DNA of 64,000 nucleotides, from NCBI GenBank assembly GCA_907165135.1, contig OU015569.1, positions 11,966,001 through 12,030,000 of the forward strand. Reading direction: 5' to 3'. The notes beneath the pieces were generated by a model. The model was not told where the DNA came from. It did not search any database and was given only the letters and a program-made list of their open reading frames with translations. This document shows positions 1-64,000 of this stretch, one piece after another. The translations under genes were made by a program, and so were the position numbers. Origin of the DNA: Oikopleura dioica (lineage: Eukaryota > Animalia > Chordata). The first letter of the stretch is position 1. Each line of letters opens with the position of its first letter.

Positions 1-16
1 AAAGATCTATATTTAC

Positions 17-1224
17 CTGACTTGATTAATTTTCTCCCTCAATTCCATGTTTTCATTTTCCAAAAATCCCGTCCTCATCGTCGTCTGATTATCCCGAAGT
101 CTTCGAGACTCTCTCGATCGCTTCGCTGCGAGGTTGTTTTTCCGTCTCTTTCGAAAGAAGAATCGTTACGTTTGCGATAAGCGCTTATCAGCAACTTACC
201 CTTTCCCAGTAGAGTTCGTCTTTTTGGTGCGCCGGCACCGGTCGTTTCTTTCCTTTTGGCTTGATCAGCGGTTCTCCCGGCGATTTCTGAGCAGCGATTT
301 TCGGAGTCGGGGGGCCGTTTTCTTGAATCGCTTCTTGACCAGTCTGTCCTTGCTGGTTACTCTGCAGCTGGCTGCTTTGCTCAGATCCGCTCAAGCTCAC
401 CGGCGACGATTGCTGAAATGTGTTGTCTTTCATCACTCCCTGGATGTAGCTAGTTTGTGGTGCGATTTTTGCTCCATCGTTTTTCGCTGAAAATAAATTT
501 TGAATTCAAAGCGCGGCTTCTCGGTTTTAACTTGAGCACCTGTTTCGACGATGAGATTGTTTCCCGCTTGAATGACGTTTTTGACTTGATCTCTGATGAT
601 GAAGACGCGGACCTGGCCACTTCCAGTTGCCTAAAAACGAGTTAGTGCTTTTTCTTTCATTTTAAGGTGTTGCTTACATCTCCTGGTTGTTGAACTGTGA
701 TAATCGACTGCTGTCTGGACTGATCGTTGCCGTGTTGTCCGTCGTTTCCTGAAACAAATATCATCAGAAGACTTTCTTTGGCCTAGGTAAACAATGTCTA
801 CTAGACATCATGAACAGAATCTATTTGAGTCAATTTAATGAATTATATCAACAGAAATGTTGGTCGAAATGGGCATTTTATCAAAGTAAGAGAACATTTA
901 TTAAAATCTTTGTGAAAAAATATGATCGAAATTTGAAATTTTGGTCATTTGAGAAAGAAAATAAGGGGTTAATCATCCATTTGACTATACAAAATAAGGT
1001 ATCATTTTGCTAGTTTCCGGAAAAAGGAAAAAAAAGACTTTTGATTAATCCCACTTCATGATCATTGATCATCTTTGTTTATCTAAGTTTTTCTTACCAA
1101 GAAGCTCTCTCCTCAAGTTCTGGTCATTCATGCAGATTCCGATGTTCTGAGCATTGTTGATTCCGTTGTCGCTGAGGTGCGGGTGTCCTGGCTCATTAAA
1201 ATTCAAATAGTTATCTAAGTCCAT
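17..1224 (-). CDS. PAR-bZIP transcription factor (TEF/HLF/DBP-like), multi-exon, 3' end runs out of the window
   Basis: Spliced exons read [56 protein letters not shown], matching the PAR basic region and zipper start. ATG at 1224; GT-AG introns such as 749-1097. Confidence 0.85.
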
Positions 1225-1719
1225 CTTTTTGTTTCTCGTAAGAACACTGTTTTGGAAAGTGGGGAATACGTAATTCCGCTCTGGCGCGCTGCTGAAACTC
1301 GTCGAAAAGAAACTATTTGACTTTTTCTGTTTTACCAGGAGCTCGAGAGTCAGACACGCCCAGAAAGGAGCTCTTACATAACCCTCCTCTTTTTTTTCTT
1401 TTTCGCTTTTTGAAATCAAGGAAGAGGAAGGAGTCTCCTGACGTGAATTAGTGAACTCCGCGAAAATCAACGGGTCCAATTTTTACCGATTTCGGCATCG
1501 GGTTAACTTCTTTCGCCACTACGAGTTACAGTAATCAACTGAAGACTATTCTGTTTCGCGGTTATATAATTGTTACACAATCCAAACGATCAAGCCTTCA
1601 AGAGAGGTCAATTTGTAAAATGGGCAAAACTGAGAAAGAGCACGAGACTTTCTCCCCACACCTTATTTTTTACGAATAATGCATATTTAGCATGAAGTTC
1701 CATCTCACCCAAAAAAAAT

Positions 1720-1798
1720 AAGCCGCTTGCGGCTTCGAGATACAAATACGAATTAGCCAGGCATAGCGGCTAAAGTATCTCGAAGCCGCAAGCTGCTT
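1720..1798. repeat. Short hairpin/MITE-like inverted repeat; a related copy lies at ~4542-4605 in an ABCB9 intron
   Basis: aagccgcttgcggcttcgagatac ... gtatctcgaagccgcaagctgctt; the same core ctcgaagccgcaagcggctt occurs at ~4583-4602. Confidence 0.65.
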
Positions 1799-2562
1799 TC
1801 CATTATGTTCAAGTTCGATTTTTACCCAAAAAATGTCCTAGAGAAAAAAATCCAAAAAGGAACGCTAGAATCTGTAATTTGCGGCACCCTTCCTTGACTG
1901 TATGAGAACGACTTCTTGCGCTTTCACAATTTGCTGCCCGTTGTTGTTGTGCGCCATTTACTGCGTATTATTGTGACTGTAACTTTACAGCTTCACCGAT
2001 TTCTAACTGAACAGAAACTCTATTTTTTCTATTTCTGCTATTTCAATTTTAGCAAATTTCAAGAAATCGGTTCTTTCGATAACTTTTTTATTCACAGAGA
2101 GAAAAAAAGGGATTATCTGATAGATTTTCTGAGGTCTAGGATTTTGATATTTCTAAATTGAAAATAGGTAAACACTAGGTGAAGTAAAGAGCATCGGATA
2201 TGTGACAGTGAATCAAAAAAGAAACAATAAGATTAAAATTATAATCATTCGGAAAAAGGGAAAAGCGTATTATCTGTGTGTAACTGAAGTGAACATCGAA
2301 TTTTAAAAAGATACAGACATTAGTATTATCTCACAATGAGCAAGAAAAGGTGAATCAGAAAACGAGCCAGTTTTTTTTTCTACACTGCTTTCTTGAAATA
2401 GCGACCTTTTTCGTCCAGCCGATCAGCTAGCTGGATGGAAAAAGACGCTATCAGAAGAACGGATTGTAGAATTTCGTGATTGCGGCTTCAAGTGTAAATT
2501 TAAGTAAACATGTTTTTTTTCGTGAAATTGAAATTTTAAATAGACTAATTGTAGAAATGAGT

Positions 2563-5500
2563 TCAAGCTGAAGTGCCGGGACTAATGTCATAGTCCTTTT
2601 GGCTGCTAGAATTGGTCACTACTCGCTTGTAAACAACTTTTTCTTTGATCAGGGTCTTCTGCGGCGAGTTTTGACCACTTTCAGCGAGCTGGGCAGCGAC
2701 CAGCTTTGCGTAGTGGTTATTTTTCGTCATTAGTTCGTCGTGATTTCCAGTCTCCACGACGTTTCCTAAAGAGCGTTAATCAAGCTATTGACCAACTTTT
2801 TGCCAATCCTAGCTTGTAAAAACAGCGGCACAGGGAAGGGGAAGTACACCTTTCATTTTGACCTCTAATCACTCTGACCCAGGTCTTATGTGACTCTTTT
2901 TGGAGGCCAAAAACAGGGGTGCACTTCCCTCTCTTGACACATTACTTTTTAGCTTTCCTCTGGTTATCTTTACCTTGATTGATAACGACAATTTGGTCGG
3001 CGTTTTTAACCGTAGATAGTCGATGCGCGATGAGAATGATGGTCATGTTGGCCTCTTGCTGAATTCTGTCGAGCGCAGCTTGGACGATCTTCTCAGAAGC
3101 AGCATCGAGCGCGGAAGTGGCTTCGTCGAGGATCAGAACGCACGGCTTGCGGACGAGACTTCGAGCGATCGCAATTCGCTGCTTTTGGCCACCTGACAAT
3201 TGCTGTCCTTTTTCGCCACACTAGAAAATGAGACAATTGAAAGATGGCTTTTCGGCTTATCTACCTGTGTGTCGAACTTGTCCGCCATGTTCAAAATGAA
3301 CTCGTGAGCAGAGGCCATTTTCGTCGCGTTCTCGATTGCCTCGTCGACGTCGTCCACTTCAAACGGCCCGTAAAGAATGTTCTTTTGAATGCTTCGCGCG
3401 AAGAGGACCGGTTCTTGCTGGACAACAGTTACCAAACGGTGGAGACTAGAAAGAAAAATCATTTCCAGCTGAAGAAGTTGCGCAGAACTGACCTTTCGTG
3501 AGTGTATTTTCTGACATCAACTCCGTCGAGCAAAATGTCCCCGTCATTTCGTTCGTACAATCTGGTGATGAGCGAGACGATCGAGCTCTTCCCGCCACCG
3601 GAGGCACCAACAAGCGCAGTGACCTTTCCTTGCGGCGCGGTAAACGACAGTCCTTGCAGAACCGGCTGTTTCGGTCGAGTTGGATAGTTGAACTTGACGT
3701 TTCTGAACTCGATCTTTCCCTCGATCTTGGCAGGAGCGTGCTCGCCCTCGGACAAGTCGATTGCCGCCTGACGATCCATCAGTTGGAAAACGCGTTCTGC
3801 AGAGCCAACTGCTTCCATCAAGCCTGTGTACACGGCACCAATCGAGCCGATCGCATTTCCCAAACTCAACTACAGAATTCATTTTCAAAGTGCAAGAGGA
3901 ATTTTAAACCAACCTGGTAAAGAACGAATGGAATGAGCGTGTCCCCACTGATTCTATCTTCAAGGATGAGATGTCCGCCATACCAAAGTGTCGCTGCCGC
4001 GAGACCGTTTGAAATGAGGATGTTGCCGGACATGTATCCGCCCATGTACCACGCTTTCGTACGCATCCAAGTATACACCAGCTGACACTTTTCTTCGTAG
4101 ACGTCGGACTCGCCGCTTTCGTTGGCGAACGAGCGCACAGTTCTATCAAAAGAAGTGAAAATGGACGAGTAAGTGTCAATACCGAATGTTTCCAAAAGCT
4201 TCCTCTGCTGCAGATCCAGCATCAGCCAAAGTATCCTGGATCTTCTCCTGGAGCACTCGCCACATGTGGCCGTAATAGCGGCCGAGGATGAAACCAAAAG
4301 GAAGCCCAATCACGGTCAAAAGCGACAACTCCCAGCTGAGCTTGACCATCAAGACGATGGAGCCGACAATCGTCACCATCGAGCGCAAGAAGATGTTGAT
4401 ATTGAGCGAGAGTGTGTCCACCATCTTCGAGCAATCGGCAGAGAAGCGATTCGTTATGTCGCCAGTTCGGACGGAGTCGAAAAATGATGTTTCTGAAATG
4501 GAAGAATTTGTAAAATAGGACTGACATAAAGGGCAAAATCAAGAAGCCGATTTCGCGCTTCCCATGGCTTTTGTTTGAATAGCTCGAAGCCGCAAGCGGC
4601 TTCTCGACCCGTCAAAGACCAACCTTGTTTAATGACTTGTCTAAACAGCTTCGTCCTGAGCCGGAGCGTCATTCTGGCCATGACGAGCGTGAACAAGCCG
4701 GATCTGCAGCCAGTAGCGACGCCGGTGGAAATCGTCACCAAAATGATGATAAAGATGTTGCGCTTGAAGCTCTCGACGTCTTGATTGACGACGATGTCGT
4801 TGATGATCTTGCCGATGAACCAGGGATTGAAGAGATCGGAGCCGGCGGCGATGAAGAGCGCGACGAAGGCAAGGACTATCACGTGCAGATCTGGGCAGGC
4901 TTCGGAGAGGAGACGGCCGATCGCTTCGCAGGCGCCGTATTTTCGCTTCCACACAAATTTCGCTGTTTTTCGCGTTTCAAAATTAGAATTATTCGAAGAA
5001 TAATTAGTAGACTGAATTAAGGATCGTAAAAGTATTGGATCGGTCTGAAATCTTGGAAAAAAGATAAATATTGGAGTTCCTCTAGGTTGATTAGCTCAGC
5101 TGCTCCTAGCGGGTCATGTATCCCGCCGTGAAAAGATGGTCTGGTACGCCCTCTTTCGGCCAATATCGTGATAAAAGCGTCCACTCATTAGTTTGTTGCT
5201 ATCAAAAATATCGGATTGAAAATGAACGAAGATTGTTGATGAGTGAACGCTCGAAGTTACTATTACACTTTCGAGTATACTATTTAAATGAAACTTATTT
5301 ATATTATCACGTTGATGTGCAAAGTGTTGTATTAAGTAAAAGGAGGAAATAAAATATCTACACAAGTAAAAGAGTTCTTCTATAAATTATTAAATTGAAA
5401 CGGTTCCTTTGAGTTCTCCCTCGTCTTCTCCCTCTGCAAGAAGTGGTTCCTGATCATTGTCGTTCGAATCCGTAGAAGATTCGTTCGGATCGCCGCTGAA

Positions 5501-5948
5501 CCAGGGAACAGTCATCGAAGCAAGAATCACGAAGAGATTGGTGTAAAAGCATCCACCACTGCTGTCGCGTCTCAAGACAGGGCGATCGCCAGGCAGAATC
5601 GTCGGACTCCGACAAAAGCAGGATTTTGATGAGAAAGTAGATCCCGAACGCGCCGAAAAGGGAGGAAAGGCCCATTCGATAGTGCTCCACGCTCGCGGAG
5701 GATTTCGATCGCCAAACGCCGACGACAATCCCGAAATTGACGAAACCAACGAAGAGGAGGCAGCAAGCGACGTCCGTCAAGTCGTAGTGAATGTCCCAAA
5801 CAAGGACGTGCTCGTCGTGGTCCTTGACGCGGCATTCGTCGAAGAAGCCAAAGCGCAGGAGCGAGAAAAGACCGACCACGAGCGAAACGAGGCCGAGAAA
5901 GCCATGGATCGATTTGGACTTTACGACTTGAGATTGAAAACAGAACAT
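2563..5948 (-). CDS. ABCB9: ABC subfamily B half transporter, ABCB9/TAP-like (TMD0 + TMD + NBD), multi-exon
   Basis: Walker [10 protein letters not shown]-loop VQQEPVLF, signature [12 protein letters not shown], Walker [12 protein letters not shown]-loop [11 protein letters not shown]-like TMD segments ([24 protein letters not shown]) and a hydrophobic N-terminal TMD0. One 1-nt frameshift at 5545-5548. Confidence 0.85.
2832..2932. mobile_element. MITE-like inverted repeat in the last ABCB9 intron
   Basis: ggggaagtacacc..ttttgacctct pairs imperfectly with ggaggccaaaa..ggtgcacttcccc. Confidence 0.5.
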
Positions 5949-6067
5949 GTCTAAAATTGCTGGGTATGAAGCTTTTGAAAGATTTTTTTAAATAAATAAA
6001 ATCAATCTTTTTTCAGTTGAGTTTTAAAATAATCAGTGAATGAAGAATCAACGCAGAATTCGCCGCT

Positions 6068-6129
6068 CTAGGCTCTGCACCCTGTGTACAAGACCTGACT
6101 CAGGTTTTTTACACAGGTTGCCCAGCCCA
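6068..6129. mobile_element. Short copy of the CTGGGCTC / CCTGTGT..CTGACTCAGG MITE family between LDAH and ABCB9
   Basis: ggctctgcaccctgtgt...cctgactcaggttttttacacaggttgcccagccc; same arms as the copies at 35.6, 36.9, 40.9, 42.1, 43.9 and 63.9 kb. Confidence 0.65.
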
Positions 6130-6130
6130 A

Positions 6131-7565
6131 TTAGCCGCTAGAATTCGCGGAAAAGGAATTGAAAAACAGAAATTGTGAGAATTGAAGTTGTGTAATTGAA
6201 GCTGTATTTTTGGAGGAGTCGGATTTTCGGACTTGTTCGTCTTTTTTTTTCATTTTAATTTTGGCGCTGTCGGAGCAAAAGGGCTTTTTCTCTTGTTGAC
6301 GAATGAGCAGGACGCATTTCTTGGCGACGTACTTGGCCTGGTCGTGGTTTTCGACGAAGGCGTGGGGAATCGTCTCCGGCAGCAGTTGCGGAATCTCTGG
6401 AAAGTCTCGCTTCATGTCCAAATAATACGACATGGGCACCCAATCGTCAGTCTGCGAGTACAAAAGCGAAGTCTGTCGCGCCACCGCTCCAATCGGTGAT
6501 CTGGCCGGCGCACCACTTGTTTCATTTCGTCGCAGGCCATCGTCGTGCAGCTCCAAATCGCGCGAACGAAACCAATAGTTCAAAATAAAAAGTTAAAAGT
6601 TTAAACCGGTCTGTTCCGGAATCTGGTCAAAAACGGCTTTCTCACAAGCTGATGGTATTTTTAATTTGATAGTGGAAATGAATTTTGAATGACCTAACAG
6701 AGCACATGTCGTCGACGATGACTTCGCTGATCAATTCTGGGCTGTTCGGTCGGGCTTTTTGATTGAAGACAGAATCAGGTGGCGGGGAAGAATTGAGAGG
6801 ATGAAGAAAAAGACTTGGACAAAGAACATGCTCCTGATTTTGGGCTATTTTGTGAGAGAAATCAAGGGAACATATCAAAAAGTAGAGTGGGCCTTTGTTC
6901 TCTCATACAAACAAGTGAGAACGTGCCCTTGTTCGTTCATTAGGCCACGTCACCTTACAGATACTGCAAATTAAATAGCCCTTGGATATAGCTATTGAAG
7001 TGGGGCGTCAGATCCTTGCCCCTAGGCGTGATGGCCATTCTTTCGATAGTTGGAGTAAGCCCAATCGCCAGAAGAGTATTCTCGTGAATGCAGTCCAGCA
7101 TCATTCTAGCGCCGATCGAGTGGCCCATCAAAATCAGCCGCGGATGTTCGTACAGGCCCAGTTTGTCGATGATATAGTGCTTCTGCTTCATCTGCGAGTG
7201 GAACATAAGTTTGGACTTGTCGATGTTGCTCTTTTCTTTTGGCACGCTAGAAACCATCCCAGCGTGGGAAAGAATGTGGATCTTCAAGAACGATTTATGA
7301 ATATTCGAAATTGAGAAATTACTTGAAAAAATGGATTTGAAATGTCATTTTATAATCTTGAAATCGTTTCCTCGCAGTGGCAAAGTTTGAAAATCTCTTC
7401 TGCAAAAACTGAATAAAATCTGGCGACTCCCGGATTTCCGGAAATTAAAACAATCGAGTACTTGGGCTCCTCCCTTTTGAGCGAAATGACTTGCGTCCAG
7501 ACTCCTTGGTACTGAATCCACTCTTCTTCGAACTCGTATTTCTTCTCTGGCTCCTGCGCTTCCAT
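6131..7565 (-). CDS. LDAH: Lipid droplet-associated hydrolase (alpha/beta hydrolase), multi-exon
   Basis: Motifs ISGNPGVARFY, ILSHAG, nucleophile GHSIG, PTIERM and C-terminal LYSQTDDWVP...KRDFP...IPHAF. One 1-nt frameshift at 6462-6465; exact stop uncertain. Confidence 0.85.
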
Positions 7566-7746
7566 TTTCTCTAATTACAGTAGTTTTCAGCGCGAAAGTC
7601 CCTCTCCAGAAAAAATACGCGAATTTGAAGAATCATAAGAATCACGCCGCGCCGCGCTGAAAATTGAAAAACGCGTGGGCGCGCGCCAAAAGCTCCAAAC
7701 TTCAATTGAAATCGCCCGCTTTCAGAAATTCTAACGAAATTCTAGC

Positions 7747-8825
7747 CAGGGTTTGAAATCTGACGAGCTCACGAGCACGTGAGCACGTGAGTGAGCTCGA
7801 TGAGCATGCTCACGCGTGCTCATGCTCACAGAATTCTGCGCCCTTCGTGCTCACGCGTGCTCATGCTCACCAATTATAGAGCACAGTCGTGCTCACGCGA
7901 GCTCATGCTCATGGATCTCTGGAAGGGCAAATTCTGTGCTCATGAGCACGTGAGCGCGTGCTCATAGCTCACATTTTGACGTGCTAACAGTCGTTTACGA
8001 CTCAAATTGGCAAATTTTATAAGCAGTTCTAACTTGGGGTTGCGCTGGCGGGATTTTTGGGCCGTCTCAGCCCCGTTCCTTGATTTCTTAATTTAAGGGG
8101 CTTGACGGCCCTTCGGGCCGTCTCAGCCCCGTTCCTTGATTTCTTAATTTAAGGGCTTGACGGCCCTTCGGGCCGTCTCAGCCCCGTTCCTTGATTTCTT
8201 AATTTAAGGGCTTGACGGCCCTTCGGGCCGTCTCAGCCCCGTTCCTTGATTTCTTAATTTAAGGGCTTGACGGCCCTTCGGGCCGTCTCAGCCCCGTTCC
8301 TTGATTTCTTAATTTAAGGGCTTGACGGCCCTTCGGGCCGTCTCAGCCCCGTTCCTTGATTTCTTAATTTAAGGGCCTTGACATTGGCTAGGACCTTTGA
8401 GGTGATCAATCTCAGTAACGTTCCCAACCCCACCCTCACCCATTGTTGTTAAACTTCAAATTATCCAAGATTTTAATTTTATTATGGTTTTTATTTAAAA
8501 TTTTGAAAATACTCTAGGCTTACTAGCAGCTCATAAGCAAGTGAGCATGAGCTGCTCATGAGCACGTGAGCATGAGCTGTTCATGAGCACGTGAGTGAGC
8601 TCAATGAGCATGCTCACGCGTGCTCATGCTCGCGAAAATTTTAGCACCCCCGTGCTCACGCGTGCTCATGCTCACGAAAATTTTAGCATCCCCTGCTCAC
8701 GCGTGCTCATGCTCACTGAAATTTGAGCATCCCCTGCTCACGCGTGCTCATGCTCACTGAATTTTGAGCACCCACGTGCTCACGCGTGCTCGTGCTCACG
8801 CAAAATTTTCAGATTTCAAACCCTG
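7747..8825. mobile_element. Non-autonomous hAT-like DNA transposon
   Basis: Perfect 17-bp TIR cagggtttgaaatctga / tcagatttcaaaccctg; 8-bp TSD ATTCTAGC at 7739-7746 and 8826-8833; subterminal gtgctcacgcgtgctcatgctcac repeats at both ends. Confidence 0.9.
8059..8382. repeat. 55-bp tandem repeat, about 6 copies, inside the hAT element
   Basis: Unit gggccgtctcagccccgttccttgatttcttaatttaagggcttgacggcccttc starts at 8059, 8115, 8170, 8225, 8280 and 8335. Confidence 0.95.
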
Positions 8826-8963
8826 ATTCTAGCGGAGGATAATATTTATGCCAAAAGCGTTGATAACTTTAATAATTGTATAGGAGCTAAGAAATTTATT
8901 TGAATAAAAAATTATTACAGTGTCATTTTGTCAATGTGGGAAAAGGCTTGGTCCGAGATATAA

Positions 8964-9539
8964 GATGAATGAAAATGGTATTCTCGGGACCAAATCATGA
9001 CCCCTTTCTTTCTAGTGCTTATCTGAAAGCCCATGATCTGAGGAGTTGAATGGTATGTTACTTAGGGTCTGAGTCATTGAAATGACGTCATTTTGCTCGA
9101 AATAAGGCTCTTATGGGGAGAACCTATGTAGTGCCATAACTTTTTATTGAACATATAAAAGTATAGTGATTTTGGGCTTATTCGTAAGAGGAACTTGAGA
9201 TCTAGGTCGGGAGGCATAAACCGCGTTAAACCGGCCGGTTTCAAAATTTTGACCACGTGGTTGACCGGGTGGTTGGCCGCGATTTTCCTCTCCCGACCTA
9301 GATCTCGAGCTGCTCTTTCGAATGAGCCTAAGATCAATATACTTTTATATGTTCAATAAAAGTTATGGCACTACATAGGTTTTCCCCATAAGAGCCTTAT
9401 TTCGAGCAAAATGACGTCATTTTCAATGACTCAGACCCTAAGTAACATACCATTCAACTCCTCAGATCATGGGCTTTCAGATAAGCACTAGAAAGAAAGG
9501 GGTCATGATTTGGTCCCGAGAATACCATTTTCATTCATC
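8964..9539. mobile_element. Foldback/MITE with ~210-bp TIRs and a 4-bp ATAA TSD
   Basis: gatgaatgaaaatggtattctcggg... is mirrored by ...cccgagaataccattttcattcatc. ATAA at 8960-8963 and 9540-9543; paralogous empty site at ~21109-21124. Confidence 0.9.
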
Positions 9540-10127
9540 ATAATGCTAAGAATTTTTATTGTATCAGTCGTTGCAAAATGAAAAGGGTACACGACGCTTT
9601 CAGCAAAGCGACGAATTCAGCAGGACATTCATTGTCGAGGAGCAGGGGCTGACTTGTTTTCATTTGATAGTTCTGCCAACCGACTGTTCTTTTCCACCAA
9701 ATCTTTCTTGAGGCTTTCTTGTTCCGCCATGTTGAGCGATCTTGGTCCGGGCTGCAAATCCGAGCGAGAGGAAGTTCCCAAACTTCGAATCAAATTGATG
9801 GCTGGGGGACAAAAGTCCAGCACCAACTCCTGGATTAGCTATAATTTTAAAGATGAATATTTCGATGGGCACTTGGTGCTCTATCGAAGGCGGTGGTTGG
9901 GACTACTGCTGCTACAGGACCGATCTCGGAGTCGACCACATCGATATGCCGATTTGGAACCTCTACGGTCTCAGAGGAACAAACGAGAATCTCACAGAGC
10001 TCAGACCGTTATTTGTAGAGCTTCTTGACTTTATCAAAAATTTCATCTTTTTTATCTCGAGCAACATCTCTTCTTCTCTCGGCACGTCATTTTCGCGTGC
10101 AAGAGAAGGTCGAACTAGAGAAAAACC

Positions 10128-13100
10128 ATGGACCAGGACCAAGCTCAGTACCAGAAGCTTGTCGCGTGGCTGAAGCTCGGGCGTTGGAGACAATCGAATC
10201 GGGGCAATCGGGTAAGTAATTAGAATGTAAAATCTACCGGTTTTCAGGGGTATCGGGAACCCGTTACCGCTAGTGTTTTGACCTTCGAAGAAAGGTCGCT
10301 TCGGTAGCTATCATCTCAATAAGATATTTTTCAGTTTTTCGCGAGTTCTTCTCCACCTGGGAGTTGGCGACTCACCCGCAATGTCATCGGCTCTACAACG
10401 ACTTCCGCGAAGACATTATCCAACAATCAAGCGTCCCTGGGCTCGGCCTCCGTCTCATCAACGAATTCCTACAGTTCATCGACGAGAAATTCAAAGTGCT
10501 AGCGCTCGACGAAAAGATAATGGACCTCGACGACAAGAAACACCTCGGACCGCCGATCCGAGAAACTTTCAAAGAATTGGAAGCGTTCGTGGGCGCATTC
10601 AAGCAGGACATCTTCAACCGTTTTCCAAGTGGAAAGAACTGGAGAAAGCACGAGTTCGTCTGCATGGCTCGACTGTTGAAATATCTGAGCAAATGTAAGT
10701 TTCAATAGTAAGAATTACTTTTTAATCATTTATTTTAGATCTCACTCCGAAGTTCATCACGCCTTCTAGCGGGATCTTTGAAAACGACATCCAGGAGATC
10801 ATCTACGGCTTCGCGCAAATCTGTCACAATATCTGTGAAAACCTCGTCACTCTGACCGAAAAAGACTCGAATGTACTCCTCGCTCTCGAGACTGTTCTTA
10901 TTCCGCTCAACGAATCGATAGGCAACATGGCAGAAGCTTTAAGTAAATTCACAGGTTCTAACTTCAAACACCTTCACAAATATGCTGCCTTCTCCGTCTA
11001 CAGCTTTTGTCGAGTACTCCAGACGATTGCTAAACGAAACGATCTTGATAAAACGAAGCAGCGCGAGATCGTCGAGACCGGGCTCAAAAATCTTGGAGGT
11101 TCCTTCAAGTACGTCTCCTCGATTTCCAGAGACAATGACAACTTCACAAATCTGCAGCATTGGAATCTCATCGAACTGACAATCAACGAGCTTGCCATTA
11201 CTTGCGAAACAAACAATCTTTGCAGCTACAAAAACTCGAACAGCATGACAATCTTCAGAGAGATGGAAATCGATCTTCGTAAAAACCGTCAACCCTCAAA
11301 AATGGACATCGTCTACATGAAGGCATTTCTCAATCAACTTTTTCTCAGCCTTATAAACGATGTGGTTTTCCGAGAATTCGCTCTTCGATATGTTCGGAGT
11401 ACAAAAGAATCGCGCGCCCAATTCTTGAGCATATTAATCAGCACGCTGAGCGAGTATGGCATCCCGCAGAAAACTGAGGCCGTTGTGCTTATCGTCGACA
11501 CCCTTGTTGAGTTCGGAGACGCCAAAAACTCCCAGAGGAAGATCAAGACCTACTCAAACTCGTCATTGCTCAGCTGCGAGAATTCTTCCCGAAGGAGACG
11601 AAAAATATTGCAGCAATAAGTGTTTCCATAGAAGATGGCAATGATGAGCTGACGACAGTCTGGAAGATGCTGTCCGTTTGGCAACGCGATCTTCAAGCCG
11701 CGTGGAGCGAGAAAATGGCAAAAGTCACTTCGAAGCCCCCGACACTCGACGTTGAAAAATTATCCAAGATCAAAGTCAAAACTCAATTCAAGAAGACTTC
11801 TTCTGAGTTGCAGGTATGCAACTATGTCAACACGTTCTACATTGCGGCGCAACTTCTTTTGATTCTTGGAAAACGAGAAGCTGGGAATAGGATCCTGAAA
11901 GACTTGCTTACAGCCCTCGTCGACTGGTATTTTCTGAAGACTAAAATTATCGCTTCTGTGAGTGAGCTTCTCGGTGATCTTGTGATGGACTTGGGTTCGT
12001 CACTTTGGGTTGCGCGGCGGCATTCTCATTTCTCTACCCAGCCCGAATACAACGAGGATATTCATAAGACCCTGAAACGAGCGAATATTTGCCATTTGAC
12101 CTCGAAAGATAAGAAACATCTTGCTTTTGGTTATATGATGTTCCAGGATGGCATCCCAGAGACCAAAAAGAGCTCCATTGGTTGGAAAGATGAGTCTATC
12201 ACCCGAATCATGTTACAAACCTCTCTCTCTGGATCTTCCGGCTGGTCAGATTATCATGACAAGGCCTTTGGTCATGTGGGCTCGATGATAACTGCGAATC
12301 AAACAAGCGGCCTTCGTTATGCGATTCAAATCATCATCACTTTCCTTTCAAGTGCATGCGATCGGCGATTCTACAAAACGATCTTCCCTACTTCGGCGAA
12401 GGCCGAGGGTTCAATGAAAGTCCAGAAAATTGGAAGAGAAATCATTGCGACCCTGCGTGCGCTTGAGAAAACCATCTGGATAAGTGTCGACTTCATCGAT
12501 GATCTCATCAAACGAGGCATGTCGACCGAGGCGAGAATGTTTTCCAACGAGCTGCTTGTTTTATCCGATATTTGGGGATTGCAGACTGCCAACATAATGG
12601 CAAAGACACTCCAAATACGAGCACTGGAGCTTGAAGGTCAAACGAGCAAGTGGGAAGAGGAAATTCAAGCTCTTTTAAAAGTCTTCGATATCAACGAGGA
12701 CAACCCATTTATGCGCGACGTCAATCCTCAAGCCAAAGCACAGGCGATCTCACTTAACTCGCAAATGGCAGAGAAAATAAGGAAGAAAACGGAAACAACA
12801 AAAGCCTTCACATTTCAACTTCCAGTTCTTCCTAAGATTTGCAAGCTTGATCTCGATGTTGCGCGGAACTATGTTATTGCACTTACAACTTTGTTCCGTG
12901 TTCATCCAGATCCTACTCGAGCTGTCAACGCTGGCCTGCTCCTCTTTAAAGAGATCGCTATCGCTGGTCATCAACTATCGCAGCTACTCCTGGAGCTTGC
13001 ATACGTCATCGTTCTTCGCGCGACGGAACTCGATAGACCATCTGACGCTGTCGAGTACGTCAAAATTGCTCTCGACCCTGTCCGAAACTCCGAGAAAGCC

Positions 13101-15293
13101 AGTCCAAAGAAGTGCGGCCGATTCGCGAAATTGCAAGTGGCAATCGTCATTTACAATAGAACCTTCGACGCGAACAAGGAAAATCTTGAGCCAACCTCTA
13201 TTCTTTCGAAATTTTTCGATAAATTAATCGAAATGAACAAAAAGGATACGATAGAGAATGCTCGTCTCCTGAATTTCGGTTCACGACCAGCCTCTCCAAT
13301 TGAGCCTGAGATCGAAACAATTTTCAGTGTGGGAGATTCGCCTGAGAATATTTCAGAAGAGGCAGACCTGGATGAAGCTCTCGCGACCGCCAAGAAAAAC
13401 AGCGACATGGAAACCATCAGAGCGATTTACAATCTACGCATAGGGCAGATTCTTCGCCAGGAACAAGTGTCCCAGCAAAGCACGATTGTCTTGAGCAATT
13501 CTTCGAAGCTCGCCGCGCTTCACATTGATGTTAACGGCATTGGAGCAGTTCTTGAGGCGCAGTACTACGCTCATGCTCGCATGTCCAACAATGTCAGCTC
13601 TGTTCCGGAAGAGAATTTGAGACAAGCCGAAGACATGGCCGAGAATATAAGCATTGAGTTTCCTTTCCTACGACAGGAACTGAAGGACACCGTCGTCTTG
13701 GTGAGTTTGATTCCAGCTCTTTCGAAGACATTATCCTGCACATACGAAAATTGCCTCGCACTTGTCACTCGTTTGGAGCCCAACGGGAAATGTATTTCGA
13801 TCGGATTCGATGGTCATGCACTTGCCAAAGAGGCTGTGCAAATGCGCGACATGTGTGACAAGATTTCTGAAGAGATTGGCAAAGATGTCAAAAACCGTAC
13901 CAAATGGTGGAAGGTGCGCGAGAAACGAGAAAAGTACTGTAAGGATTTAGTGCTGTCTGTTCTCCCAGGTAAAATATCTTCACTTTGGCTTTTTATATAT
14001 GACATTTTAGATGTTCTTGGTCCGGCTCTTGCTCTATTCACATTCTCTGAAAGCATTACTTGGACCGATGCAGTTCCCAAGCCCAAAAACTCTCTTCACG
14101 CCGACTTTTTGAGCCATGCGATTCGGGCTTGGTCTCATATGAACACTCTTGGCAAGACGAATGTCGCTGGACTCGTTGGAGTGAATAAACTGGATCTCGA
14201 TCATCTCGCAAAGAACCACGTCTTTGAAGAGTTGGATTATCAGCGGACAACCGCTACATATCTCATCCTTGGACGAGTGGTTCAATCGATCGCCATGGAA
14301 AGGATGCCTATTTGTCAGGGAATTCAAATGTCTAGGTAAGAACTTGTTGCTTTGAAGGTTTGGAATAGCGTATTTCTAGGATGCTTTCTGTGAGGCACGC
14401 GGAGTACATCCTTCGACAACCGGCGAGCAAACGGTCGGTAGACATCTCAAATCTACTCTACGTCGTAGACAGCCAGGACAACCTAACGACTTCGCCCGCG
14501 ACAGTTGGAAACTTCTTCAAGAGCGTCCAGCAATGGGATGGCTACGTTTCCATCAGGCCGAATTCAAGGGAGTTGCTTGAGAAACTAAATAAATTCGACC
14601 TCTACGTCTTTGCTGGGCATGGAAGCGGCTCCGACTGCGTTGGCGGCTGGGGACGTGTGGCCAGACAAGGTGTAACAAGCACCATGCACCTTTTCGGCTG
14701 TGCTTCCGGCAGACTTCTCGATTATGGTCGAACTGAACCGAGGGGTGCAGTGACATGGTAAGTTTGAAAATATATGGCAAATATAAGGTAACTAAATCAA
14801 AATTAATTCAGTGTCTTGAACTCTGGCTCTTCATCAGTAATGGGCATGCTCTGGGACGTTACTGATAGAGACATCGACCGATTTACGTTACGCTTGTACA
14901 AAGACTGGTTCTCCGCGGCGAGCAACTCGTCTAAAGAAACAGGACCGTGCCTCTCCCGATTCATCAACGAGTGCTCACGAGGTGAATAAACTTTGTTTAT
15001 CATCAAGTTTTATCTAATTTTTAGCCTGCAAGCTGCCATATGTCGTCGCCGGTGCGACTGTCAACTACGGGCTAATCCCTATCTGCCACAATAGTCCTCA
15101 GGGTTGGGATAAGGGATTGCCTGAACAAATTGACTACGAAGAGTCGGGCACGGTCGATTTCTTTACCAAAATTTTTGGTAAAAAGATAGGTAATAAGTCC
15201 GACCGTTTCCCCAAAAGTAACTGGGAAGATTATCAAAATATGTTTATAGTTCACATCTTTACTGCCACACATCTTCAAACTTCACCGTTCTAA
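10128..15293 (+). CDS. ESPL1: Separase (separin, peptidase C50), multi-exon
   Basis: C-terminal motifs YVFAGHGSG, HLFGCASGRL, GMLWDVTDRDIDRF and CKLPY..GA.V.YG, plus KWWKVR. Long helical N-terminal region. One 1-nt frameshift at 11524-11528; first exons and stop are approximate. Confidence 0.9.
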
Positions 15294-15501
15294 TAAATAC
15301 AAACCTCCCAGTTATTATATCGTGGTGGTTTTATCTTGCATTACGGCAGATGACAAAGACCAAAGAAAATCTTCTAAACTATGTTAAAGAGATCTCCTTT
15401 TTCAAATATTTCTTTTTAGTTTGTATTTTGAACTACAGAATCGATAGTCGTGGGAAGAATTGCACTTATTTATTTCTTGTCTGCCAAAGAAGTCAAAGAG
15501 T

Positions 15502-17068
15502 TTAGAGTTCATCGTTTCCTCGCTTGATTTTGAGCAGCTCGACGTCGAAGAGAAGGGTGGCGCCGCCGGGGATGACTCCTCCAGCTCCTCGGTCGCCGTA
15601 GTCCAAGTGAGGTGGGATCGTCAGTGTTCGCTTTTCGCCGATGCACATGTCCAAAAGGCCCTGAAAATCAATGGTCAACAAAAAGGAAAAGATCTAGTCA
15701 AGATCGTCAAGAAAAATTGGGGCGGATTGCAAAAATTAGAAGAAAAATTGAAGTTATTGAAGTCGAAATACCTGGTCCCATCCTTTGATGACCATTCCAG
15801 CGCCGAGGGTGAACTGGAAGAGTGGTCTCCGTTTGCCCAAGTCGCCGTTTGCCCAAGTCGCCGTCTGCCCAAGTCGCCGTTTGCCCAACTTGGGCAGACG
15901 GAGATCTTAGGCAAACGGCGATGTGAATTTGTTTTTAAATTGATTGGTCATAAAATGATAGAAGTAAGGCGACAATTTCATTATCACCACTGAGTCTGCT
16001 AATTGCGGTCTGATTTGCAGAGACTTTCAGGTGAAAACAAAGGTTGTCCTGTGATGTCTTTTGAACGTTTTTTAACAGTGGATCCTTGACAAGACCACCA
16101 CAATTTTATTAAATTGTTTTTCGATAGTTGTACCCGATTTTCGAATGAATTCTTGAGCATAAACACGTAAATAAGAGACGAAATGAAAAAACAGTATCGT
16201 GGACTCTAGGGAAGCTTTCCGAATTATGACATCGTTTACATTGATAAAGAAGAGCCTTCGTAATGGATGGTCTAATTATGAGAGTCGCTTAATTCTCAAT
16301 CAAAGTCCTAATAAACTATTCCCGGAAGAGTTTATCAAGAAGAAAAAAGGCTCCGGTTTACTGAGACTGGATCGTTATTCGGTTGTCATAAGATAATTTG
16401 TGCATTTGATGTTTGTAAATCAAGCCTGAGTACTCCTCTTCGCTGGGAAGAGGTTTTGGGAAGAGTTTCATCAGTTTTCCCCTTTTTCTCTTTTTCTCAC
16501 TACTCACAATGATTGTTTTCCCTCAGTTTCAGTCTGAAATAACTCCAAAAATAGAACGAACCGATTATAAATCGCAAGAAACAGCAATATGTAAAACCAT
16601 CAATTCAACCAAGTTGGGGATTAGCGCTTGTGAGGACTCGGCGCATCCATCGTTTCCTCAATCTATAGGCCTCGTACGTAAAACTAGCGATTTTACTTTA
16701 CCACTTAAAATCTATCATATCCTGCTGGTTTTGATTTCATAATTCAAGATGAGAAATTTCCCGATTTTAGTAATTATAAACTGAAATCAAAGTCTCTTTT
16801 GCGCTCATAAGGTTCTGAAACCTTGAATTAATCTCTTTAAATTGAATTATGATTATATTTTCAATTTGATCGCCGTCTGCCCAAGATCGCCGTTTGCCCA
16901 AGTCTCCGTCTGCCCAAGTTGGGCAAACGGCGATCTTGGGCAGACGGCGACTTGGGCAAACGGCGACTTGGGCAAACGGAGACCACTCGAACTGGAAGGG
17001 TTGATTTCTGTCCCGGCTGGAGTCGAACTTCTTTCCGTCAATCAAAGTGCCAGTGTAGTGCATCGAGC
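15502..17068 (-). pseudogene. ER-type FKBP PPIase (FKBP2-like), 5'-truncated and interrupted by a MULE-like element
   Basis: [25 protein letters not shown][insert][65 protein letters not shown]. Ends in an xDEL ER-retention signal. No signal-peptide exon found upstream, and LDYG replaces the usual LGYG/LAYG. Confidence 0.75.
15820..16988. mobile_element. Non-autonomous Mutator/MULE-like element
   Basis: About 100-bp TIRs starting gagtggtctccgtttgcccaa, built of tgcccaagtcgccgt repeats; 9-bp TSD GAACTGGAA at 15811-15819 and 16989-16997. Confidence 0.9.
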
Positions 17069-17291
17069 TCATTTCAAAAAGCTGCAAAGAATGGAGAAAT
17101 CAGAAAACTTGAAATTGAAAAATAATCTTCAGGAAAATGATTCTCAAATAAAATTCCTCGAAGAAGAAGCTGCAAAGAAAAATGCAGGTTGCATGGATGG
17201 GTGTCGATGAGGGAGGAGCACTAGCGGACGAAGCGGACAAGTCAACTTGCAGAATGGTGCGATAAAAAAACGAGAATTCGAAAAACATTTT

Positions 17292-19872
17292 TTACGTAAC
17301 TGTATTATCAGAATCTGAGATAGATGGAGCAAGTTTTTTTCTGAAAATATGAATGAGAAAATGAACAATTGCACAGGCGCCCACGAACCAGCTTAAACAT
17401 GTGGACCAGAAAGTAAATCTGCTCGCTTTATTTTCTTTCTCTTCGTCATCTTCAATCCGGAATGGACCAAGAGTGACGAGGTGTTCTGGATGATGGTCTA
17501 ACGAAGAAGCTCGCCGTTTTCGCCGATCGGAAGAAAAGATTGGGTTGGTGAGATCGCCTAACCGGCAAGTTGATTGACAGGCTGGGTCTTACTGAGGGTT
17601 CTCTTTGTTAGTTCTTCGTCAATTGACCTCAATGCACGTGGTCGGTTCAATAGACCACGGCGACTTTGAGCCGCCGTAATTTCTCTTGTGATAATCCATT
17701 TGACCTGATTTTTGTAATGTGAGCTTAGATGACTAAAACGAACCACTTTGTGAAATTTTGGAAGTTTTCTCAAAAGTGGTGGCATTTTGCAGTGGATTTA
17801 TCTTTCACTCTGCAGCTGAAAATCTTGATAGATGAGTGTTCAAGCTTTCCACCGATATGTATTATAACATTTTGCTTGCCGGAAACGCAAGTTAGAGCTA
17901 GAAGTCTTGAGCGCTCTTTATCACACTCCGACCCCTTGTTTTGAGCGCTTAGTCGCTCGCCCGTGTATTGAGAAGTTAAATTCTTGAGATTGAACCCGTG
18001 GCATTAGCTTTTCGCAGGTCGCAAATAATCACATCGCACTAAAACTAATGTCAGCCTTCGTTTGGAAGTGATGATTGCCTGAATGTAGACGAAATTGGAG
18101 CCGGGAAACCTCAGCGTCTTCGTCTCGAAGCGATCTTCCTTGTTGAGCCGTGGCTGGAGAAAAGTAAAGGAGTCCGCGGGACAGCCGTTGTACATCATTG
18201 GATAGGAAACAGTGTTGCTAGAGAGAAAATAAAGAGAGTTGAAAAGTGAGTCAAGTTACAACTAACTTGGGTTCGACAGAAGGAGCCGACCAGCAACTCT
18301 TCGTGAAAATGTAAAAATAATCCATTTGAGTGATCACTTCTGCACCGAGATAAATGCGTTGGTTGAGGGATTTCGGCAGAGGAAAGGATTGAAATGGGTA
18401 TCTTAAAATAAATTAAAGAATTATCTTCCATGCGTTTGTTTATTTTTACCTGGTTAGATAACTGGAATTATGGTAGACATTCAACCTGAAGAGGAAATCG
18501 CCCTCGTTTTGAATCGCTCCCATTCCTCTTTCAAGGTCACTTATCAGTAATCACTCTTGCTTTTACCAAATTATTCGTTGAAAAAAATTCAACTTGTGAA
18601 TTATTTTTTGTTTTGAACCGTTCCCTGTCACCATAAAGTCCGAGATAACATAAACGGGCATAATTTGCGCGGACACTTGCCAACTCGTCTCATTCACGTA
18701 CTTGTTGTCGATTCGACCGAGGCGATCAATCACGCATCGAAATAAATAAATTTCGCCGTAGTCTCTGTAAACGCCCCCGGTCAATGCTGGTGCTCGGCTA
18801 AATTTCAAGTGCTTTTAATATTTCTTTTTGTCGGAATCTGACCTTAGGTTGTTCTCATAAATGAACTTGGTCGGCTGGTTTTCGTCGTATCTCATTCGCG
18901 TTTCGCACTCAGTAAACCTGAAATTAGAAAACACTGGCTATCTTACTGGAAAGAGTAGAATACTTACTTGTACGAAAAGACGACAAGTGGCACTCATCAT
19001 GTCGAAGCCGAGCAAATAGTCGCCAAGACTCGATTTCGGCATTCTCACAATAAAACGGTCGTTGATCGTGTCGCATTCAACGCTTGGAGTGTATGGCGGT
19101 AAAAGTGTCGCCGTCGTCGATGTTGTCGTGCTCGTCGTCGTTGTTGCTTGTGCCCCGAAGAAGCCTTCGCAGCCTTCCGGGCGTTGACACATGTACCCAT
19201 CTTAACTTTCGAGATGAGCAATGAGCAAATTACGATGAAAACACAGCTTGCTTTTTCTCGCAAAATTCTCTTCTATATAAAATTATAATAGATTATTTTT
19301 AAAGATAAAAACCGGTTTGAACTGGGCGCGTCCGGCAGAACCGGTTAGTCAATAATTTGACCTTTGATCCAAGGTCCTTATTGACCTTGATTCGCGCTAT
19401 GGAACGTACTTACTGTATCCTTAATATCGCAATCTTTGCCGTAAAAGCCGCTCAAACACTGGCACCAATAACTGTTCCATTTATTCTCGCAATTGGCACT
19501 TCCGGACGCAAAGCATGGTTCCAGGATCTCGCACTTATTGAGCCGCGTGTACATGAAGTGATCAGTTTGATCCGGGTCGCCGAACACTTCAAACGCCTCG
19601 GCCCAGTCGCAAGTTTCCTCGTTGCATTCTCGCTCAAGATCCGCAGGCTGCCCTTCTTCCGCTAGGGTGTCGTCTGGTGCGGAAGGGTCCGAATTCATTC
19701 GCCTTAGAATCAAAATCTAGCCAGTTCCTCATTTTCAAGAAAAAAAAGCTTCCAAAGATAACTTACTGTGTCTCATCAAAAATCCACTGGCTTCTTCTTT
19801 GCTTATTTCAGGAAGACTTTGGACAGCCAAAGCACTCAAAGCGAAAATACTCAAAAATAGTCGAAATGCCAT
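17292..19872 (-). CDS. Type I membrane/secreted Gla-EGF-ZP domain protein, multi-exon
   Basis: Signal peptide MAFRLFLSIFALSALAVQS; Gla LAEEGQPADLERECNEETCDWAEAFEVF; EGF (YWCQCLSGFYGKDC); Thr-rich linker; ZP-N (VECDTINDRFIVRM..FTECETRM..YENNL..FRC); ZP-C (FRLNVY, CWSAP, MYNGCP, DRFETKTLRF, VYIQA); RRKRR furin site; EHP-like VTLGPF; TM helix and short tail. Confidence 0.8.
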
Positions 19873-20637
19873 TCTCTTTACAAAATTGGACTCTGCGGTA
19901 AAATCTCGTTTTAAATAGTTCGTATTTTTGTCGTGAACTGGTCGGAACTAGTTGAACTCAAAATCGCGAAAATAGCCCATCTTCAGGGCTCCAAAACTCC
20001 AAAGTTTGCATTTTGGTCCTATCAACTCTTACTATTTTCAGATTTCTTGGACCCTAATCTTAAAATTTACAGAAGATTTTTTTTATTTGATAATTTTTTC
20101 TTTAGAAAATTTTTCAATAAACCAAGGTACCTATTTTTGACTATTCATTCCTATAAAATGCCCTGCGGGCATAGCCCAGACGCCACAAGCCCTACCCTAA
20201 GTAAATGTCCTTAGAGTTAGCTTTCAAAAAAATGTATCATATGCCACTATTGTAAAGGGTTGAAATTTCAAAATATTTGGTTCACTTTCAAAATACACTA
20301 ATTTTCTGCAGCTTTAGTCGCAATTTCCGGGAGATCGAGAAGAGATAGCCAAAAAGTGCATGAGGAGTTTTTCGCTCCAAATTTTCTGAGGAATCCAAAA
20401 ATGCGGGTCAAAAAAAGAGCCTGAGACTTGGCCAAAATCGACCACCCTAGCCTTAAGTAGGAACGACATCGCTGATTTCCCATTTTCCATGAGCAAAGTT
20501 CGCTGCTCCACCGATTCCAATGACGAGGACTTCGAAATTCTAGTTCTTGCAGCCGAAAGCGGAAACTCAGGAATGCGTTAAACGCTAGGTAGTATATTTG
20601 AGCTGGCTCTTTTATTAGAAAATGTCCAAAAGTTCCA

Positions 20638-20935
20638 AAAGTACCAAAACTTTGGATGCTCCGCCTTTTCGATCCAGTTTAGCTATCAGGGCGTGTGATA
20701 GTGGAAAATGATCGTTGCGAAGAGAGCTAGGTGTGCATCTAGGTTTCATCCCTTCAAAAAATATTTTCAACCCTTTATCACTAGTACCTGATTTTCATAA
20801 AAGGGATGAGATTTTTTTCGAGGGATGAAACCTAAATGCACGCCTAGCTCTCGTCGCGACGATCATTTTCATGTATTGCATGTCATGATAGCTCAAGCGA
20901 CATGAAAATGGTAAGCGTCCAAAGTTTGGTACTTT
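20638..20935. repeat. Degenerate inverted repeat with ~125-bp arms (old MITE)
   Basis: aaagtaccaaaactttgga..gagctaggtgtgcatctaggtttcatccct versus agggatgaaacctaaatgcacgcctagctc..tccaaagtttggtacttt. Confidence 0.65.
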
Positions 20936-21202
20936 AGTAACTTCCGTCACGTTTTATGACCTCATAAGTTCGAAAATTCGCCAATCTTTCCCACTCATCC
21001 AGGGTAATTTTTTACATTCTTTCTTATGAGCCAATAAAAAATGGGGTAAGGATTTCACTCAGAAATCCTTATTGAAATTCGTCAATGTGGCAAAAATGAC
21101 TTCATTCTGAGATACAATGCTAAGAATTTTTATTGTATCAGTCGATGCAAAATGATAAGGATACACGACGTTTTCAGCAAAGCGACGAATTCAGCAGGAC
21201 AT

Positions 21203-22459
21203 TCACTGTCGAGGGGCAGAGGCTGACTTGAGCGACCCGACTTGCTTCTCCAGCATATCTTCAATTTCTTTCTCCAATATCCGCTCTTTGAGATTCTCAA
21301 TCTCGATCTTCAACCTTTCGTTTTCATTTAAAAGTTCTGCCAACCAATTGTTCTTTTCCACCAACTCTTTCTTGAGGCTTGCTTGTTCCGCCATGTTGAG
21401 CGATCTAGGTCGGGGCTGCAAATCTGAGCGAGAGGAAGTTCCCCAAGTTGGAATCAAAGTGATTGAATAGGCTTGCGGAAGAAGATACCATCTTTTTGTT
21501 CTCATGTTCTGGAATTGCTCGGACGGTTGGAAATTTCCCTTGCACTCTTTTCGGGGCGAGATACTACACCGCGCTACTAGCCAACATATGGGGGCGCAAC
21601 GGAGCGCGCGCTGATATCAAAAGCATCTGAAAGAGCAAGGAAAACCGACGGCACTGAAAATGTAACGAATGTAACGAATGTAACGAAAACAACAAAAACA
21701 TGTCTTTTTCTCGTTACATTTTCAGTAAAATTCTAGAGATTTTTTGTTTTTCTTATTTCACCCCCTTGAGTTTCCTACCATTTCACCCGCGGAGCGGGCG
21801 TTTTCACTGGATTTATCTCTAAGAGACAAACTAAATCAGATAATTAACCTTTTTCTATACTACTGTGCACTTTTTTTTTATTTATATGCTCTTTTAGGGG
21901 TGTTCTAATGTCATTTGAAATGATACTCCAGAATATCGCTTTTTGGAAAAAGTTTCTAGAATCAGCTGATTAACAACAACATGTCTCTGTCTTCGTTACA
22001 TTTTCAGTAAATTCGTTGTATTCGTTACATCCGTTACATTCGTTACATTTTCAGTGGCGACCAGGAAAACTTCTCGTAGTTTTAAATAAATTAATCAAGC
22101 ACATGATTAAACTAATAATTATATACTAGCTCGCCTCCAAATGAGTGCAAGGGAAATGTCCAATCTCCCGAATTGCTCGTTGACCAAAGGAAAAAACTCG
22201 TTGTTGTCTCCGTAATAAACGAAGTCGTCGTAGCATTTGTGGCAGTCTCTCATCATTTCGGAAGAGGCGTAGAATGCCTGGTCGACAGGAATTCTGATTT
22301 GAGAGCCGGAATGAGAGAAGAGAGTGTTTTGGAGAATGAATTCAGAATTATCGATTCGGTCGAGCACCATTTGGTGGAAGTCAATGGCTCCGTTGGGATA
22401 AAGATAGGCGCCGGTGACGGTCAACGGACGGGAGAAGGAGAGGTTCGGGTGAAGAAGGA
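21203..22459 (-). CDS. Second copy of the terminal (His/Asn) exon of the kinase-peptidase gene, split by nested transposons and extended by a coiled-coil tail; alternative exon or pseudo-exon
   Basis: LLHPNLSFSRPLTVTG..HQMVLDRIDNSEFILQNT..VNEQF | NMRTKRWYLLPQAYSITL parallels 22714-23108 and has the same phase-1 AG acceptor. Confidence 0.6.
21521..22169. mobile_element. MULE-like non-autonomous element with 9-bp TSD, containing a nested element
   Basis: About 49-bp imperfect TIRs ggacggttggaaatttcccttgcactc.. / ..gagtgcaagggaaatgtccaatctccc; TSD GAATTGCTC at 21512-21520 and 22170-22178. Confidence 0.85.
21646..22062. mobile_element. Nested MITE with 8-bp TSD (hAT- or Merlin-like)
   Basis: TIR core cactgaaaatgtaacgaatgtaacg / cgttacattcgttacattttcagtg; TSD AGGAAAAC at 21638-21645 and 22063-22070. 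Confidence 0.8.
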
Positions 22460-22713
22460 CTTAATATGTCAATTATATTTTTATCGTTTCTTGACAGACC
22501 TCTTTGATAATCAAAATCGGCTTGCAGTCACTATACAGTGTATAGTATACACTGTGCAGTGTACAATGTACATCGATAATAAAACAAAGAGCAAAATAGC
22601 TATTTCTGTTCTGGTTGGTTTCTGGACAGGAGCTTTCTCTTCGCCGCTTTGGTAATAGTCTACTGTAAAATGTAAAAAATTTTCACAATTTTTATTTTCA
22701 CGATCACGTGTTT

Positions 22714-25700
22714 TTAATAAAAAATGATTGTTTTTTCAGTCATTGAGTTCTCATTGATTCTAGTCAGAGTAATTGAAAAAGCTTGAGGCAGAAGATACCA
22801 TTTTTCTGTTTCCATGTTGAATTCTTCGTTAACTAACTCAAGAAACTCGTTGTTGTCTCCATAATAGACGAAATCTTGGTAGCTGTTGTAACAGTCTTTC
22901 ATCATTTCTTCATCGGCGTAGAATTCTCTTGAAACTGGAATTCTGATTTGAGAGCCGTAATGGTCGATGAGCGTGTTTTGGAGAATGAAATCGGAGTTTT
23001 CGATTCGGTCCAGCACCATTTGGTGGGAAAGTATTTCTCCGTTGCTGTTGAGATAAACGCCGGTGACGGTAAGGGGACGGGAGAAGGAGAAGTTGTGGTG
23101 GAGGAGCACTGAATTTTTAATTTTATTTGATTTTTAGTTTTGAATTTCGTTACCTTGCTCGAAATCAAAATTGGAAGGTATCGAGAAGTGGTTCCTTGAG
23201 TTGTCTCTGATAATTTGCCATCCACTATCATTCAAATAAGTCCTTAAGGTGGTAGAAACAGCTTTTTTGAAAAAAGCCGATTTTTGAACAGCGCCCGAGC
23301 TCAGCCAATCTTAGATTTTTGAATTCTCTCTTCGATTTTAGTTAGATTTATCTTAGATCTAAGAACATCTGTTTTTAAAATTAATTTTTGTTTACTCAGT
23401 TTATCGGTAGAAAGCGAAACATAAACCCATCTCGTCGAAAATCCCGATTTTCGCCCATTTTCAAGCACGATTATCTCGAGACTTGTGATTAACCGAGAAT
23501 TTCTTATTTCATAATAAGATACTTGAACCCTTTTTCTAGGAGCATCTATGATGTAAATTCCGTTATCATAAAAAATGATAGTGTTGGGAGTTCGATTGCA
23601 ACTTCTGTATCAAATTTTCGAAATTTTGAATTTGAAACAGATTTTTTTCGTGATACCCTTAAGTAATCTTCCTACCTAAGTTATTAACGATGATAATGTG
23701 ATCCAAACAAATCTATCTAATCGGGGTTCAACCGTTTATTTCACGATTTTAAGCCTCGATAAAATTCGAAAATTTAAAATTTTTCCCAAAACTACAACTT
23801 TAAAGACAATTTAAAGGACATTCCAACATAGTGAGGGGGTAACTTTTTATAGCGTTTTTATTCTTTGTGTCCTAGGCTTTCAGAATCTTAGAAAAAATCT
23901 TTAGTATTCCATCTTTGGCAAAAGCTGTTTCTACCCCCTTAACTTCAATCTTCTGAGAAGCATTGCAATTTCGTTGGTTTGAAATTTTTGTTCTTCGAAT
24001 TTCGGATTGAGATTGAAGCCAGCCAAACTCCGCGGATAAATAACCATTGTCAAATTTGTGAAGATTTTTTCAATAGTATAATTATCTTTCATTTTAGATT
24101 CATCAATGTCCAAATCATTTTTGAGTGCCCATCTCAAAAGCACCAAAACTGTAATAGGGACACAGAGATTGCTTTCTTTTTGGTTTAAAACATTCTTCGT
24201 CACGTTTTTGAAGTCGAAATTGATTTGTTTCGTCAGTTTTTGTTTCAGACTGGCCATTGCAGCTGATTTCGTCAAATTCGGATCGTCAAGGCAAAAATCA
24301 GAAGACGCGTTTTTTAAAGAAATGATTTTTGTCAAGTTTTGGATTTTTGAGATTGATGGTCTTAATTTGTTTGAGAGCCAGCCAGCATTGCAAGTCTTAG
24401 AAAGATTATTTTCTTTTTTATGAAAAGTAAAGACTTACCTCAAGTTCTTTTTTGATGATTTCTCTTTCTTTTTCTTCGATTGGTTTGAATAAAAGAGTCC
24501 AGGCCGTCTTCCACTCGCAAAGAATAAAAATATGAGGAAGAGAGCAATGATCTGCGGGGTTTCCGCCTATCTGCGAGCCAAAAGAAAATGCAGGAGACCC
24601 AGCATCTACGAAAAAAAGAGATAAAACACGAGCATTTTTCAACAAGCTCAAAACTTACATAAACAGTAGCTATTTCTAAATCTGCTTCCTCTCCTCGCGT
24701 AACCCATCTCCTGATAACTCTCTCGTCCAGTCGTTTCGTAAATAATGCTGAAATCGATCCATTTGGCTTCTCCATTTTTCAGAAGGACATTTTCCGGCTT
24801 CTCATCGAAATGAACAATTCCAATTTTCCGCAAATACTCTCTTCCCTCTTGGACGCCAATCGCAATTTTCTTCCTTTCGTCCAAATTCAACTGATTTTTC
24901 TTCAATTTGCTTCTCAAATCCGCGTCGCATTTCTCCATAATCGTAATCCATCCAAGACAGTCTTCTTTCTCCAAGTCGCTACTCAAAAAGACTTCGATGT
25001 TGCAGAAATTCTTTATCACGTTTTTGTGAAAAGGAATCACTCGGGCGTCGTCATTTTTGTCGTTTTGGGCAGTTCCGTATTCTTAAAAATAATAAAAAAA
25101 AAACTTTAAGAAATAAAAATTACCTTTCGAAAGATGAATTTTAAACTCCAATTCTTCATTCTCCGCAAATAACGCGGGATCAAAAGCCTGAACCCGAACA
25201 GCAAATTCCAATTCTCCGAATTTTTCTTCCAAAACAAGCGCTTCTCCTCCAATTGAAATCTCCTGAAAATATTTATCGAGAATCCACTCTCCGGTTTCTT
25301 CTTTTAATTCTGAACGTTTAATTTTTCGTCCTTCGAAGCCTGGATTTTTGTCGAGAATAATTTTTTGAAATGAAGTTACTCTCCATTCTTCCTGAACTTT
25401 GTTTCCCCAAAAGTGAGTTCCAGACAGTTTTCCTTTTCCATCTTCGAAAATGACCTCCTCCCATGCAGCACAAAAATCATCTTCAAACTGCATTCTGTCC
25501 AGCGACAAAATCAACCTGTCCAAATCATCTCGGCTCGTTTTTCTCTTCAATTTCTTTTGAAACTCTTCCAGCCATTTTTCAACAACTTCTCTTGTCAGTT
25601 CTTTTGGATGCGACGGAACTTGCAACATTTTTACAGATTCATGGGACTCATCAGATTTTTGAGAATTTTCATTCTCTGTTTCGGGTTTAGACTCATACCC

Positions 25701-25883
25701 TGGTGGTGGAGCAAAGATGACCGATCTGAAATCAACAACAACCGGTCTTTCATTGAAACTTGTAGTCGCCTGCCCCAGATCGCTTGTGATTGGATCAAGA
25801 TCAATCGGAATTCGTTTGCCTTCTTCGGCCTCGACCGAAGATCTCTTTCTTTTTCTCTTGTTAAATTCGATTACAGGATCCAT
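22714..25883 (-). CDS. Divergent protein kinase (possible pseudokinase) fused to a C-terminal papain-fold cysteine peptidase-like domain
   Basis: Kinase: SIGGEALV, FAVRV, HKNVI, ITIMEKCD, IVHFDEKPENVLL, WIDFS, AGSPAF. Peptidase: VLNQKESNLCVP, RPLTV, HQMVL, FILQNT. Confidence 0.75.
23248..23938. mobile_element. TTAA-targeting non-autonomous DNA transposon (GG..CC ends, Kolobok-like) inserted in an exon
   Basis: TIR ggtggtagaaacagctttt / aaaagctgtttctaccccc; TTAA at 23244-23247 and 23939-23942. Removing it restores LKLRTYLNDSGW. Confidence 0.88.
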
Positions 25884-26074
25884 CAGCTGTTTTTAAAATT
25901 TCTCGTAAGACGTTAACAAAAATCTCACTACAATTATCTTTGAAATACGTTTTTCTATCGACCACACTCGTAAAATCGTAAAACATCTCGTGACTCAGTT
26001 ATTACGACTTTTCCATCATCGCAAACTAATAATTCAATAGCATTGATGATTATTGAAAACTAACTTTCCAAAGT

Positions 26075-27097
26075 ATTTTTCTTGTTTTTTTATTCGACGT
26101 TTGAATCGTTTGAATACTATTTATGCACCTTGCACAGAAGAATGATTCTTTTTTGGACAACAGTAAAATGGAGAATGCAGCAAATCTTGAACATGTGATC
26201 TTTTGTGTTGTTTAGGCAAGCATTTCTTTCAACAATGGGGGCTAAAATATATCCAGTTAATTTCAGAAAAAGCCATTTTCAAGCTCGGCCAATCAAAAGG
26301 CGCGAAATCAAAAAGGCAAAGTGGTGGCGCTCTTTTGCCTCGCCGCTAGATAGCGCCTGTATCAAAAATTAGATCTGCTAATTATTTGTCAATAATTCTT
26401 TGCTTACCAAGACATCGCTCGCCAACTGGTCATGAAATGCTTTTCCGAGTGGCAGTGTCATAAACGACAAGAAGCGGAGACTCAATTGCAGAGAAATTAT
26501 GTCCTGAAATAATTCATAAAGTCCCATTGAACGATTTTCCTTTACCGAGAATCTGTTCTTTCCGAAATCGGAAAGTCTCTCGATGAAAAGCTAGAAAAAT
26601 TTTTGACGGGAAATTTCGCTGCTTTGCCTACCTCTTTGAGGCCGATATCGAGGAGGATGTCAAAAGTGTATTCCATTTGTGAGTCGTAATTTAGAAACGC
26701 TCGTTTTTGCAAGTCGAAATACGTCGCCGCTTAAAGAAGATATTATCGAAGGCTCAGTTTTTCAATTTCTTTGCTGGGCTGAGCTAAGGTCGAAACTGAG
26801 CTCAGCTGAGCCAGCTTTATCCTGCAAATTGTGGAGCTCCTCTGGCTGAGATGAATACGAGCTGAGCTGGGCTTAACTGAGCCTATTCTGAAAAAAGGCT
26901 CAGCTGAGCTTAGGCAACATCTTTTAGCGATGAGCTGAGCTAATCTTTTTTTAGCAAATCGTTGAGCTAAGCTCATCATCTTAGCTCAGAAAATTTGCGA
27001 CACAAACAAAAGCCAAAAATTCTAAAAGAAAAAATTCACCTGCAAAATGACGATTTCTCGAATTCCGGCTCTGATGAGCTCGACCTGGTCGTTTTGC
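26075..27097 (-). pseudogene. Decayed partial duplicate of the NR1I receptor 3' half (LBD exons and 3' UTR)
   Basis: High similarity to ~32570-33780; lacks the segment equivalent to ~33050-33230 and has no DNA-binding domain. Confidence 0.8.
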
Positions 27098-27527
27098 TAG
27101 AGCGCTTTACCTAAAATGCAATAGCTACTTAGTCTGATATGTTTTCTAAGTACTTACATTGGTTACAACTTCATTGTTGTTTTCATCGGGCGAAGGAGCG
27201 GTGTGTACTCTCCTGAGGAAGAGAAAGTAAAATCGCCGATTCGGAGGCTCTCTCGTTGATTGTAGTCGCGTCTGGCAAATGTCCGACGATTGCGCTCAAA
27301 TCGAACGGGTTGTTCTCTTCTGGTACAGGCGCTTCTTGACGGATGCTGCTGGAGGACCTTCATCGTAAAGACGAAAGAGCAAAAATAATCCCGTCAGATT
27401 TGGATCTTGCAAAGCCGCTTTGTCGTGTAAACTAGAGGAGCTTTTACGAAGATTAGGAAAAGGGCATTCAGCAAGAGGCGATTTGACTTTACTCACTTTC
27501 AGAGTCGATCTCGATCTGATTTTTTCG

Positions 27528-30500
27528 ATGCGCACGAGAATCAAGGAAGAGATTTGCCCAGTAGAAGGAGACAGTGTCGAAAATGAGGCTTCGAATGAAT
27601 GTGTGGAAAACGAATCGCCACGAAAGGGCCAAAAAACGAACCAACTAGCGAATGTGAAGTGCCTCGAATGTCACTGTGTCGGAACAGTGATGAAAACAGT
27701 CGATGGAATCGTCCTTTCTCCGAATAAAGTGAAAAAGACTTTGATCGATCTCGGTGGAGGATTTTTCATGCCGAACTTAAAAAAAATGATGCCGGTGGAG
27801 AAGGTGAAACTTGCAAATCAAAAGGCGAAAGAATTCATGGAGGGTTTTAATGTAGCCGTGGAAAAGAGTGAAGACAATGGACCCTCCAAGGGATTTTTCA
27901 AAAAGATCAGAGAGAGGTTCACTAGAGGCATACGAATGGCAGAACGTGAGAAGAAAGTAAGGCTTGCCGATATGCTGGAGCGAGAAAAGAAAAAAACTCC
28001 GGCGAGAGATGCTCCCGATCAGTTCAGGGGAATCTTCTCTGACGAGTTCGAAGAGAACCATTTTTGGCGATCGAAAAAACGTTTTTCTCTTCAGTAAGTA
28101 TGCTTGAAACTTTGTCCGCAACTGTCTACGTTTTTATTTCTTTTTCAGCGGAAACGCAACTTCGAGTCAATTTGCTGTTTACATGTTGTTCGGATGCGTT
28201 TTCTGGGGCACCATTGTCGGCATAAGTATTCAAAGCTATAAAAACTCAGTTGAAGAAACTTTCAGCGAACTATTATTCGATGCTTGCTGCTCGTATTCAA
28301 CCAAGTTATTTGACAGAGGTTTGCCAAGTCGGCTTCAAAAATTGCACTGTTACGAATGATATGGACTACTGTGCGCATCTACTTCATGACTGTATTGGAA
28401 CGGGAAATTTTACTCAACCAGCTGCGATAAAATTACCGGAAGTAAAAAAAGAGTCAACACTCATTTTCACCAAGAAAGAAAACGAAATCAATCAAATGCG
28501 ATGTAAGAAACGAAAATTCTATGCCATGTTTTTTATAAATAATCAAAATCAGAATTCTTGATTTCCTAAAAAACGCATCAAAGACCGGTATATCTGCCGC
28601 CATCTTTGTTCTCAAACTCTCGTCTTGGAATCAACAATCAATAATGCTTTTCCACCTTGTGATCGAATTTGCTTTGAACTGACTAGATCACATGACTTTG
28701 CCGGAGAAGTTTGCCCGCTTGAAAAATATTGCAAAAAAGGATGTCCTTGTCCTTTTTATCAGTGTGAAAAAATTGAGAATGTGCAAACGCTTGTTCCTGT
28801 CTTTGATTTAAAGAAAGAAGAAATTATTGAAGGAAGGTTGAGATTCTTTGCTAAATCTATATTTTCTTGGGTACCGCTTCGTCAACCCTTCGAGTCCCAA
28901 AAGCTGATGATCTTTCCCTCAAATTAATCACGAAGAGAATCGAGAGTCACTACGTCAACTTGAAAAGATTCAATATGTCCGAAACTATACCTGAGTATAA
29001 AAATATCCGATCCGCTTTACCGATCTTCGAGCACAAAACGGATCAAGTTCTATTAATTTGATGAATGCAACTCTAGCGGAGAAACTTTTTCCTCATGAAT
29101 GTTTTCGATTGATTAAATTAACAAAATAATAACAAAAAATTAGTAAAACAACGAAAGTCAATCGGTGCTACTTTTCTCAATGGGGAACATTATCTGGTCG
29201 ATGCTATTGGAAATCTGATGATAGTGAAGGAAAGTGGCGATTCTTCAATTTTTATTCCAAATAGACACAAAAAAATGTAAGCTCATATTCTTTCGTACTT
29301 TCCTTTGCTCGAGTCTGAATAAGAAATTCTTCTTGAATAGTGGCTTCTTCGTCTTCCATTTTGGTTCTTCGATTGGAACGCATCAAATTGAAATTCGCAC
29401 AAAAGAAAAGGACACAAAAGTTTTTCCAGTTGTCGTCATCTGAAAATGGTCAGAAAGATAACCTTCTTTCAAACACCTTTTACACTCTCTTACAGACTGA
29501 AACTGACAGTTCTTAAAAAAATTTATGACCAGTCAAAGCCGCCCAACTGGAAGAGATGAAAAATGCTACTACTACGCCCCTGACTACAATTTGAACCGTT
29601 TTGAAGAAGCCCAAGGCTACATCGCCAGCAACCACTTCAACGCAAAAGTGTCTTCAACCAGCTTCAAGGGAGTATTCTATTTAATGAGCGTGAGGCTAGG
29701 AGATCATTATATCAAGCTATCGACGACTCGGGCCTTGAACAGGATCAGGAAGGAGGAAGAATTGGAAAAAGGATGGAGAAAAAGCGACTTTAGGGTGCCC
29801 ATAGAAATCAGAGACCTGGATCTGGTGCATGTCGTTCCACTGGAATGTGTTGAAGTTTATTATTGATCATATTATACGTTACATATTTAAAGACTTCATT
29901 TTAACTCAAGAAAGATCCATTTAGGGAGGCTTTTGCTGATACTCGTGTCAAGAAAAATAGAACTCTCAAATACACTCTACTCAGTGTTACTTGAGGTCGA
30001 GGGAAAATTTCTGACTCTGGGTCGCGAGTGGATCGGTTCTCTTGTAAAATACGATAAACATCATGTCTGTTATTCCAACATGTTTGCTCAAGACGATCCC
30101 AATTACACAGATCTTGAAGGTTACAACAAGGATGAATGTGAATATTTTGGTCAAGGAATCGTCAGCGACGAAAGGATCCTTATTCAAAACTTTGTTTTCG
30201 ATTCTTTCTTCGAAATCAAATTCAATTTCGGAAAGGATTTATTAAATCATTAAATTCAAGAAAAGATCTAATTAACTTGAATCAGTCACAATCCGCTAAA
30301 AAGAAATAGTCGATCTCGAATTTGTTCAACTCGAAGCGTCAAAGAAGATGCACGTGACAAGTAATCCCTTTTTCGCTTTTCACGACGATGTTTTTCCTGC
30401 TTTTGCGAAGAATGCCGCCGCCCAGATAAAATTTCCTTACAGCAAGACGAGCAAGTTACTCAAAACAATCATTCCACGCAATTACTTTTCCTCGCTTAAA

Positions 30501-32406
30501 GAATTAAATCATATTTCGACTCTCGCAATGGATTTCAACGAAATTGACAAATTCAAATTCGAAATCGATTTCCGAACGAAATCACGCATCTTGAAAGATA
30601 CTAAAATTCTCGAATTTGTTTTTTATGATGAAACAAGCCTCTTGAGCTTCGGAAATTTTAAAAATGGCTCTCTTTGGATTGATTCTGATTACTTCGATGG
30701 ACGATCTATTTTACGCTTGAATTGTGACAAGCTAACACACTTAGGGTTTGATTTTTACTCATTCCCATCAAACGAAACGTATTTTCTACAAGTTTCCGAG
30801 GAACAGTTAAACATGGAATTTTTTCCGGTTGATTGAGCCACTCAGAGCGGGAGGAGGCAAGAATTGACGGAATAAAAACTACAATTTGACCAAAATTTTC
30901 ATCAAATTTTAGACATCCCAGATGTCCCCCTTCTCTCGGTAGCCAATCAAATTTCAGGAAATATTGTCGAGGAAAATTAAATAATTGATTGCAATATTTT
31001 ATCAATTTGAGCCGACCCCGAAAATCACATACATATAATACTATACCGGTGATAGCAGGCCTTTACCCTGGATAAAAATACTGCCTGGCGACAACCTGGC
31101 GACAACCTGGCGCCACCCCCTGGCGACAATCTTTCGCCACTAGCCAATCACAATTTACGAGACTTGTAGTGGCGGCGTAACACCGGATTTGAGTCTGCTA
31201 TCATCGGCATGTATGAACCCATACAGGGATGATAGAGTCGCTAAATCCACAAAGTCATTTCCATGAAATTTAACTGATACAAGAACTTCAAAAAGAACAA
31301 GAAAAGACTTTCAAAAATACGCATGATCGGCCTTGAAAATATCAAAAGTAAAACTATCAGGATTATCAAAATTGACCGCTGGACTAGACTGAAAAGCTTT
31401 ATTTACACTTTTGAGAAAAAACTCTTAATCATGGGCAAAAACCTAGAGTATGCATTTTCGATTTCCTATGATGGATCAACAAAAACGGCAGAAACAATCT
31501 CGGCACCGAGGAAGGGGCGCGGAGAATTGAATGAATATCTTAAAGCGTCCCCTCATGCTCTTCTAAAAAACGAGCTCTTTATTTTCGGTGGATACTGGAA
31601 TGAAAGAAAAGTAAGTAGCAAGTTTGTTATTTGACGAAAATACGTTATTAAGATCGCCAAATTGGTCGGCTGCGAATGGAAAGAAGAACGGACACGATTA
31701 ATTAACGAATTTGGGGTCCTTTCTGCTGCACTCTCGATTAAGGACGGAGAAAAAGTACTGATTTGCTTTGCTCTGTCTGATTACAAAACATGCGAAGTCT
31801 ACGATGGAGAATCTTCAGTTGAAACTTTTCCGTCTAAGTTTCGACATTGGGCTGGTAAACTCGCCCACTATAAAGGAAACCCGACTACTGTTGGAAGTTT
31901 CTCCTTCTCGGGCGAGCAGAACAAGGTTGAGACTCTTTCTTCATCTGGTTGGGTTACTTTAACCGATTTCCCTACCGAAAGGTATTTGAAAAGCAAAAAA
32001 TTTTTTTTTTGAGAATTATTTTTAGTTTTGTGGCGTATCATTTTTTGATAGGCCTTCCAAGTGGAAGTCTTTTGCTCGCCGGAGGAGTCTATAAATACAC
32101 CCGTTGCTATTCACCAATTTGGATTCTACAAGACGACGTTTGGAAGAAAATTGGCAATCTTCAATACGTAATTTTTAAGGACATACAAATCTAAATATGA
32201 ATCTTGTTTCAATTAAGGCTGATGGATATGGATCGACAATTATGATCAGAAACTCAATTTTCATCGTCTCTGGCCGCGAAAGTCCTCACGCAATTGAACG
32301 CCTCGATTTCGAAGGAGATCAATTGGTCAACCAACAAGTCATAGAATACGGTGTTTACAGTTTGAACCCTGTTCTTTTCGAAGTTCCAGCTGATTACTGC
32401 ATTTAA
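27528..32406 (+). CDS. Lineage-specific type-II membrane protein: CxxCxC, TM, Cys-rich CPxxxxCxxGCPCPxYxC module, C-terminal Kelch-like repeats (could be two genes)
   Basis: KCLECHC; FAVYMLFGCVFWGTIV; VCPLEKYCKKGCPCPFYQCEK; Kelch-like LFIFGGY, LLLAGG, IFIVSG. Collinear paralogue at 39586-44437. Confidence 0.6.
31044..31212. mobile_element. Small MITE in a probable intron
   Basis: accggtgatagcag.. / ..ctgctatcatcggc arms with internal cctggcgacaa repeats. Confidence 0.55.
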
Positions 32407-32853
32407 AAATACGCGATCACAGTAGCTAAAAAAAGCTTTTTCCACGAATTTTCATACTATCTTGTGATTCACAAGTAATAATTTACAACATAATTAATAA
32501 CATTGATGCCCTTGTTGCCCTTGCTGATATTTTCAGGTTACAGCAGAATTAGTAATATCGATAATATTTTTTTTGTTTTTTTTTTATTCGACGTTTGAAT
32601 CGTTTGAATACTATTTATGCACCTTGCACAGAAGAATGATTCTTTTTTGGACAACAGTAAAATGGAGAATGCAGCAAATCTTGAACATGTGATCCTTTGT
32701 GTTGTTTAGGCAAGCATTTCTTTCAATAGTGGGGGCTAAAATAAAGCGGTTAATTTCAGAAAAAGCCATTTTCAAGCTCGGCCAATCAAAAGGCGCAAAA
32801 TCAAAGTGGTGGCGCTCTTTTGCCTCGCCGCTAGATAGCGTATGTATCAAAAA

Positions 32854-35825
32854 TTAAATCTGCTAATTATTTGTTAATATTTTTTGCTTACCAAGACATC
32901 GCTCGCCAACTGGTCATGAAATGCTTTTCCGAGTGGCAGTGTCATAAACGACAAGAAGCGGAGACTCAATTGCAGCGAAATTATGTCCTGAAATAATTCA
33001 TTAATCCCCATTGAACGATTTTTTCTTTACCGAGAATCTGTTCTTTCCGTATTTCGCCTTGGTCCGCGGCGATATCATCAGCCGCTCTAGAAGCTCGGCA
33101 TAGGAGTCTTGAATCGTTCCGATCAGCGTCGGGTTCTGGAGCCCAGCCCGATCCGGAGAAAACAGAACCAGAATAAGCGTCAAAAGAAACTCTTCTTTCG
33201 AAAGATCGATTTGCGTAAATTTCACCAGGAAGTCGGAAAGTCGCTCGATGAAAAGCTAAAAATTCTTGTGACCGGAAATTTCGCTGCTTTGCTTACCTCT
33301 TTGAGCCCGATATCGAGGAGAATGTCGAAAGTGTATTCCATTTGCGAATCGTAATTTACAAACGCTCGTTTTTGCAGGTCGAAATACGTCGCAGCCTAAA
33401 AAGAAATTATCGAAGGCTCAGTTTTCATCAAATTTTATGTTGAGCTGAGCTTGCTGAGCTAAGTTGAAACTGAGCTGAGCTAAGCTAGCTTCATCCTGTA
33501 AATTATGGAGCTCCTCTGGCTGAGCTTAACAGGAGCTGAGCTGGGATTAACTGAGCCTATTCTGAAAAAAGCTTAGCTGAGCTTAGGCGACCTCTTTTGG
33601 AGCTGAGCCAAGCTGAGCTCATTTTTTTTTTAAATCATTGAGCTCAGCTCGCTCACCTAACTTAGCTCAGAAAATTTGCAGCACAAACGAAAGCCGAAAA
33701 TTCTACAAGAAAATATTCACCTGTAAAATGACGATTTCGCGAGTTCCAGCTCTGATAAGCTCGACTTGGTCGTTTTGCTCGAGCTGGGCGAACTCCGGAA
33801 TCTGCTTTGAAAAGTTGATCAGCTGGAGCAGTCCCGAGTTCATCACGTCCGACATGTGTTTCAAATAATTGATGTTGATCGTGATGCTTTCGTTCTCGCC
33901 GGTTCTCGGGTCCTCGATTCGCACCACGTGAAGGCCTGAAAAAAAGAGTAATTACGAAAATATTTCGAAATGTCAAAAACACTTTCTCAAAAAAGAACAA
34001 GCACCCGATTAACCTTTTTTCAATTTCATTTTGTATTTTCAATATTGAGCAATTCGAAAATTGAAAAAGACTAAAAAGAGAGGTTTTGAAATCCAATTTT
34101 ACGCTTCATAAGTTATCATTTTTTTCAATAGAACTATCAATTGGAGTTGTAATTATGAATTTGGGGTTCGAAAATACGGGGGAGGTTTCATGAGCCGGCA
34201 AGAAACGGCGACAAAATTAAGGTTTTTAATTTTAAGCAAAATTTGAGGCATTTATTTGTCAACGACATTTGACAAACCTAAAAGTCGCTTCTCGATCGAG
34301 TAAATCATGTTGTGGACATCGCTTCTGAACCCAGTTCGCTGCCAGTTGGGCATGTCTTCGCAATTCCGAAAGCTCTGGCTTCCCGCGCACTGCTTTTGAA
34401 CCAGGTCGTACGCAGCCACGACTAGAATTTATCATCAATTCTCTTCAACTTTCGTCATTATTACCCTTGCTGATTTTTTCTTGCTCGACTTGTGGGATGT
34501 CAGGATTTTCGTTGAGAATTCGTTTTATTCGATTCTAGTTATATTTTCTTATTAATTTTCAAGAAGAAAGCAAGTTACCTTTTGGATGATTTTGCGCTTT
34601 TTGTTGAGCTCCAAATCCGAAAGAATACAGTCTCGTTTCATCCCTTTTGTCAAGCATTTTTGGAATCTAAAATGAAGGAAATTAGATGTCAATTTATTCA
34701 AGTTTCGGATTAAACCTGCAGGCCTGGCACTGGCGTCGATTCTGGCGAGTTACAGCGCAATTCTTGGAGTAGGCGCAGAGGAAGTTCTTGTTGTTTTTAC
34801 CGTGCGCCGGAAAAAGCCCTGAAAACGAGTTGAATCGCCGCGCTAGAATAGAACCAGGGGCGGTGGCGACGAACGAACCGTCTGGCAGGTTCAAACTAGA
34901 ACTGTTGTTCTTTTTTTGATTTCGGCGCAGTCAGCGTTTTGGTTAAATGTCAAGAGAAAAGTCACGTTCGCGTTTTCAAAAATTAGATTTTACAACTTTT
35001 TTTTGGTGATTTCATTTTTTCTACTAAATTTTGGGCCAAATTTCTTTTTGATGATAAAAAAATTGCTTTTATAAAATTCAGCCTTGCTTACCTTGCAACC
35101 TTCACAAGTCATGGCGTTGAAGTGGTAGCCTGTTGCGAAATCTTCGCAAACAACGCAAATCTGAAAAAGAAAAAGAGGTAAAATGAGTTTATCTCCGTCC
35201 GCTAAGCTCAGGGTCGCCGCCGAGCACCCTTTTTCTTTTTTGGGGGTCGGGTCGGGTTAATTGAAAATCAGTAACTTGGAAGGATGTTTCTATGAAAACT
35301 TCAGTGCTCGAGTCAAGATCAAGGCCTTCTTGTAATGCAGCGAGCTGAAAACTTCCGCTTTTTTTCCCGCTGATTCCCGTGGGAACGAAACAGAATGGCG
35401 GCTAATTGGGTTGAAAAGGGTTCGGCCGTGATACACGCAGCCATCCCCCCTTGGGACTATGTGCTCGGCTTTGTTCTTTTTGACGCTAAGTACTGGTGGC
35501 ATAAGTTGAGCATAATTTAATTAAGTAGATTTATTAATCCTTTCTATTCTTTTCTATTTAATAATTCAATTGAGAAGTTCTTCAGTAATTTGAGGCTTTG
35601 GCTCCACAACCTGTGTAGAAAACCTGAGTCAGGGCTCTGAAAAAAGCTTTTTTAAAGAGCTCTCTTTCAGGATCCTGACTCAGGTTTTCTACACAGGCTG
35701 CTGAGCACCGCTACCCTTTTCCACCAAAAACCCACCTTTTCGTCGATATCAGAGTCGACTTTTGGCTGAAGCTTCTGATGCGGGGCCAAACTGGCCAGCT
35801 GCGGCGGCATCAACGCGTGATCCAT
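32854..35825 (-). CDS. Nuclear receptor, NR1I (VDR/PXR/CAR-like), multi-exon
   Basis: [52 protein letters not shown]; [30 protein letters not shown] and FSPDRAGL. One 1-nt frameshift at 34794-34798. Confidence 0.88.
35596..35707. mobile_element. CTGACTCAGG-family palindromic MITE in NR1I intron 1
   Basis: cctgtgtagaaaacctgagtcagg..cctgactcaggtttttctacacagg. Confidence 0.8.
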
Positions 35826-36139
35826 TTCTTTCGTCGACGATTCTGCCTTTTCGGAGGAATTTTCTCGGAGTAATTCTCTTTTTTCTTTTTGGATATTTTC
35901 GCCGCTAAAAACTCATTTCAATGTCTGGAATGGAATCGGGTCGAAGCGCGAACTTCCTTTGCACCTGCAAAAATAGCATTCTCGCAAAACGAAATTTCTC
36001 CAAAAAACGATGAGTTTCGTAGAATTCAATGAAAAATCAACTTGTTGACAAATTAACAACGAATTTATAATGATAAAAATGATCTTTTCAATAAAAATTC
36101 ATCAAGATTTATAGCCCAGAAATCTACTAGCGACTGAAA

Positions 36140-36330
36140 AACGATCAGTATCTTTAATTGGCAATTAAGGCTCTCCCATCGATAATTAAAATTTTTATTT
36201 TCATACTTTTCTTTTGATTTCATAAAATTTAAACAATGAGTGAAATAAAAATGTACTATCAAGTATGAAAGTGGAAATTTTTAATTATCGAAGGGAAACC
36301 CTTATCGTAAAATTAAGATATTGATCGTTG
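36140..36330. repeat. AT-rich degenerate inverted repeat (MITE-like)
   Basis: aacgatcagtatcttt..cccatcgataattaaaa versus ttttaattatcgaaggg..aagatattgatcgtt. Confidence 0.55.
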
Positions 36331-36869
36331 AAAGTCGGTCGGGCGGAAGGTCAATTCGGTCGATAAAAATTCGATTGAAGAAAGGAAAAAATGGTAATTT
36401 TAATGAATGTACCTTTTGGGCGAATCGTAACCGGGTCTCTTAAATTTTCTGTTCTGAGGAAGGTAGTATCTGGCGACTAAATAGATGAACGATTGACCGT
36501 GGAGCGCCCACGTCGCAAGCATGAACTCGATCGACCTCTAGACGAGTTTTCTTATTCTTCTGCTTTTCTGAAGACCCCGAGGTCAGAGCTCGCCGATCCC
36601 AGCATTGCCAAGGTCAGTTTTGCACCGATTGACCCGGGGAGAAACGGCGACTTTGGGATTAATTGGCGATTTGGCGAGTTTTGGAACATGGTTGCGCAGG
36701 AGTTATGTAAGCGAATGCTCTAGGGAAGCGCCGCGCTCGTCACGTATAGTGCTGATTAAGGGATTCAACTAAGGAACGTTACACAAAGGTCGAGCGTGAC
36801 CTTGCTGACCCACTCAACGACCTAGCACGAAGCCAATAACATAGAATTTTTAGCAGTCAACATCAGTCC

Positions 36870-36985
36870 TTTTGTCCGCGGACTGTGCAGAAAACCTAAG
36901 TCAGGTCCCTGAGTTTTAATTGTGCCAAAGACGGTTCAAAGCTTCATCTCTGACTCAGGTTTTCTACACAGGTTGTCGAGCCCAG
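36870..36985. mobile_element. CTGACTCAGG-family MITE, intergenic
   Basis: ctgtgcagaaaacctaagtcagg..ctgactcaggttttctacacaggttgtcgagcccag. Confidence 0.75.
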
Positions 36986-37619
36986 CTCACGGCAGACTCA
37001 AATGAAGAGTGGCGACAACTCTGGAATACAGTAAAAAATTCCCAGCATGCGAAGTCACGGATGAGCGCGTTTCCAGAGACAATTTTCACAATTTTGATCG
37101 ATGTTGGTGTTTTCGGTCAAGGCTCAGTCCTTCCTTTTTCAAAGGGGGCGCAATTATTTTGAAGAGCTTAATTCGCGGAAACTATTTTGACGAAAATTTC
37201 TTCCCTTTCAATTTGTTCAGTAATTACATGTCAAAGAGTTCACCCCTCGGTGGTCGAATGAAAATCAACATTTCGGGCCCAAGATTGTCGATTTTTTACG
37301 ATAATGCTTTCAAAGAAGGTTGTTTGAAGCAATAGAAAAAGGTTCTTTATTGCCAAAGTTTACGGTTAGGTTAAATAAAAAGTACAGTGGAAGAAAGCTC
37401 ATCGGTTAGGTCTTGATTCTAAATTTTAGAGTCTAAAAATACCCTTAGTTTTTTGAGAGTGTGAAAGAATTTAACTTTCGCGGAAGTAGAGTCCGTGTTT
37501 GTTCCAAAACAAAAAGTATCAAGAACAAAAATTCAGCTACTAGAGAAAAGACTGTTTGGTTTGATGGAATGTCGGCAGCTCTAGAAAGTGTCCAAATTTC
37601 CGGCCAGCTGATCACAGCA

Positions 37620-39381
37620 ATGTCGCTTCTATCAATCACACTAGAACACTACTTTGTTCCCGGCGCTCTACTGCTCCTTCCAGCTCATTTAAGCGACACA
37701 TTTCAAAAAGCTCGAAAAATCAGTTCGAAAATTCCGAAAAATCAAAATTTCAAAAAAAAACATGAATTCGAAATTTCGATTTTTCTTTCTTTTATTTTTG
37801 CAGAGATCTGTCCAGGGCGTCACGACGGAATGCGCGGACGGGAGCGATCTGTGCGTCGACACAGCTACCTGCGAGCAGAGCGATGTCTACGACGGCTACA
37901 CCTGCATCTGCCCAGCAGGCGAGATCGGCAACGGCTTTGAGCCGGGCTTCGGCGGCGATGGATGCACGGAGACCTGCGATATGTTCACTGTCGAATGCTC
38001 AAAGACCTTTTTCGAGCTGACGCTGGATAAGACATGTTCCGGGGTGAGTTCTTTTTGAATATTTTTATTTAGTCTTGTAATAAAAGATCTTGTATTTGGC
38101 TTTGAAATGTATCGTGTTTTCAGACGTATAGTTTCTTGAAAGCTGAGAATTTCTACATTGGCGAGTTGGACGGTTCCGGCGCTGTCCAAACTGGATGCGA
38201 CTTTGCAGACTTTGATTCAGACACGAGAAAAGCGCTGGTTTTATTCGACAGATGCAATACTAATATTCAAATTCTCGGAAGCTGGATTTACTACACCAAC
38301 AAAATTTCATACAAGGTTTATTTTTCGCTCCTATCCAAAACCTAAAAAAATCAATTCAAGTCCGACATTTCCGGCCTCAACTTCTTCCGTCCATTTTCGG
38401 TCACGTGCAAAGTTGCTACTCTTGGTCACACGAGTTCTATCACTCTTGAAACCGCTAGCGAAACGAGCATCATCGGCGAGATCGAAGACGAGATCATTTT
38501 CCACGAATTCGTCGCGTTAGAAGTAATCAACCGACCTGCCGGCGCCGCCGACGAGTTCCGCCTTGGTGAGCGCGTCGAAATCGGACTCGACTTTGACGAT
38601 CTCGATCAGAACTTTGACTACGTCATCAACAAGTGCTGGGCGTTTTCGGACACCAATGCTGGTAATAACACATTTTATCTTTCATTTTTAACTTCGCCTT
38701 TAGATTTCTTCCTTGTTGGCGCTCTGGACGACCAAACAAATGGCTGTCCAAACTACGACTGGGTCACCTTAAACGACCAGGCCGAAAGTGCTTCTCTCAC
38801 AATTCCAAGCGGCTTTACTCGTCCCAATTCAGTTTCCTTTCCAGTTTTTACTTTTGAAAACGAAGCGTCGCTCAACATCAACTGTCAAATCTTCATTTGC
38901 GGGGTAAATTCATCAATTCACTTTTCTCGTTTTATTGTTTCAATTCAGGCGAACTCGGCAGATTGCAACATCGACGTTAGCACTTGCTTCGCAGATGATC
39001 TGCCCGATTTGTTGGTTTCGGGGCCGCTCCCTGGTCTTGGAAGAAAAAGGCGAAGAAGAAGCCTTGTTTCTGGCGAATACGATAATCAAAATCACAGAAC
39101 GGTGAGTTCTAGAGCAAAATTTCAAGTTTGACGATTTTAAGGTGGTTGGAACTTCGCTGAGAGTGAACATCAGCGAGCGATTGCCAATATTTGAAACCGT
39201 TCCCTTTCAAAATTTGGAAAATGCGGAAACCGAAATCAAGGAAGACAACGTCCAAATCTTTGAACAACTGCACCAATTACTCAGCTCGATGAAAGATGTT
39301 TCAAGCACCTCGAAGGGGACAAAAAATGATTTCTCTGTCAGTTTATGCTCGTTAATTTTTGCCTCTCTGTTTAGACTCTGA
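37620..39381 (+). CDS. EGF-ZP domain protein (uromodulin/GP2-like), probably GPI-anchored; start uncertain
   Basis: EGF CADGSDLCVDTATC..YTCICPAGEIGNG; ZP-N VECSKTFFELTL..FDRCNT..YTNKI..VTCKV; ZP-C INKCWA..NGCP..FTF..INCQIFIC; furin site RKRRRR; hydrophobic C-terminus SLCSLIFASLFRL*. Confidence 0.8.
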
Positions 39382-39585
39382 ATAAAGATAATTTTTTTTG
39401 CCAAAACAAGAGTGGTATTTTTGTTGATCGAAAATTATTAAAACAAAGAAAAAAGATACCATGTCCACCTGAGATCTAGCATACAGTAGAACAAATAAAT
39501 AGTTTATTATAAAACTGTTTATTTTTTCAAGTAATTTTGATCAAAAATATATCTCGTAACAAAAAAAAACATGCTTTTATCGCTA

Positions 39586-42500
39586 CTATAGGCTGCAGGA
39601 ATTATCATGGGCGAGGAAAACGACTGGAGCGGCGCCTTCTCCTTCTACTTGAGCGATAATATCAGTCCAGACGGGATTTTCTTCGGAGTCTCATTTCTGG
39701 TTCCAAATTTGTAAAAAATATAAAACCATTACAATTACTATAACAGTAATGAAACTAGAAAATTGATCTGATAAAAAAGAGTCCATATAAAACTACTCTT
39801 ATTAATTAAAAACGAAGAAACCATTTTCTAAATTGATTTGGTGGACGAAGCCCAAAGAGTCTGGAATGTCGCTGTAACTTTGTTCAAAATTGCTGGGAAA
39901 CAGAAAAATATTGTTCTCCACCAAAATCGCCGATGAAGCAAACATAGGCTTAAAAGCCACTTTTAAAAATGCCGAGCAAAAGAACTTGCCTCAGAGAGAA
40001 AACCAGCGATCGACCATTCGTCGTTCAAAAGTTGGTAGATTCTGTCCAAATTGGCGGCCCAATGGTCGTTCCCGCCGATCGTCAAGAGCTTTCCTGAAGG
40101 GAAGCCGATTGTAGAAAATCGAATAATATTTCCTCTAAAATTCGCGATTATAAAGAAAAAATAAAACTTCTGCTCTCACCGCGGATGAACGGGAAGTGAA
40201 TTTGTCCACCCGTTTTCAGAAAGAATCTCGACAGCTCCGTTAGACCGCAATCCCGCGATAGCGATTGCTTTACCATTGTATAGAGCCAGTCCTCCGTCCG
40301 CGTGAACGACCTTGGTTGCGTTCAGAGGCTTCGTTTCCAATCCGTCGAATAATTCGCAGCGTTTCTTTGTTTCTCTGTCGAAACAGACCAAAACTTCAAT
40401 AAAAATAATATGATGATAGTATAATCATTAAACCGAACTTACCTTTGCTTCCTTGTTCAACAGAAACACTCGCGTGTGCGAATTCATAATCTCCCAAAAG
40501 TCGCACCGACAATTCCTTGAAGCTGCATCCCTCCATCCGTGAAATCTATCGAAATAGCATTAGCAGCTTTTTATTGCTTTTATTTTACTTTGTGGGCATC
40601 ACTGTTGCCTCCGAAAACGTGAACTTGGCCGTTGAGCAAAGCGAATGTCGAGAAAGTAACATAACTAGAAACGTCGCCGGAAAACCCGATCGGCGGGGAG
40701 AAGGAAACTTGTTTGTCGATCGAGCCATCGTGTTTCAAAGCAAAAGGTCTCCTGGCATGAAAATTGGTGTCAAGGGCGTTAATTTGTTTCGAATTTTCCT
40801 CGATTGAATAAATAAAGTTCTTGACTTCCGCGCCACTGTGTAAAATAACCCGCACTCTTTCATCGTTTTTTTCTTCTAGCTGGGCTCGGCAGTCTGAGTC
40901 AGCCTCTGAAAAAGCTAAAATGAAAAGCCGGTTTTTTTTTCAAAACGGAGTCGCGAAGGATGCCGATTAAAAAAAAGCATACTTGCGAAGCTACATTGCG
41001 GCTCCGTTTTGAAAAAAGCCGCCACGCGTCTTTTCATTTTGCCTTTTTCAGAGGCTGACTCAGGTAGCCGAGCCCAGTCGTCTAGAGCGGTCATCTCAAT
41101 TTTAGAAGAATTGCTGGGATTCATTCCCTTCAAGTCGTCGCACCACTTTCGACACCGTCTTTTTTCACGACACCATTTTTTGCGACATTTGTTCCATGCT
41201 TTATCCATTTCTGCTTTGTAGTCATTGATTTTTCTTTGTGGATTCTTTCATGGTTTTAAGCATCGATACAAAAATGACAAATGCATTGTTAAAAAACTGT
41301 TCCTCTAGAATTTCTACGAGAATTGCCTCGGGCGCGAGTGTTGAATTCAACTTGAGCTCAACATCGGCTAATTGAGAAATATTTAAATTGAGAACGAACT
41401 GCTCTGAAAAATAGTCAGAATCGAGCCAAATCGACCCATTTTCAAATTTTCCAAAGCTCAGGAAAATAGTTTCATCGAAAAATTGACACTCAAGAATCTT
41501 CATTTCCGATTTTTCTTCCTCAAGTGTGTTCAAAACATTGATTTGAAATTTCAAACTCGTTGTTCGATTGAAATCAAGTTCGAAAGAAGAAATGTGCAAA
41601 AAGTCTTCCGGCAAAGTGAAGAAATTGTCCGGAATGATGGTCTTTTTCACTGGTCCGAATAGAGTGATGGCTGGCTTGGGGAATCGCGATTGGGAAACTG
41701 CGTTTTTAGAGAAAGCTGGAAAAACATCGTCGTGGAAAGCAAAGAAGGGATTGCTTGTGACAGGCATTTTTTCCGTCGCGTTTTGTTGGATGAAATCGAC
41801 TTCTATTCGCTCGAAATCGAGTTTGACTTCAAAAGCAGCGTCGAAAACGTAATTTTGAACGAAAAATCTTTCATTTTGAATTGCTCCGCTGCAAAAGTAC
41901 TCGCATTCGTCGTTGTTGCGTCCGAGAATGTCTGTATAGTTCAGATCATTCTCAGAATAGAGTTTCGAATAGCAGCGTGATTCTTGCTTGTATTTAACGA
42001 GAGATCCGATCCACTCGCTGCCCAGAATCAAAAACTTTCCTTCCGCTTCGAGCAAGAAGGAATATCGCGTGTTCGAAAGACTTATGCTTTGTGCTGGGCT
42101 CGGCAAATAAGCAGAAAACCTGAGTCAAGGTCTTGAAACGGCTTCGCGGCTTTTTATTAGGGCATTTTTGAGAAACTTACTCAGGTTTTTACACAGGTTG
42201 CCGAGCCGAGCCTTCGAGTGACTAAAATGACCATCAGCCGACCCAAGTCAATCTTTGAGGAGTTAAAAAGGGGAGGTGTCTAGAATAGGGTCGGACACAA
42301 AAAAATTTTGACTCTAGAACCGACAAAAAAATTTCAACAAATTTTGCGTGGAAATTTTCAATCAGCAGCCGCCCACACATAATTTGTGGAATTTTTTTTG
42401 TCGGTTCCAGACAAAAAATCACAGTTCTACAACTTTCGACCCCTTTCAAAGGAACAATATGAACAGGATCAAAATTCAATCCCGCTCTCATTTCCGCCGG

Positions 42501-44437
42501 CAGCGCCATCTCGTTCTTTCTCCACCCTTTTTCCAGTTCTTCGTCCTTTCTGATCCTGTTTAAAGCCACTGTGGAGGAGATCTTGATCCATTCCTCGCCC
42601 ATTCTGATGCTCATCAAATAAAACACTCCTTTGAAGCTGACGGAAGATGTTTTGGCGTTGAAATGGTTGCTGGCAATGAAACCTTGCGCCTCCTCGAAGC
42701 GATTCAAATTGTATTCTGGCGCATAGTAGTAGCACTTTTCTGATCTTTCAGTTGGAGCGCTTTGAAGGATCAGAACATTCTTGGTTTTTTTTTTGAAAAC
42801 TATGTTTTGTTTTGACCTTTTTCAAACAACGACAACAGGGAAAATCTTTTTGTCTTCGTCTTTTCGCCGGATTTCGATGTAATGAGTTCCAATCGACGAC
42901 CCAAAATGAAAAACAAAGAACCTCCTTTAAGAACCAATAAAGTTAGGGTTTGGCTAAGGCAAGGACCACGGCAATGGTTAGGGTTAGGGTTAACCCGCGT
43001 GCGCAGATTGGCCCTCTTTTTGGACAGCGCCTTTTGAAAGAGATCTTGAAGGAGACTTACATTTGATATGATCGATTTGGAATAAAAACTGGGGATTTGG
43101 CTGTCTCTTGAATTTCGACAAGATTGCCAATTGCATCAACAAGATAGTGTTTTCCATTGAGAAAAGTTGCACCAGTTGACTTTTGCGTTTTTTATCTTTT
43201 TTTTTTAAAGGAAAATAAGCCGAATATAAAGTGAATGTTTGATTGTTAAGAAAATAGATATTGAAAAAACTTGCGTAAGGAAAGAGAGTCTCCGTCAAGT
43301 TTATCATTTTTTCTTTCCCGCTTTCGCTCAAATCCGAAAAAACCATTGGAAACTTTTTGATTTGAGAGGGACGGCTTGGCCAGCGACCAGTGATTACTTC
43401 CATTCCAAAATACTCGTCTTTTTTGCTCAATTCATCGACTTTAATCGTCTCCGATTTCTGAATGTCAAAAGCAGGCACCATTTTCTGCGGCGAGTGCATT
43501 TTTTCGCACTCGTAAAACGGACACGGACATCCACCTTTGCAATATTTCTGAAAAGGGCAAACCTCTCCGGCCGAATCGAACGCCCTTGTCAGCTCGAAGC
43601 AAATCGACTCACACGGCGAAATTGGGTTAGTCCTCGTTGATTTCAAAACCAGCGTTTTGGAACAAAGATGGCGGCAGATTTTTTGGTCGTAGAACTTTTT
43701 CTTTTTGCAGCGGACGAGATTCACTTCGTTCTCTTCGTTTGAAAATTCTAGTTTTGCAGTTTCGCTTCTGTCAATTGCTGAAATAGGCCCAGGAAGAATG
43801 AATTCTTGGGTTTCGTAGCATTGTTTCATTAGATGGCCGCAGTAGTCTATTTTAGGCTCGTCAACCTGTGTTAAAACCTACGCCAGGGTCCGGAATGAGC
43901 TCTAGTAAAAGGCTGGACCCTGACTCAGGTTTTAATACATGTTCTCGAGCCCAGCGCCCATCGTCTCCATTCGAACGCACTTTTTATAGTTTCGATGACA
44001 AACCGAAGTCAGAAAAGTCTTTACGCCTCGGGATTTCTCCAACGACTGAAAGTTCACTAAAAAGATACTTTCCATCAAACTAAAAAATGATTAAAAATTA
44101 CGGATAAGAATGACTGTCGTCCAAAAAACGCCGAAAACTGCTAGATAAGTGTACTTTTGCGGATCCGTGGCGAATCCATGCTTGCTTAGCTGCAGTTCGG
44201 CAGTTATTTTCTCTTTCCAAGTTTTCGTCTTTTTCAAATCGCGCTGTCGCGTTCGGACGTTTCGAGTTGTCAGAATTTCTTCGGAGAAAAGATACGTTTT
44301 TCCGTCTTTTTGGCGAAGAACTCCGATACAGTCGCAATCCAAACACTTATTTAAAATCAAAAACAAAAGTTATTAATGATAAAGACCTGAATTCTCGGCT
44401 GCTTAGACAAATCATCGTTTTCCTCTTCAATTACCAT
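39586..44437 (-). CDS. Inverted paralogue of the Cys-rich/Kelch type-II membrane protein
   Basis: KCLDCDC; YLAVFGVFWTTV; VCPFQKYCKGGCPCPFYECEK; NRFEEAQGFIASNHFNAK and TSNPFFAFHDDVFPAF shared with the + copy; Kelch-like VHVFGG and AIAG. Confidence 0.6.
40880..41077. mobile_element. CTGGGCTC-family MITE forming nearly all of a predicted intron
   Basis: TIR ctgggctcggcagtctgagtcagcctctgaaaaag / ctttttcagaggctgactcaggtagccgagcccag. Confidence 0.85.
42094..42210. mobile_element. CTGGGCTC-family MITE forming nearly all of a GC-AG intron
   Basis: ctgggctcggc..aaaacctgagtca..ctcaggtttttacacaggttgccgagccgag. Confidence 0.85.
43853..43954. mobile_element. CTGGGCTC-family MITE forming nearly all of a GC-AG intron
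   Basis: taggctcgtcaacctgtgttaaaacct..ccctgactcaggttttaatacatgttctcgagcccag. Confidence 0.85.
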
Positions 44438-44939
44438 TTGACTCCGTTTTTCTCAGAAAAAAATATTCAGGAAGTAAATGTAACCGATCGCCGGTATCAG
44501 TGATGGGTGTTCTGAGGAAATCATAACTCCAGCTGACCTGAAGACAGACGTCCGTCGCAGTATACTGTCTGTCTTGTCCTAGAAATAGTAAAATCGCGCT
44601 TTTGAAGTGTCATTAACCTGCTTTCTGAGACCTGGTCTGTCATTTGAAAGTTCAAAATATCAACTTGCTTTTTTCGTCATTCTCTTTGATACTAACACTA
44701 CTGCATTTTTGTCATCAAAAGTCAAAATTGCCTTTGAAAGTTCTCTGCTAAGTCGGATTGGAAGAACTTGCACATGCTGTTAGTGCTTCCTTTTCGGATT
44801 TCGATTGTCCACTAATAAAAAAAATAATTTCTTTGCAAACAAAAAAAAGACGCAAGAATTTTATCATATTTTGTTTATTGAAAGAAAGAAAGAGTGAATA
44901 ATGGTATAAGAGAAAAAAAACCCCTTCGCCGTGTTTTTC

Positions 44940-47900
44940 TTAGTTTTCGTCAGTGCATTCTGAAGACATACAGCTGCATTCCTTGGCGACTGTAAGCTCG
45001 TATGTGAATGATGAGCCGTCTGGGCAAATCATATCGACGAGCTTTGTATCGGTCTCGGTGCAAGTGCAGCAAGAGCATTGCTTATGGTATTTGTTCATGG
45101 CTTCTGACCAGATGGAAGTTGAAGTACATTCACCAGAGCAAAGAGTCATCTCGACGACCTCCTTGGAGATGCATCCATCAGCTTCGACGTAGTCGGTGTA
45201 ATCAACCTTGACGCCGCATCCAGAAGTTGTTTCTCGCTCGCAAGTGACGCAGCAGCCATCTTCTGAGGTCTTGATGAACTCAGGTGGACATGTCTCGTCG
45301 AACTCTGGGCACTGAACGGAAGAGCACTCGGTGTAGACCTGACCAGTCAGCTGATCTCGGACGCAGCAGCAAGTTGAGCACTGGTCGTTTGATGGAGACC
45401 ATGTCTGGCCAACAGTGTACATCTTGTTGTTGTATTTACAGCTCTCCTGGACGCACTCGCCGCAGCACTGTCCTTCAACTGGCATCATGATGTAGCCTTC
45501 GGAGCAAGTCGAGCACTTTGTCTCGTGACAAACAGCGCTGTATGTTCCCTCGGAAACTTCCATGCATGTGCAAGTTGTGCAAAGATCCTTGCTCCAAGTT
45601 TCACCGCATTCGTATGTCTTGTCGCCGATGCAGCAGATTGGCTCAGCAATGCATGTTCGCTGGATGCAACCGCAGACATTTGTAGAGTCGCTAGCAATTG
45701 TTCCCTTAGGGCACTCATCTGGAATGATGCACTCATCGCAGACGCACTGGACAGTGGAGCAGCAAGGGTTGAGCTCAATGTTCTTGAGAGACTTTCCAGC
45801 TTCGCAGGTCATCATCTTGTTGGCCATAGGGCACTTGCTGTAATCGCAAACACACTCGGCTGATGAGCAGCATTCGTTCTCAGCAGCTGGATGGTTGACG
45901 ATCATCTCGTATGACTCGCAAGCAAGATCGATCTTGGCACACTTAGTCTCGTCACAGACACACTCGTAAGTGTTAACCGCTGGACAGCATGCGTTGATAA
46001 TGAAGCTTGAGACCAATCGAAGCTTCTGGTCGCTTGAACAAGTTGGAGTGACTGACTCCTGGCACTTGCTCTCATCGCAAACACACTTGTATGTAGCGCA
46101 GCAACCAGTCTTGGTTGTTTCGAGCTTGAATCCTTCATTACAAACTGGAGCAGATGGACATCGAGATTCGTCGCAGTCGCAAACGTACTTTGTGCAGCAG
46201 TCGCCGTCTGGAATTATCTTCAATACTTCGTGCTCGTCGCAGCATGGAACTGTGGTTGAGCAAGTTGTAAGGTCGCAGATGCAAGCATATTCTGGGCAGC
46301 AGACGTCACTGTTGAGAGCGACGAGCTTCTCTTGTGGGCCACACTTCACTGTGATTGCTGGGCATGTTGATGGATCACAGACACAGATCTTTGATTCGCA
46401 ACATCCGTTAACCTTGATCTCTTCACGCTCGCCGAGTCCGCAGACTGGATCGTTCACAGCTGGGCAGAGTTTCTCGTCACATTCGCAGTTATATTCTGGA
46501 CAGCCAGATTTGTCTTCGCCAGTAACAACAAGTGCTTCTCCGCAATCGCAAACTGGTGCCTTGTCGCATTCCTTCTCCTCGCAGTAGCACTCATAGTACT
46601 CGCAGCAAGTATCCTCAGATACGAGTGTCTTCGTGCAACCAGCTGGGCAGGTGATTGGAGCTGGGCATTGGTTGATAAGAGATGAAGCAATGTGTCCAAT
46701 AGCAACGCATGTATGCTGGATACATGGATTGGTGCAGTCGGTCCAGATCTCACCAATATGTCGGCCGATGTCGTCCTCATCGACGCATGCTTTACACTTA
46801 TCACATGTAACACAAGCGCCATCCTTGAGGATGAGACCTTCTGGACAATAGCAACCTTCAGAGTTGTAGTTGATCTTCAATGACTCGTATGTGAGGTAGT
46901 TCTCACATGTTCGAATGACATCAGGACCACAAGTTCGGTATTCCATGCCGGCTGGGCAATGTCCTGGGCAGAACTCAGCAGATCGCCACTCGAAACACTC
47001 TGTTGTCTGCTGACATTCTCGAATGTAAGCGGCGTAACTCTCGCAAGTGTAGTCAACAGTAGTGTTGACAACTCGATCTTCCACAGTTGTGGTGATATGA
47101 CCGGTCTCGCAATTGACTGTGTTACAGACTGTCTGATAGATCTCAGAGTTGACGTGTGAGCAAATATCGAAGACTTCGCTGAAGGTTGTGTCGCATGACT
47201 GAGTATCCTCGCACTCTTCGATGTCATCGCATTCTTCGTTCCTTGAAACTGTCCAATAGTCAACGGCAGATTCGACTGTTGAGAACTGAGCAGTTGCGAA
47301 ATCATTCTCGCTGATTCCGTCGCACTGACCGCAGATACCTTCCATTCGGCCAGCATATGATGCAGAAACAGTGACAGACCAAGCACCAGTACAAGGTGTG
47401 TAAGCAAGCTGAGCATCGCCAATGCACGCTCGGATCTCATTGAAAGATCGAGTGATTGTGAATCCATCAGCATTAACTTCACTGCCTGTCGCCACAGCAA
47501 CAGTGTTACTCTGGAGGCCAAGAATGTGTTGGATAGCTTCAGACCTTGAAATCTTCAATACTCCACTGTCGACAGAGAAGATCTTGATGTAGTCAACTTG
47601 TGAGTTCTCGTTCTTGTAGACAGAAATGGAGAATCGACCATCGTTAGACTGAGCAACAGTCACTTCAGTGCAAGTGATCGTAGATGTGAAAGATGTTGAG
47701 TCGAATGAAGTAAAACCAACTCCAGCGAAACCAGAGCAAGTACAACCGCAAACGTAAGTGACACAGCATTCACCCTGAACCTCGATTGGCTCGTGACCGT
47801 TAGCGCAAGTTGGCTTGACAACGGCACAGGTAACATCTTCGCAGGAGACGTGTCCTGTTTCAAGGCATGTGCATGTAGTGCAAGCGCTCTTTGAAACGAT

Positions 47901-50900
47901 CTCACCATACATGTAAGTTTGGCCATTGTAATCACATCCCTTCTTCTTGCAAACGTAGTTATCGCAGCATCGATTAAGCTTGCCAGAGTTAACAAGCATC
48001 TCATCGGCAGCACAAGTTGGGATGACACATTTTTCGTAGTCGCACTGGCACTCGAATTCAGAGCAGCAGCTAGTCTTGCTAACAAGTTCAACGACCTTTT
48101 CGTATGACTCACAAACTGGCTTCTCTTCATCGCAAGATGACTCGTCACAAATGCACTTGTAAGATGGGCAACACACGCCAGTGATCTCGACAACCTTTTC
48201 ATTTGCCTTGCAAGTTGGGATTACTTGTGAGCATTGCTGTCGAGTACAGGTGATGGAGAGATCTTCGTTACATGTGCATGTATCGCATGGAGAATCACAA
48301 TTCGTCCACTGCTCACCGACAAAGTAAGTGTATCCGTCATTCTCGTCGACACAGTTGTTAATGCATGGCTCACATGTTGGGCAACAGCTTCCCTCAACCT
48401 TTCGAAGAGCAAAACCAACAGGGCATGATTCAATATCGCATGGAGTTGTATCGCACTTGACCTCACCCATTGTACAGAAACATGTCTTACAGCCATCGTC
48501 ACTTGTCCAAACCTGACCGGAAGCGTAAATGAATCCATTGTAAGTACAAGCGCATTTTGATGGATGAATACACTCAGATCCACTGCACACGAGACCTTCT
48601 GGGCAAGACTTTGGACAATTAGAATCATCAGTAACACCAGGACAAAGATCAATGTGAATCTTTGGTGTTCGGGTGTGATCTGGTGTCGTCGTTGTTGTCT
48701 TTGTCATTGGAGTCCAGGTTGACTCAGTAGGTGTAGTCATCGTCTTTGGTGTCATTGTCTTCGATGTTGTTGTTGTTGACGTGGTTGTGGTGGTTGTTGT
48801 TGTCGTTGTTGTTGTCGACTTAACACACTTGTACACTGGGCAACAATCGTCAACCATGTAATCGAATTGACGGATGTATCCCTTTGGACATTCTCGGTCG
48901 AACCTGAAGCACTTATCCTTATTGCAGACGCATTCATAAGTAAAGCAACAATCTTCGGAGTTGAATTTCTGAATTTGATCCTCAACGCATGAACATGTCT
49001 TCTCAGCAACTTGTGGACAATCGCCCGCCGTTTCTTCAGTACATCTTGAACAACATGGCGCATCACAGCAGCGATCGACATTGTAGCGGCCGATTTCGAC
49101 AAAACCGGTCTCGCACTCGCGATCTGGACAGAGAATAGACTGGCAGATAGCATCACCTTCAGATGAGCAACAGCAAGTAGTACAATCATCCAAATACCAA
49201 ACTTCACCGAAAGAACGCTCGTTTCCATCACCGTCAATACAGACACTTTGAGTAACAAATGAAAACTCAGTAATGAAATTGGAGGTCGTCTCAGTTGGAT
49301 GAGTTGGCATCGTTGGCTTAGTTGGCATATCAGTATGAGCTGTTGAAGTAAGGATCTTTGGATCAGGTGTCGGATATGTTTCGGAATGCGATGGGTGTGT
49401 GAATGTTGGATGAGTAGAGTAAGTTGAGGTTGGATGAGTTGGATCTCCAGTTGAAGGAGTAGTTGTAGTTGTCTCATCAGTTGTTTCTGTTGGGCACTCA
49501 GTTGTTGTAGTTGTGATTGGAATGCACTTGACGGTCTCGCAGCACTCTCCGAGTGGAGTGAATCGTGTAGCAGAGAAACCGGCTGGGCATGGGCAATCAC
49601 CAACTGGAACACAGTTGTCTCGGTTACACTTGCAAGAGTACTTGCAGCAGCATCCATCAGCAGTTGGGGTGATGACAAGATCCTCACAAACATTGCATGA
49701 TGGAACGGTCTCGTCGCACTCAACATCCTTGCAGCTGGTTGGAACACAAGTGGTCACAGAGCAGCACTGATCGATCTTGTGGACAAACTCGCACTCGTTG
49801 TCGGCGCATTTTGGAGCCACTGTCTGCTGACACTTTCGGTCTGTCACTCGGATGTCGTTGACAGAGTAGCATGTGTAGACCTTGCATGGTTCCTCAATTG
49901 TGCTCCAGCTTTCGCCGTAATGTCGTTCACAACCCTCATCATCGATACAGAGTGGTGGTGGTGGTGGACAAGTTGGGCTACCTGGAGTGCAGGAGATAGT
50001 GGTGGTAGTTGTATGAGTTGGTGTAACGGTTTCAGTTGTCTGAGTTGGTGGAGTGTGAGTAGCAATGGTGGTAGTGCACTGGATCCTGACACACTTTGGT
50101 GTGTCGCAGCAAGCTCCCTTGATGGTATCAACAAGCTCGTATCCTTCTGGGCAGTCACAATCACCGAGCTCGAAGCATCGGCTCTTGTCGCACTCGCAAT
50201 AGAACTCTTCGCAACATTCGTTGTCCTTGGATGTCCTTGTCTTGCAGACCTCGTAGACCTCGCATTGTGGAACAACAACTGCTGGACACTTAACATCCTT
50301 GCAGCTGTCTGTGTCTGGACAGCATGTTGGGGCGTCGCAGCACTTGGTGAGAGCGTACTTGCCAGTCTCAACAGTACCTGCTGGGCACTCTCGTGTCTCG
50401 CACTTCTCTTCGACACACTGAGGCTTGCCCTCAGCGGTACAGCAGCATCGCTTGCAATCGCCTTCGCTCCAGATGGCACCATATGCTCGTGGATTACCCT
50501 CAGTATCGATGCACATCATCTTTGTTGTGGTGGTGCAAACGGTAGTTGTATGAGTAGCTGGAGTTGCTGTTGGCTTAGTCATAGGTGTCACTGTTGGCTC
50601 TGTTGGCTTGGTACCCATAGAGTGAGTAGTGTGAGTTGGATGAGTGTAAGTATGTGGATCTTCAATATGTGGAGTTGGTGTTGGGAAGGATGTATGTGGT
50701 GTCACTGTTGGCATAGATGGATGAGTAGTCCTTGTGCCAATAGTTGGTGGTGTGGCTGTTGGTGGAGTTGAAGTTGGGCATGTTGGCTCAGTGGTGCCGT
50801 GGCAACATCGAGTAGCCTTGCAACATTCATCCATCCAGTATTCAACGGCAACGTATGGAGCCTTGCAAGTAAGCTTGCCCATATCTGGGCACTCCTTGCA

Positions 50901-53900
50901 GACACAAGTGTATGTGTATGGGACGCACTTGTCCTTAGTCTGAACGGCAACGCACTCCTGGCATGCACCGCAGGTTGGTGGTTGTGGCTGGACAACATCG
51001 GCACAGTCATCAGGGATACACTTCTCCTGGACGCAACAACCCAAGTCAGTTGTGACCTTAGTCTCACATGTCTCATCGCAAGTAACGAAGACGTCGAGGC
51101 ATGAGCTCTTTGTGCAGGAGATTGTGCCGTCGGCTCGGCAGCAGCAAGTCTCGCACTTAGAGACAGTCCACTGTTCACCATACTGGTACTCCTTGCCGTC
51201 CTTGGCATAGCAGAGTGGTGGACAAGATGGGGTGACATGAGTGTAAGTGGTCTGTGGTGTCATAGTCTTATCCATCTTCGTGGTTGTCTCTGGATCAATA
51301 TGGATGTATGGTGTCCTTGTGGGATGAGTTGAATCAGTATGAGTAGTAGTAGTTGTTGTCTCATCAGTTGTTTCTGTTGGGCACTCAGTTGTTGTAGTTG
51401 TGATTGGAATGCACTTGACGGTCTCGCAGCACTCTCCGAGTGGAGTGAATCGTGTAGCAGAGAAACCGGCTGGGCATGGGCAATCACCAACTGGAACACA
51501 GTTGTCTCGGTTACACTTGCAAGAGTACTTGCAGCAGCATCCATCAGCAGTTGGGGTGATGACAAGATCCTCACAAACATTGCATGATGGAACGGTCTCG
51601 TCGCACTCAACATCCTTGCAGCTGGTTGGAACACAAGTGGTCACAGAGCAGCACTGATCGATCTTGTGGACAAACTCGCACTCGTTGTCGGCGCATTTTG
51701 GAGCCACTGTCTGCTGACACTTTCGGTCTGTCACTCGGATGTCGTTGACAGAGTAACATGTGTAGACCTTGCATGGCTCATCATCTGTACTCCAGCTTTC
51801 ACCGTAATGTCGCTCACAGCCCTCATCATCGATACAGAGCGGTGGTGGTGGTGGACAAGTTGGGCTACCTGGAGTGCAGGAGATAGTGGTGGTAGTTGTA
51901 TGAGTTGGTGTAACGGTTTCAGTTGTCTGAGTTGGTGGAGTGTGAGTAGCAATGGTGGTAGTGCACTGGATCCTGACACACTTTGGTGTGTCGCAGCAAG
52001 CTCCCTTGATGGTATCAACAAGCTCGTATCCTTCTGGGCAGTCACAATCACCGAGCTCGAAGCATCGGCTCTTGTCGCACTCGCAATAGAACTCTTCGCA
52101 ACATTCGTTGTCCTTGGATGTCCTTGTCTTGCAGACTTCGTAGGCCTCGCATTGTGGAACAACAACGGCTGGGCACTTGACATCCTTGCAGTCGGTTGTG
52201 TCTGGGCAGCATGTTGGAGCGTCGCAGCACTTGGTGAGTGCGTACTTGCCAGTCTCAACAGTACCTGCTGGGCACTCTCGTGTCTCGCACTTCTCCTCAA
52301 CACACTGAGGATCAACACCCTCAGCGGTACAGCAGCATCGCTTGCATGGACCTTCGTTCCAGATCTCACCGTATGCTCGTGGATTACCCTGAGTATCGAT
52401 GCAGATGTTCTTTGTTGTGGTTGTGCAGACGGTAGTTGTATGAGTAGCTGGAGTTGCTGTTGGCTTAGTCATAGGTGTCACTGTTGGCTCTGTTGGCTTG
52501 GTGCCCATAGAGTGAGTTGTGTGAGTTGGATGAGTGTAAGTATGTGGGTCTTCAATATGTGGAGTTGGTGTTGGGAAGGATGTATGTGGAGTCACTGTTG
52601 GCATAGATGGATGAGTAGTCCTTGTGCCAATAGTTGGTGGTGTGGCTGTTGGTGGAGTTGAAGTTGGGCATGTTGGCTCAGTGGTGCCATGGCAACATCG
52701 AGTAGCCTTGCAACATTCATCCATCCAGTATTCAACGGCAACGTATGGAGCCTTGCAGGTAAGCTTGCCCATATCTGGGCACTCCTTGCAGACACAAGTG
52801 TATGTGTATGGGACGCACTTGTTCTTAGTCTCAGTGGCAACGCACTCCTGGCATGCACCGCAGGTTGGTGGCTGTGGCTGGACAACATCAGCACACTCAA
52901 TTGGGATACACTTCTCCTGGATGCAACAGCCCAAATCAGTAGTCTCCTTCTTGTGAGTCTTCTCATTGCAAGTGACGTAGACGTCGAGGCATGAGCTCTT
53001 TGTGCAGGAGATTGTGCCGTCGGCTCGGCAGCAGCAAGTCTCGCACTTAGAGACAGTCCACTGTTCACCATACTGGTACTCCTTGCCGTCCTTGGCATAG
53101 CAGAGTGGTGGACAAGATGGTGTGACATGAGTGTAAGTGGTCTGTGGTGTCATAGTCTTATCCATCTTAGTTGTTGTCTCTGGATCAATATGGATGTATG
53201 GTGTCCTTGTTGGATGAGTTGAATCAGTATGAGTAGTAGTAGTTGTTGTCGCATCAGTTGTTTCTGTTGGGCACTCAGTTGTTGTAGTTGTGATTGGAAT
53301 GCACTTGACGGTCTCGCAGCACTCTCCGAGTGGAGTGAATCGTGTAGCAGAGAAACCGGCTGGGCATGGGCAATCACCAACTGGAACACAGTTGTCTCGG
53401 TTACACTTGCAAGAGTACTTGCAGCAACATTCATCGGCAGTTGGGGTGATGACAAGATCCTCACAAACATTACATGATGGAACGGTCTCGTCGCACTCAA
53501 CGTCCTTGCAGCTGGTTGGAACACAAGTGGTCACAGAGCAGCACTGATCGATCTTGTGGACAAACTCGCACTCGTTATCGGCGCACTTTGGTGCAACGGT
53601 CTGCTGACACTTTCGGTCTGTCACTCGGATGTCGTTGACAGAGTAGCATGTGTAGACCTTGCATGGTTCCTCAATTGTGCTCCAGCTTTCGCCGTAATGT
53701 CGTTCACAACCCTCATCATCGATACAGAGTGGTGGTGGTGGTGGACAAGTTGGGCTACCTGGAGTGCAGGAGATAGTGGTGGTAGTTGTATGAGTTGGTG
53801 TAACGGTTTCAGTTGTCTGAGTTGGTGGAGTGTGAGTAGCAACGGTTGTTGTGCACTGGATCCTGACACACTTTGGTGTGTTGCAGCAAGCTCCCTTGAT

Positions 53901-56900
53901 GGTATCAACAAGCTCGTATCCTTCTGGGCAGTCACAATCATCGAGCTCGAAGCATCGGCTCTTGTCGCACTCGCAATAGAACTCTTCGCAACATTCGTTG
54001 TCCTTGGATGTCCTTGTCTTGCAGACCTCGTAGACCTCGCATTGTGGAACAACAACTGCTGGACACTTAACATCCTTGCAGCTGTCTGTGTCTGGACAGC
54101 ATGTTGGGGCGTCGCAGCACTTGGTGAGAGCGTACTTGCCAGTCTCAACAGTACCTGCTGGGCACTCTCGTGTCTCGCACTTCTCTTCGACACACTGAGG
54201 CTTGCCCTCAGCGGTACAGCAGCATCGCTTGCAATCGCCTTCGCTCCAGATGGCACCATATGCTCGTGGATTACCCTCAGTATCGATGCACATCATCTTT
54301 GTTGTGGTGGTGCAAACGGTAGTTGTATGAGTAGCTGGAGTTGCTGTTGGCTTAGTCATAGGTGTCACTGTTGGCTCTGTTGGCTTGGTACCCATAGAGT
54401 GAGTAGTGTGAGTTGGATGAGTGTAAGTATGTGGATCTTCAATATGTGGAGTTGGTGTTGGGAAGGATGTATGTGGTGTCACTGTTGGCATAGATGGATG
54501 AGTAGTCCTTGTGCCAATAGTTGGTGGTGTGGCTGTTGGTGGAGTTGAAGTTGGGCATGTTGGCTCAGTGGTGCCGTGGCAACATCGAGTAGCCTTGCAA
54601 CATTCATCCATCCAGTATTCAACGGCAACGTATGGAGCCTTGCAAGTAAGCTTGCCCATATCTGGGCACTCCTTGCAGACACAAGTGTATGTGTATGGGA
54701 CGCACTTGTCCTTAGTCTGAACGGCAACGCACTCCTGGCATGCACCGCAGGTTGGTGGTTGTGGCTGGACAACATCGGCACAGTCATCAGGGATACACTT
54801 CTCCTGGACGCAACAACCCAAGTCAGTTGTGACCTTAGTCTCACATGTCTCATCGCAAGTAACGAAGACGTCGAGGCATGAGCTCTTTGTGCAGGAGATT
54901 GTGCCGTCGGCTCGGCAGCAGCAAGTCTCGCACTTAGAGACAGTCCACTGTTCACCATACTGGTACTCCTTGCCGTCCTTGGCATAGCAGAGTGGTGGAC
55001 AAGATGGGGTGACATGAGTGTAAGTGGTCTGTGGTGTCATAGTCTTATCCATCTTCGTGGTTGTCTCTGGATCAATATGGATGTATGGTGTCCTTGTTGG
55101 ATGAGTTGAATCAGTATGAGTAGTAGTAGTTGTTGTCTCATCAGGTGTCTTCGTTGTTGTTGTCGATGTTGTTGTTGTTGTTGTCGTTGTTGTTGATTTA
55201 TAATCAGGTACGCATCTTGGAACAGGGCAACACTCACCAGCCGGCTTCTTGAGTTCAAGAGTGTATCCACTTTCGCAATAGCAATCATTGAAAATCTCAC
55301 ATTTTGATTCATTGCAAGCACATTCAAATCGACAACAGCACTCAGATGCTTGGACTGTGATGATATCTTCGTAGTATTCGCAGCATGGAACCTCAAAATC
55401 ACATTCTTCTCCCTTGCATGATTCTGCTCGGCATTCTGCTACTTCACAGCAACCATCCTTCGACATTTTTACCTCTCTTATTTGTTCTGGTTCGCATTCG
55501 CCAAGCGAGTCGCATTCAAGCTGACGGCATCGAACAGATCCATCTTGATAACACATGCAGTAATGACAGTTTGCTGTGTTCCAGTATTCACCGAATTGTC
55601 GTTCTTCGCCATCCTTATCGATACATGGCTCAGAGACTGGTGGGCATGACCAGGAAGTTGTTTTCATTGTGGGCTTTGTTGTTGTTGGGTGAGTGGTCGT
55701 TGTTGTTGTTGTTGTTGTAGAAGTTGTCGTAGTCGAGGTTGTTGTTGTGGTTGTCTTTGCGGAGCATCCAGGAATATCCTGAATCTTAAGATCGTTTTGC
55801 CAGCAAAAGTATCGCTTGCACTCATCTTCGTCATCGTAAAGGGATCCTGGCGCAAGAGTCTGTCCACAAGGAAGCATGCATGGACAGTCTTGCATTTTGA
55901 CGCAGGTATTCAAGTCATTCAAAACATATCCAGAAGCACATTGCATAGGCTTTTCATCTTCACAAATATCAACGCAAGTATCTGTGTCATGAACACACTG
56001 TACCAAGACTGATCGCCAAGCATGGCAAACCATGTTGCATGTGAATGAGCATTCTTGTTTCTTGCCCTCTGGGCATTCATCGACTGTTTTTGTAGTGAAT
56101 GGCTTTGTCTCCATACCCTCGTACTTAACATCGGGTGGACAGATCGTTGTGACCGTTGGTGCAGTCCATGAGCTGCCACAAGGAAGACCAAGACACTGAG
56201 CGTGGCCCTCCATGCAGAAGCAAGATCGACAATCGTCAGACATCTCATCGATCTTTTCACCGTGACCGTAGACAACACCGTTAATTTCCATACAAATGCA
56301 TTCATCAACTGGGAGGCAGTGTTTGCCGTCATCAGACATGACATGCTCGTCGTCGCAAGTGCAACCTTCAACGCATGTATCTGGGCAAGTTGTCTCAATC
56401 TGTGCCCAGTTATGATAGTTGTCGCAGGATTTTGGACAAGCGCTGACACATGGATCATATGATCGACAACCGTCACACTGGACTGGACAAAGCTGTTGGT
56501 TTCTCCAGTAGATATGAACACCGTGTCGGTTACATTCTTGAGCGTAAGCACCGATGGCAGTACACAAGCATTCGCAATCTCCGCCAGAATCACATGCACA
56601 TGAATCGAATACGCAGTTATCATAATAGTATGATGGATCAACGTGGGCATGACAAGCAGCGAATGTCTCAGAATTGATGATTGAGCATTTTTTGACAGCC
56701 CAGATCTTTCGATGAGGATTTGTCTCACAAATGTCATTCACATGCTTGGAGTCTGGGCATGTTGAATCGACTCTCCAGGAATCACCGAAGGAAAGAACAT
56801 TAGCAGTTGCAATGCCACCTCGAGATACAAGATCATCAATTACTCGATCATCGTAGTCGCCACAGAGACCTTGGACCTTACCCTTGTACATTGGGTCAAG

Positions 56901-59900
56901 CTTGATGATCATCTGGGTACCCTTGTCCCACTGAACGGTCAAGCCAACGTCAGTGGTAATGAAAACCCACAAACCAGCGTATCGAACGTCAAATCCGGAT
57001 CCCTTTTCGAGAGTGATTGGCTTTCCTCGGACAAGTCGCAATGATGACCTCTCCATAGTGTTTTCTTGATTCAAAGTAATTGTAATAGACTTTGTGCAGA
57101 CAGTTCCCTGGCTACCACATTGCTCGTTTCGAGCGGTAACTCGGAAGCTTGCATGGGCGCTTGGGATGGTTTCGACGTATGTGTATTCACAGGCACCCTG
57201 GAACTGATAGTTTCGGCTATCGAAAGTTGTAATATGAGAGTCTCCATACGCTCGGCAATGGCCTGGGCAGACAAGATCTGTGCATTCCCAGGATCCGGAG
57301 ACACACTGGCAATGGTTGCAGTCCTTCTTCATCTCTTCGCCTTCCTTGTATGACTTTCCTCCATGATGGCATGGACAATCAGCTGGTCGGACACAGTCTC
57401 CAGTTGTCTCGTCCAAGACAAAACCGTGCATACAAACGCAGCCAGTTCGGCAATGCTCAACCTTCAATGGAATTCGGTTCAAATGCATGTTAGAGCATGT
57501 AAGTGGATCGATTGGAACACAAGAGTTGAGCTCAGCATTGATGCCACAAGTCTCTTCGATTTCGCACTCGTTGTCAGTGCAGAACCACTGTCCCTTGTGA
57601 CACTCGCAGATGTTGCAATCTTGCATTCGAGATTCACCAGCGAGGAACTTCTTCTGTTCATAGTAGCATGGGCATTCTCCGATTGGAATGCATTCACCGT
57701 CGTAATCCATAACGGATCCTTCTGGGCAAGTACAACCCTGGACGCAGCCTTCTGTGCAATCATCAGCGTAGCTAAGAGATCCACAAGATCGTCCGCAGCT
57801 CTTGGCGCACTCAGCAAAGACCATACCATGTGGGCATTCTACATTGCACTCAGTGCAATTCTGTCTCCAACCATCAATAATAATTCCGTTCTTTGCGCAA
57901 GCGCTGCTGTAGTCGGAAAGGATTGTACAAGCACTCTTCTCATCACCAGTCTTGCAGTAATCCTGCATGCAAAGAGAGTAGTAAGCTTCGTAATCAATGA
58001 GTTCGTGACACTGGACGAATTGTCCGGACAAAATTGAGGCACAAATCTTTTGAGCGTGACCTCGTCGGTTAGCGAACTGAGCGCAGGCGTTCATGGGAAC
58101 TCGCTGAGGAGCGCTGTCGCATGTTGTTGCCTGCCACTTGAGAGCAAACTCAACGGCATTAGCTTCAATGTCGTTTTCTGGTGTTCGGAACTCGTCAGAT
58201 TGAGCGTCGTTAAAGTTACCACAAAGACCTGAAACAGATCCCTTGATTGAAGCTGGAGCTCGAAGGTAGATTCGATCGGTCTTGTCCCAGAAGATGGTCA
58301 AACCATTAGCAAGTGTGACCTTGTGGAACATAGTTGTGACCTTCTCAATAACGAAGTACTCTCCGTGGTATGGAAGAGAAGTGACAGAGTCGGTAGCATG
58401 AAGAGCACCTCCAGCGATGAGCTTGACATCTTCTCCGTTAACTCGAAGGATGACGGATCGGCCGCAAACTGATCCAGAGCAATCATGATTTTGGATGAGA
58501 ACTTCCCAAGTGAAATCACCGAATCCACGGGAAAGAACGTAGGTGCAATCGCCTTCAAAGTCGTAATGGACACCATCGAAGGTTGTGTAGTGGCTTCCCA
58601 TAGCAGTGCAGACACCGTCGCACTCGTTTGTTGTGCATTTCCATCCTCCATTGACGCAGACGCACTGGTTGCAATCTCGCTGGATTCGGGACCTTGGAGC
58701 GTACTCGTCATGGCCGAACTTGCATGGGCATTCTCCTCGCTGAAGACACTCGCCATCATGGAGATAAGTTCCAGCTGGGCAGTGGCAGCCGTCGATGCAG
58801 TGATCGTCGTCGCAGTTGTACTGTTGAGCCCAGCAAGTTTGTGGGCAGCTTGATCCGCAAGTCTTGAAGATTTGACCAACTGGGCATTGAACCTCGCATC
58901 GAGCAGGGCATCGCCAGTCGACATGAACGTCGTGTCGAGCGCATTCTCTGAAGTAAGCAGACATGGAATTGCAGATCCACTCTTCAGTATTGTTTCCGGA
59001 AGAAAAGCAAACGTCTTCTTTGCATGACTCAAAGTATGGTCGTGGGTCGACAGTATCCTTGCATTCTGTATCAAGGAGATAAGAGCAAAGCATGATAGCT
59101 TCGGTGGCCTTCTGTGCTGAAGCCTCGTCATTAATGTTGCAATAGCCCTCTTCAGTTGCATCAAGGCAGCTTTGGTCGATCTTCCAGCTGTTTGCGAAAA
59201 GTGAAACAGTCTTCACGAGAGTGCCAGATCGAGTTTCAAAGTCGTTGGTTTGGTCTCGGTCGAAGACACCGCAAAGACCAGATGTCTGGCCCATCATACC
59301 TTCGTCCATTCGGAGGAAGACAGACTCGGCACCGTCCCACTTGAGATACCAGCCGTTGATTGCTTCTCGAACGACAATGTAGTCGCTGATTCGCTGGATC
59401 GAAAGATCGTAAATCATTGTTGGGAGAGGAACAGCTTCGTTGGAAGCAGTGAAGACAGCTGGCTGGCCATCTTCGTCAAGCCTGATGTCAACAGAAGCAT
59501 CGTTCATGAAGATGGTCAATGCTCGAGTGCACTTTCCTGTGCCGTCGCATTCACCGTCGTTCTTGATGTGAATAGAGAAAGAGCCTGTAAGCTTATCTTG
59601 GGCAAGAACATAGCTACACTGGCCTCGGAATCGGTAGATTTTTCCATCGAAAGTTCGGTAATGATGCTGACCCCAAGTCATGCAGTAGCCTGTCTGATCT
59701 GCTGGAACGTTACCCTTGGTGAAGACACCAGAGACCTGTCCGATTTCTCGTGGATCGACAGCGTTTGCTCGAGCAACACAAGCTGGTGGAGTGCTGCTTG
59801 TGCCCCATCGACCGTCGTTACATGTGTAGTATCCAGACATTGGTGGGCTTGGCTTGATGTCAAATCCTTCTGGACAGCTTGGAACGCAGATCTGGAGTCC

Positions 59901-61828
59901 CTCGTCATTGATTGAGCATGTGATTGAGCCACCAATTGGAGCTTCCATGTCAGTGCATCGTCGAGCACCGTCGTGACAGGCTGGGAAGATGAGCTGATTG
60001 TATGGAAGTTCTGGAGCCCAAGTTCCAGTTTCAAGGTTACAGATGTAGAGACTGGTATGGCCGTGCTGATATCCGTTGTCGCAGTTGACAGCGCACATCT
60101 TCAATCCACCGAAAACCTTGCATTCAACGTGACCGTTGACTGGAGCGATGGCGTTGCACATCTTCTCGTAGTGAACAGCGTAGCCTTCCTTTGGCTCGGC
60201 GTCGGTGATGGAAACGTGCTGGACCTCGTCAGTCTCAAGAGCGTAGAAGACGCAGTAGTTGTTGAGCTTGAGCATTTCGTTTGTCTTTGTGGTGGCGATC
60301 CAGGCGACGGAAGAGTAGGTCTTCTTTGCCTTGAAAGAAGCAAACTGGTCAATGTCGGCCATCTTCTCCCATGAGCCGTCCATAGTAACAACGTAGAGCT
60401 TGATAGCTTCGTCGAAATTGTTGATGAACTCAACTTGTCGCTTTTCAGCGCCGACTGTGTTGAAAGTTCTCCAGTATGGTCGGACTGGGCAAGTCATCTG
60501 CCAAGTTTCAGCAAACTCGACAGAATCAGAACAGATATTTCCGTTCTTAGCGAGGTAATCGTTGTCGATATCGCCATCGAAGGATCCGCAAAGACCTTCA
60601 GTATCAGAAAATGACTTGGTAGTTTTGATGAAGTGTGAGCCAGAAAGTGGACAGTACATGAAAACGGACTTGCCGTAGTTCTCTGGGTTTGTGATCGAAA
60701 CCCATTCACCATCAAAAGTGGCGACGAAGCCACCTTCGAGTCGGAGAGGTTCTTCACCGACGCTGAGAAGCTGTCCTTCTGAAGAAATGACGAACTTTCC
60801 GTTGTTGAATCGGAGAGTGAAGACCTTGTCGCCCTTTCGGAACTCGATCCATCGCTTAGCATGAGAGTCTGATCCAAAGTTCTGAAGCGGGAGCATGGTG
60901 ATGGTGAATTGGCCATCTCGGCTCTTGAGCAACGTAAGTGGACCATCAGCTCCGTAGCCGTAGATCTGTCCATCGAAGGTCTTGTACCAAACGTCGTCCC
61001 AGTGGACACATGCACCGTCGAGATCCATGTGGTTGGGAACCATTGGCCTTGATGGGATCTTGGCGAACTGGCTGCAGTCAACATTTTCAGTGCTTCGCGT
61101 GTTAGCGATTTCTTTGCCCTGTGGATCGACGCACCAGCTCTCGCCGGTTTGAGCGTCTACCTGCTTGGACTCGTAATCGCCCTGTGCGTCGCACTGTGGA
61201 GACTGAGCACCCGCACCAGCAGCCATCTTTGCTCGAAGACACTGTGTGAGTCGAATACATCTTGGCACCTCGCTAGCGGGATCCCAAATTCCGAGATCGT
61301 TTGCACAAGAAAATGTTTTCTCGATCTCAAGAGCATCGGAGAAAACAAATCCGCGGTTACATTGTGCAGTGCAAATTCTTAAAAATTTTTTGAAAAATTC
61401 CTTATCCAGTCTCTTTAGACTATTTTGCTTAAACCTATTGATTTTTTCAGAGTACCAGAGATCACATGAAAAAATGGCCAACTCTGAGTAACGAAACAAA
61501 TTTTTTCCGACCAAATTTTTGTCGCAGTATTAAAAAAGGTAAATATTTGTAACAAGTACTTAATTCTGACGCCGTTTCAGTTTTTTGAAAAAATAAGATT
61601 CGGACCGCAATTTGAAGCAGTAGTAATCTGAACTTACGTATCGTAGTCGGAGACGTAGCAATTGATTTCACCGTTGATTGGAGCAAGCAAATTGCGGCAG
61701 AGATTCTTCTCTGTGAAAAGCTCAGCAGAGTCGAAGCCCTCGGAGTAAACCGACTTCTCAGCAGGTGTTACTCCTGGTGCCAGAATGGTCCAAAGAGAAA
61801 GGACCTTGGCGGGGTTAAGCATCCCCAT
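44940..61828 (-). CDS. Giant secreted vWF/gel-forming mucin-like protein, ~5,540 aa, 2 exons (61828-61638 and 61377-44940)
   Basis: Signal-like MGMLNPAKVLSLWTILAPGVTP; GT-AG intron 61378-61637; sushi, thyroglobulin-1 (QC..WCVD), VWD-C8-TIL assemblies, VWC and Thr/Pro/His repeats, a fourth C-terminal VWD, VWC run, and a cystine knot (CSGEC..CSCC..ECSC). Confidence 0.92.
49460..55144 (-). repeat. Three tandem ~1887-1890-bp coding repeats (~629 aa each) in the mucin
   Basis: Equivalent positions at 49513, 51400 and 53290; near-identical VWC plus PTS units. Confidence 0.95.
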
Positions 61829-62202
61829 GCTGCGTTTTAAACGCTTGTCTGTTTTGTTGTTTTTGTTTTACTAAACAAGTGTGGTTAGAAATAAACAGGC
61901 TCGATTCTATCTCTTTACTTACCACTCCTAAAAAGGCGTGAGAAAAAAGGGCTTTATCTAAATAAAACCCTCGGGTCAGAAACACTGACTGATTCCAAAT
62001 GCTCAGAATCCTGCTATTTATTTCCGCGAACTTCGGTTTCAAGAGTCCTTGAAGGCAGCGCCCATCTTCCAGGATCTCTAGGAAATCGGCTAATCATCCG
62101 CGAATTTTCCAGAAGCTTTTATCTAAATAGCAACAAAATTTAAAATAAAAGAATAATTTTTAGGAAATCTTAATTCTCTAATGGACTTTCTTAGTCCATT
62201 AA

Positions 62203-62516
62203 GGACCCCCGCCAACGATTTTCCTCAAAAAATCAAAAATTTTAAAACAGCCATATTTTTTAAAACTTGTTCGGAGCACTTTTTGACCAATAAAAATCTA
62301 AAATTTTAGCGAATATGGGACTTTTTCGTCATTTTTCGTCAAAAGTCCAATTTTCAAACGCGATTTTAAGGGTGTTTGAATCGAGATAGACCCCAAAAAA
62401 TGAAGCCTCAAAATCGTTTTTTGACCTGTAGAATCCATTTCTGGGGTCAAAATTTTGAAATTCCGAAAATAGATTTTTCGAAAATTGTTGACGGGGGGGA
62501 GGGGGGGGTTTGTTCC
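62203..62516. mobile_element. Degenerate TTAA-flanked GG..CC element upstream of the mucin
   Basis: TTAA-ggacccccgccaacgattttc.. / ..gaaaattgttgacggggg..ttcc-TTAA. Confidence 0.5.
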
Positions 62517-63189
62517 TTAAGGCTTTGAAATTTAAGGGTGTCACTAGGTTTATCTTTTGCAAAGATATTTCTTGTCTTGGCTCAATAGTAACTAAAAGTG
62601 CTTTATAAAAGGGGTTGAACACAGCCCTTTTGACCTACTTTAACTTTATTATAGACTGGAGAGATTTGGAATCTGAGATTCGGTATTTGAAGGAGGGAGA
62701 TCTTTCTGGAATGGAATTGCGACACGTGAAGAATGTAAGAGCTCCTTGAGGATCAAGAATCGGCGTTGTGTCGGTTCTTGCTAAGTATAGCTCAAGTTGT
62801 CTTCTGAGATCTGTTGAAGAGGCGGATCAGAAGACGGACCTTCGCGCGCGTCAAGAGGATCAGCACCGGCTTCTTGAGCACTCTACAAATCCAGGACATC
62901 GGCGATGAACTTAGCACGTCACTTCTGAAACAGCATCCGGTCTTTCCTTCTCGAAAATATTCAAGAAGCTTCGAACTCTCTTCTGTCACGGAAAAAAATT
63001 TATTGGTCAATATTATGCAACATATCTATTGATAACTCGAAGTTTTTAAAAACATAAAATAAAATTTCTTAATAAAAAATGTCAAAAATATAACTTTTAA
63101 TTTTAAATTAAAAAAATTTTAAAGAAGTATAATTTTCAAGTTTCATATTGAAATTCTCTTATAGAAATCATTAATCACCCTTTTTAATT

Positions 63190-63939
63190 TATTTTGACGG
63201 ACAGGTTGAAACAACAGCGATTCTTTTTTTAGGCTTCTATGTCTGAAGCTAAAATATAAGATTATTTCAGCTGTGTTTTATTAATTGATTTCACTAACCT
63301 GCCAGCCTGGAGAGAACGAATTGGACTTGAAACGAAATAAAAGACTGAAGCAAAGTAAAAAGTCGGCTCTTATTTTAAGAAAATGCTTACCAAAAACATA
63401 GCGGCGGCAAAAATAAAGCAGTAAAGAACAAAAGTCATAATTAAACCGATACTGTAGTCGATCGAATGAAACGATTTTATAAAGAAGAAATATGAAAATC
63501 CTTTCAAAGGTCTTGAGCCTTTTCTTATTTTCTTTGGGGTTCGGGTTAGGGTTTGGGTTGAAGGATGAAGGCTTCATGAAGCTTAAAGACGCTTTTTCCT
63601 AAAGCCAAAAAGCTGTTCGCCAAAGCCAGGCCGCTGCAGAACAGATAGACATCATGCTTTACATCTTGCAAGCATTTATTCGCCACGAGCAGGAAAGCAA
63701 TATTCAAAATCACAAGGCTGAAATATTTTTAAGGATAAAAAAAGTTGAAATTTTTACCAATAATGAGCGACAATAACTGCGTGAACGAGCGAAGTGAGCT
63801 GCTCTGAAAGAAGAAATGCAAAGATCACTGCGTTTCCCAAGCATAAAAGCCCAAAAGTTAGACATATCCAGAGCAGCCAGCTTCCAGCTATTTCGATGTC
63901 CGAAAAGAAGGATTTTTGAATCTGAATAAGGTGATCCAT
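63190..63939 (-). CDS. Partial multi-pass membrane protein of unknown family
   Basis: Successive hydrophobic exons WLLWICLTFGLLCLGNAVIFAFLL, LVILNIAFLLV, YLFCSGLALANSFLAL and IGLIMTFVLYCFIFAAAMFL, separated by short introns. Confidence 0.45.
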
Positions 63940-63946
63940 TGCTCTT

Positions 63947-64000
63947 GGTTTGGCGACCTGTGTTGAAGCCTGAGTCAGAGTCCTGAGTCAGAATTTTAAG
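63947..64000. mobile_element. Start of another CTGAGTCAG-family MITE, cut by the window edge
   Basis: ggcgacctgtgttgaagcctgagtcagagtcctgagtcag. Confidence 0.55.

Follow-up and report, generated by a model that had tools for sequence, protein, structure and literature searches.

Where new introns come from is a long-standing question, and introns born from transposons have mostly been met either as completed introner families or as isolated examples that lack a history. The locus described here raises that question directly: six TIR elements from four families break coding sequence, all of it on the minus strand, and it must be asked which of them are now introns and by what route they became so. 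The window, meaning the whole stretch of DNA analysed (64,000 nt; G000:C2:11966001-12030000), belongs to the Okinawa type of Oikopleura dioica. An earlier note on this DNA had placed the six elements about where they lie, with extents that are corrected here, and had taken all of them for transposons of several superfamilies converted into introns by a spliceosome that needs little beyond a G at +1. The sequence evidence favours a mixed set over a single system: two elements of a single functional gene that are probably now GC-AG introns (E5 and E6), reached from MITEs in two steps, one plausible candidate (E3), one undecided element (E4) and two insertions in broken gene copies (E1 and E2). 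This reading is given a probability of roughly 0.7. The elements are listed below, with superfamily labels (MULE-like, Kolobok-like, hAT-like) drawn from TSDs and end sequences only.

15820-16988: E1, a young, non-autonomous TIR element of 1169 bp, MULE-like by TSD length
21521-22169: E2, an outer element with a 9-bp TSD and a nested inner MITE at 21646-22063
23248-23938: E3, a 691-bp element with GG ends and a TTAA TSD, Kolobok-like
40880-41077: E4, a 198-bp hAT-like MITE, TSD matching at 7/8 positions
42094-42210: E5, a MITE with an 8-bp TSD matching at 5/8 positions
43852-43954: E6, a MITE with an 8-bp TSD matching at 4/8 positions

The hosts number four rather than six, as E4, E5 and E6 lie in one gene. 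At all six elements the empty site is open on the minus strand, and each element can be removed in frame by at least one G..AG cut, as the earlier note had stated. Together with the 11% of introns that are non-canonical in the O. dioica assembly to which the window belongs (PMC8008620), this would suit the view that all six are spliced. The note had also cautioned that permissive donors make chance solutions easier to find, and had proposed a comparison with shuffled controls. Each element with its TSD was inserted in simulation along 3.8 kb of the window's coding sequence; every GN was accepted as a donor and every AG as an acceptor. For E1, E2, E4, E5 and E6, an in-frame solution was present in 67-100% of insertions within 12 nt of the ends and in 53-100% within 6 nt. 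The corresponding figure for E3 was 33-50%, with only 6 TTAA sites available, and a scar-free cut with an AG/G donor (the slash marks the splice junction) appeared in 7-17% of simulated insertions. The caution was well placed: because random exonic insertions usually have a solution, the observed rate is about that of chance, six of six is weak evidence, and in-frame G..AG solutions by themselves mean little in O. dioica.

The high chance rate also counts for the reading that none of the elements is spliced and that all of them disrupt expendable members of large families; every host does belong to a multi-copy family, and RNA yielded no proof of splicing. No listed RNA run contained this stretch, and four runs of another lineage, compared over 5951 bases, gave 32 reads, all less than 95% alike and none with a joint. 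What can be read from DNA is whether relatives have the site empty, as the note had suggested looking for. Empty sites were found for E4 and E5 in two orthologous sequences (L091 and L093), for E6 in two other relatives (L101 and L102), for E1 in a duplicate of its host and for E3 in the proteins of the host's family.

E1 lies in what remains of an FKBP gene.

15517-17067, minus strand: host of E1, a 5'-truncated FKBP duplicate, from similarity and Pfam coverage

The 9-bp TSD of E1 (15811-15819 and 16989-16997) matches at 9/9 positions, its genomic copies are 88-92% identical, and 13 of 15 sampled sites of the E1 family have a perfect 9-bp TSD. The 9-bp TSD and long, G-starting TIR of E1 and of the outer element of E2 are those of MULE/Mutator elements, as judged from the ends only. 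An intact FKBP copy with an empty site is located 73 kb off (G000:C2:11908287-11908693) and is 95-97% identical to the host. The host is regarded as a truncated duplicate because the similarity between the two copies stops at window position 17067, because Pfam FKBP_C coverage of the window copy starts at 12 (12-38 and 50-94, 12-94 overall, against 1-53 and 50-94, 1-94, in the other copy) and because the FKBP N-terminal motif, looked for upstream of the window copy, is missing. The candidate intron of E1 runs from 16988 to 15814. Its donor at the TIR start reads TTC/GAGTGG and has neither an upstream AG nor an A at +3, both of which are reported to be highly conserved in the GA donors of O. 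dioica (PMC7072748). Splicing of E1 is rated very unlikely. Window positions 14300-17067 form an inverted duplicate of G000:C2:11908319-11909826 (95-97% identical), part of which also matches C4 near 8199000 at 87-90%.

E2, the 9-bp TSD of which likewise matches at 9/9 positions, interrupts a duplicate, now truncated, that derives from the final exons of the neighbouring kinase-family gene. The exon before these is reduced to about 20 nt, with an in-frame TGA just upstream of this remnant, and the 3' part of the host changes to a block that is 91-94% like 9542-9799. The candidate intron of E2 runs from 22169 to 21509. Its GG..CAG cut leaves a product equal in length to the tandem paralogue, a point in favour of all six being spliced, but its donor is weak (TTC/GGGAGA at 22169) and has no upstream AG. 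E2 is thought unlikely to be spliced, if less clearly so than E1; the host piece may be used as an alternative last exon. The truncated hosts of E1 and E2 count against a part for these two elements in the conversion that the earlier note had proposed.

The case of E3 is more balanced, and two introns can be drawn for it.

23937-23243, minus strand: candidate E3 intron, scar-free, donor AAG/GG, length matching the family
23934-23243, minus strand: candidate E3 intron, canonical GT-AG, adding one Gly, from the sequence

Both solutions use one acceptor, TTAAG at 23243. The host belongs to a large kinase family, for which the genome gave at least 40 matches; no further breaks were seen in the gene. 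Copies of E3 are 94% identical, and TTAA stands on both sides of the element in the window, the one copy for which flanks were read. The TTAA TSD and purine-purine termini of E3 are presumably those of Kolobok elements, as piggyBac elements are taken to begin with CC. The odds that E3 is spliced are put at about even, and it is plausibly the sole case in the window of a G-starting TIR that was really pre-adapted.

E4, E5 and E6 are members of a single abundant MITE family, in which the TIRs begin CTGGG and the TSD is 8 bp long. The family is presumably hAT-like, a label that rests on TSD length; the 8-bp TSD and short TIRs recur in many copies, with TSDs matching at 7-8/8 positions. A TSD of 2-3 bp, or none at all, was considered for this family and ruled out, as intact copies have 8 bp. 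The note had put the donor G at or next to the start of the TIR, which holds for E1 to E3 and fails for E4 to E6: here C is the first base of the TIR, and for E5 and E6 the TSD supplies the best donors. The gene that hosts all three MITEs has a paralogue elsewhere in the window.

39600-44100 (ends approximate), minus strand: multi-exon host of E4, E5 and E6, under purifying selection, of an Oikopleura-specific family
28230-30830, plus strand: paralogue of this host that lacks both E5 and E6

The host exons tested had no Pfam match, and a scan of JGI metagenomes returned only paralogues at 37-46% identity. Three closer sequences were available. L091, a marine metagenome contig that is about 87% identical in nucleotides, is collinear with the host gene and empty at E4 and E5; L093, an orthologue at about 87%, lacks E5; and L092, another contig at about 96%, carries E5 and ends inside the upstream TSD of E4, an end that is not counted as evidence. 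Between the window and L092, both with E5, the 449 codons flanking E5 have a dS of 0.102 and a dN of 0.019 (ratio 0.19, p=7e-8), which indicates that the host is still functional with E5 in place. On the window branch alone, the 20 changes divide into 11 synonymous and 9 non-synonymous (p=7e-4). A search for a close relative bearing E3, E4 or E6 itself found none, so selection after insertion of E4 and E6 is inferred from these 20 changes; the host is likely functional with E6 in place.

Other introns of this gene differ between relatives as well. In a native intron at about 41302-41243 (minus strand), L091 has CAG/GT, while the window and L092 have CAG/TT and an AG/GAA donor six bases upstream, which suggests that a GT donor has given way to a GA one. 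An insertion of about 48 nt that starts with GT in L091 (about 1803-1850, against window 41542) is missing from the window and L092 and is another presence/absence difference of an intron. A palindromic element at 42305-42419, within an ordinary intron of the gene, is absent from L091 and L092.

For E5 the outgroup site is empty, the insertion is shared by a relative, the donor-making mutation can be pointed out and there is a signal of selection.

42087-42211, minus strand: predicted E5 intron of 125 nt, comprising the MITE and parts of the TSD, from orthologues with and without the insertion

The ancestral target is fixed by the empty L091 and L093 as CTCGAAGC. The donor AAG/GC arose when the final base of the upstream TSD changed from C to G, a change that is also present in L092. 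The acceptor AAG/C was kept in the downstream TSD, the first bases of which have drifted, and differently in the window and L092. Cutting 42211-42087 gives VTRSISLSNT, where the family has VTRSIALSNT, and restores the ancestral codons. The 13-codon exon before E5 has three differences from L092, all of them synonymous, while the E5 intron itself has 8 substitutions and 2 single-base indels between the two haplotypes (125 versus 127 nt). Retention of E5 would bring in a stop codon in both. Because E5 is shared with a relative at about 96% and absent from an orthologue at about 87%, and because dN/dS is 0.19 with E5 present, E5 is very probably spliced out. Two other arrangements were ruled out: E5 does not sit in a longer intron or in an exon that is skipped, since the flanking exons are conserved, and E5 and E6 are not the two ends of one big element, since the intervening DNA is host coding sequence.

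E6 follows the same pattern.

43847-43957, minus strand: predicted E6 intron of 111 nt, comprising the MITE and parts of the TSD, from relatives with an empty site

Its ancestral target is GATGGACT, as read from L101 and L102, in which the empty site is ATG GAC. The upstream TSD copy has become GATGG/GCG, with donor TGG/GC, and the downstream copy AATAG/ACT, with acceptor TAG; the terminal CAG of the TIR has decayed to TAA. Removal of 43957-43847 restores the spacing C-x6-DYC, which is kept in all relatives of sufficient length to be read. E6 is probably a transposon-derived intron, and its odds of being spliced are good, a step below those of E5. Under the scar-free cut, all seven TSD mismatches of the two elements (4/4 for E6) fall on the intronic side. 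The simulated odds of an exact G..AG cut arising from random TSD mutations are 0.026 for E5 and 0.008 for E6, under models that were chosen post hoc. This bias of TSD mismatches toward the intronic side offers a test from DNA alone, applicable genome-wide and also to sister genomes.

The results at E5 and E6 bear on both extreme readings. That none of the elements is spliced becomes highly improbable, as purifying selection acts on both sides of E5 between two E5-bearing haplotypes and the ancestral sequence is rejoined exactly at E5 and E6. That all six are spliced because +1G is nearly enough finds some support in the E6 donor TGG/GC, which has no upstream AG and likely means that splicing is relaxed to some degree. 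The GC donors of E5 and E6 (GCTCGG and GCGCTG) match U1 poorly, which weighs against the splicing of these two. Against the +1G reading stand the chance level of in-frame solutions, the upstream AG and +3 A that published GA donors retain (PMC7072748), the truncated hosts of E1 and E2, and the fact that the two best cases have TIRs starting with C and obtained their donor G by mutation of the TSD. It is judged quite improbable. The conversion that the note had described is upheld, on indirect evidence, for E5 and probably for E6. The evidence does not carry it across several superfamilies: these two belong to one family and one gene, E1 and E2 have truncated hosts and weak donors, E3 is a candidate and E4 lacks a scar-free cut.

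For E4, no such cut was found. Its options are CTA/GA (one additional amino acid), GAC/GA (two) and a built-in TGG/GC with the terminal CAG (four), all of them weak, with candidate introns from 41082, 41079 or 41073 to 40880; neither CTA/GAC nor GAC/GAC has the AG before and A after GA that are found in O. dioica GA-AG donors. If its gene still works, E4 must be removed somehow, which would favour broad tolerance of donors. Either a weak donor works here, in support of a more relaxed rule, or the gene of this haplotype was damaged recently; splicing of E4 could go either way.

E4 would also be accounted for if the MITEs were a true introner family, every exonic copy being spliced at once by the built-in GC and terminal CAG, as in the introners of Aureococcus, with the TSD changes as later polish or drift. 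The built-in option, which adds 12 nt, is present in E4, in E5 and at nearly all simulated sites, and the same geometry (4 nt of element and an 8-nt TSD) is illustrated for introners in PMC9860276 Fig. 2F. However, most copies lie outside exons, and frames were open for 40 amino acids on both sides at 5 of about 35 sites of the MITE and, in the E1 family, at 2-3 of 14 sites, against 23-25% of control positions (23% for the MITE comparison), in a small sample of best-scoring copies. Because this enrichment test failed, the CTGGG MITE is not classed as an introner family, and the same result counts against all six elements being ready-made introns. The weak TGG/GC donor and the decay of the terminal CAG in E6 and in L021 also argue against immediate splicing, and this explanation is considered unlikely.

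The L021 copy (L021:1395-1717; G000:C1, near 5588200-5588550) lies in multi-copy coding sequence. Its sole TSD mismatch creates CAG/GC and a scar-free cut, and the pattern is as in E5, with the direction of change read without an outgroup. Two other genes each hold two exonic MITE copies with no good splice solution (L005:1501-1620 and 1870-1972; L017:1498-1615 and 2243-2412); the first of these reads by eye like a ligand-gated ion channel gene.

The preferred reading, a mixed set with a two-step course from MITE to intron, would run as follows. Non-autonomous DNA transposons would enter exons, in a genome dense with genes, no more often than at random, and young insertions such as E1 and E2 would persist as their hosts are redundant truncated duplicates. 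In a functional gene, a fresh MITE may first be tolerated, perhaps as a rare allele or by a built-in cut from the GC four bases into the TIR to the terminal CAG, which adds 12 nt. The next step can be read in the DNA of E5 and E6: single-base changes in the TSD copies gave a G donor upstream and kept or created an AG downstream at the same offset. Splicing would thereafter rejoin exactly one ancestral TSD, leaving the intronic TSD halves and the TIR ends to drift. Tolerance of GC, GA and GG donors matters in this course because one change, from AG/N to AG/G, suffices, whereas AG/GT would usually need two. The relaxed donor rule may mean less that any G will do than that one mutation finishes the donor. 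More tentatively, and on balance doubtfully, this could be a general road, in which ordinary MITEs that are not introners endure in exons by sloppy built-in splicing and single TSD mutations make exact introns, and a large source of the high intron turnover and non-canonical donors of O. dioica.

Intron gain by transposon insertion has already been reported for O. dioica (Denoeud et al. 2010, via PMC3443670 Table 1 and PMC3296678). As far as these secondary accounts go, those cases share with the present ones the species label and the class, an exonic transposon turned intron; the present ones differ in being dated by relatives with and without the insertion and in having TSD splice-site mutations that can be named. 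In the literature covered, no account was found of TSD mutations that later complete the splice sites of an O. dioica intron, Denoeud et al. 2010 and its supplement lying outside that coverage. Introners (Huff et al. 2016; Gozashti et al. 2022) also draw splice sites from TSDs (PMC9860276 Fig. 2B, C, E). E4 to E6 resemble them as MITEs with TIRs, TSD splice sites and the 12-nt option, and are alike in outcome. Introners are spliceable on insertion and usually enriched in genes; the CTGGG MITE, in contrast, is not enriched in open frames, and its best cases required later mutations. Fritillaria borealis has MITE-derived non-canonical introns (Henriet et al. 2019, via PMC11282704; PMC13326754), which, from what these sources relate, are likewise larvacean, bear TIRs and TSDs and go with altered splice-site tolerance. 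Fritillarid introns are there described as mostly escaping GT/AG (AG-AC, AG-AT), with a diverged U2AF, whereas the ends here are G..AG and the cases few. E5 and E6 would take their place as GC-AG introns among the known non-canonical introns of O. dioica (PMC7072748, PMC8008620).

Several other features of the window were recorded. A 163-bp stretch at 17628-17790 has at least 40 genomic matches at 79-96%. Positions 26076-27103 and 32570-33784 form a local duplication (84-94%), and at about 33050-33228 the second copy contains an insertion. A long, GC-richer, cysteine-rich coding stretch includes, at 49429-55181, tandem units that measure about 1890 bp and are 95-98% identical. Additional TIR elements lie at 20630-20943, 35597-35710 and 36875-36985, at 8961-9542, just beyond the 3' end of a gene, and at 7747-8825, with a perfect 8-bp TSD and CAGGG ends.

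Follow-up and report, generated by a model that had tools for sequence, protein, structure and literature searches.

Organization of the locus

The window, a 64,000-nucleotide stretch of the Oikopleura dioica genome (C2:11,966,001-12,030,000 of an assembly of 64.28 Mb and 19 contigs), carries a minus-strand gene whose product would join a divergent protein kinase domain to a predicted papain-type cysteine peptidase (Table 1). C2 is presumably the X-specific region. Six pieces make up a stop-free frame of 761 amino acids with GT-AG at every junction, four introns of 42-53 nt and one of 701 nt. The predicted catalytic residues of this model are Gln522, Cys528, His659 and Asn675. The initial annotation began the protein at 25883, and the frame is indeed free of stops from there, but most paralogues start at a Met equivalent to 25628, 122-126 residues before the Gly loop. 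The 85-residue extension that results contains a KRKRKR run in the window copy; its nearest relatives have an extension lacking the run, and other paralogues have no extension. Each exon was searched against the databases separately, the joined model was compared only locally, and the predicted structures are those of two relatives, P0005 and P0072.

Table 1. Features of the kinase-peptidase locus, in positions of the window
Feature	Position	Strand	Content
Exon 1	25124..25883	-	85-residue low-complexity extension, then ~120-residue N-terminal domain of unassigned fold, then kinase N-lobe
Exon 1 kinase motifs	GGEA at 25250; beta-3 Arg at 25196-25194	-	Kinase N-lobe
Exon 2	24659..25081	-	Kinase core with catalytic loop H-F-D-E-K-P-E-N (from 24812), DFS (from 24755) and a long, basic activation segment
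Exon 3	24439..24605	-	P+1 loop, hypervariable stretch (residues 403-415), kinase C-lobe
Exon 4, 5' part	23944..24395	-	Kinase end, conserved linker (from 24287), oxyanion Gln (24182-24180), predicted catalytic Cys (24164-24162), helical subdomain
Exon 4, 3' part	23154..23242	-	One continuous exon with the 5' part in paralogues
Last exon	22714..23108	-	Beta-sheet subdomain; RPLTV (23079), predicted catalytic His (23025-23023), Asn (22977-22975), stop
Non-autonomous DNA transposon, 691 bp	23248-23938 (with flanks 23244..23942)	.	19-bp terminal inverted repeats between two TTAA copies
Second, partial last-exon copy	21203..22459	-	Protein ~71% identical; His and Asn kept; own in-phase AG acceptor
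Long-TIR element, 649 bp	21521-22169		Splits the second last-exon copy; between 9-bp direct repeats

Elsewhere in the window, a minus-strand ORF (19378-19713) that encodes a Gla-like motif and, after it, an EGF-like domain forms part of a neighbouring gene. A 115-nt inverted-repeat pair (20647-20927) and short CTCAGC/CTGAG palindromic repeats clustered upstream of the kinase-peptidase gene (26740-26960) are probably further small elements. The 649-bp element holds an additional 48-nt inverted repeat (21649-22059); given its long terminal inverted repeats (TIRs) and 9-bp direct repeat, it is taken to be Mutator-like.

A transposon in the peptidase exon

Joining the Cys and His halves of the window copy requires the removal by splicing of 23943-23243, a TIR element that recurs in the genome and is flanked by duplicated TTAA. 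The Cys-to-His distance, given as about 133 residues in the initial annotation, comes to 131 with one donor and 134 with the other, and presupposes this excision. The element family (23244-23942 of the window; L062-L070) has at least 10 full-length copies in the genome, 82-94% identical, with GG...CC ends and TTAA on both sides in nine of ten, besides some 30 partial matches to a related subfamily. A TTAA site with G on both sides gives element ends that read GT...AG, as in 3/10 copies. Kolobok-like transposons duplicate a TTAA target and have TIRs with purine-purine ... pyrimidine-pyrimidine ends; judged by its TTAA duplication and TIR ends, the 691-bp insert is a Kolobok-like non-autonomous transposon lacking coding capacity.

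In paralogues the exon reads straight through the insertion point, and in the window copy read-through into the element meets an in-frame stop (23933-23931) before the His. The best explanation is that the window copy was an ordinary family member until the transposon inserted in its peptidase exon; it is now probably non-functional, its protein ending short of the His. A rather doubtful competing account has the copy still working, with the transposon removed as a ready-made GT-AG intron. Two candidate donors (23943 and 23934) with acceptor 23243 would both preserve the frame (-2 or +1 residues), there is no further stop or frameshift, conserved sites show few changes, and the O. dioica spliceosome has been described as permissive (PMC4122922). 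However, measured against 47 donors and 50 acceptors from the family's own introns, the two donors score 0.0 and 1.4 (family median 9.1), and the acceptor, devoid of a pyrimidine tract, scores -4.8 (family minimum 0.9). Cryptic splice sites stronger than those at the boundaries are present within the element, and a Phe beside the catalytic His, found in 29/29 paralogues, is Ser in this copy alone. RNA runs contained no raw read at least 99% identical to the window copy and no splice joint, but these runs come from a diverged population and so cannot show the copy to be silent. The neighbouring gene was matched in them only by short pieces of ~85% identity, and family members only along short conserved stretches, all in unchallenged samples. 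The window copy, most plausibly disrupted, is a poor specimen, and the interest lies in the family rather than in this locus.

The peptidase domain

The Gln, Cys, His and Asn singled out in the initial annotation lie as described, with 6 residues from Gln to Cys and 16 from His to Asn, and the RPLTV motif is likewise in place. All four are conserved in own-genome paralogues (28/28, 26/28, 28/29 and 28/29, respectively) and in ~95% of database relatives, so the set is not due to chance. The papain-like spacing fared unevenly: among spliced relatives, the His-Asn interval is 16 in 34/42, but Cys-His varies from 129 to 145 (one 152), and the match to papain's 134 therefore carries little weight.

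The proposed papain fold is borne out on models of relatives. In the P0005 model, set against DSSP, C77 sits at a helix N-terminus, H207 on a strand and N223 past the next strand. Structure comparison of relatives finds similarity to solved papain-fold members with the Cys in register; C1A and C39 peptidases match best, and the neighbours include the deconjugases UfSP, ATG4 and ZUFSP, phytochelatin synthase and CDI toxins. Foldseek against PDB and viral models returned no match at E<=0.001, and searching PDB sequences with the peptidase exon or with profiles gave nothing meaningful. At family level the models support a papain-like fold (clan CA) and, with the conserved residues, a predicted papain-type cysteine peptidase. 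The same triad might instead serve deamidase, acyltransferase or transglutaminase chemistry, since papain-fold families include such enzymes (PMC10318531); the structural neighbours phytochelatin synthase and CDI toxins point the same way. This is unlikely, as the best structural matches are peptidases and the oxyanion Gln, mostly lacking from the deamidase/transglutaminase cluster (PMC10318531), is kept.

A conserved linker of ~35 residues runs directly into the catalytic Gln and Cys of the predicted peptidase. The gene had been described as having neither signal peptide nor propeptide; the former holds, there being no hydrophobic N-terminus, while the latter is uncertain because this linker could act as a propeptide. 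AF2 fails to place it (pLDDT <50 at 412-453 of P0072). Motifs resembling N-L/V-T-K/M repeat several times in the linker region (24183-24340; also 24056) and are possible phospho-acceptor or self-cleavage sites.

The kinase domain

The preceding domain has the eukaryotic protein kinase fold, with a Pfam Pkinase match in exon 2 (E=3.6e-9; 36.8 bits against a cut-off of 31.7). Among the residues of a canonical kinase, the beta-3 Lys is missing and the catalytic-loop Asp, Lys and Asn and the DFG Asp are present. Arg replaces the beta-3 Lys throughout the own paralogues (22/22) and the database proteins (41/41), and the sister clade described below has Lys. The own paralogues keep the catalytic-loop Asp, Lys and Asn (25/25 each) and the DFG Asp (24/25). 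All three aberrations in the initial annotation, the beta-3 Arg, HFD and DFS, are found in the window copy, but DFS, in which Ser replaces the DFG Gly, occurs in just 6/25 near paralogues, DFG being the family norm.

Family size, fusion and turnover

The kinase-peptidase family comprises ~120 copies in the O. dioica genome, and every named relative is from this species. The Cys, His, kinase and first exons of the window copy have 129, 123, 139 and 133 genome matches, respectively, mostly in the same order and spacing, on C1, C2, C4, C5 and two small contigs. None of the ~500 exon matches falls on C3, possibly the Y-specific region. The nearest copies are grouped at C2:11.6-12.7 Mb and C1:15.4-16.6 Mb. 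Equal-score pairs (C16 and C1:5.97 Mb; C4:3.23 and 3.29 Mb; C5:4.61 and 4.65 Mb) are either recent segmental duplicates or redundant haplotype sequence.

The fusion of kinase and peptidase is solid at family level, and this does not rely on cDNA: two C4 loci hold N-terminal domain, kinase and Cys half in single open frames (655 and 669 codons), at other loci one frame spans both the Cys and the His half (L005, 313 codons), in a metagenomic gene a single 471-codon frame covers the kinase and the Cys half, and NCBI contains many fused models of ~700 residues. The fusion claimed in the initial annotation therefore stands for the family, but not as an intact product of the window locus, where the transposon splits the peptidase and the diverged-population runs yielded no transcript. 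At C4:807587-808951 (plus strand), an open frame of 596 codons takes in a His-exon match and, downstream of it, a kinase-exon match, possibly two family units fused in tandem. Database models P0212 and P0108, in which family sequence is attached to a DnaJ-like stretch and a fucosyltransferase, respectively, are probably mis-joined predictions, and P0079-type members have a hydrophobic N-terminus.

In the tree, 15/16 own-genome rows form one clade (98/95) separate from the NCBI proteins, which points to separate expansion bursts in each lineage. Turnover by birth and death best explains the family. An exon-integrity count of 19/29 is crude, as it misses the window copy's own insertion and wrongly flags the hypervariable exon 3. 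Selfish or conflict elements, such as mobile-element cargo or a toxin-like drive system, instead of host defence genes, would also fit the scatter of the many copies across four large contigs, the lineage-specific clades and the frequency of broken copies. This origin is improbable given the shared small introns, the tandem clusters and the lack of relatives in the viral and prokaryotic contigs and collections searched. Viral rows that appeared in an Atlas feature search are leads only, and horizontal transfer is therefore not claimed.

A sister clade from marine metagenomes

A profile search reached P0256, whose relatives align to the O. dioica peptidase with a probability of 97.9%. These sequences lie on contigs from marine metagenomes, have GT-AG introns and sit beside animal-like genes (neuronal calcium sensor, PLA2-like); they probably come from another larvacean. 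One sample contains at least 19 loci. The kinase-then-peptidase order is that of O. dioica; the kinase has the beta-3 Lys, HLDxKxxN, DFG and GTPGFxSPE, and the peptidase the papain-like HAV and IKNS. The N-terminal region of ~330 residues shows no similarity to the O. dioica N-terminal domain. With dissimilar N-termini on the same pair, kinase and peptidase emerge as the conserved unit and the N-terminus as exchangeable. An ankyrin-like look of the sister-clade N-terminus is unsupported by Pfam. At one locus (L100:242-4296), hydrophobic frames with multiple membrane spans between the Gly-loop piece and the remaining kinase are either a nested gene or an insertion. Hydrophobic frames also lie upstream of the N-terminal domain at L085:1114-1710 and L088:1035-1899 and may be exons of the same gene, and L085:6142-6876 is an ORF with a short-period Gly/Asp/Phe-rich repeat.

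Selection and variability

The protein core is under purifying selection, with pairwise dN/dS of 0.17-0.31 across all regions and the strongest constraint in the linker and Cys helix (pN/pS 0.07-0.27). Residues 405-419 and 540-554 change faster than the mean synonymous rate. Variable sites recur in the own-genome and NCBI sets (Spearman 0.54). When sites were picked on the NCBI set and measured on own-genome copies, a held-out comparison and not a formal site test, dN/dS at the 20 most variable kinase sites was 2.0 (1.2-3.1) in the eight youngest copies and 1.07 and 1.22 in two older clusters. A subset of kinase sites thus changes fast, and the values are suggestive of positive selection there. 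Variable sites 331, 335, 338, 343, 368 and 370 border the catalytic loop and the activation segment, and from general kinase anatomy would form one face of the kinase. The family evolves like an immune gene family.

Proposed function

The favoured reading, for which the chances appear about even, is a soluble intracellular protein of three parts, sensor, switch and protease, in which the kinase would gate the peptidase to trigger defence or cell death. Copy number, species-specific bursts and dN/dS above 1 at variable kinase sites lend a defence role indirect support. The small N-terminal domain precedes the divergent kinase domain and the papain-fold peptidase, and the conserved linker leading up to the catalytic Cys would hold the peptidase off. 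The kinase domain, in which the catalytic Asp, Lys and Asn and the metal-binding Asp are kept but the beta-3 Lys is swapped for an invariant Arg, would be mainly a nucleotide-bound switch and recognition surface. A foreign or damage-linked ligand might bind the variable kinase face or the N-terminal domain, upon which the kinase would change state, the linker leave the active site, and the freed peptidase cut itself or a host target, leading to defence or cell death.

A smaller probability attaches to a non-immune signalling or processing module, for instance a kinase-regulated deconjugase or a processing protease in development, the germ line or the renewal of the house, whose copies multiplied by drift as the genome rearranged. 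It would fit the purifying selection on the core, the reads drawn by short conserved stretches of relatives in unchallenged samples, and the UfSP, ATG4 and ZUFSP deconjugases among the structural neighbours. Yet independent lineage bursts, many damaged copies, and variable sites that are common to lineages with dN/dS of ~2 are atypical of housekeeping genes. Extending the defence reading to the sister clade, a tentative proposal, somewhat less assured than the three-part mechanism itself, would make larvacean single-chain sensor-kinase-proteases a large and fast-evolving family of intracellular immune receptors, with a new clan CA family gated in cis by a kinase, swappable N-termini, and an O. 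dioica kinase turned Arg-type pseudokinase recognition surface.

Comparison with known systems

Three peptidase families were considered and rejected. Compared with C1A enzymes (Der p 1, calotropain, cathepsin B, xylellain), the domain is only 7-10% identical, with no Pfam match at cut-off (Peptidase_C1 0/68 members). C1A members have a signal peptide, an I29 prodomain, GSCW and NSW; here the N-terminus is not hydrophobic, I29 is unmatched, NLCV and QNT stand for the two motifs, and the domain is fused behind a kinase. For C1B (bleomycin hydrolase), no full-length Peptidase_C1_2 match (438 positions) exceeds the cut-off and 4/68 members match weakly; the match in the 5' part of exon 4 (E=0.0056; 16 bits against 22) covers only model positions 36-96. 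Similarity to C39 and C39-like proteins (PCAT1, ComA) is structural only, with no Pfam C39/C39_2 match and no ABC transporter, and the family differs further in its extra helical and C-terminal elements and in being an animal gene with introns. The peptidase is a clan CA family that Pfam and PDB sequence searches miss.

In plant EDR1/CTR1-type kinases, an EDR1 domain, grouped with transglutaminase-like families, precedes a Raf-like kinase. The order is reversed here, the peptidase following the kinase, and Pfam EDR1 finds no match. That plant type is the one papain-like-fold and kinase fusion named in a 2023 classification, which mentions no tunicate family (PMC10318531). No description of the family, or of its peptidase behind a kinase, was found in the literature searched. 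New here are the transposon status of the window copy, the invariant Arg against the Lys of a sister clade with a different N-terminus, and the held-out selection test.

By analogy only, the order of sensor, (pseudo)kinase and C-terminal enzyme recalls RNase L and IRE1, and in RNase L the effector is under the control of an inactive, ATP-binding kinase (PMC4718504). The effector here is papain-fold and not a KEN RNase, and ankyrin repeats are unmatched. Kinases or pseudokinases also act as defence switches or direct ligand sensors in MLKL and in plant tandem-kinase and kinase-fusion resistance proteins (PMC4718504; bioRxiv 10.1101/2024.04.30.591956); the likeness is one of layout alone, as the present family has a single kinase and no four-helix killer domain. 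For studying how a kinase becomes a pseudokinase, the sister clade with Lys and the O. dioica clade with Arg make a natural pair. At ~120 copies in the 64-Mb genome of a gene-losing chordate, the family is a large repertoire that has gone unstudied. Should the kinase control the protease in defence, the family would be an animal counterpart of RNase L, MLKL and plant kinase-fusion receptors, and would suggest a testable way in which O. dioica senses pathogens.

What the first reader, a model, noticed from the sequence alone, without database searches (positions are those of the whole stretch)
43847..43957. 111-bp GC-AG intron that is essentially one MITE and is absent from the paralogue
Minus strand ..GAG ACG ATG G|GCGCTGGGCTCG..GAGCCTAAAATAG|AC TAC TGC gives KKCVRMETMDYCGHL, which aligns without gaps to the intron-less paralogue KNCTVTNDMDYCAHL at ~28337-28381. 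Without the MITE only about 10-14 nt remain, too short for a pre-existing intron, so the intron most likely arose with the insertion.
Basis: seen in the sequence. Interest (0 to 1): 0.85.

Follow-up and report, generated by a model that had tools for sequence, protein, structure and literature searches.

The report
Transposon insertion turned into an intron
A small jumping element landed inside a coding exon of a sea-tunicate gene and very probably became a new intron after two single-letter changes in the duplicated landing site created its splice signals, and a sister gene hit at the same spot by a different element shows the same two changes.

Summary
The sequence observation is confirmed; splicing itself is not shown. 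Genome: Oikopleura dioica Okinawa. The 111-nt insert is a 103-nt hAT-type MITE plus exactly one 8-bp target-site duplication (TSD), not a 10-14-nt remnant. 47 of 49 close paralogues are uninterrupted at this codon, so it is a gain. Read-through hits a stop. The gene still looks selected: a 794-codon model without stops, and three wild alleles that keep the GC and AG ends while the interior differs 11-13% (exons 2-4%). Neither splice dinucleotide was in the target (GATGGACT); A>G in the left TSD copy made the GC donor and G>A in the right copy made the AG acceptor. An unrelated element at the same codon of another paralogue carries the same two substitutions, and a third paralogue keeps a ready-made GA-AG option. 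None of the four RNA runs laid came from this lineage, so the junction is inferred; an equal-length GT-AG rival exists. Transposon-derived introns are known in Oikopleura, and this scan has noted many similar MITE introns elsewhere in this genome. The new part is splice sites acquired after insertion, in parallel.

The parts
43847..43957 (-). Predicted GC-AG intron, 111 nt = MITE + one 8-bp TSD
   Evidence: only one of 28 frame-keeping splice options restores the family residues
43852..43954 (.). 103-nt non-autonomous TIR element (MITE); ~40-nt arms starting CTGGGCTCG; terminal CAG decayed to TAA (TGA in wild alleles)
43955..43962 (-). Upstream TSD copy GATGG|GCG; A>G relative to the target creates the GC donor (allele L081 reads GATGG|GCT, one change only)
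43844..43851 (-). Downstream TSD copy AATAG|ACT; G>A relative to the target creates the AG acceptor
43932..43934 (-). In-frame TAA inside the MITE; read-through truncates in all four alleles
43958..44056 (-). Upstream exon (..SLEKSRG..KKCVRMETM)
43275..43846 (-). Downstream exon, Cys-rich family domain (DYCGHL..CPCPFYEC)
41222..44351 (-). Host gene B (5' end not defined): member of a roughly 100-150-copy Oikopleura family with no Pfam match; 7 G-initial..AG introns join to 794 codons without a stop
42087..42211 (-). Second MITE intron in the same gene, 125 nt = 117-nt MITE (42094-42210) + 8; donor AAG|GC made of the last TSD base and first MITE base, acceptor from the TSD
43866..43976 (-). Rival equal-length GT-AG intron (would give KKC-VDEPKI-DY)
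28337..28381 (+). Uninterrupted homologous codons of paralogue A

Best explanation
A hAT-type MITE inserted into the 8-bp target GATGGACT of a coding exon and duplicated it (shown by the TSD and the paralogue consensus). The insert is removed by the spliceosome as a 111-nt GC-AG intron whose two ends lie in register in the two TSD copies, so the mRNA is exactly the pre-insertion sequence (inferred). The ends were made after insertion by A>G in the upstream copy and G>A in the downstream copy (shown by comparison; order unknown). The gene probably survived the interval through a ready-made GA donor at the start of the TSD and the MITE's terminal CAG, the state still seen in paralogue L036, or through a GT-AG splice 19 nt upstream. 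The terminal CAG was later lost, which would amount to a 5-nt slide of the intron through its TSD (inferred, weakest step). The -55 kcal hairpin may hold the weak ends together (speculative).
For: Insert = 103 + 8 with family TSD of 8. 47/49 paralogues uninterrupted, ATG-GAY nearly invariant; 17/17 database relatives that span the site have the same spacing. Read-through stops in all four alleles. All four TSD substitutions in the window allele lie in the predicted intronic halves, none in the exonic halves. Three wild alleles keep GC and ATAG while the interior differs 10.8-12.6% vs 2-4% in flanking exons (Fisher p 7e-5 to 8e-4); synonymous codon changes equal or exceed replacements (9/8, 12/8, 14/10). 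2,049 exon nt without a stop (P about 0.01 at 5% and <0.001 at 10% neutral change), 72/73 conserved columns kept; full model open for 794 codons. Paralogue L040, hit by an unrelated TIR element one base away, has the same G|GC and ATAG|AC substitutions, also in a wild allele. ATG-GG at this site occurs in 3 of 67 pattern matches: B, L040 and L040's neighbour. The genome has 11% non-GT/AG introns (PMC8008620).
Against: No spliced read: none of the four runs laid came from this lineage, and no annotated protein for gene B was returned. The donor TGG|GCGCTG is weak next to this gene's other non-canonical donors (GCAAGT, GAAAGT) and lacks the upstream AG reported for Oikopleura GA donors (PMC7072748). 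27 other frame-keeping splices exist. The three alleles are not independent (L080 and L082 have identical introns). An in-register G..AG pair arises by neutral change in 4.5-10% of such insertions, so one case alone is not remarkable.
Confidence: 0.76

Rival explanations
1. The insert is spliced, but at the canonical GT-AG pair 43976/43866 (same 111-nt length), which swaps six codons for MITE-derived ones (KKC-VDEPKI-DY).
For: Canonical dinucleotides, a T-rich CAG acceptor inside the MITE arm, present in all four alleles; L040 has a similar GT-AG option.
Against: It replaces the nearly invariant Met by Ile. The would-be exonic MITE end carries two replacement differences among alleles (D/A, K/E), while the would-be intronic VQMETM still matches the family. 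The in-register GC and AG in two paralogues would be coincidence.
Confidence: 0.1
2. The insertion is not spliced; gene B is a young pseudogene or makes a truncated product, and GC/AG are chance substitutions.
For: No expression seen (uninformative runs); large redundant family; weak donor; 4.5-10% chance of an in-register pair.
Against: No stop or frameshift in 794 codons, exons about 4-fold more conserved than the insert among alleles that all carry it, excess of synonymous changes.
Confidence: 0.07
3. A short GC-AG intron pre-existed at this codon in a common ancestor of B and L040, and different elements later entered or replaced its interior.
For: B and L040 share the identical junction flanks; the tree is poorly resolved around both.
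Against: Each insert equals element + exactly 8 nt, in registers offset by one base, leaving no room for an older intron or a second TSD; a single origin for the three interrupted copies appears in 0% of bootstrap trees; 47 paralogues lack any intron.
Confidence: 0.04

Closest known systems
Introner elements that recruit splice sites from the TSD (Micromonas, Aureococcus, Florenciella, Symbiodinium; PMC9860276, PMC12130899)
   Same: Non-autonomous TIR element with TSD; splice sites partly or wholly in the TSD; exact restoration of the mRNA; GC/GA donors tolerated.
   Different: Introners are defined as spliced upon insertion with consistent sites across copies. Here the present sites needed two later substitutions, and copies of this MITE use different registers (GA/terminal CAG in L036, G+C/TSD AG in the second intron).
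Transposon-insertion intron gain in Oikopleura dioica (Denoeud et al. 2010, as tabulated in PMC3443670; original not readable here)
   Same: Same species complex and same general route.
   Different: Whether this MITE family or post-insertion splice-site creation was described there could not be checked.
MITE-derived non-canonical introns of Fritillaria borealis (Henriet et al. 2019, via PMC11282704 and PMC13326754)
   Same: Larvacean introns with TIRs and TSDs at lineage-specific positions, removed by a tolerant U2 spliceosome.
   Different: Fritillaria introns are mostly AG-AC/AG-AT and form most of its introns; this one keeps G..AG ends.
Parallel intron gain at homologous sites in Daphnia pulex (PMC4202315)
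   Same: Independent, unrelated inserts at the same or adjacent site.
   Different: There among alleles and not traced to named transposons; here among paralogues, each with TIR and 8-bp TSD.

Membership tests
MITE (non-autonomous class II TIR element) | Short, non-coding, terminal inverted repeats | tested here: met
   103 nt, ~40-nt arms, z -8.5
MITE (non-autonomous class II TIR element) | High copy number, dispersed | tested here: met
   1,032 terminal-motif matches vs 0 control
hAT superfamily | 8-bp TSD | tested here: met
   7 of 31 perfect
hAT superfamily | Autonomous partner with a hAT transposase sharing these TIRs | tested here: inconclusive
   9 PF05699 matches in the genome, but their ends could not be fetched; MULE-type elements with 8-9-bp TSD not formally excluded
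Introner element | Intron absent from homologues (gain) and made of a repeated element | tested here: met
Introner element | Present splice sites available at insertion | tested here: not met
   Reconstructed target GATGGACT lacks GC/AG in this register; a different, GA/CAG register was available
Introner element | Splice sites consistent across family copies; many genic copies | tested here: inconclusive
   Three exonic copies examined use three registers; no genome-wide count possible
Spliceosomal GC-AG intron | Removal seen in RNA | tested here: inconclusive
   No reads of this lineage in the four runs laid
Spliceosomal GC-AG intron | Ends conserved, interior free, flanks under coding constraint | tested here: met

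The most novel reading that the evidence does not exclude
In O. dioica any 8-bp-TSD transposon in an exon can mature into a precise intron by point changes in its TSD copies. One codon of one gene family shows three independent outcomes side by side: the ready-made GA-AG state (L036), a state slid 5 nt to GC-AG (this gene) and the same GC-AG reached by an unrelated element (L040). This would make the TSD a template for repeatable splice-site creation and for intron sliding by more than one base.
Probability: 0.4. Interest if true: 0.7.

Novelty: new variant of a known kind. Interest (0 to 1): 0.5.

Why it matters
How an exonic transposon becomes a precise intron when it does not arrive with matching splice sites is poorly documented; reviews say it is not understood why such elements are spliced (PMC3443670), and that evidence for intron sliding beyond one base was lacking (PMC3488318). 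Here the pre-insertion sequence is known from dozens of paralogues, the exact substitutions can be named, and three independent insertions share one codon. That makes the steps directly testable by RT-PCR and minigenes in a laboratory chordate.

Tried and rejected
RNA: four runs laid on 40750-46600 at 90% likeness. Reads on the neighbouring mucin-like control gene were mostly 90-95% alike with fixed differences, so they come from another O. dioica lineage; no read covered the junction, which says nothing about splicing. An alignment-based search for full-length annotated models returned only two distant OKI2018_I69 proteins. Pfam, no match; ESM Atlas, best 0.85, lead only. TSD lengths other than 8 rejected. 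Read-through rejected. Selection on the hairpin not detected: 30-32 of 40 Watson-Crick pairs in all alleles. Denoeud 2010 and Huff 2016 were not held.

Full report
Origin. The window's genome is 64,281,565 bases in 19 contigs, matching the Okinawan Oikopleura dioica assembly OKI2018_I69 (64.3 Mb, 19 scaffolds, 11% non-GT/AG introns; PMC8008620). Two distant family members carry OKI2018_I69 names on contigs of the same lengths.

Observation. On the minus strand, 43957-43847 is 111 nt, starts GC and ends AG; removing it gives KKCVRMETMDYCGHL, colinear with the + strand paralogue at 28337-28381. Read-through stops at TAA 43934-43932. The insert folds as one hairpin (-55 kcal/mol, z -8.5) and belongs to a dispersed family with 1,032 terminal-motif matches.

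Anatomy. Among 31 copies with flanks, an 8-bp direct repeat is the only length above chance (0.569 vs 0.278 shuffled), as in hAT elements (established knowledge); hAT dimerisation domains exist in the genome but were not linked to this MITE. The element spans 43954-43852 (103 nt), so 111 = 103 + 8. The host gene belongs to a family of roughly 100-150 copies with no Pfam match. Of 49 close paralogues read, 47 are uninterrupted here and 45 of these have ATG at the Met codon and 45 GAY at the next; 17 database relatives show the same spacing. The target was therefore GATGGACT. The upstream copy is now GATGG|GCG and the downstream copy AATAG|ACT: all four changes lie in the halves that the intron would remove, and two of them (A>G, G>A) are the splice dinucleotides. 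Allele L081 reads GATGG|GCT, so A>G is the only fixed change in that copy.

Is it spliced? Not shown. Indirect evidence is good. Seven introns with G-initial donors and AG acceptors join into 794 codons with no stop (boundaries chosen by eye against paralogues). Gene B keeps 72 of 73 conserved columns and has the family's pN/pS of about 0.27. Three wild alleles from marine metagenomes all carry the insert with GC and ATAG unchanged; its interior differs by 10.8-12.6% from the window against 2-4% in the flanking exons (p 7e-5 to 8e-4, alleles not independent), and synonymous changes equal or exceed replacements. So the gene has been under coding constraint while carrying an in-frame stop, which needs removal at the RNA level.

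Which junction? With GT, GC, GA or GG donors, 28 splices keep the frame; only 43957/43847 restores the family residues. A canonical GT-AG pair of equal length (43976/43866) is the main rival; it would lose the conserved Met and make two MITE-derived codons polymorphic for replacements. The proposed donor is weak compared with the gene's older GCAAGT and GAAAGT donors, which is the main point against it.

Parallel cases at the same codon. L036 (G000:C1, near 14.568 Mb) has a different subfamily with the same termini at the identical target, plus a nested element; it can be removed exactly with a GA donor at the TSD start and the MITE's terminal CAG, at the cost of one synonymous change. L040 (G000:C5, near 0.208 Mb) has an unrelated 203-nt element with termini CAGTGTTT and TSD copies CGATGG|GC and CGATAG|AC, offset by one base: the same two substitutions, giving a 211-nt GC-AG intron, also present in a wild allele. 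The three copies never form one clade (0% of bootstrap trees; L036 pairs with an uninterrupted copy, 98/80), though the backbone is weak. Genome-wide, ATG-GG at this site occurs in 3 of 67 pattern matches (B, L040, a neighbour 1.9 kb from L040) and ATA-GAY in three copies, one of them uninterrupted by its coordinates. Neutral change gives some in-register G..AG pair in 4.5-10% of such insertions, so two of two is unlikely without selection, but only survivors are seen.

Mechanism. Shown: insertion, TSD, the substitutions, conservation of ends. Inferred: spliceosomal removal at GC-AG; an early stage using GA/CAG, as in L036, or the GT-AG pair; later loss of the terminal CAG, which would be out of frame with the new donor. 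About 25% of 8-bp targets in this exon would give this MITE an exact intron at once if any G-initial donor works, and well-kept TSDs favour T at 3, A at 6 and a purine at 7, which often supplies an AG (small sample). The gene's second MITE intron (42211-42087, 117 + 8) fits that ready-made type.

Comparison. It works like an introner with both sites recruited from the TSD (PMC9860276; PMC11282704), and transposon-derived intron gain is already listed for Oikopleura (PMC3443670). It fails the introner criterion that the present sites exist at insertion (PMC12130899). Parallel gains are known in Daphnia (PMC4202315). This scan's unchecked notes list many MITE/TSD introns elsewhere in this genome, so the class is common here; I found no paper describing parallel post-insertion creation of both sites in TSD copies, in five limited searches.

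Verdict. Real, very probably a functional transposon-derived intron gain; a new variant of a known kind. Interest 0.5.

Noticed in passing
window 42087-42211 (-): Second MITE + 8 insert in the same gene; GC donor from last TSD base plus first MITE base, AG from the TSD; ends unchanged in two wild alleles.
   Followed up: yes
L049, about 1,080 nt downstream of the studied codon (family position near window 42608): 202-nt insert with TIRs starting CAGAGTTCC and a perfect TSD GTTAGGAT; removable exactly as a GA-AG intron with both sites in the unmutated TSD.
   Followed up: partly
G000:C4:6081280-6081340 and G000:C1:3981476-3981534: Coordinates imply further inserts of about 60 and 42 nt at or near the same codon in two more paralogues; letters could not be fetched.
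   Followed up: no
G000:C5:205962-206059: Family fragment 1.9 kb upstream of L040 that also has ATG-GG at the site and no listed downstream exon; possibly a tandem partial copy with the same element.
   Followed up: no
window 43274-43180 and 42437-42253 (-): Family-wide introns with GC/GA donors (GCAAGT, GAAAGT) and A-rich 3' ends ending AAAG rather than a pyrimidine tract.
   Followed up: partly
window 42270-42420: A 135-nt inverted-repeat insert in intron 42437-42253 is absent from wild alleles L080 and L082: a presence/absence polymorphism.
   Followed up: partly
window about 28500-28580 (+): Paralogue A has a private 60-nt insert with an in-frame stop in the Cys-rich exon, flanked by a duplicated KKR motif; splice sites not resolved.
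   Followed up: no
window 40880-41077: 198-nt member of the same MITE group with a 7/8 TSD in the neighbouring gene; splice potential not tested.
   Followed up: no
window 41222-44351 (-) and 27550-30830 (+): Host family of roughly 100-150 copies with a Cys-rich domain after an N-terminal hydrophobic segment, no Pfam match, and apparently largely missing from long annotated proteins.
   Followed up: partly
L039, family position near window 43427: 352-nt insert of another TIR family (also at window about 21519-22171) in or just after the Cys-rich exon.
   Followed up: no
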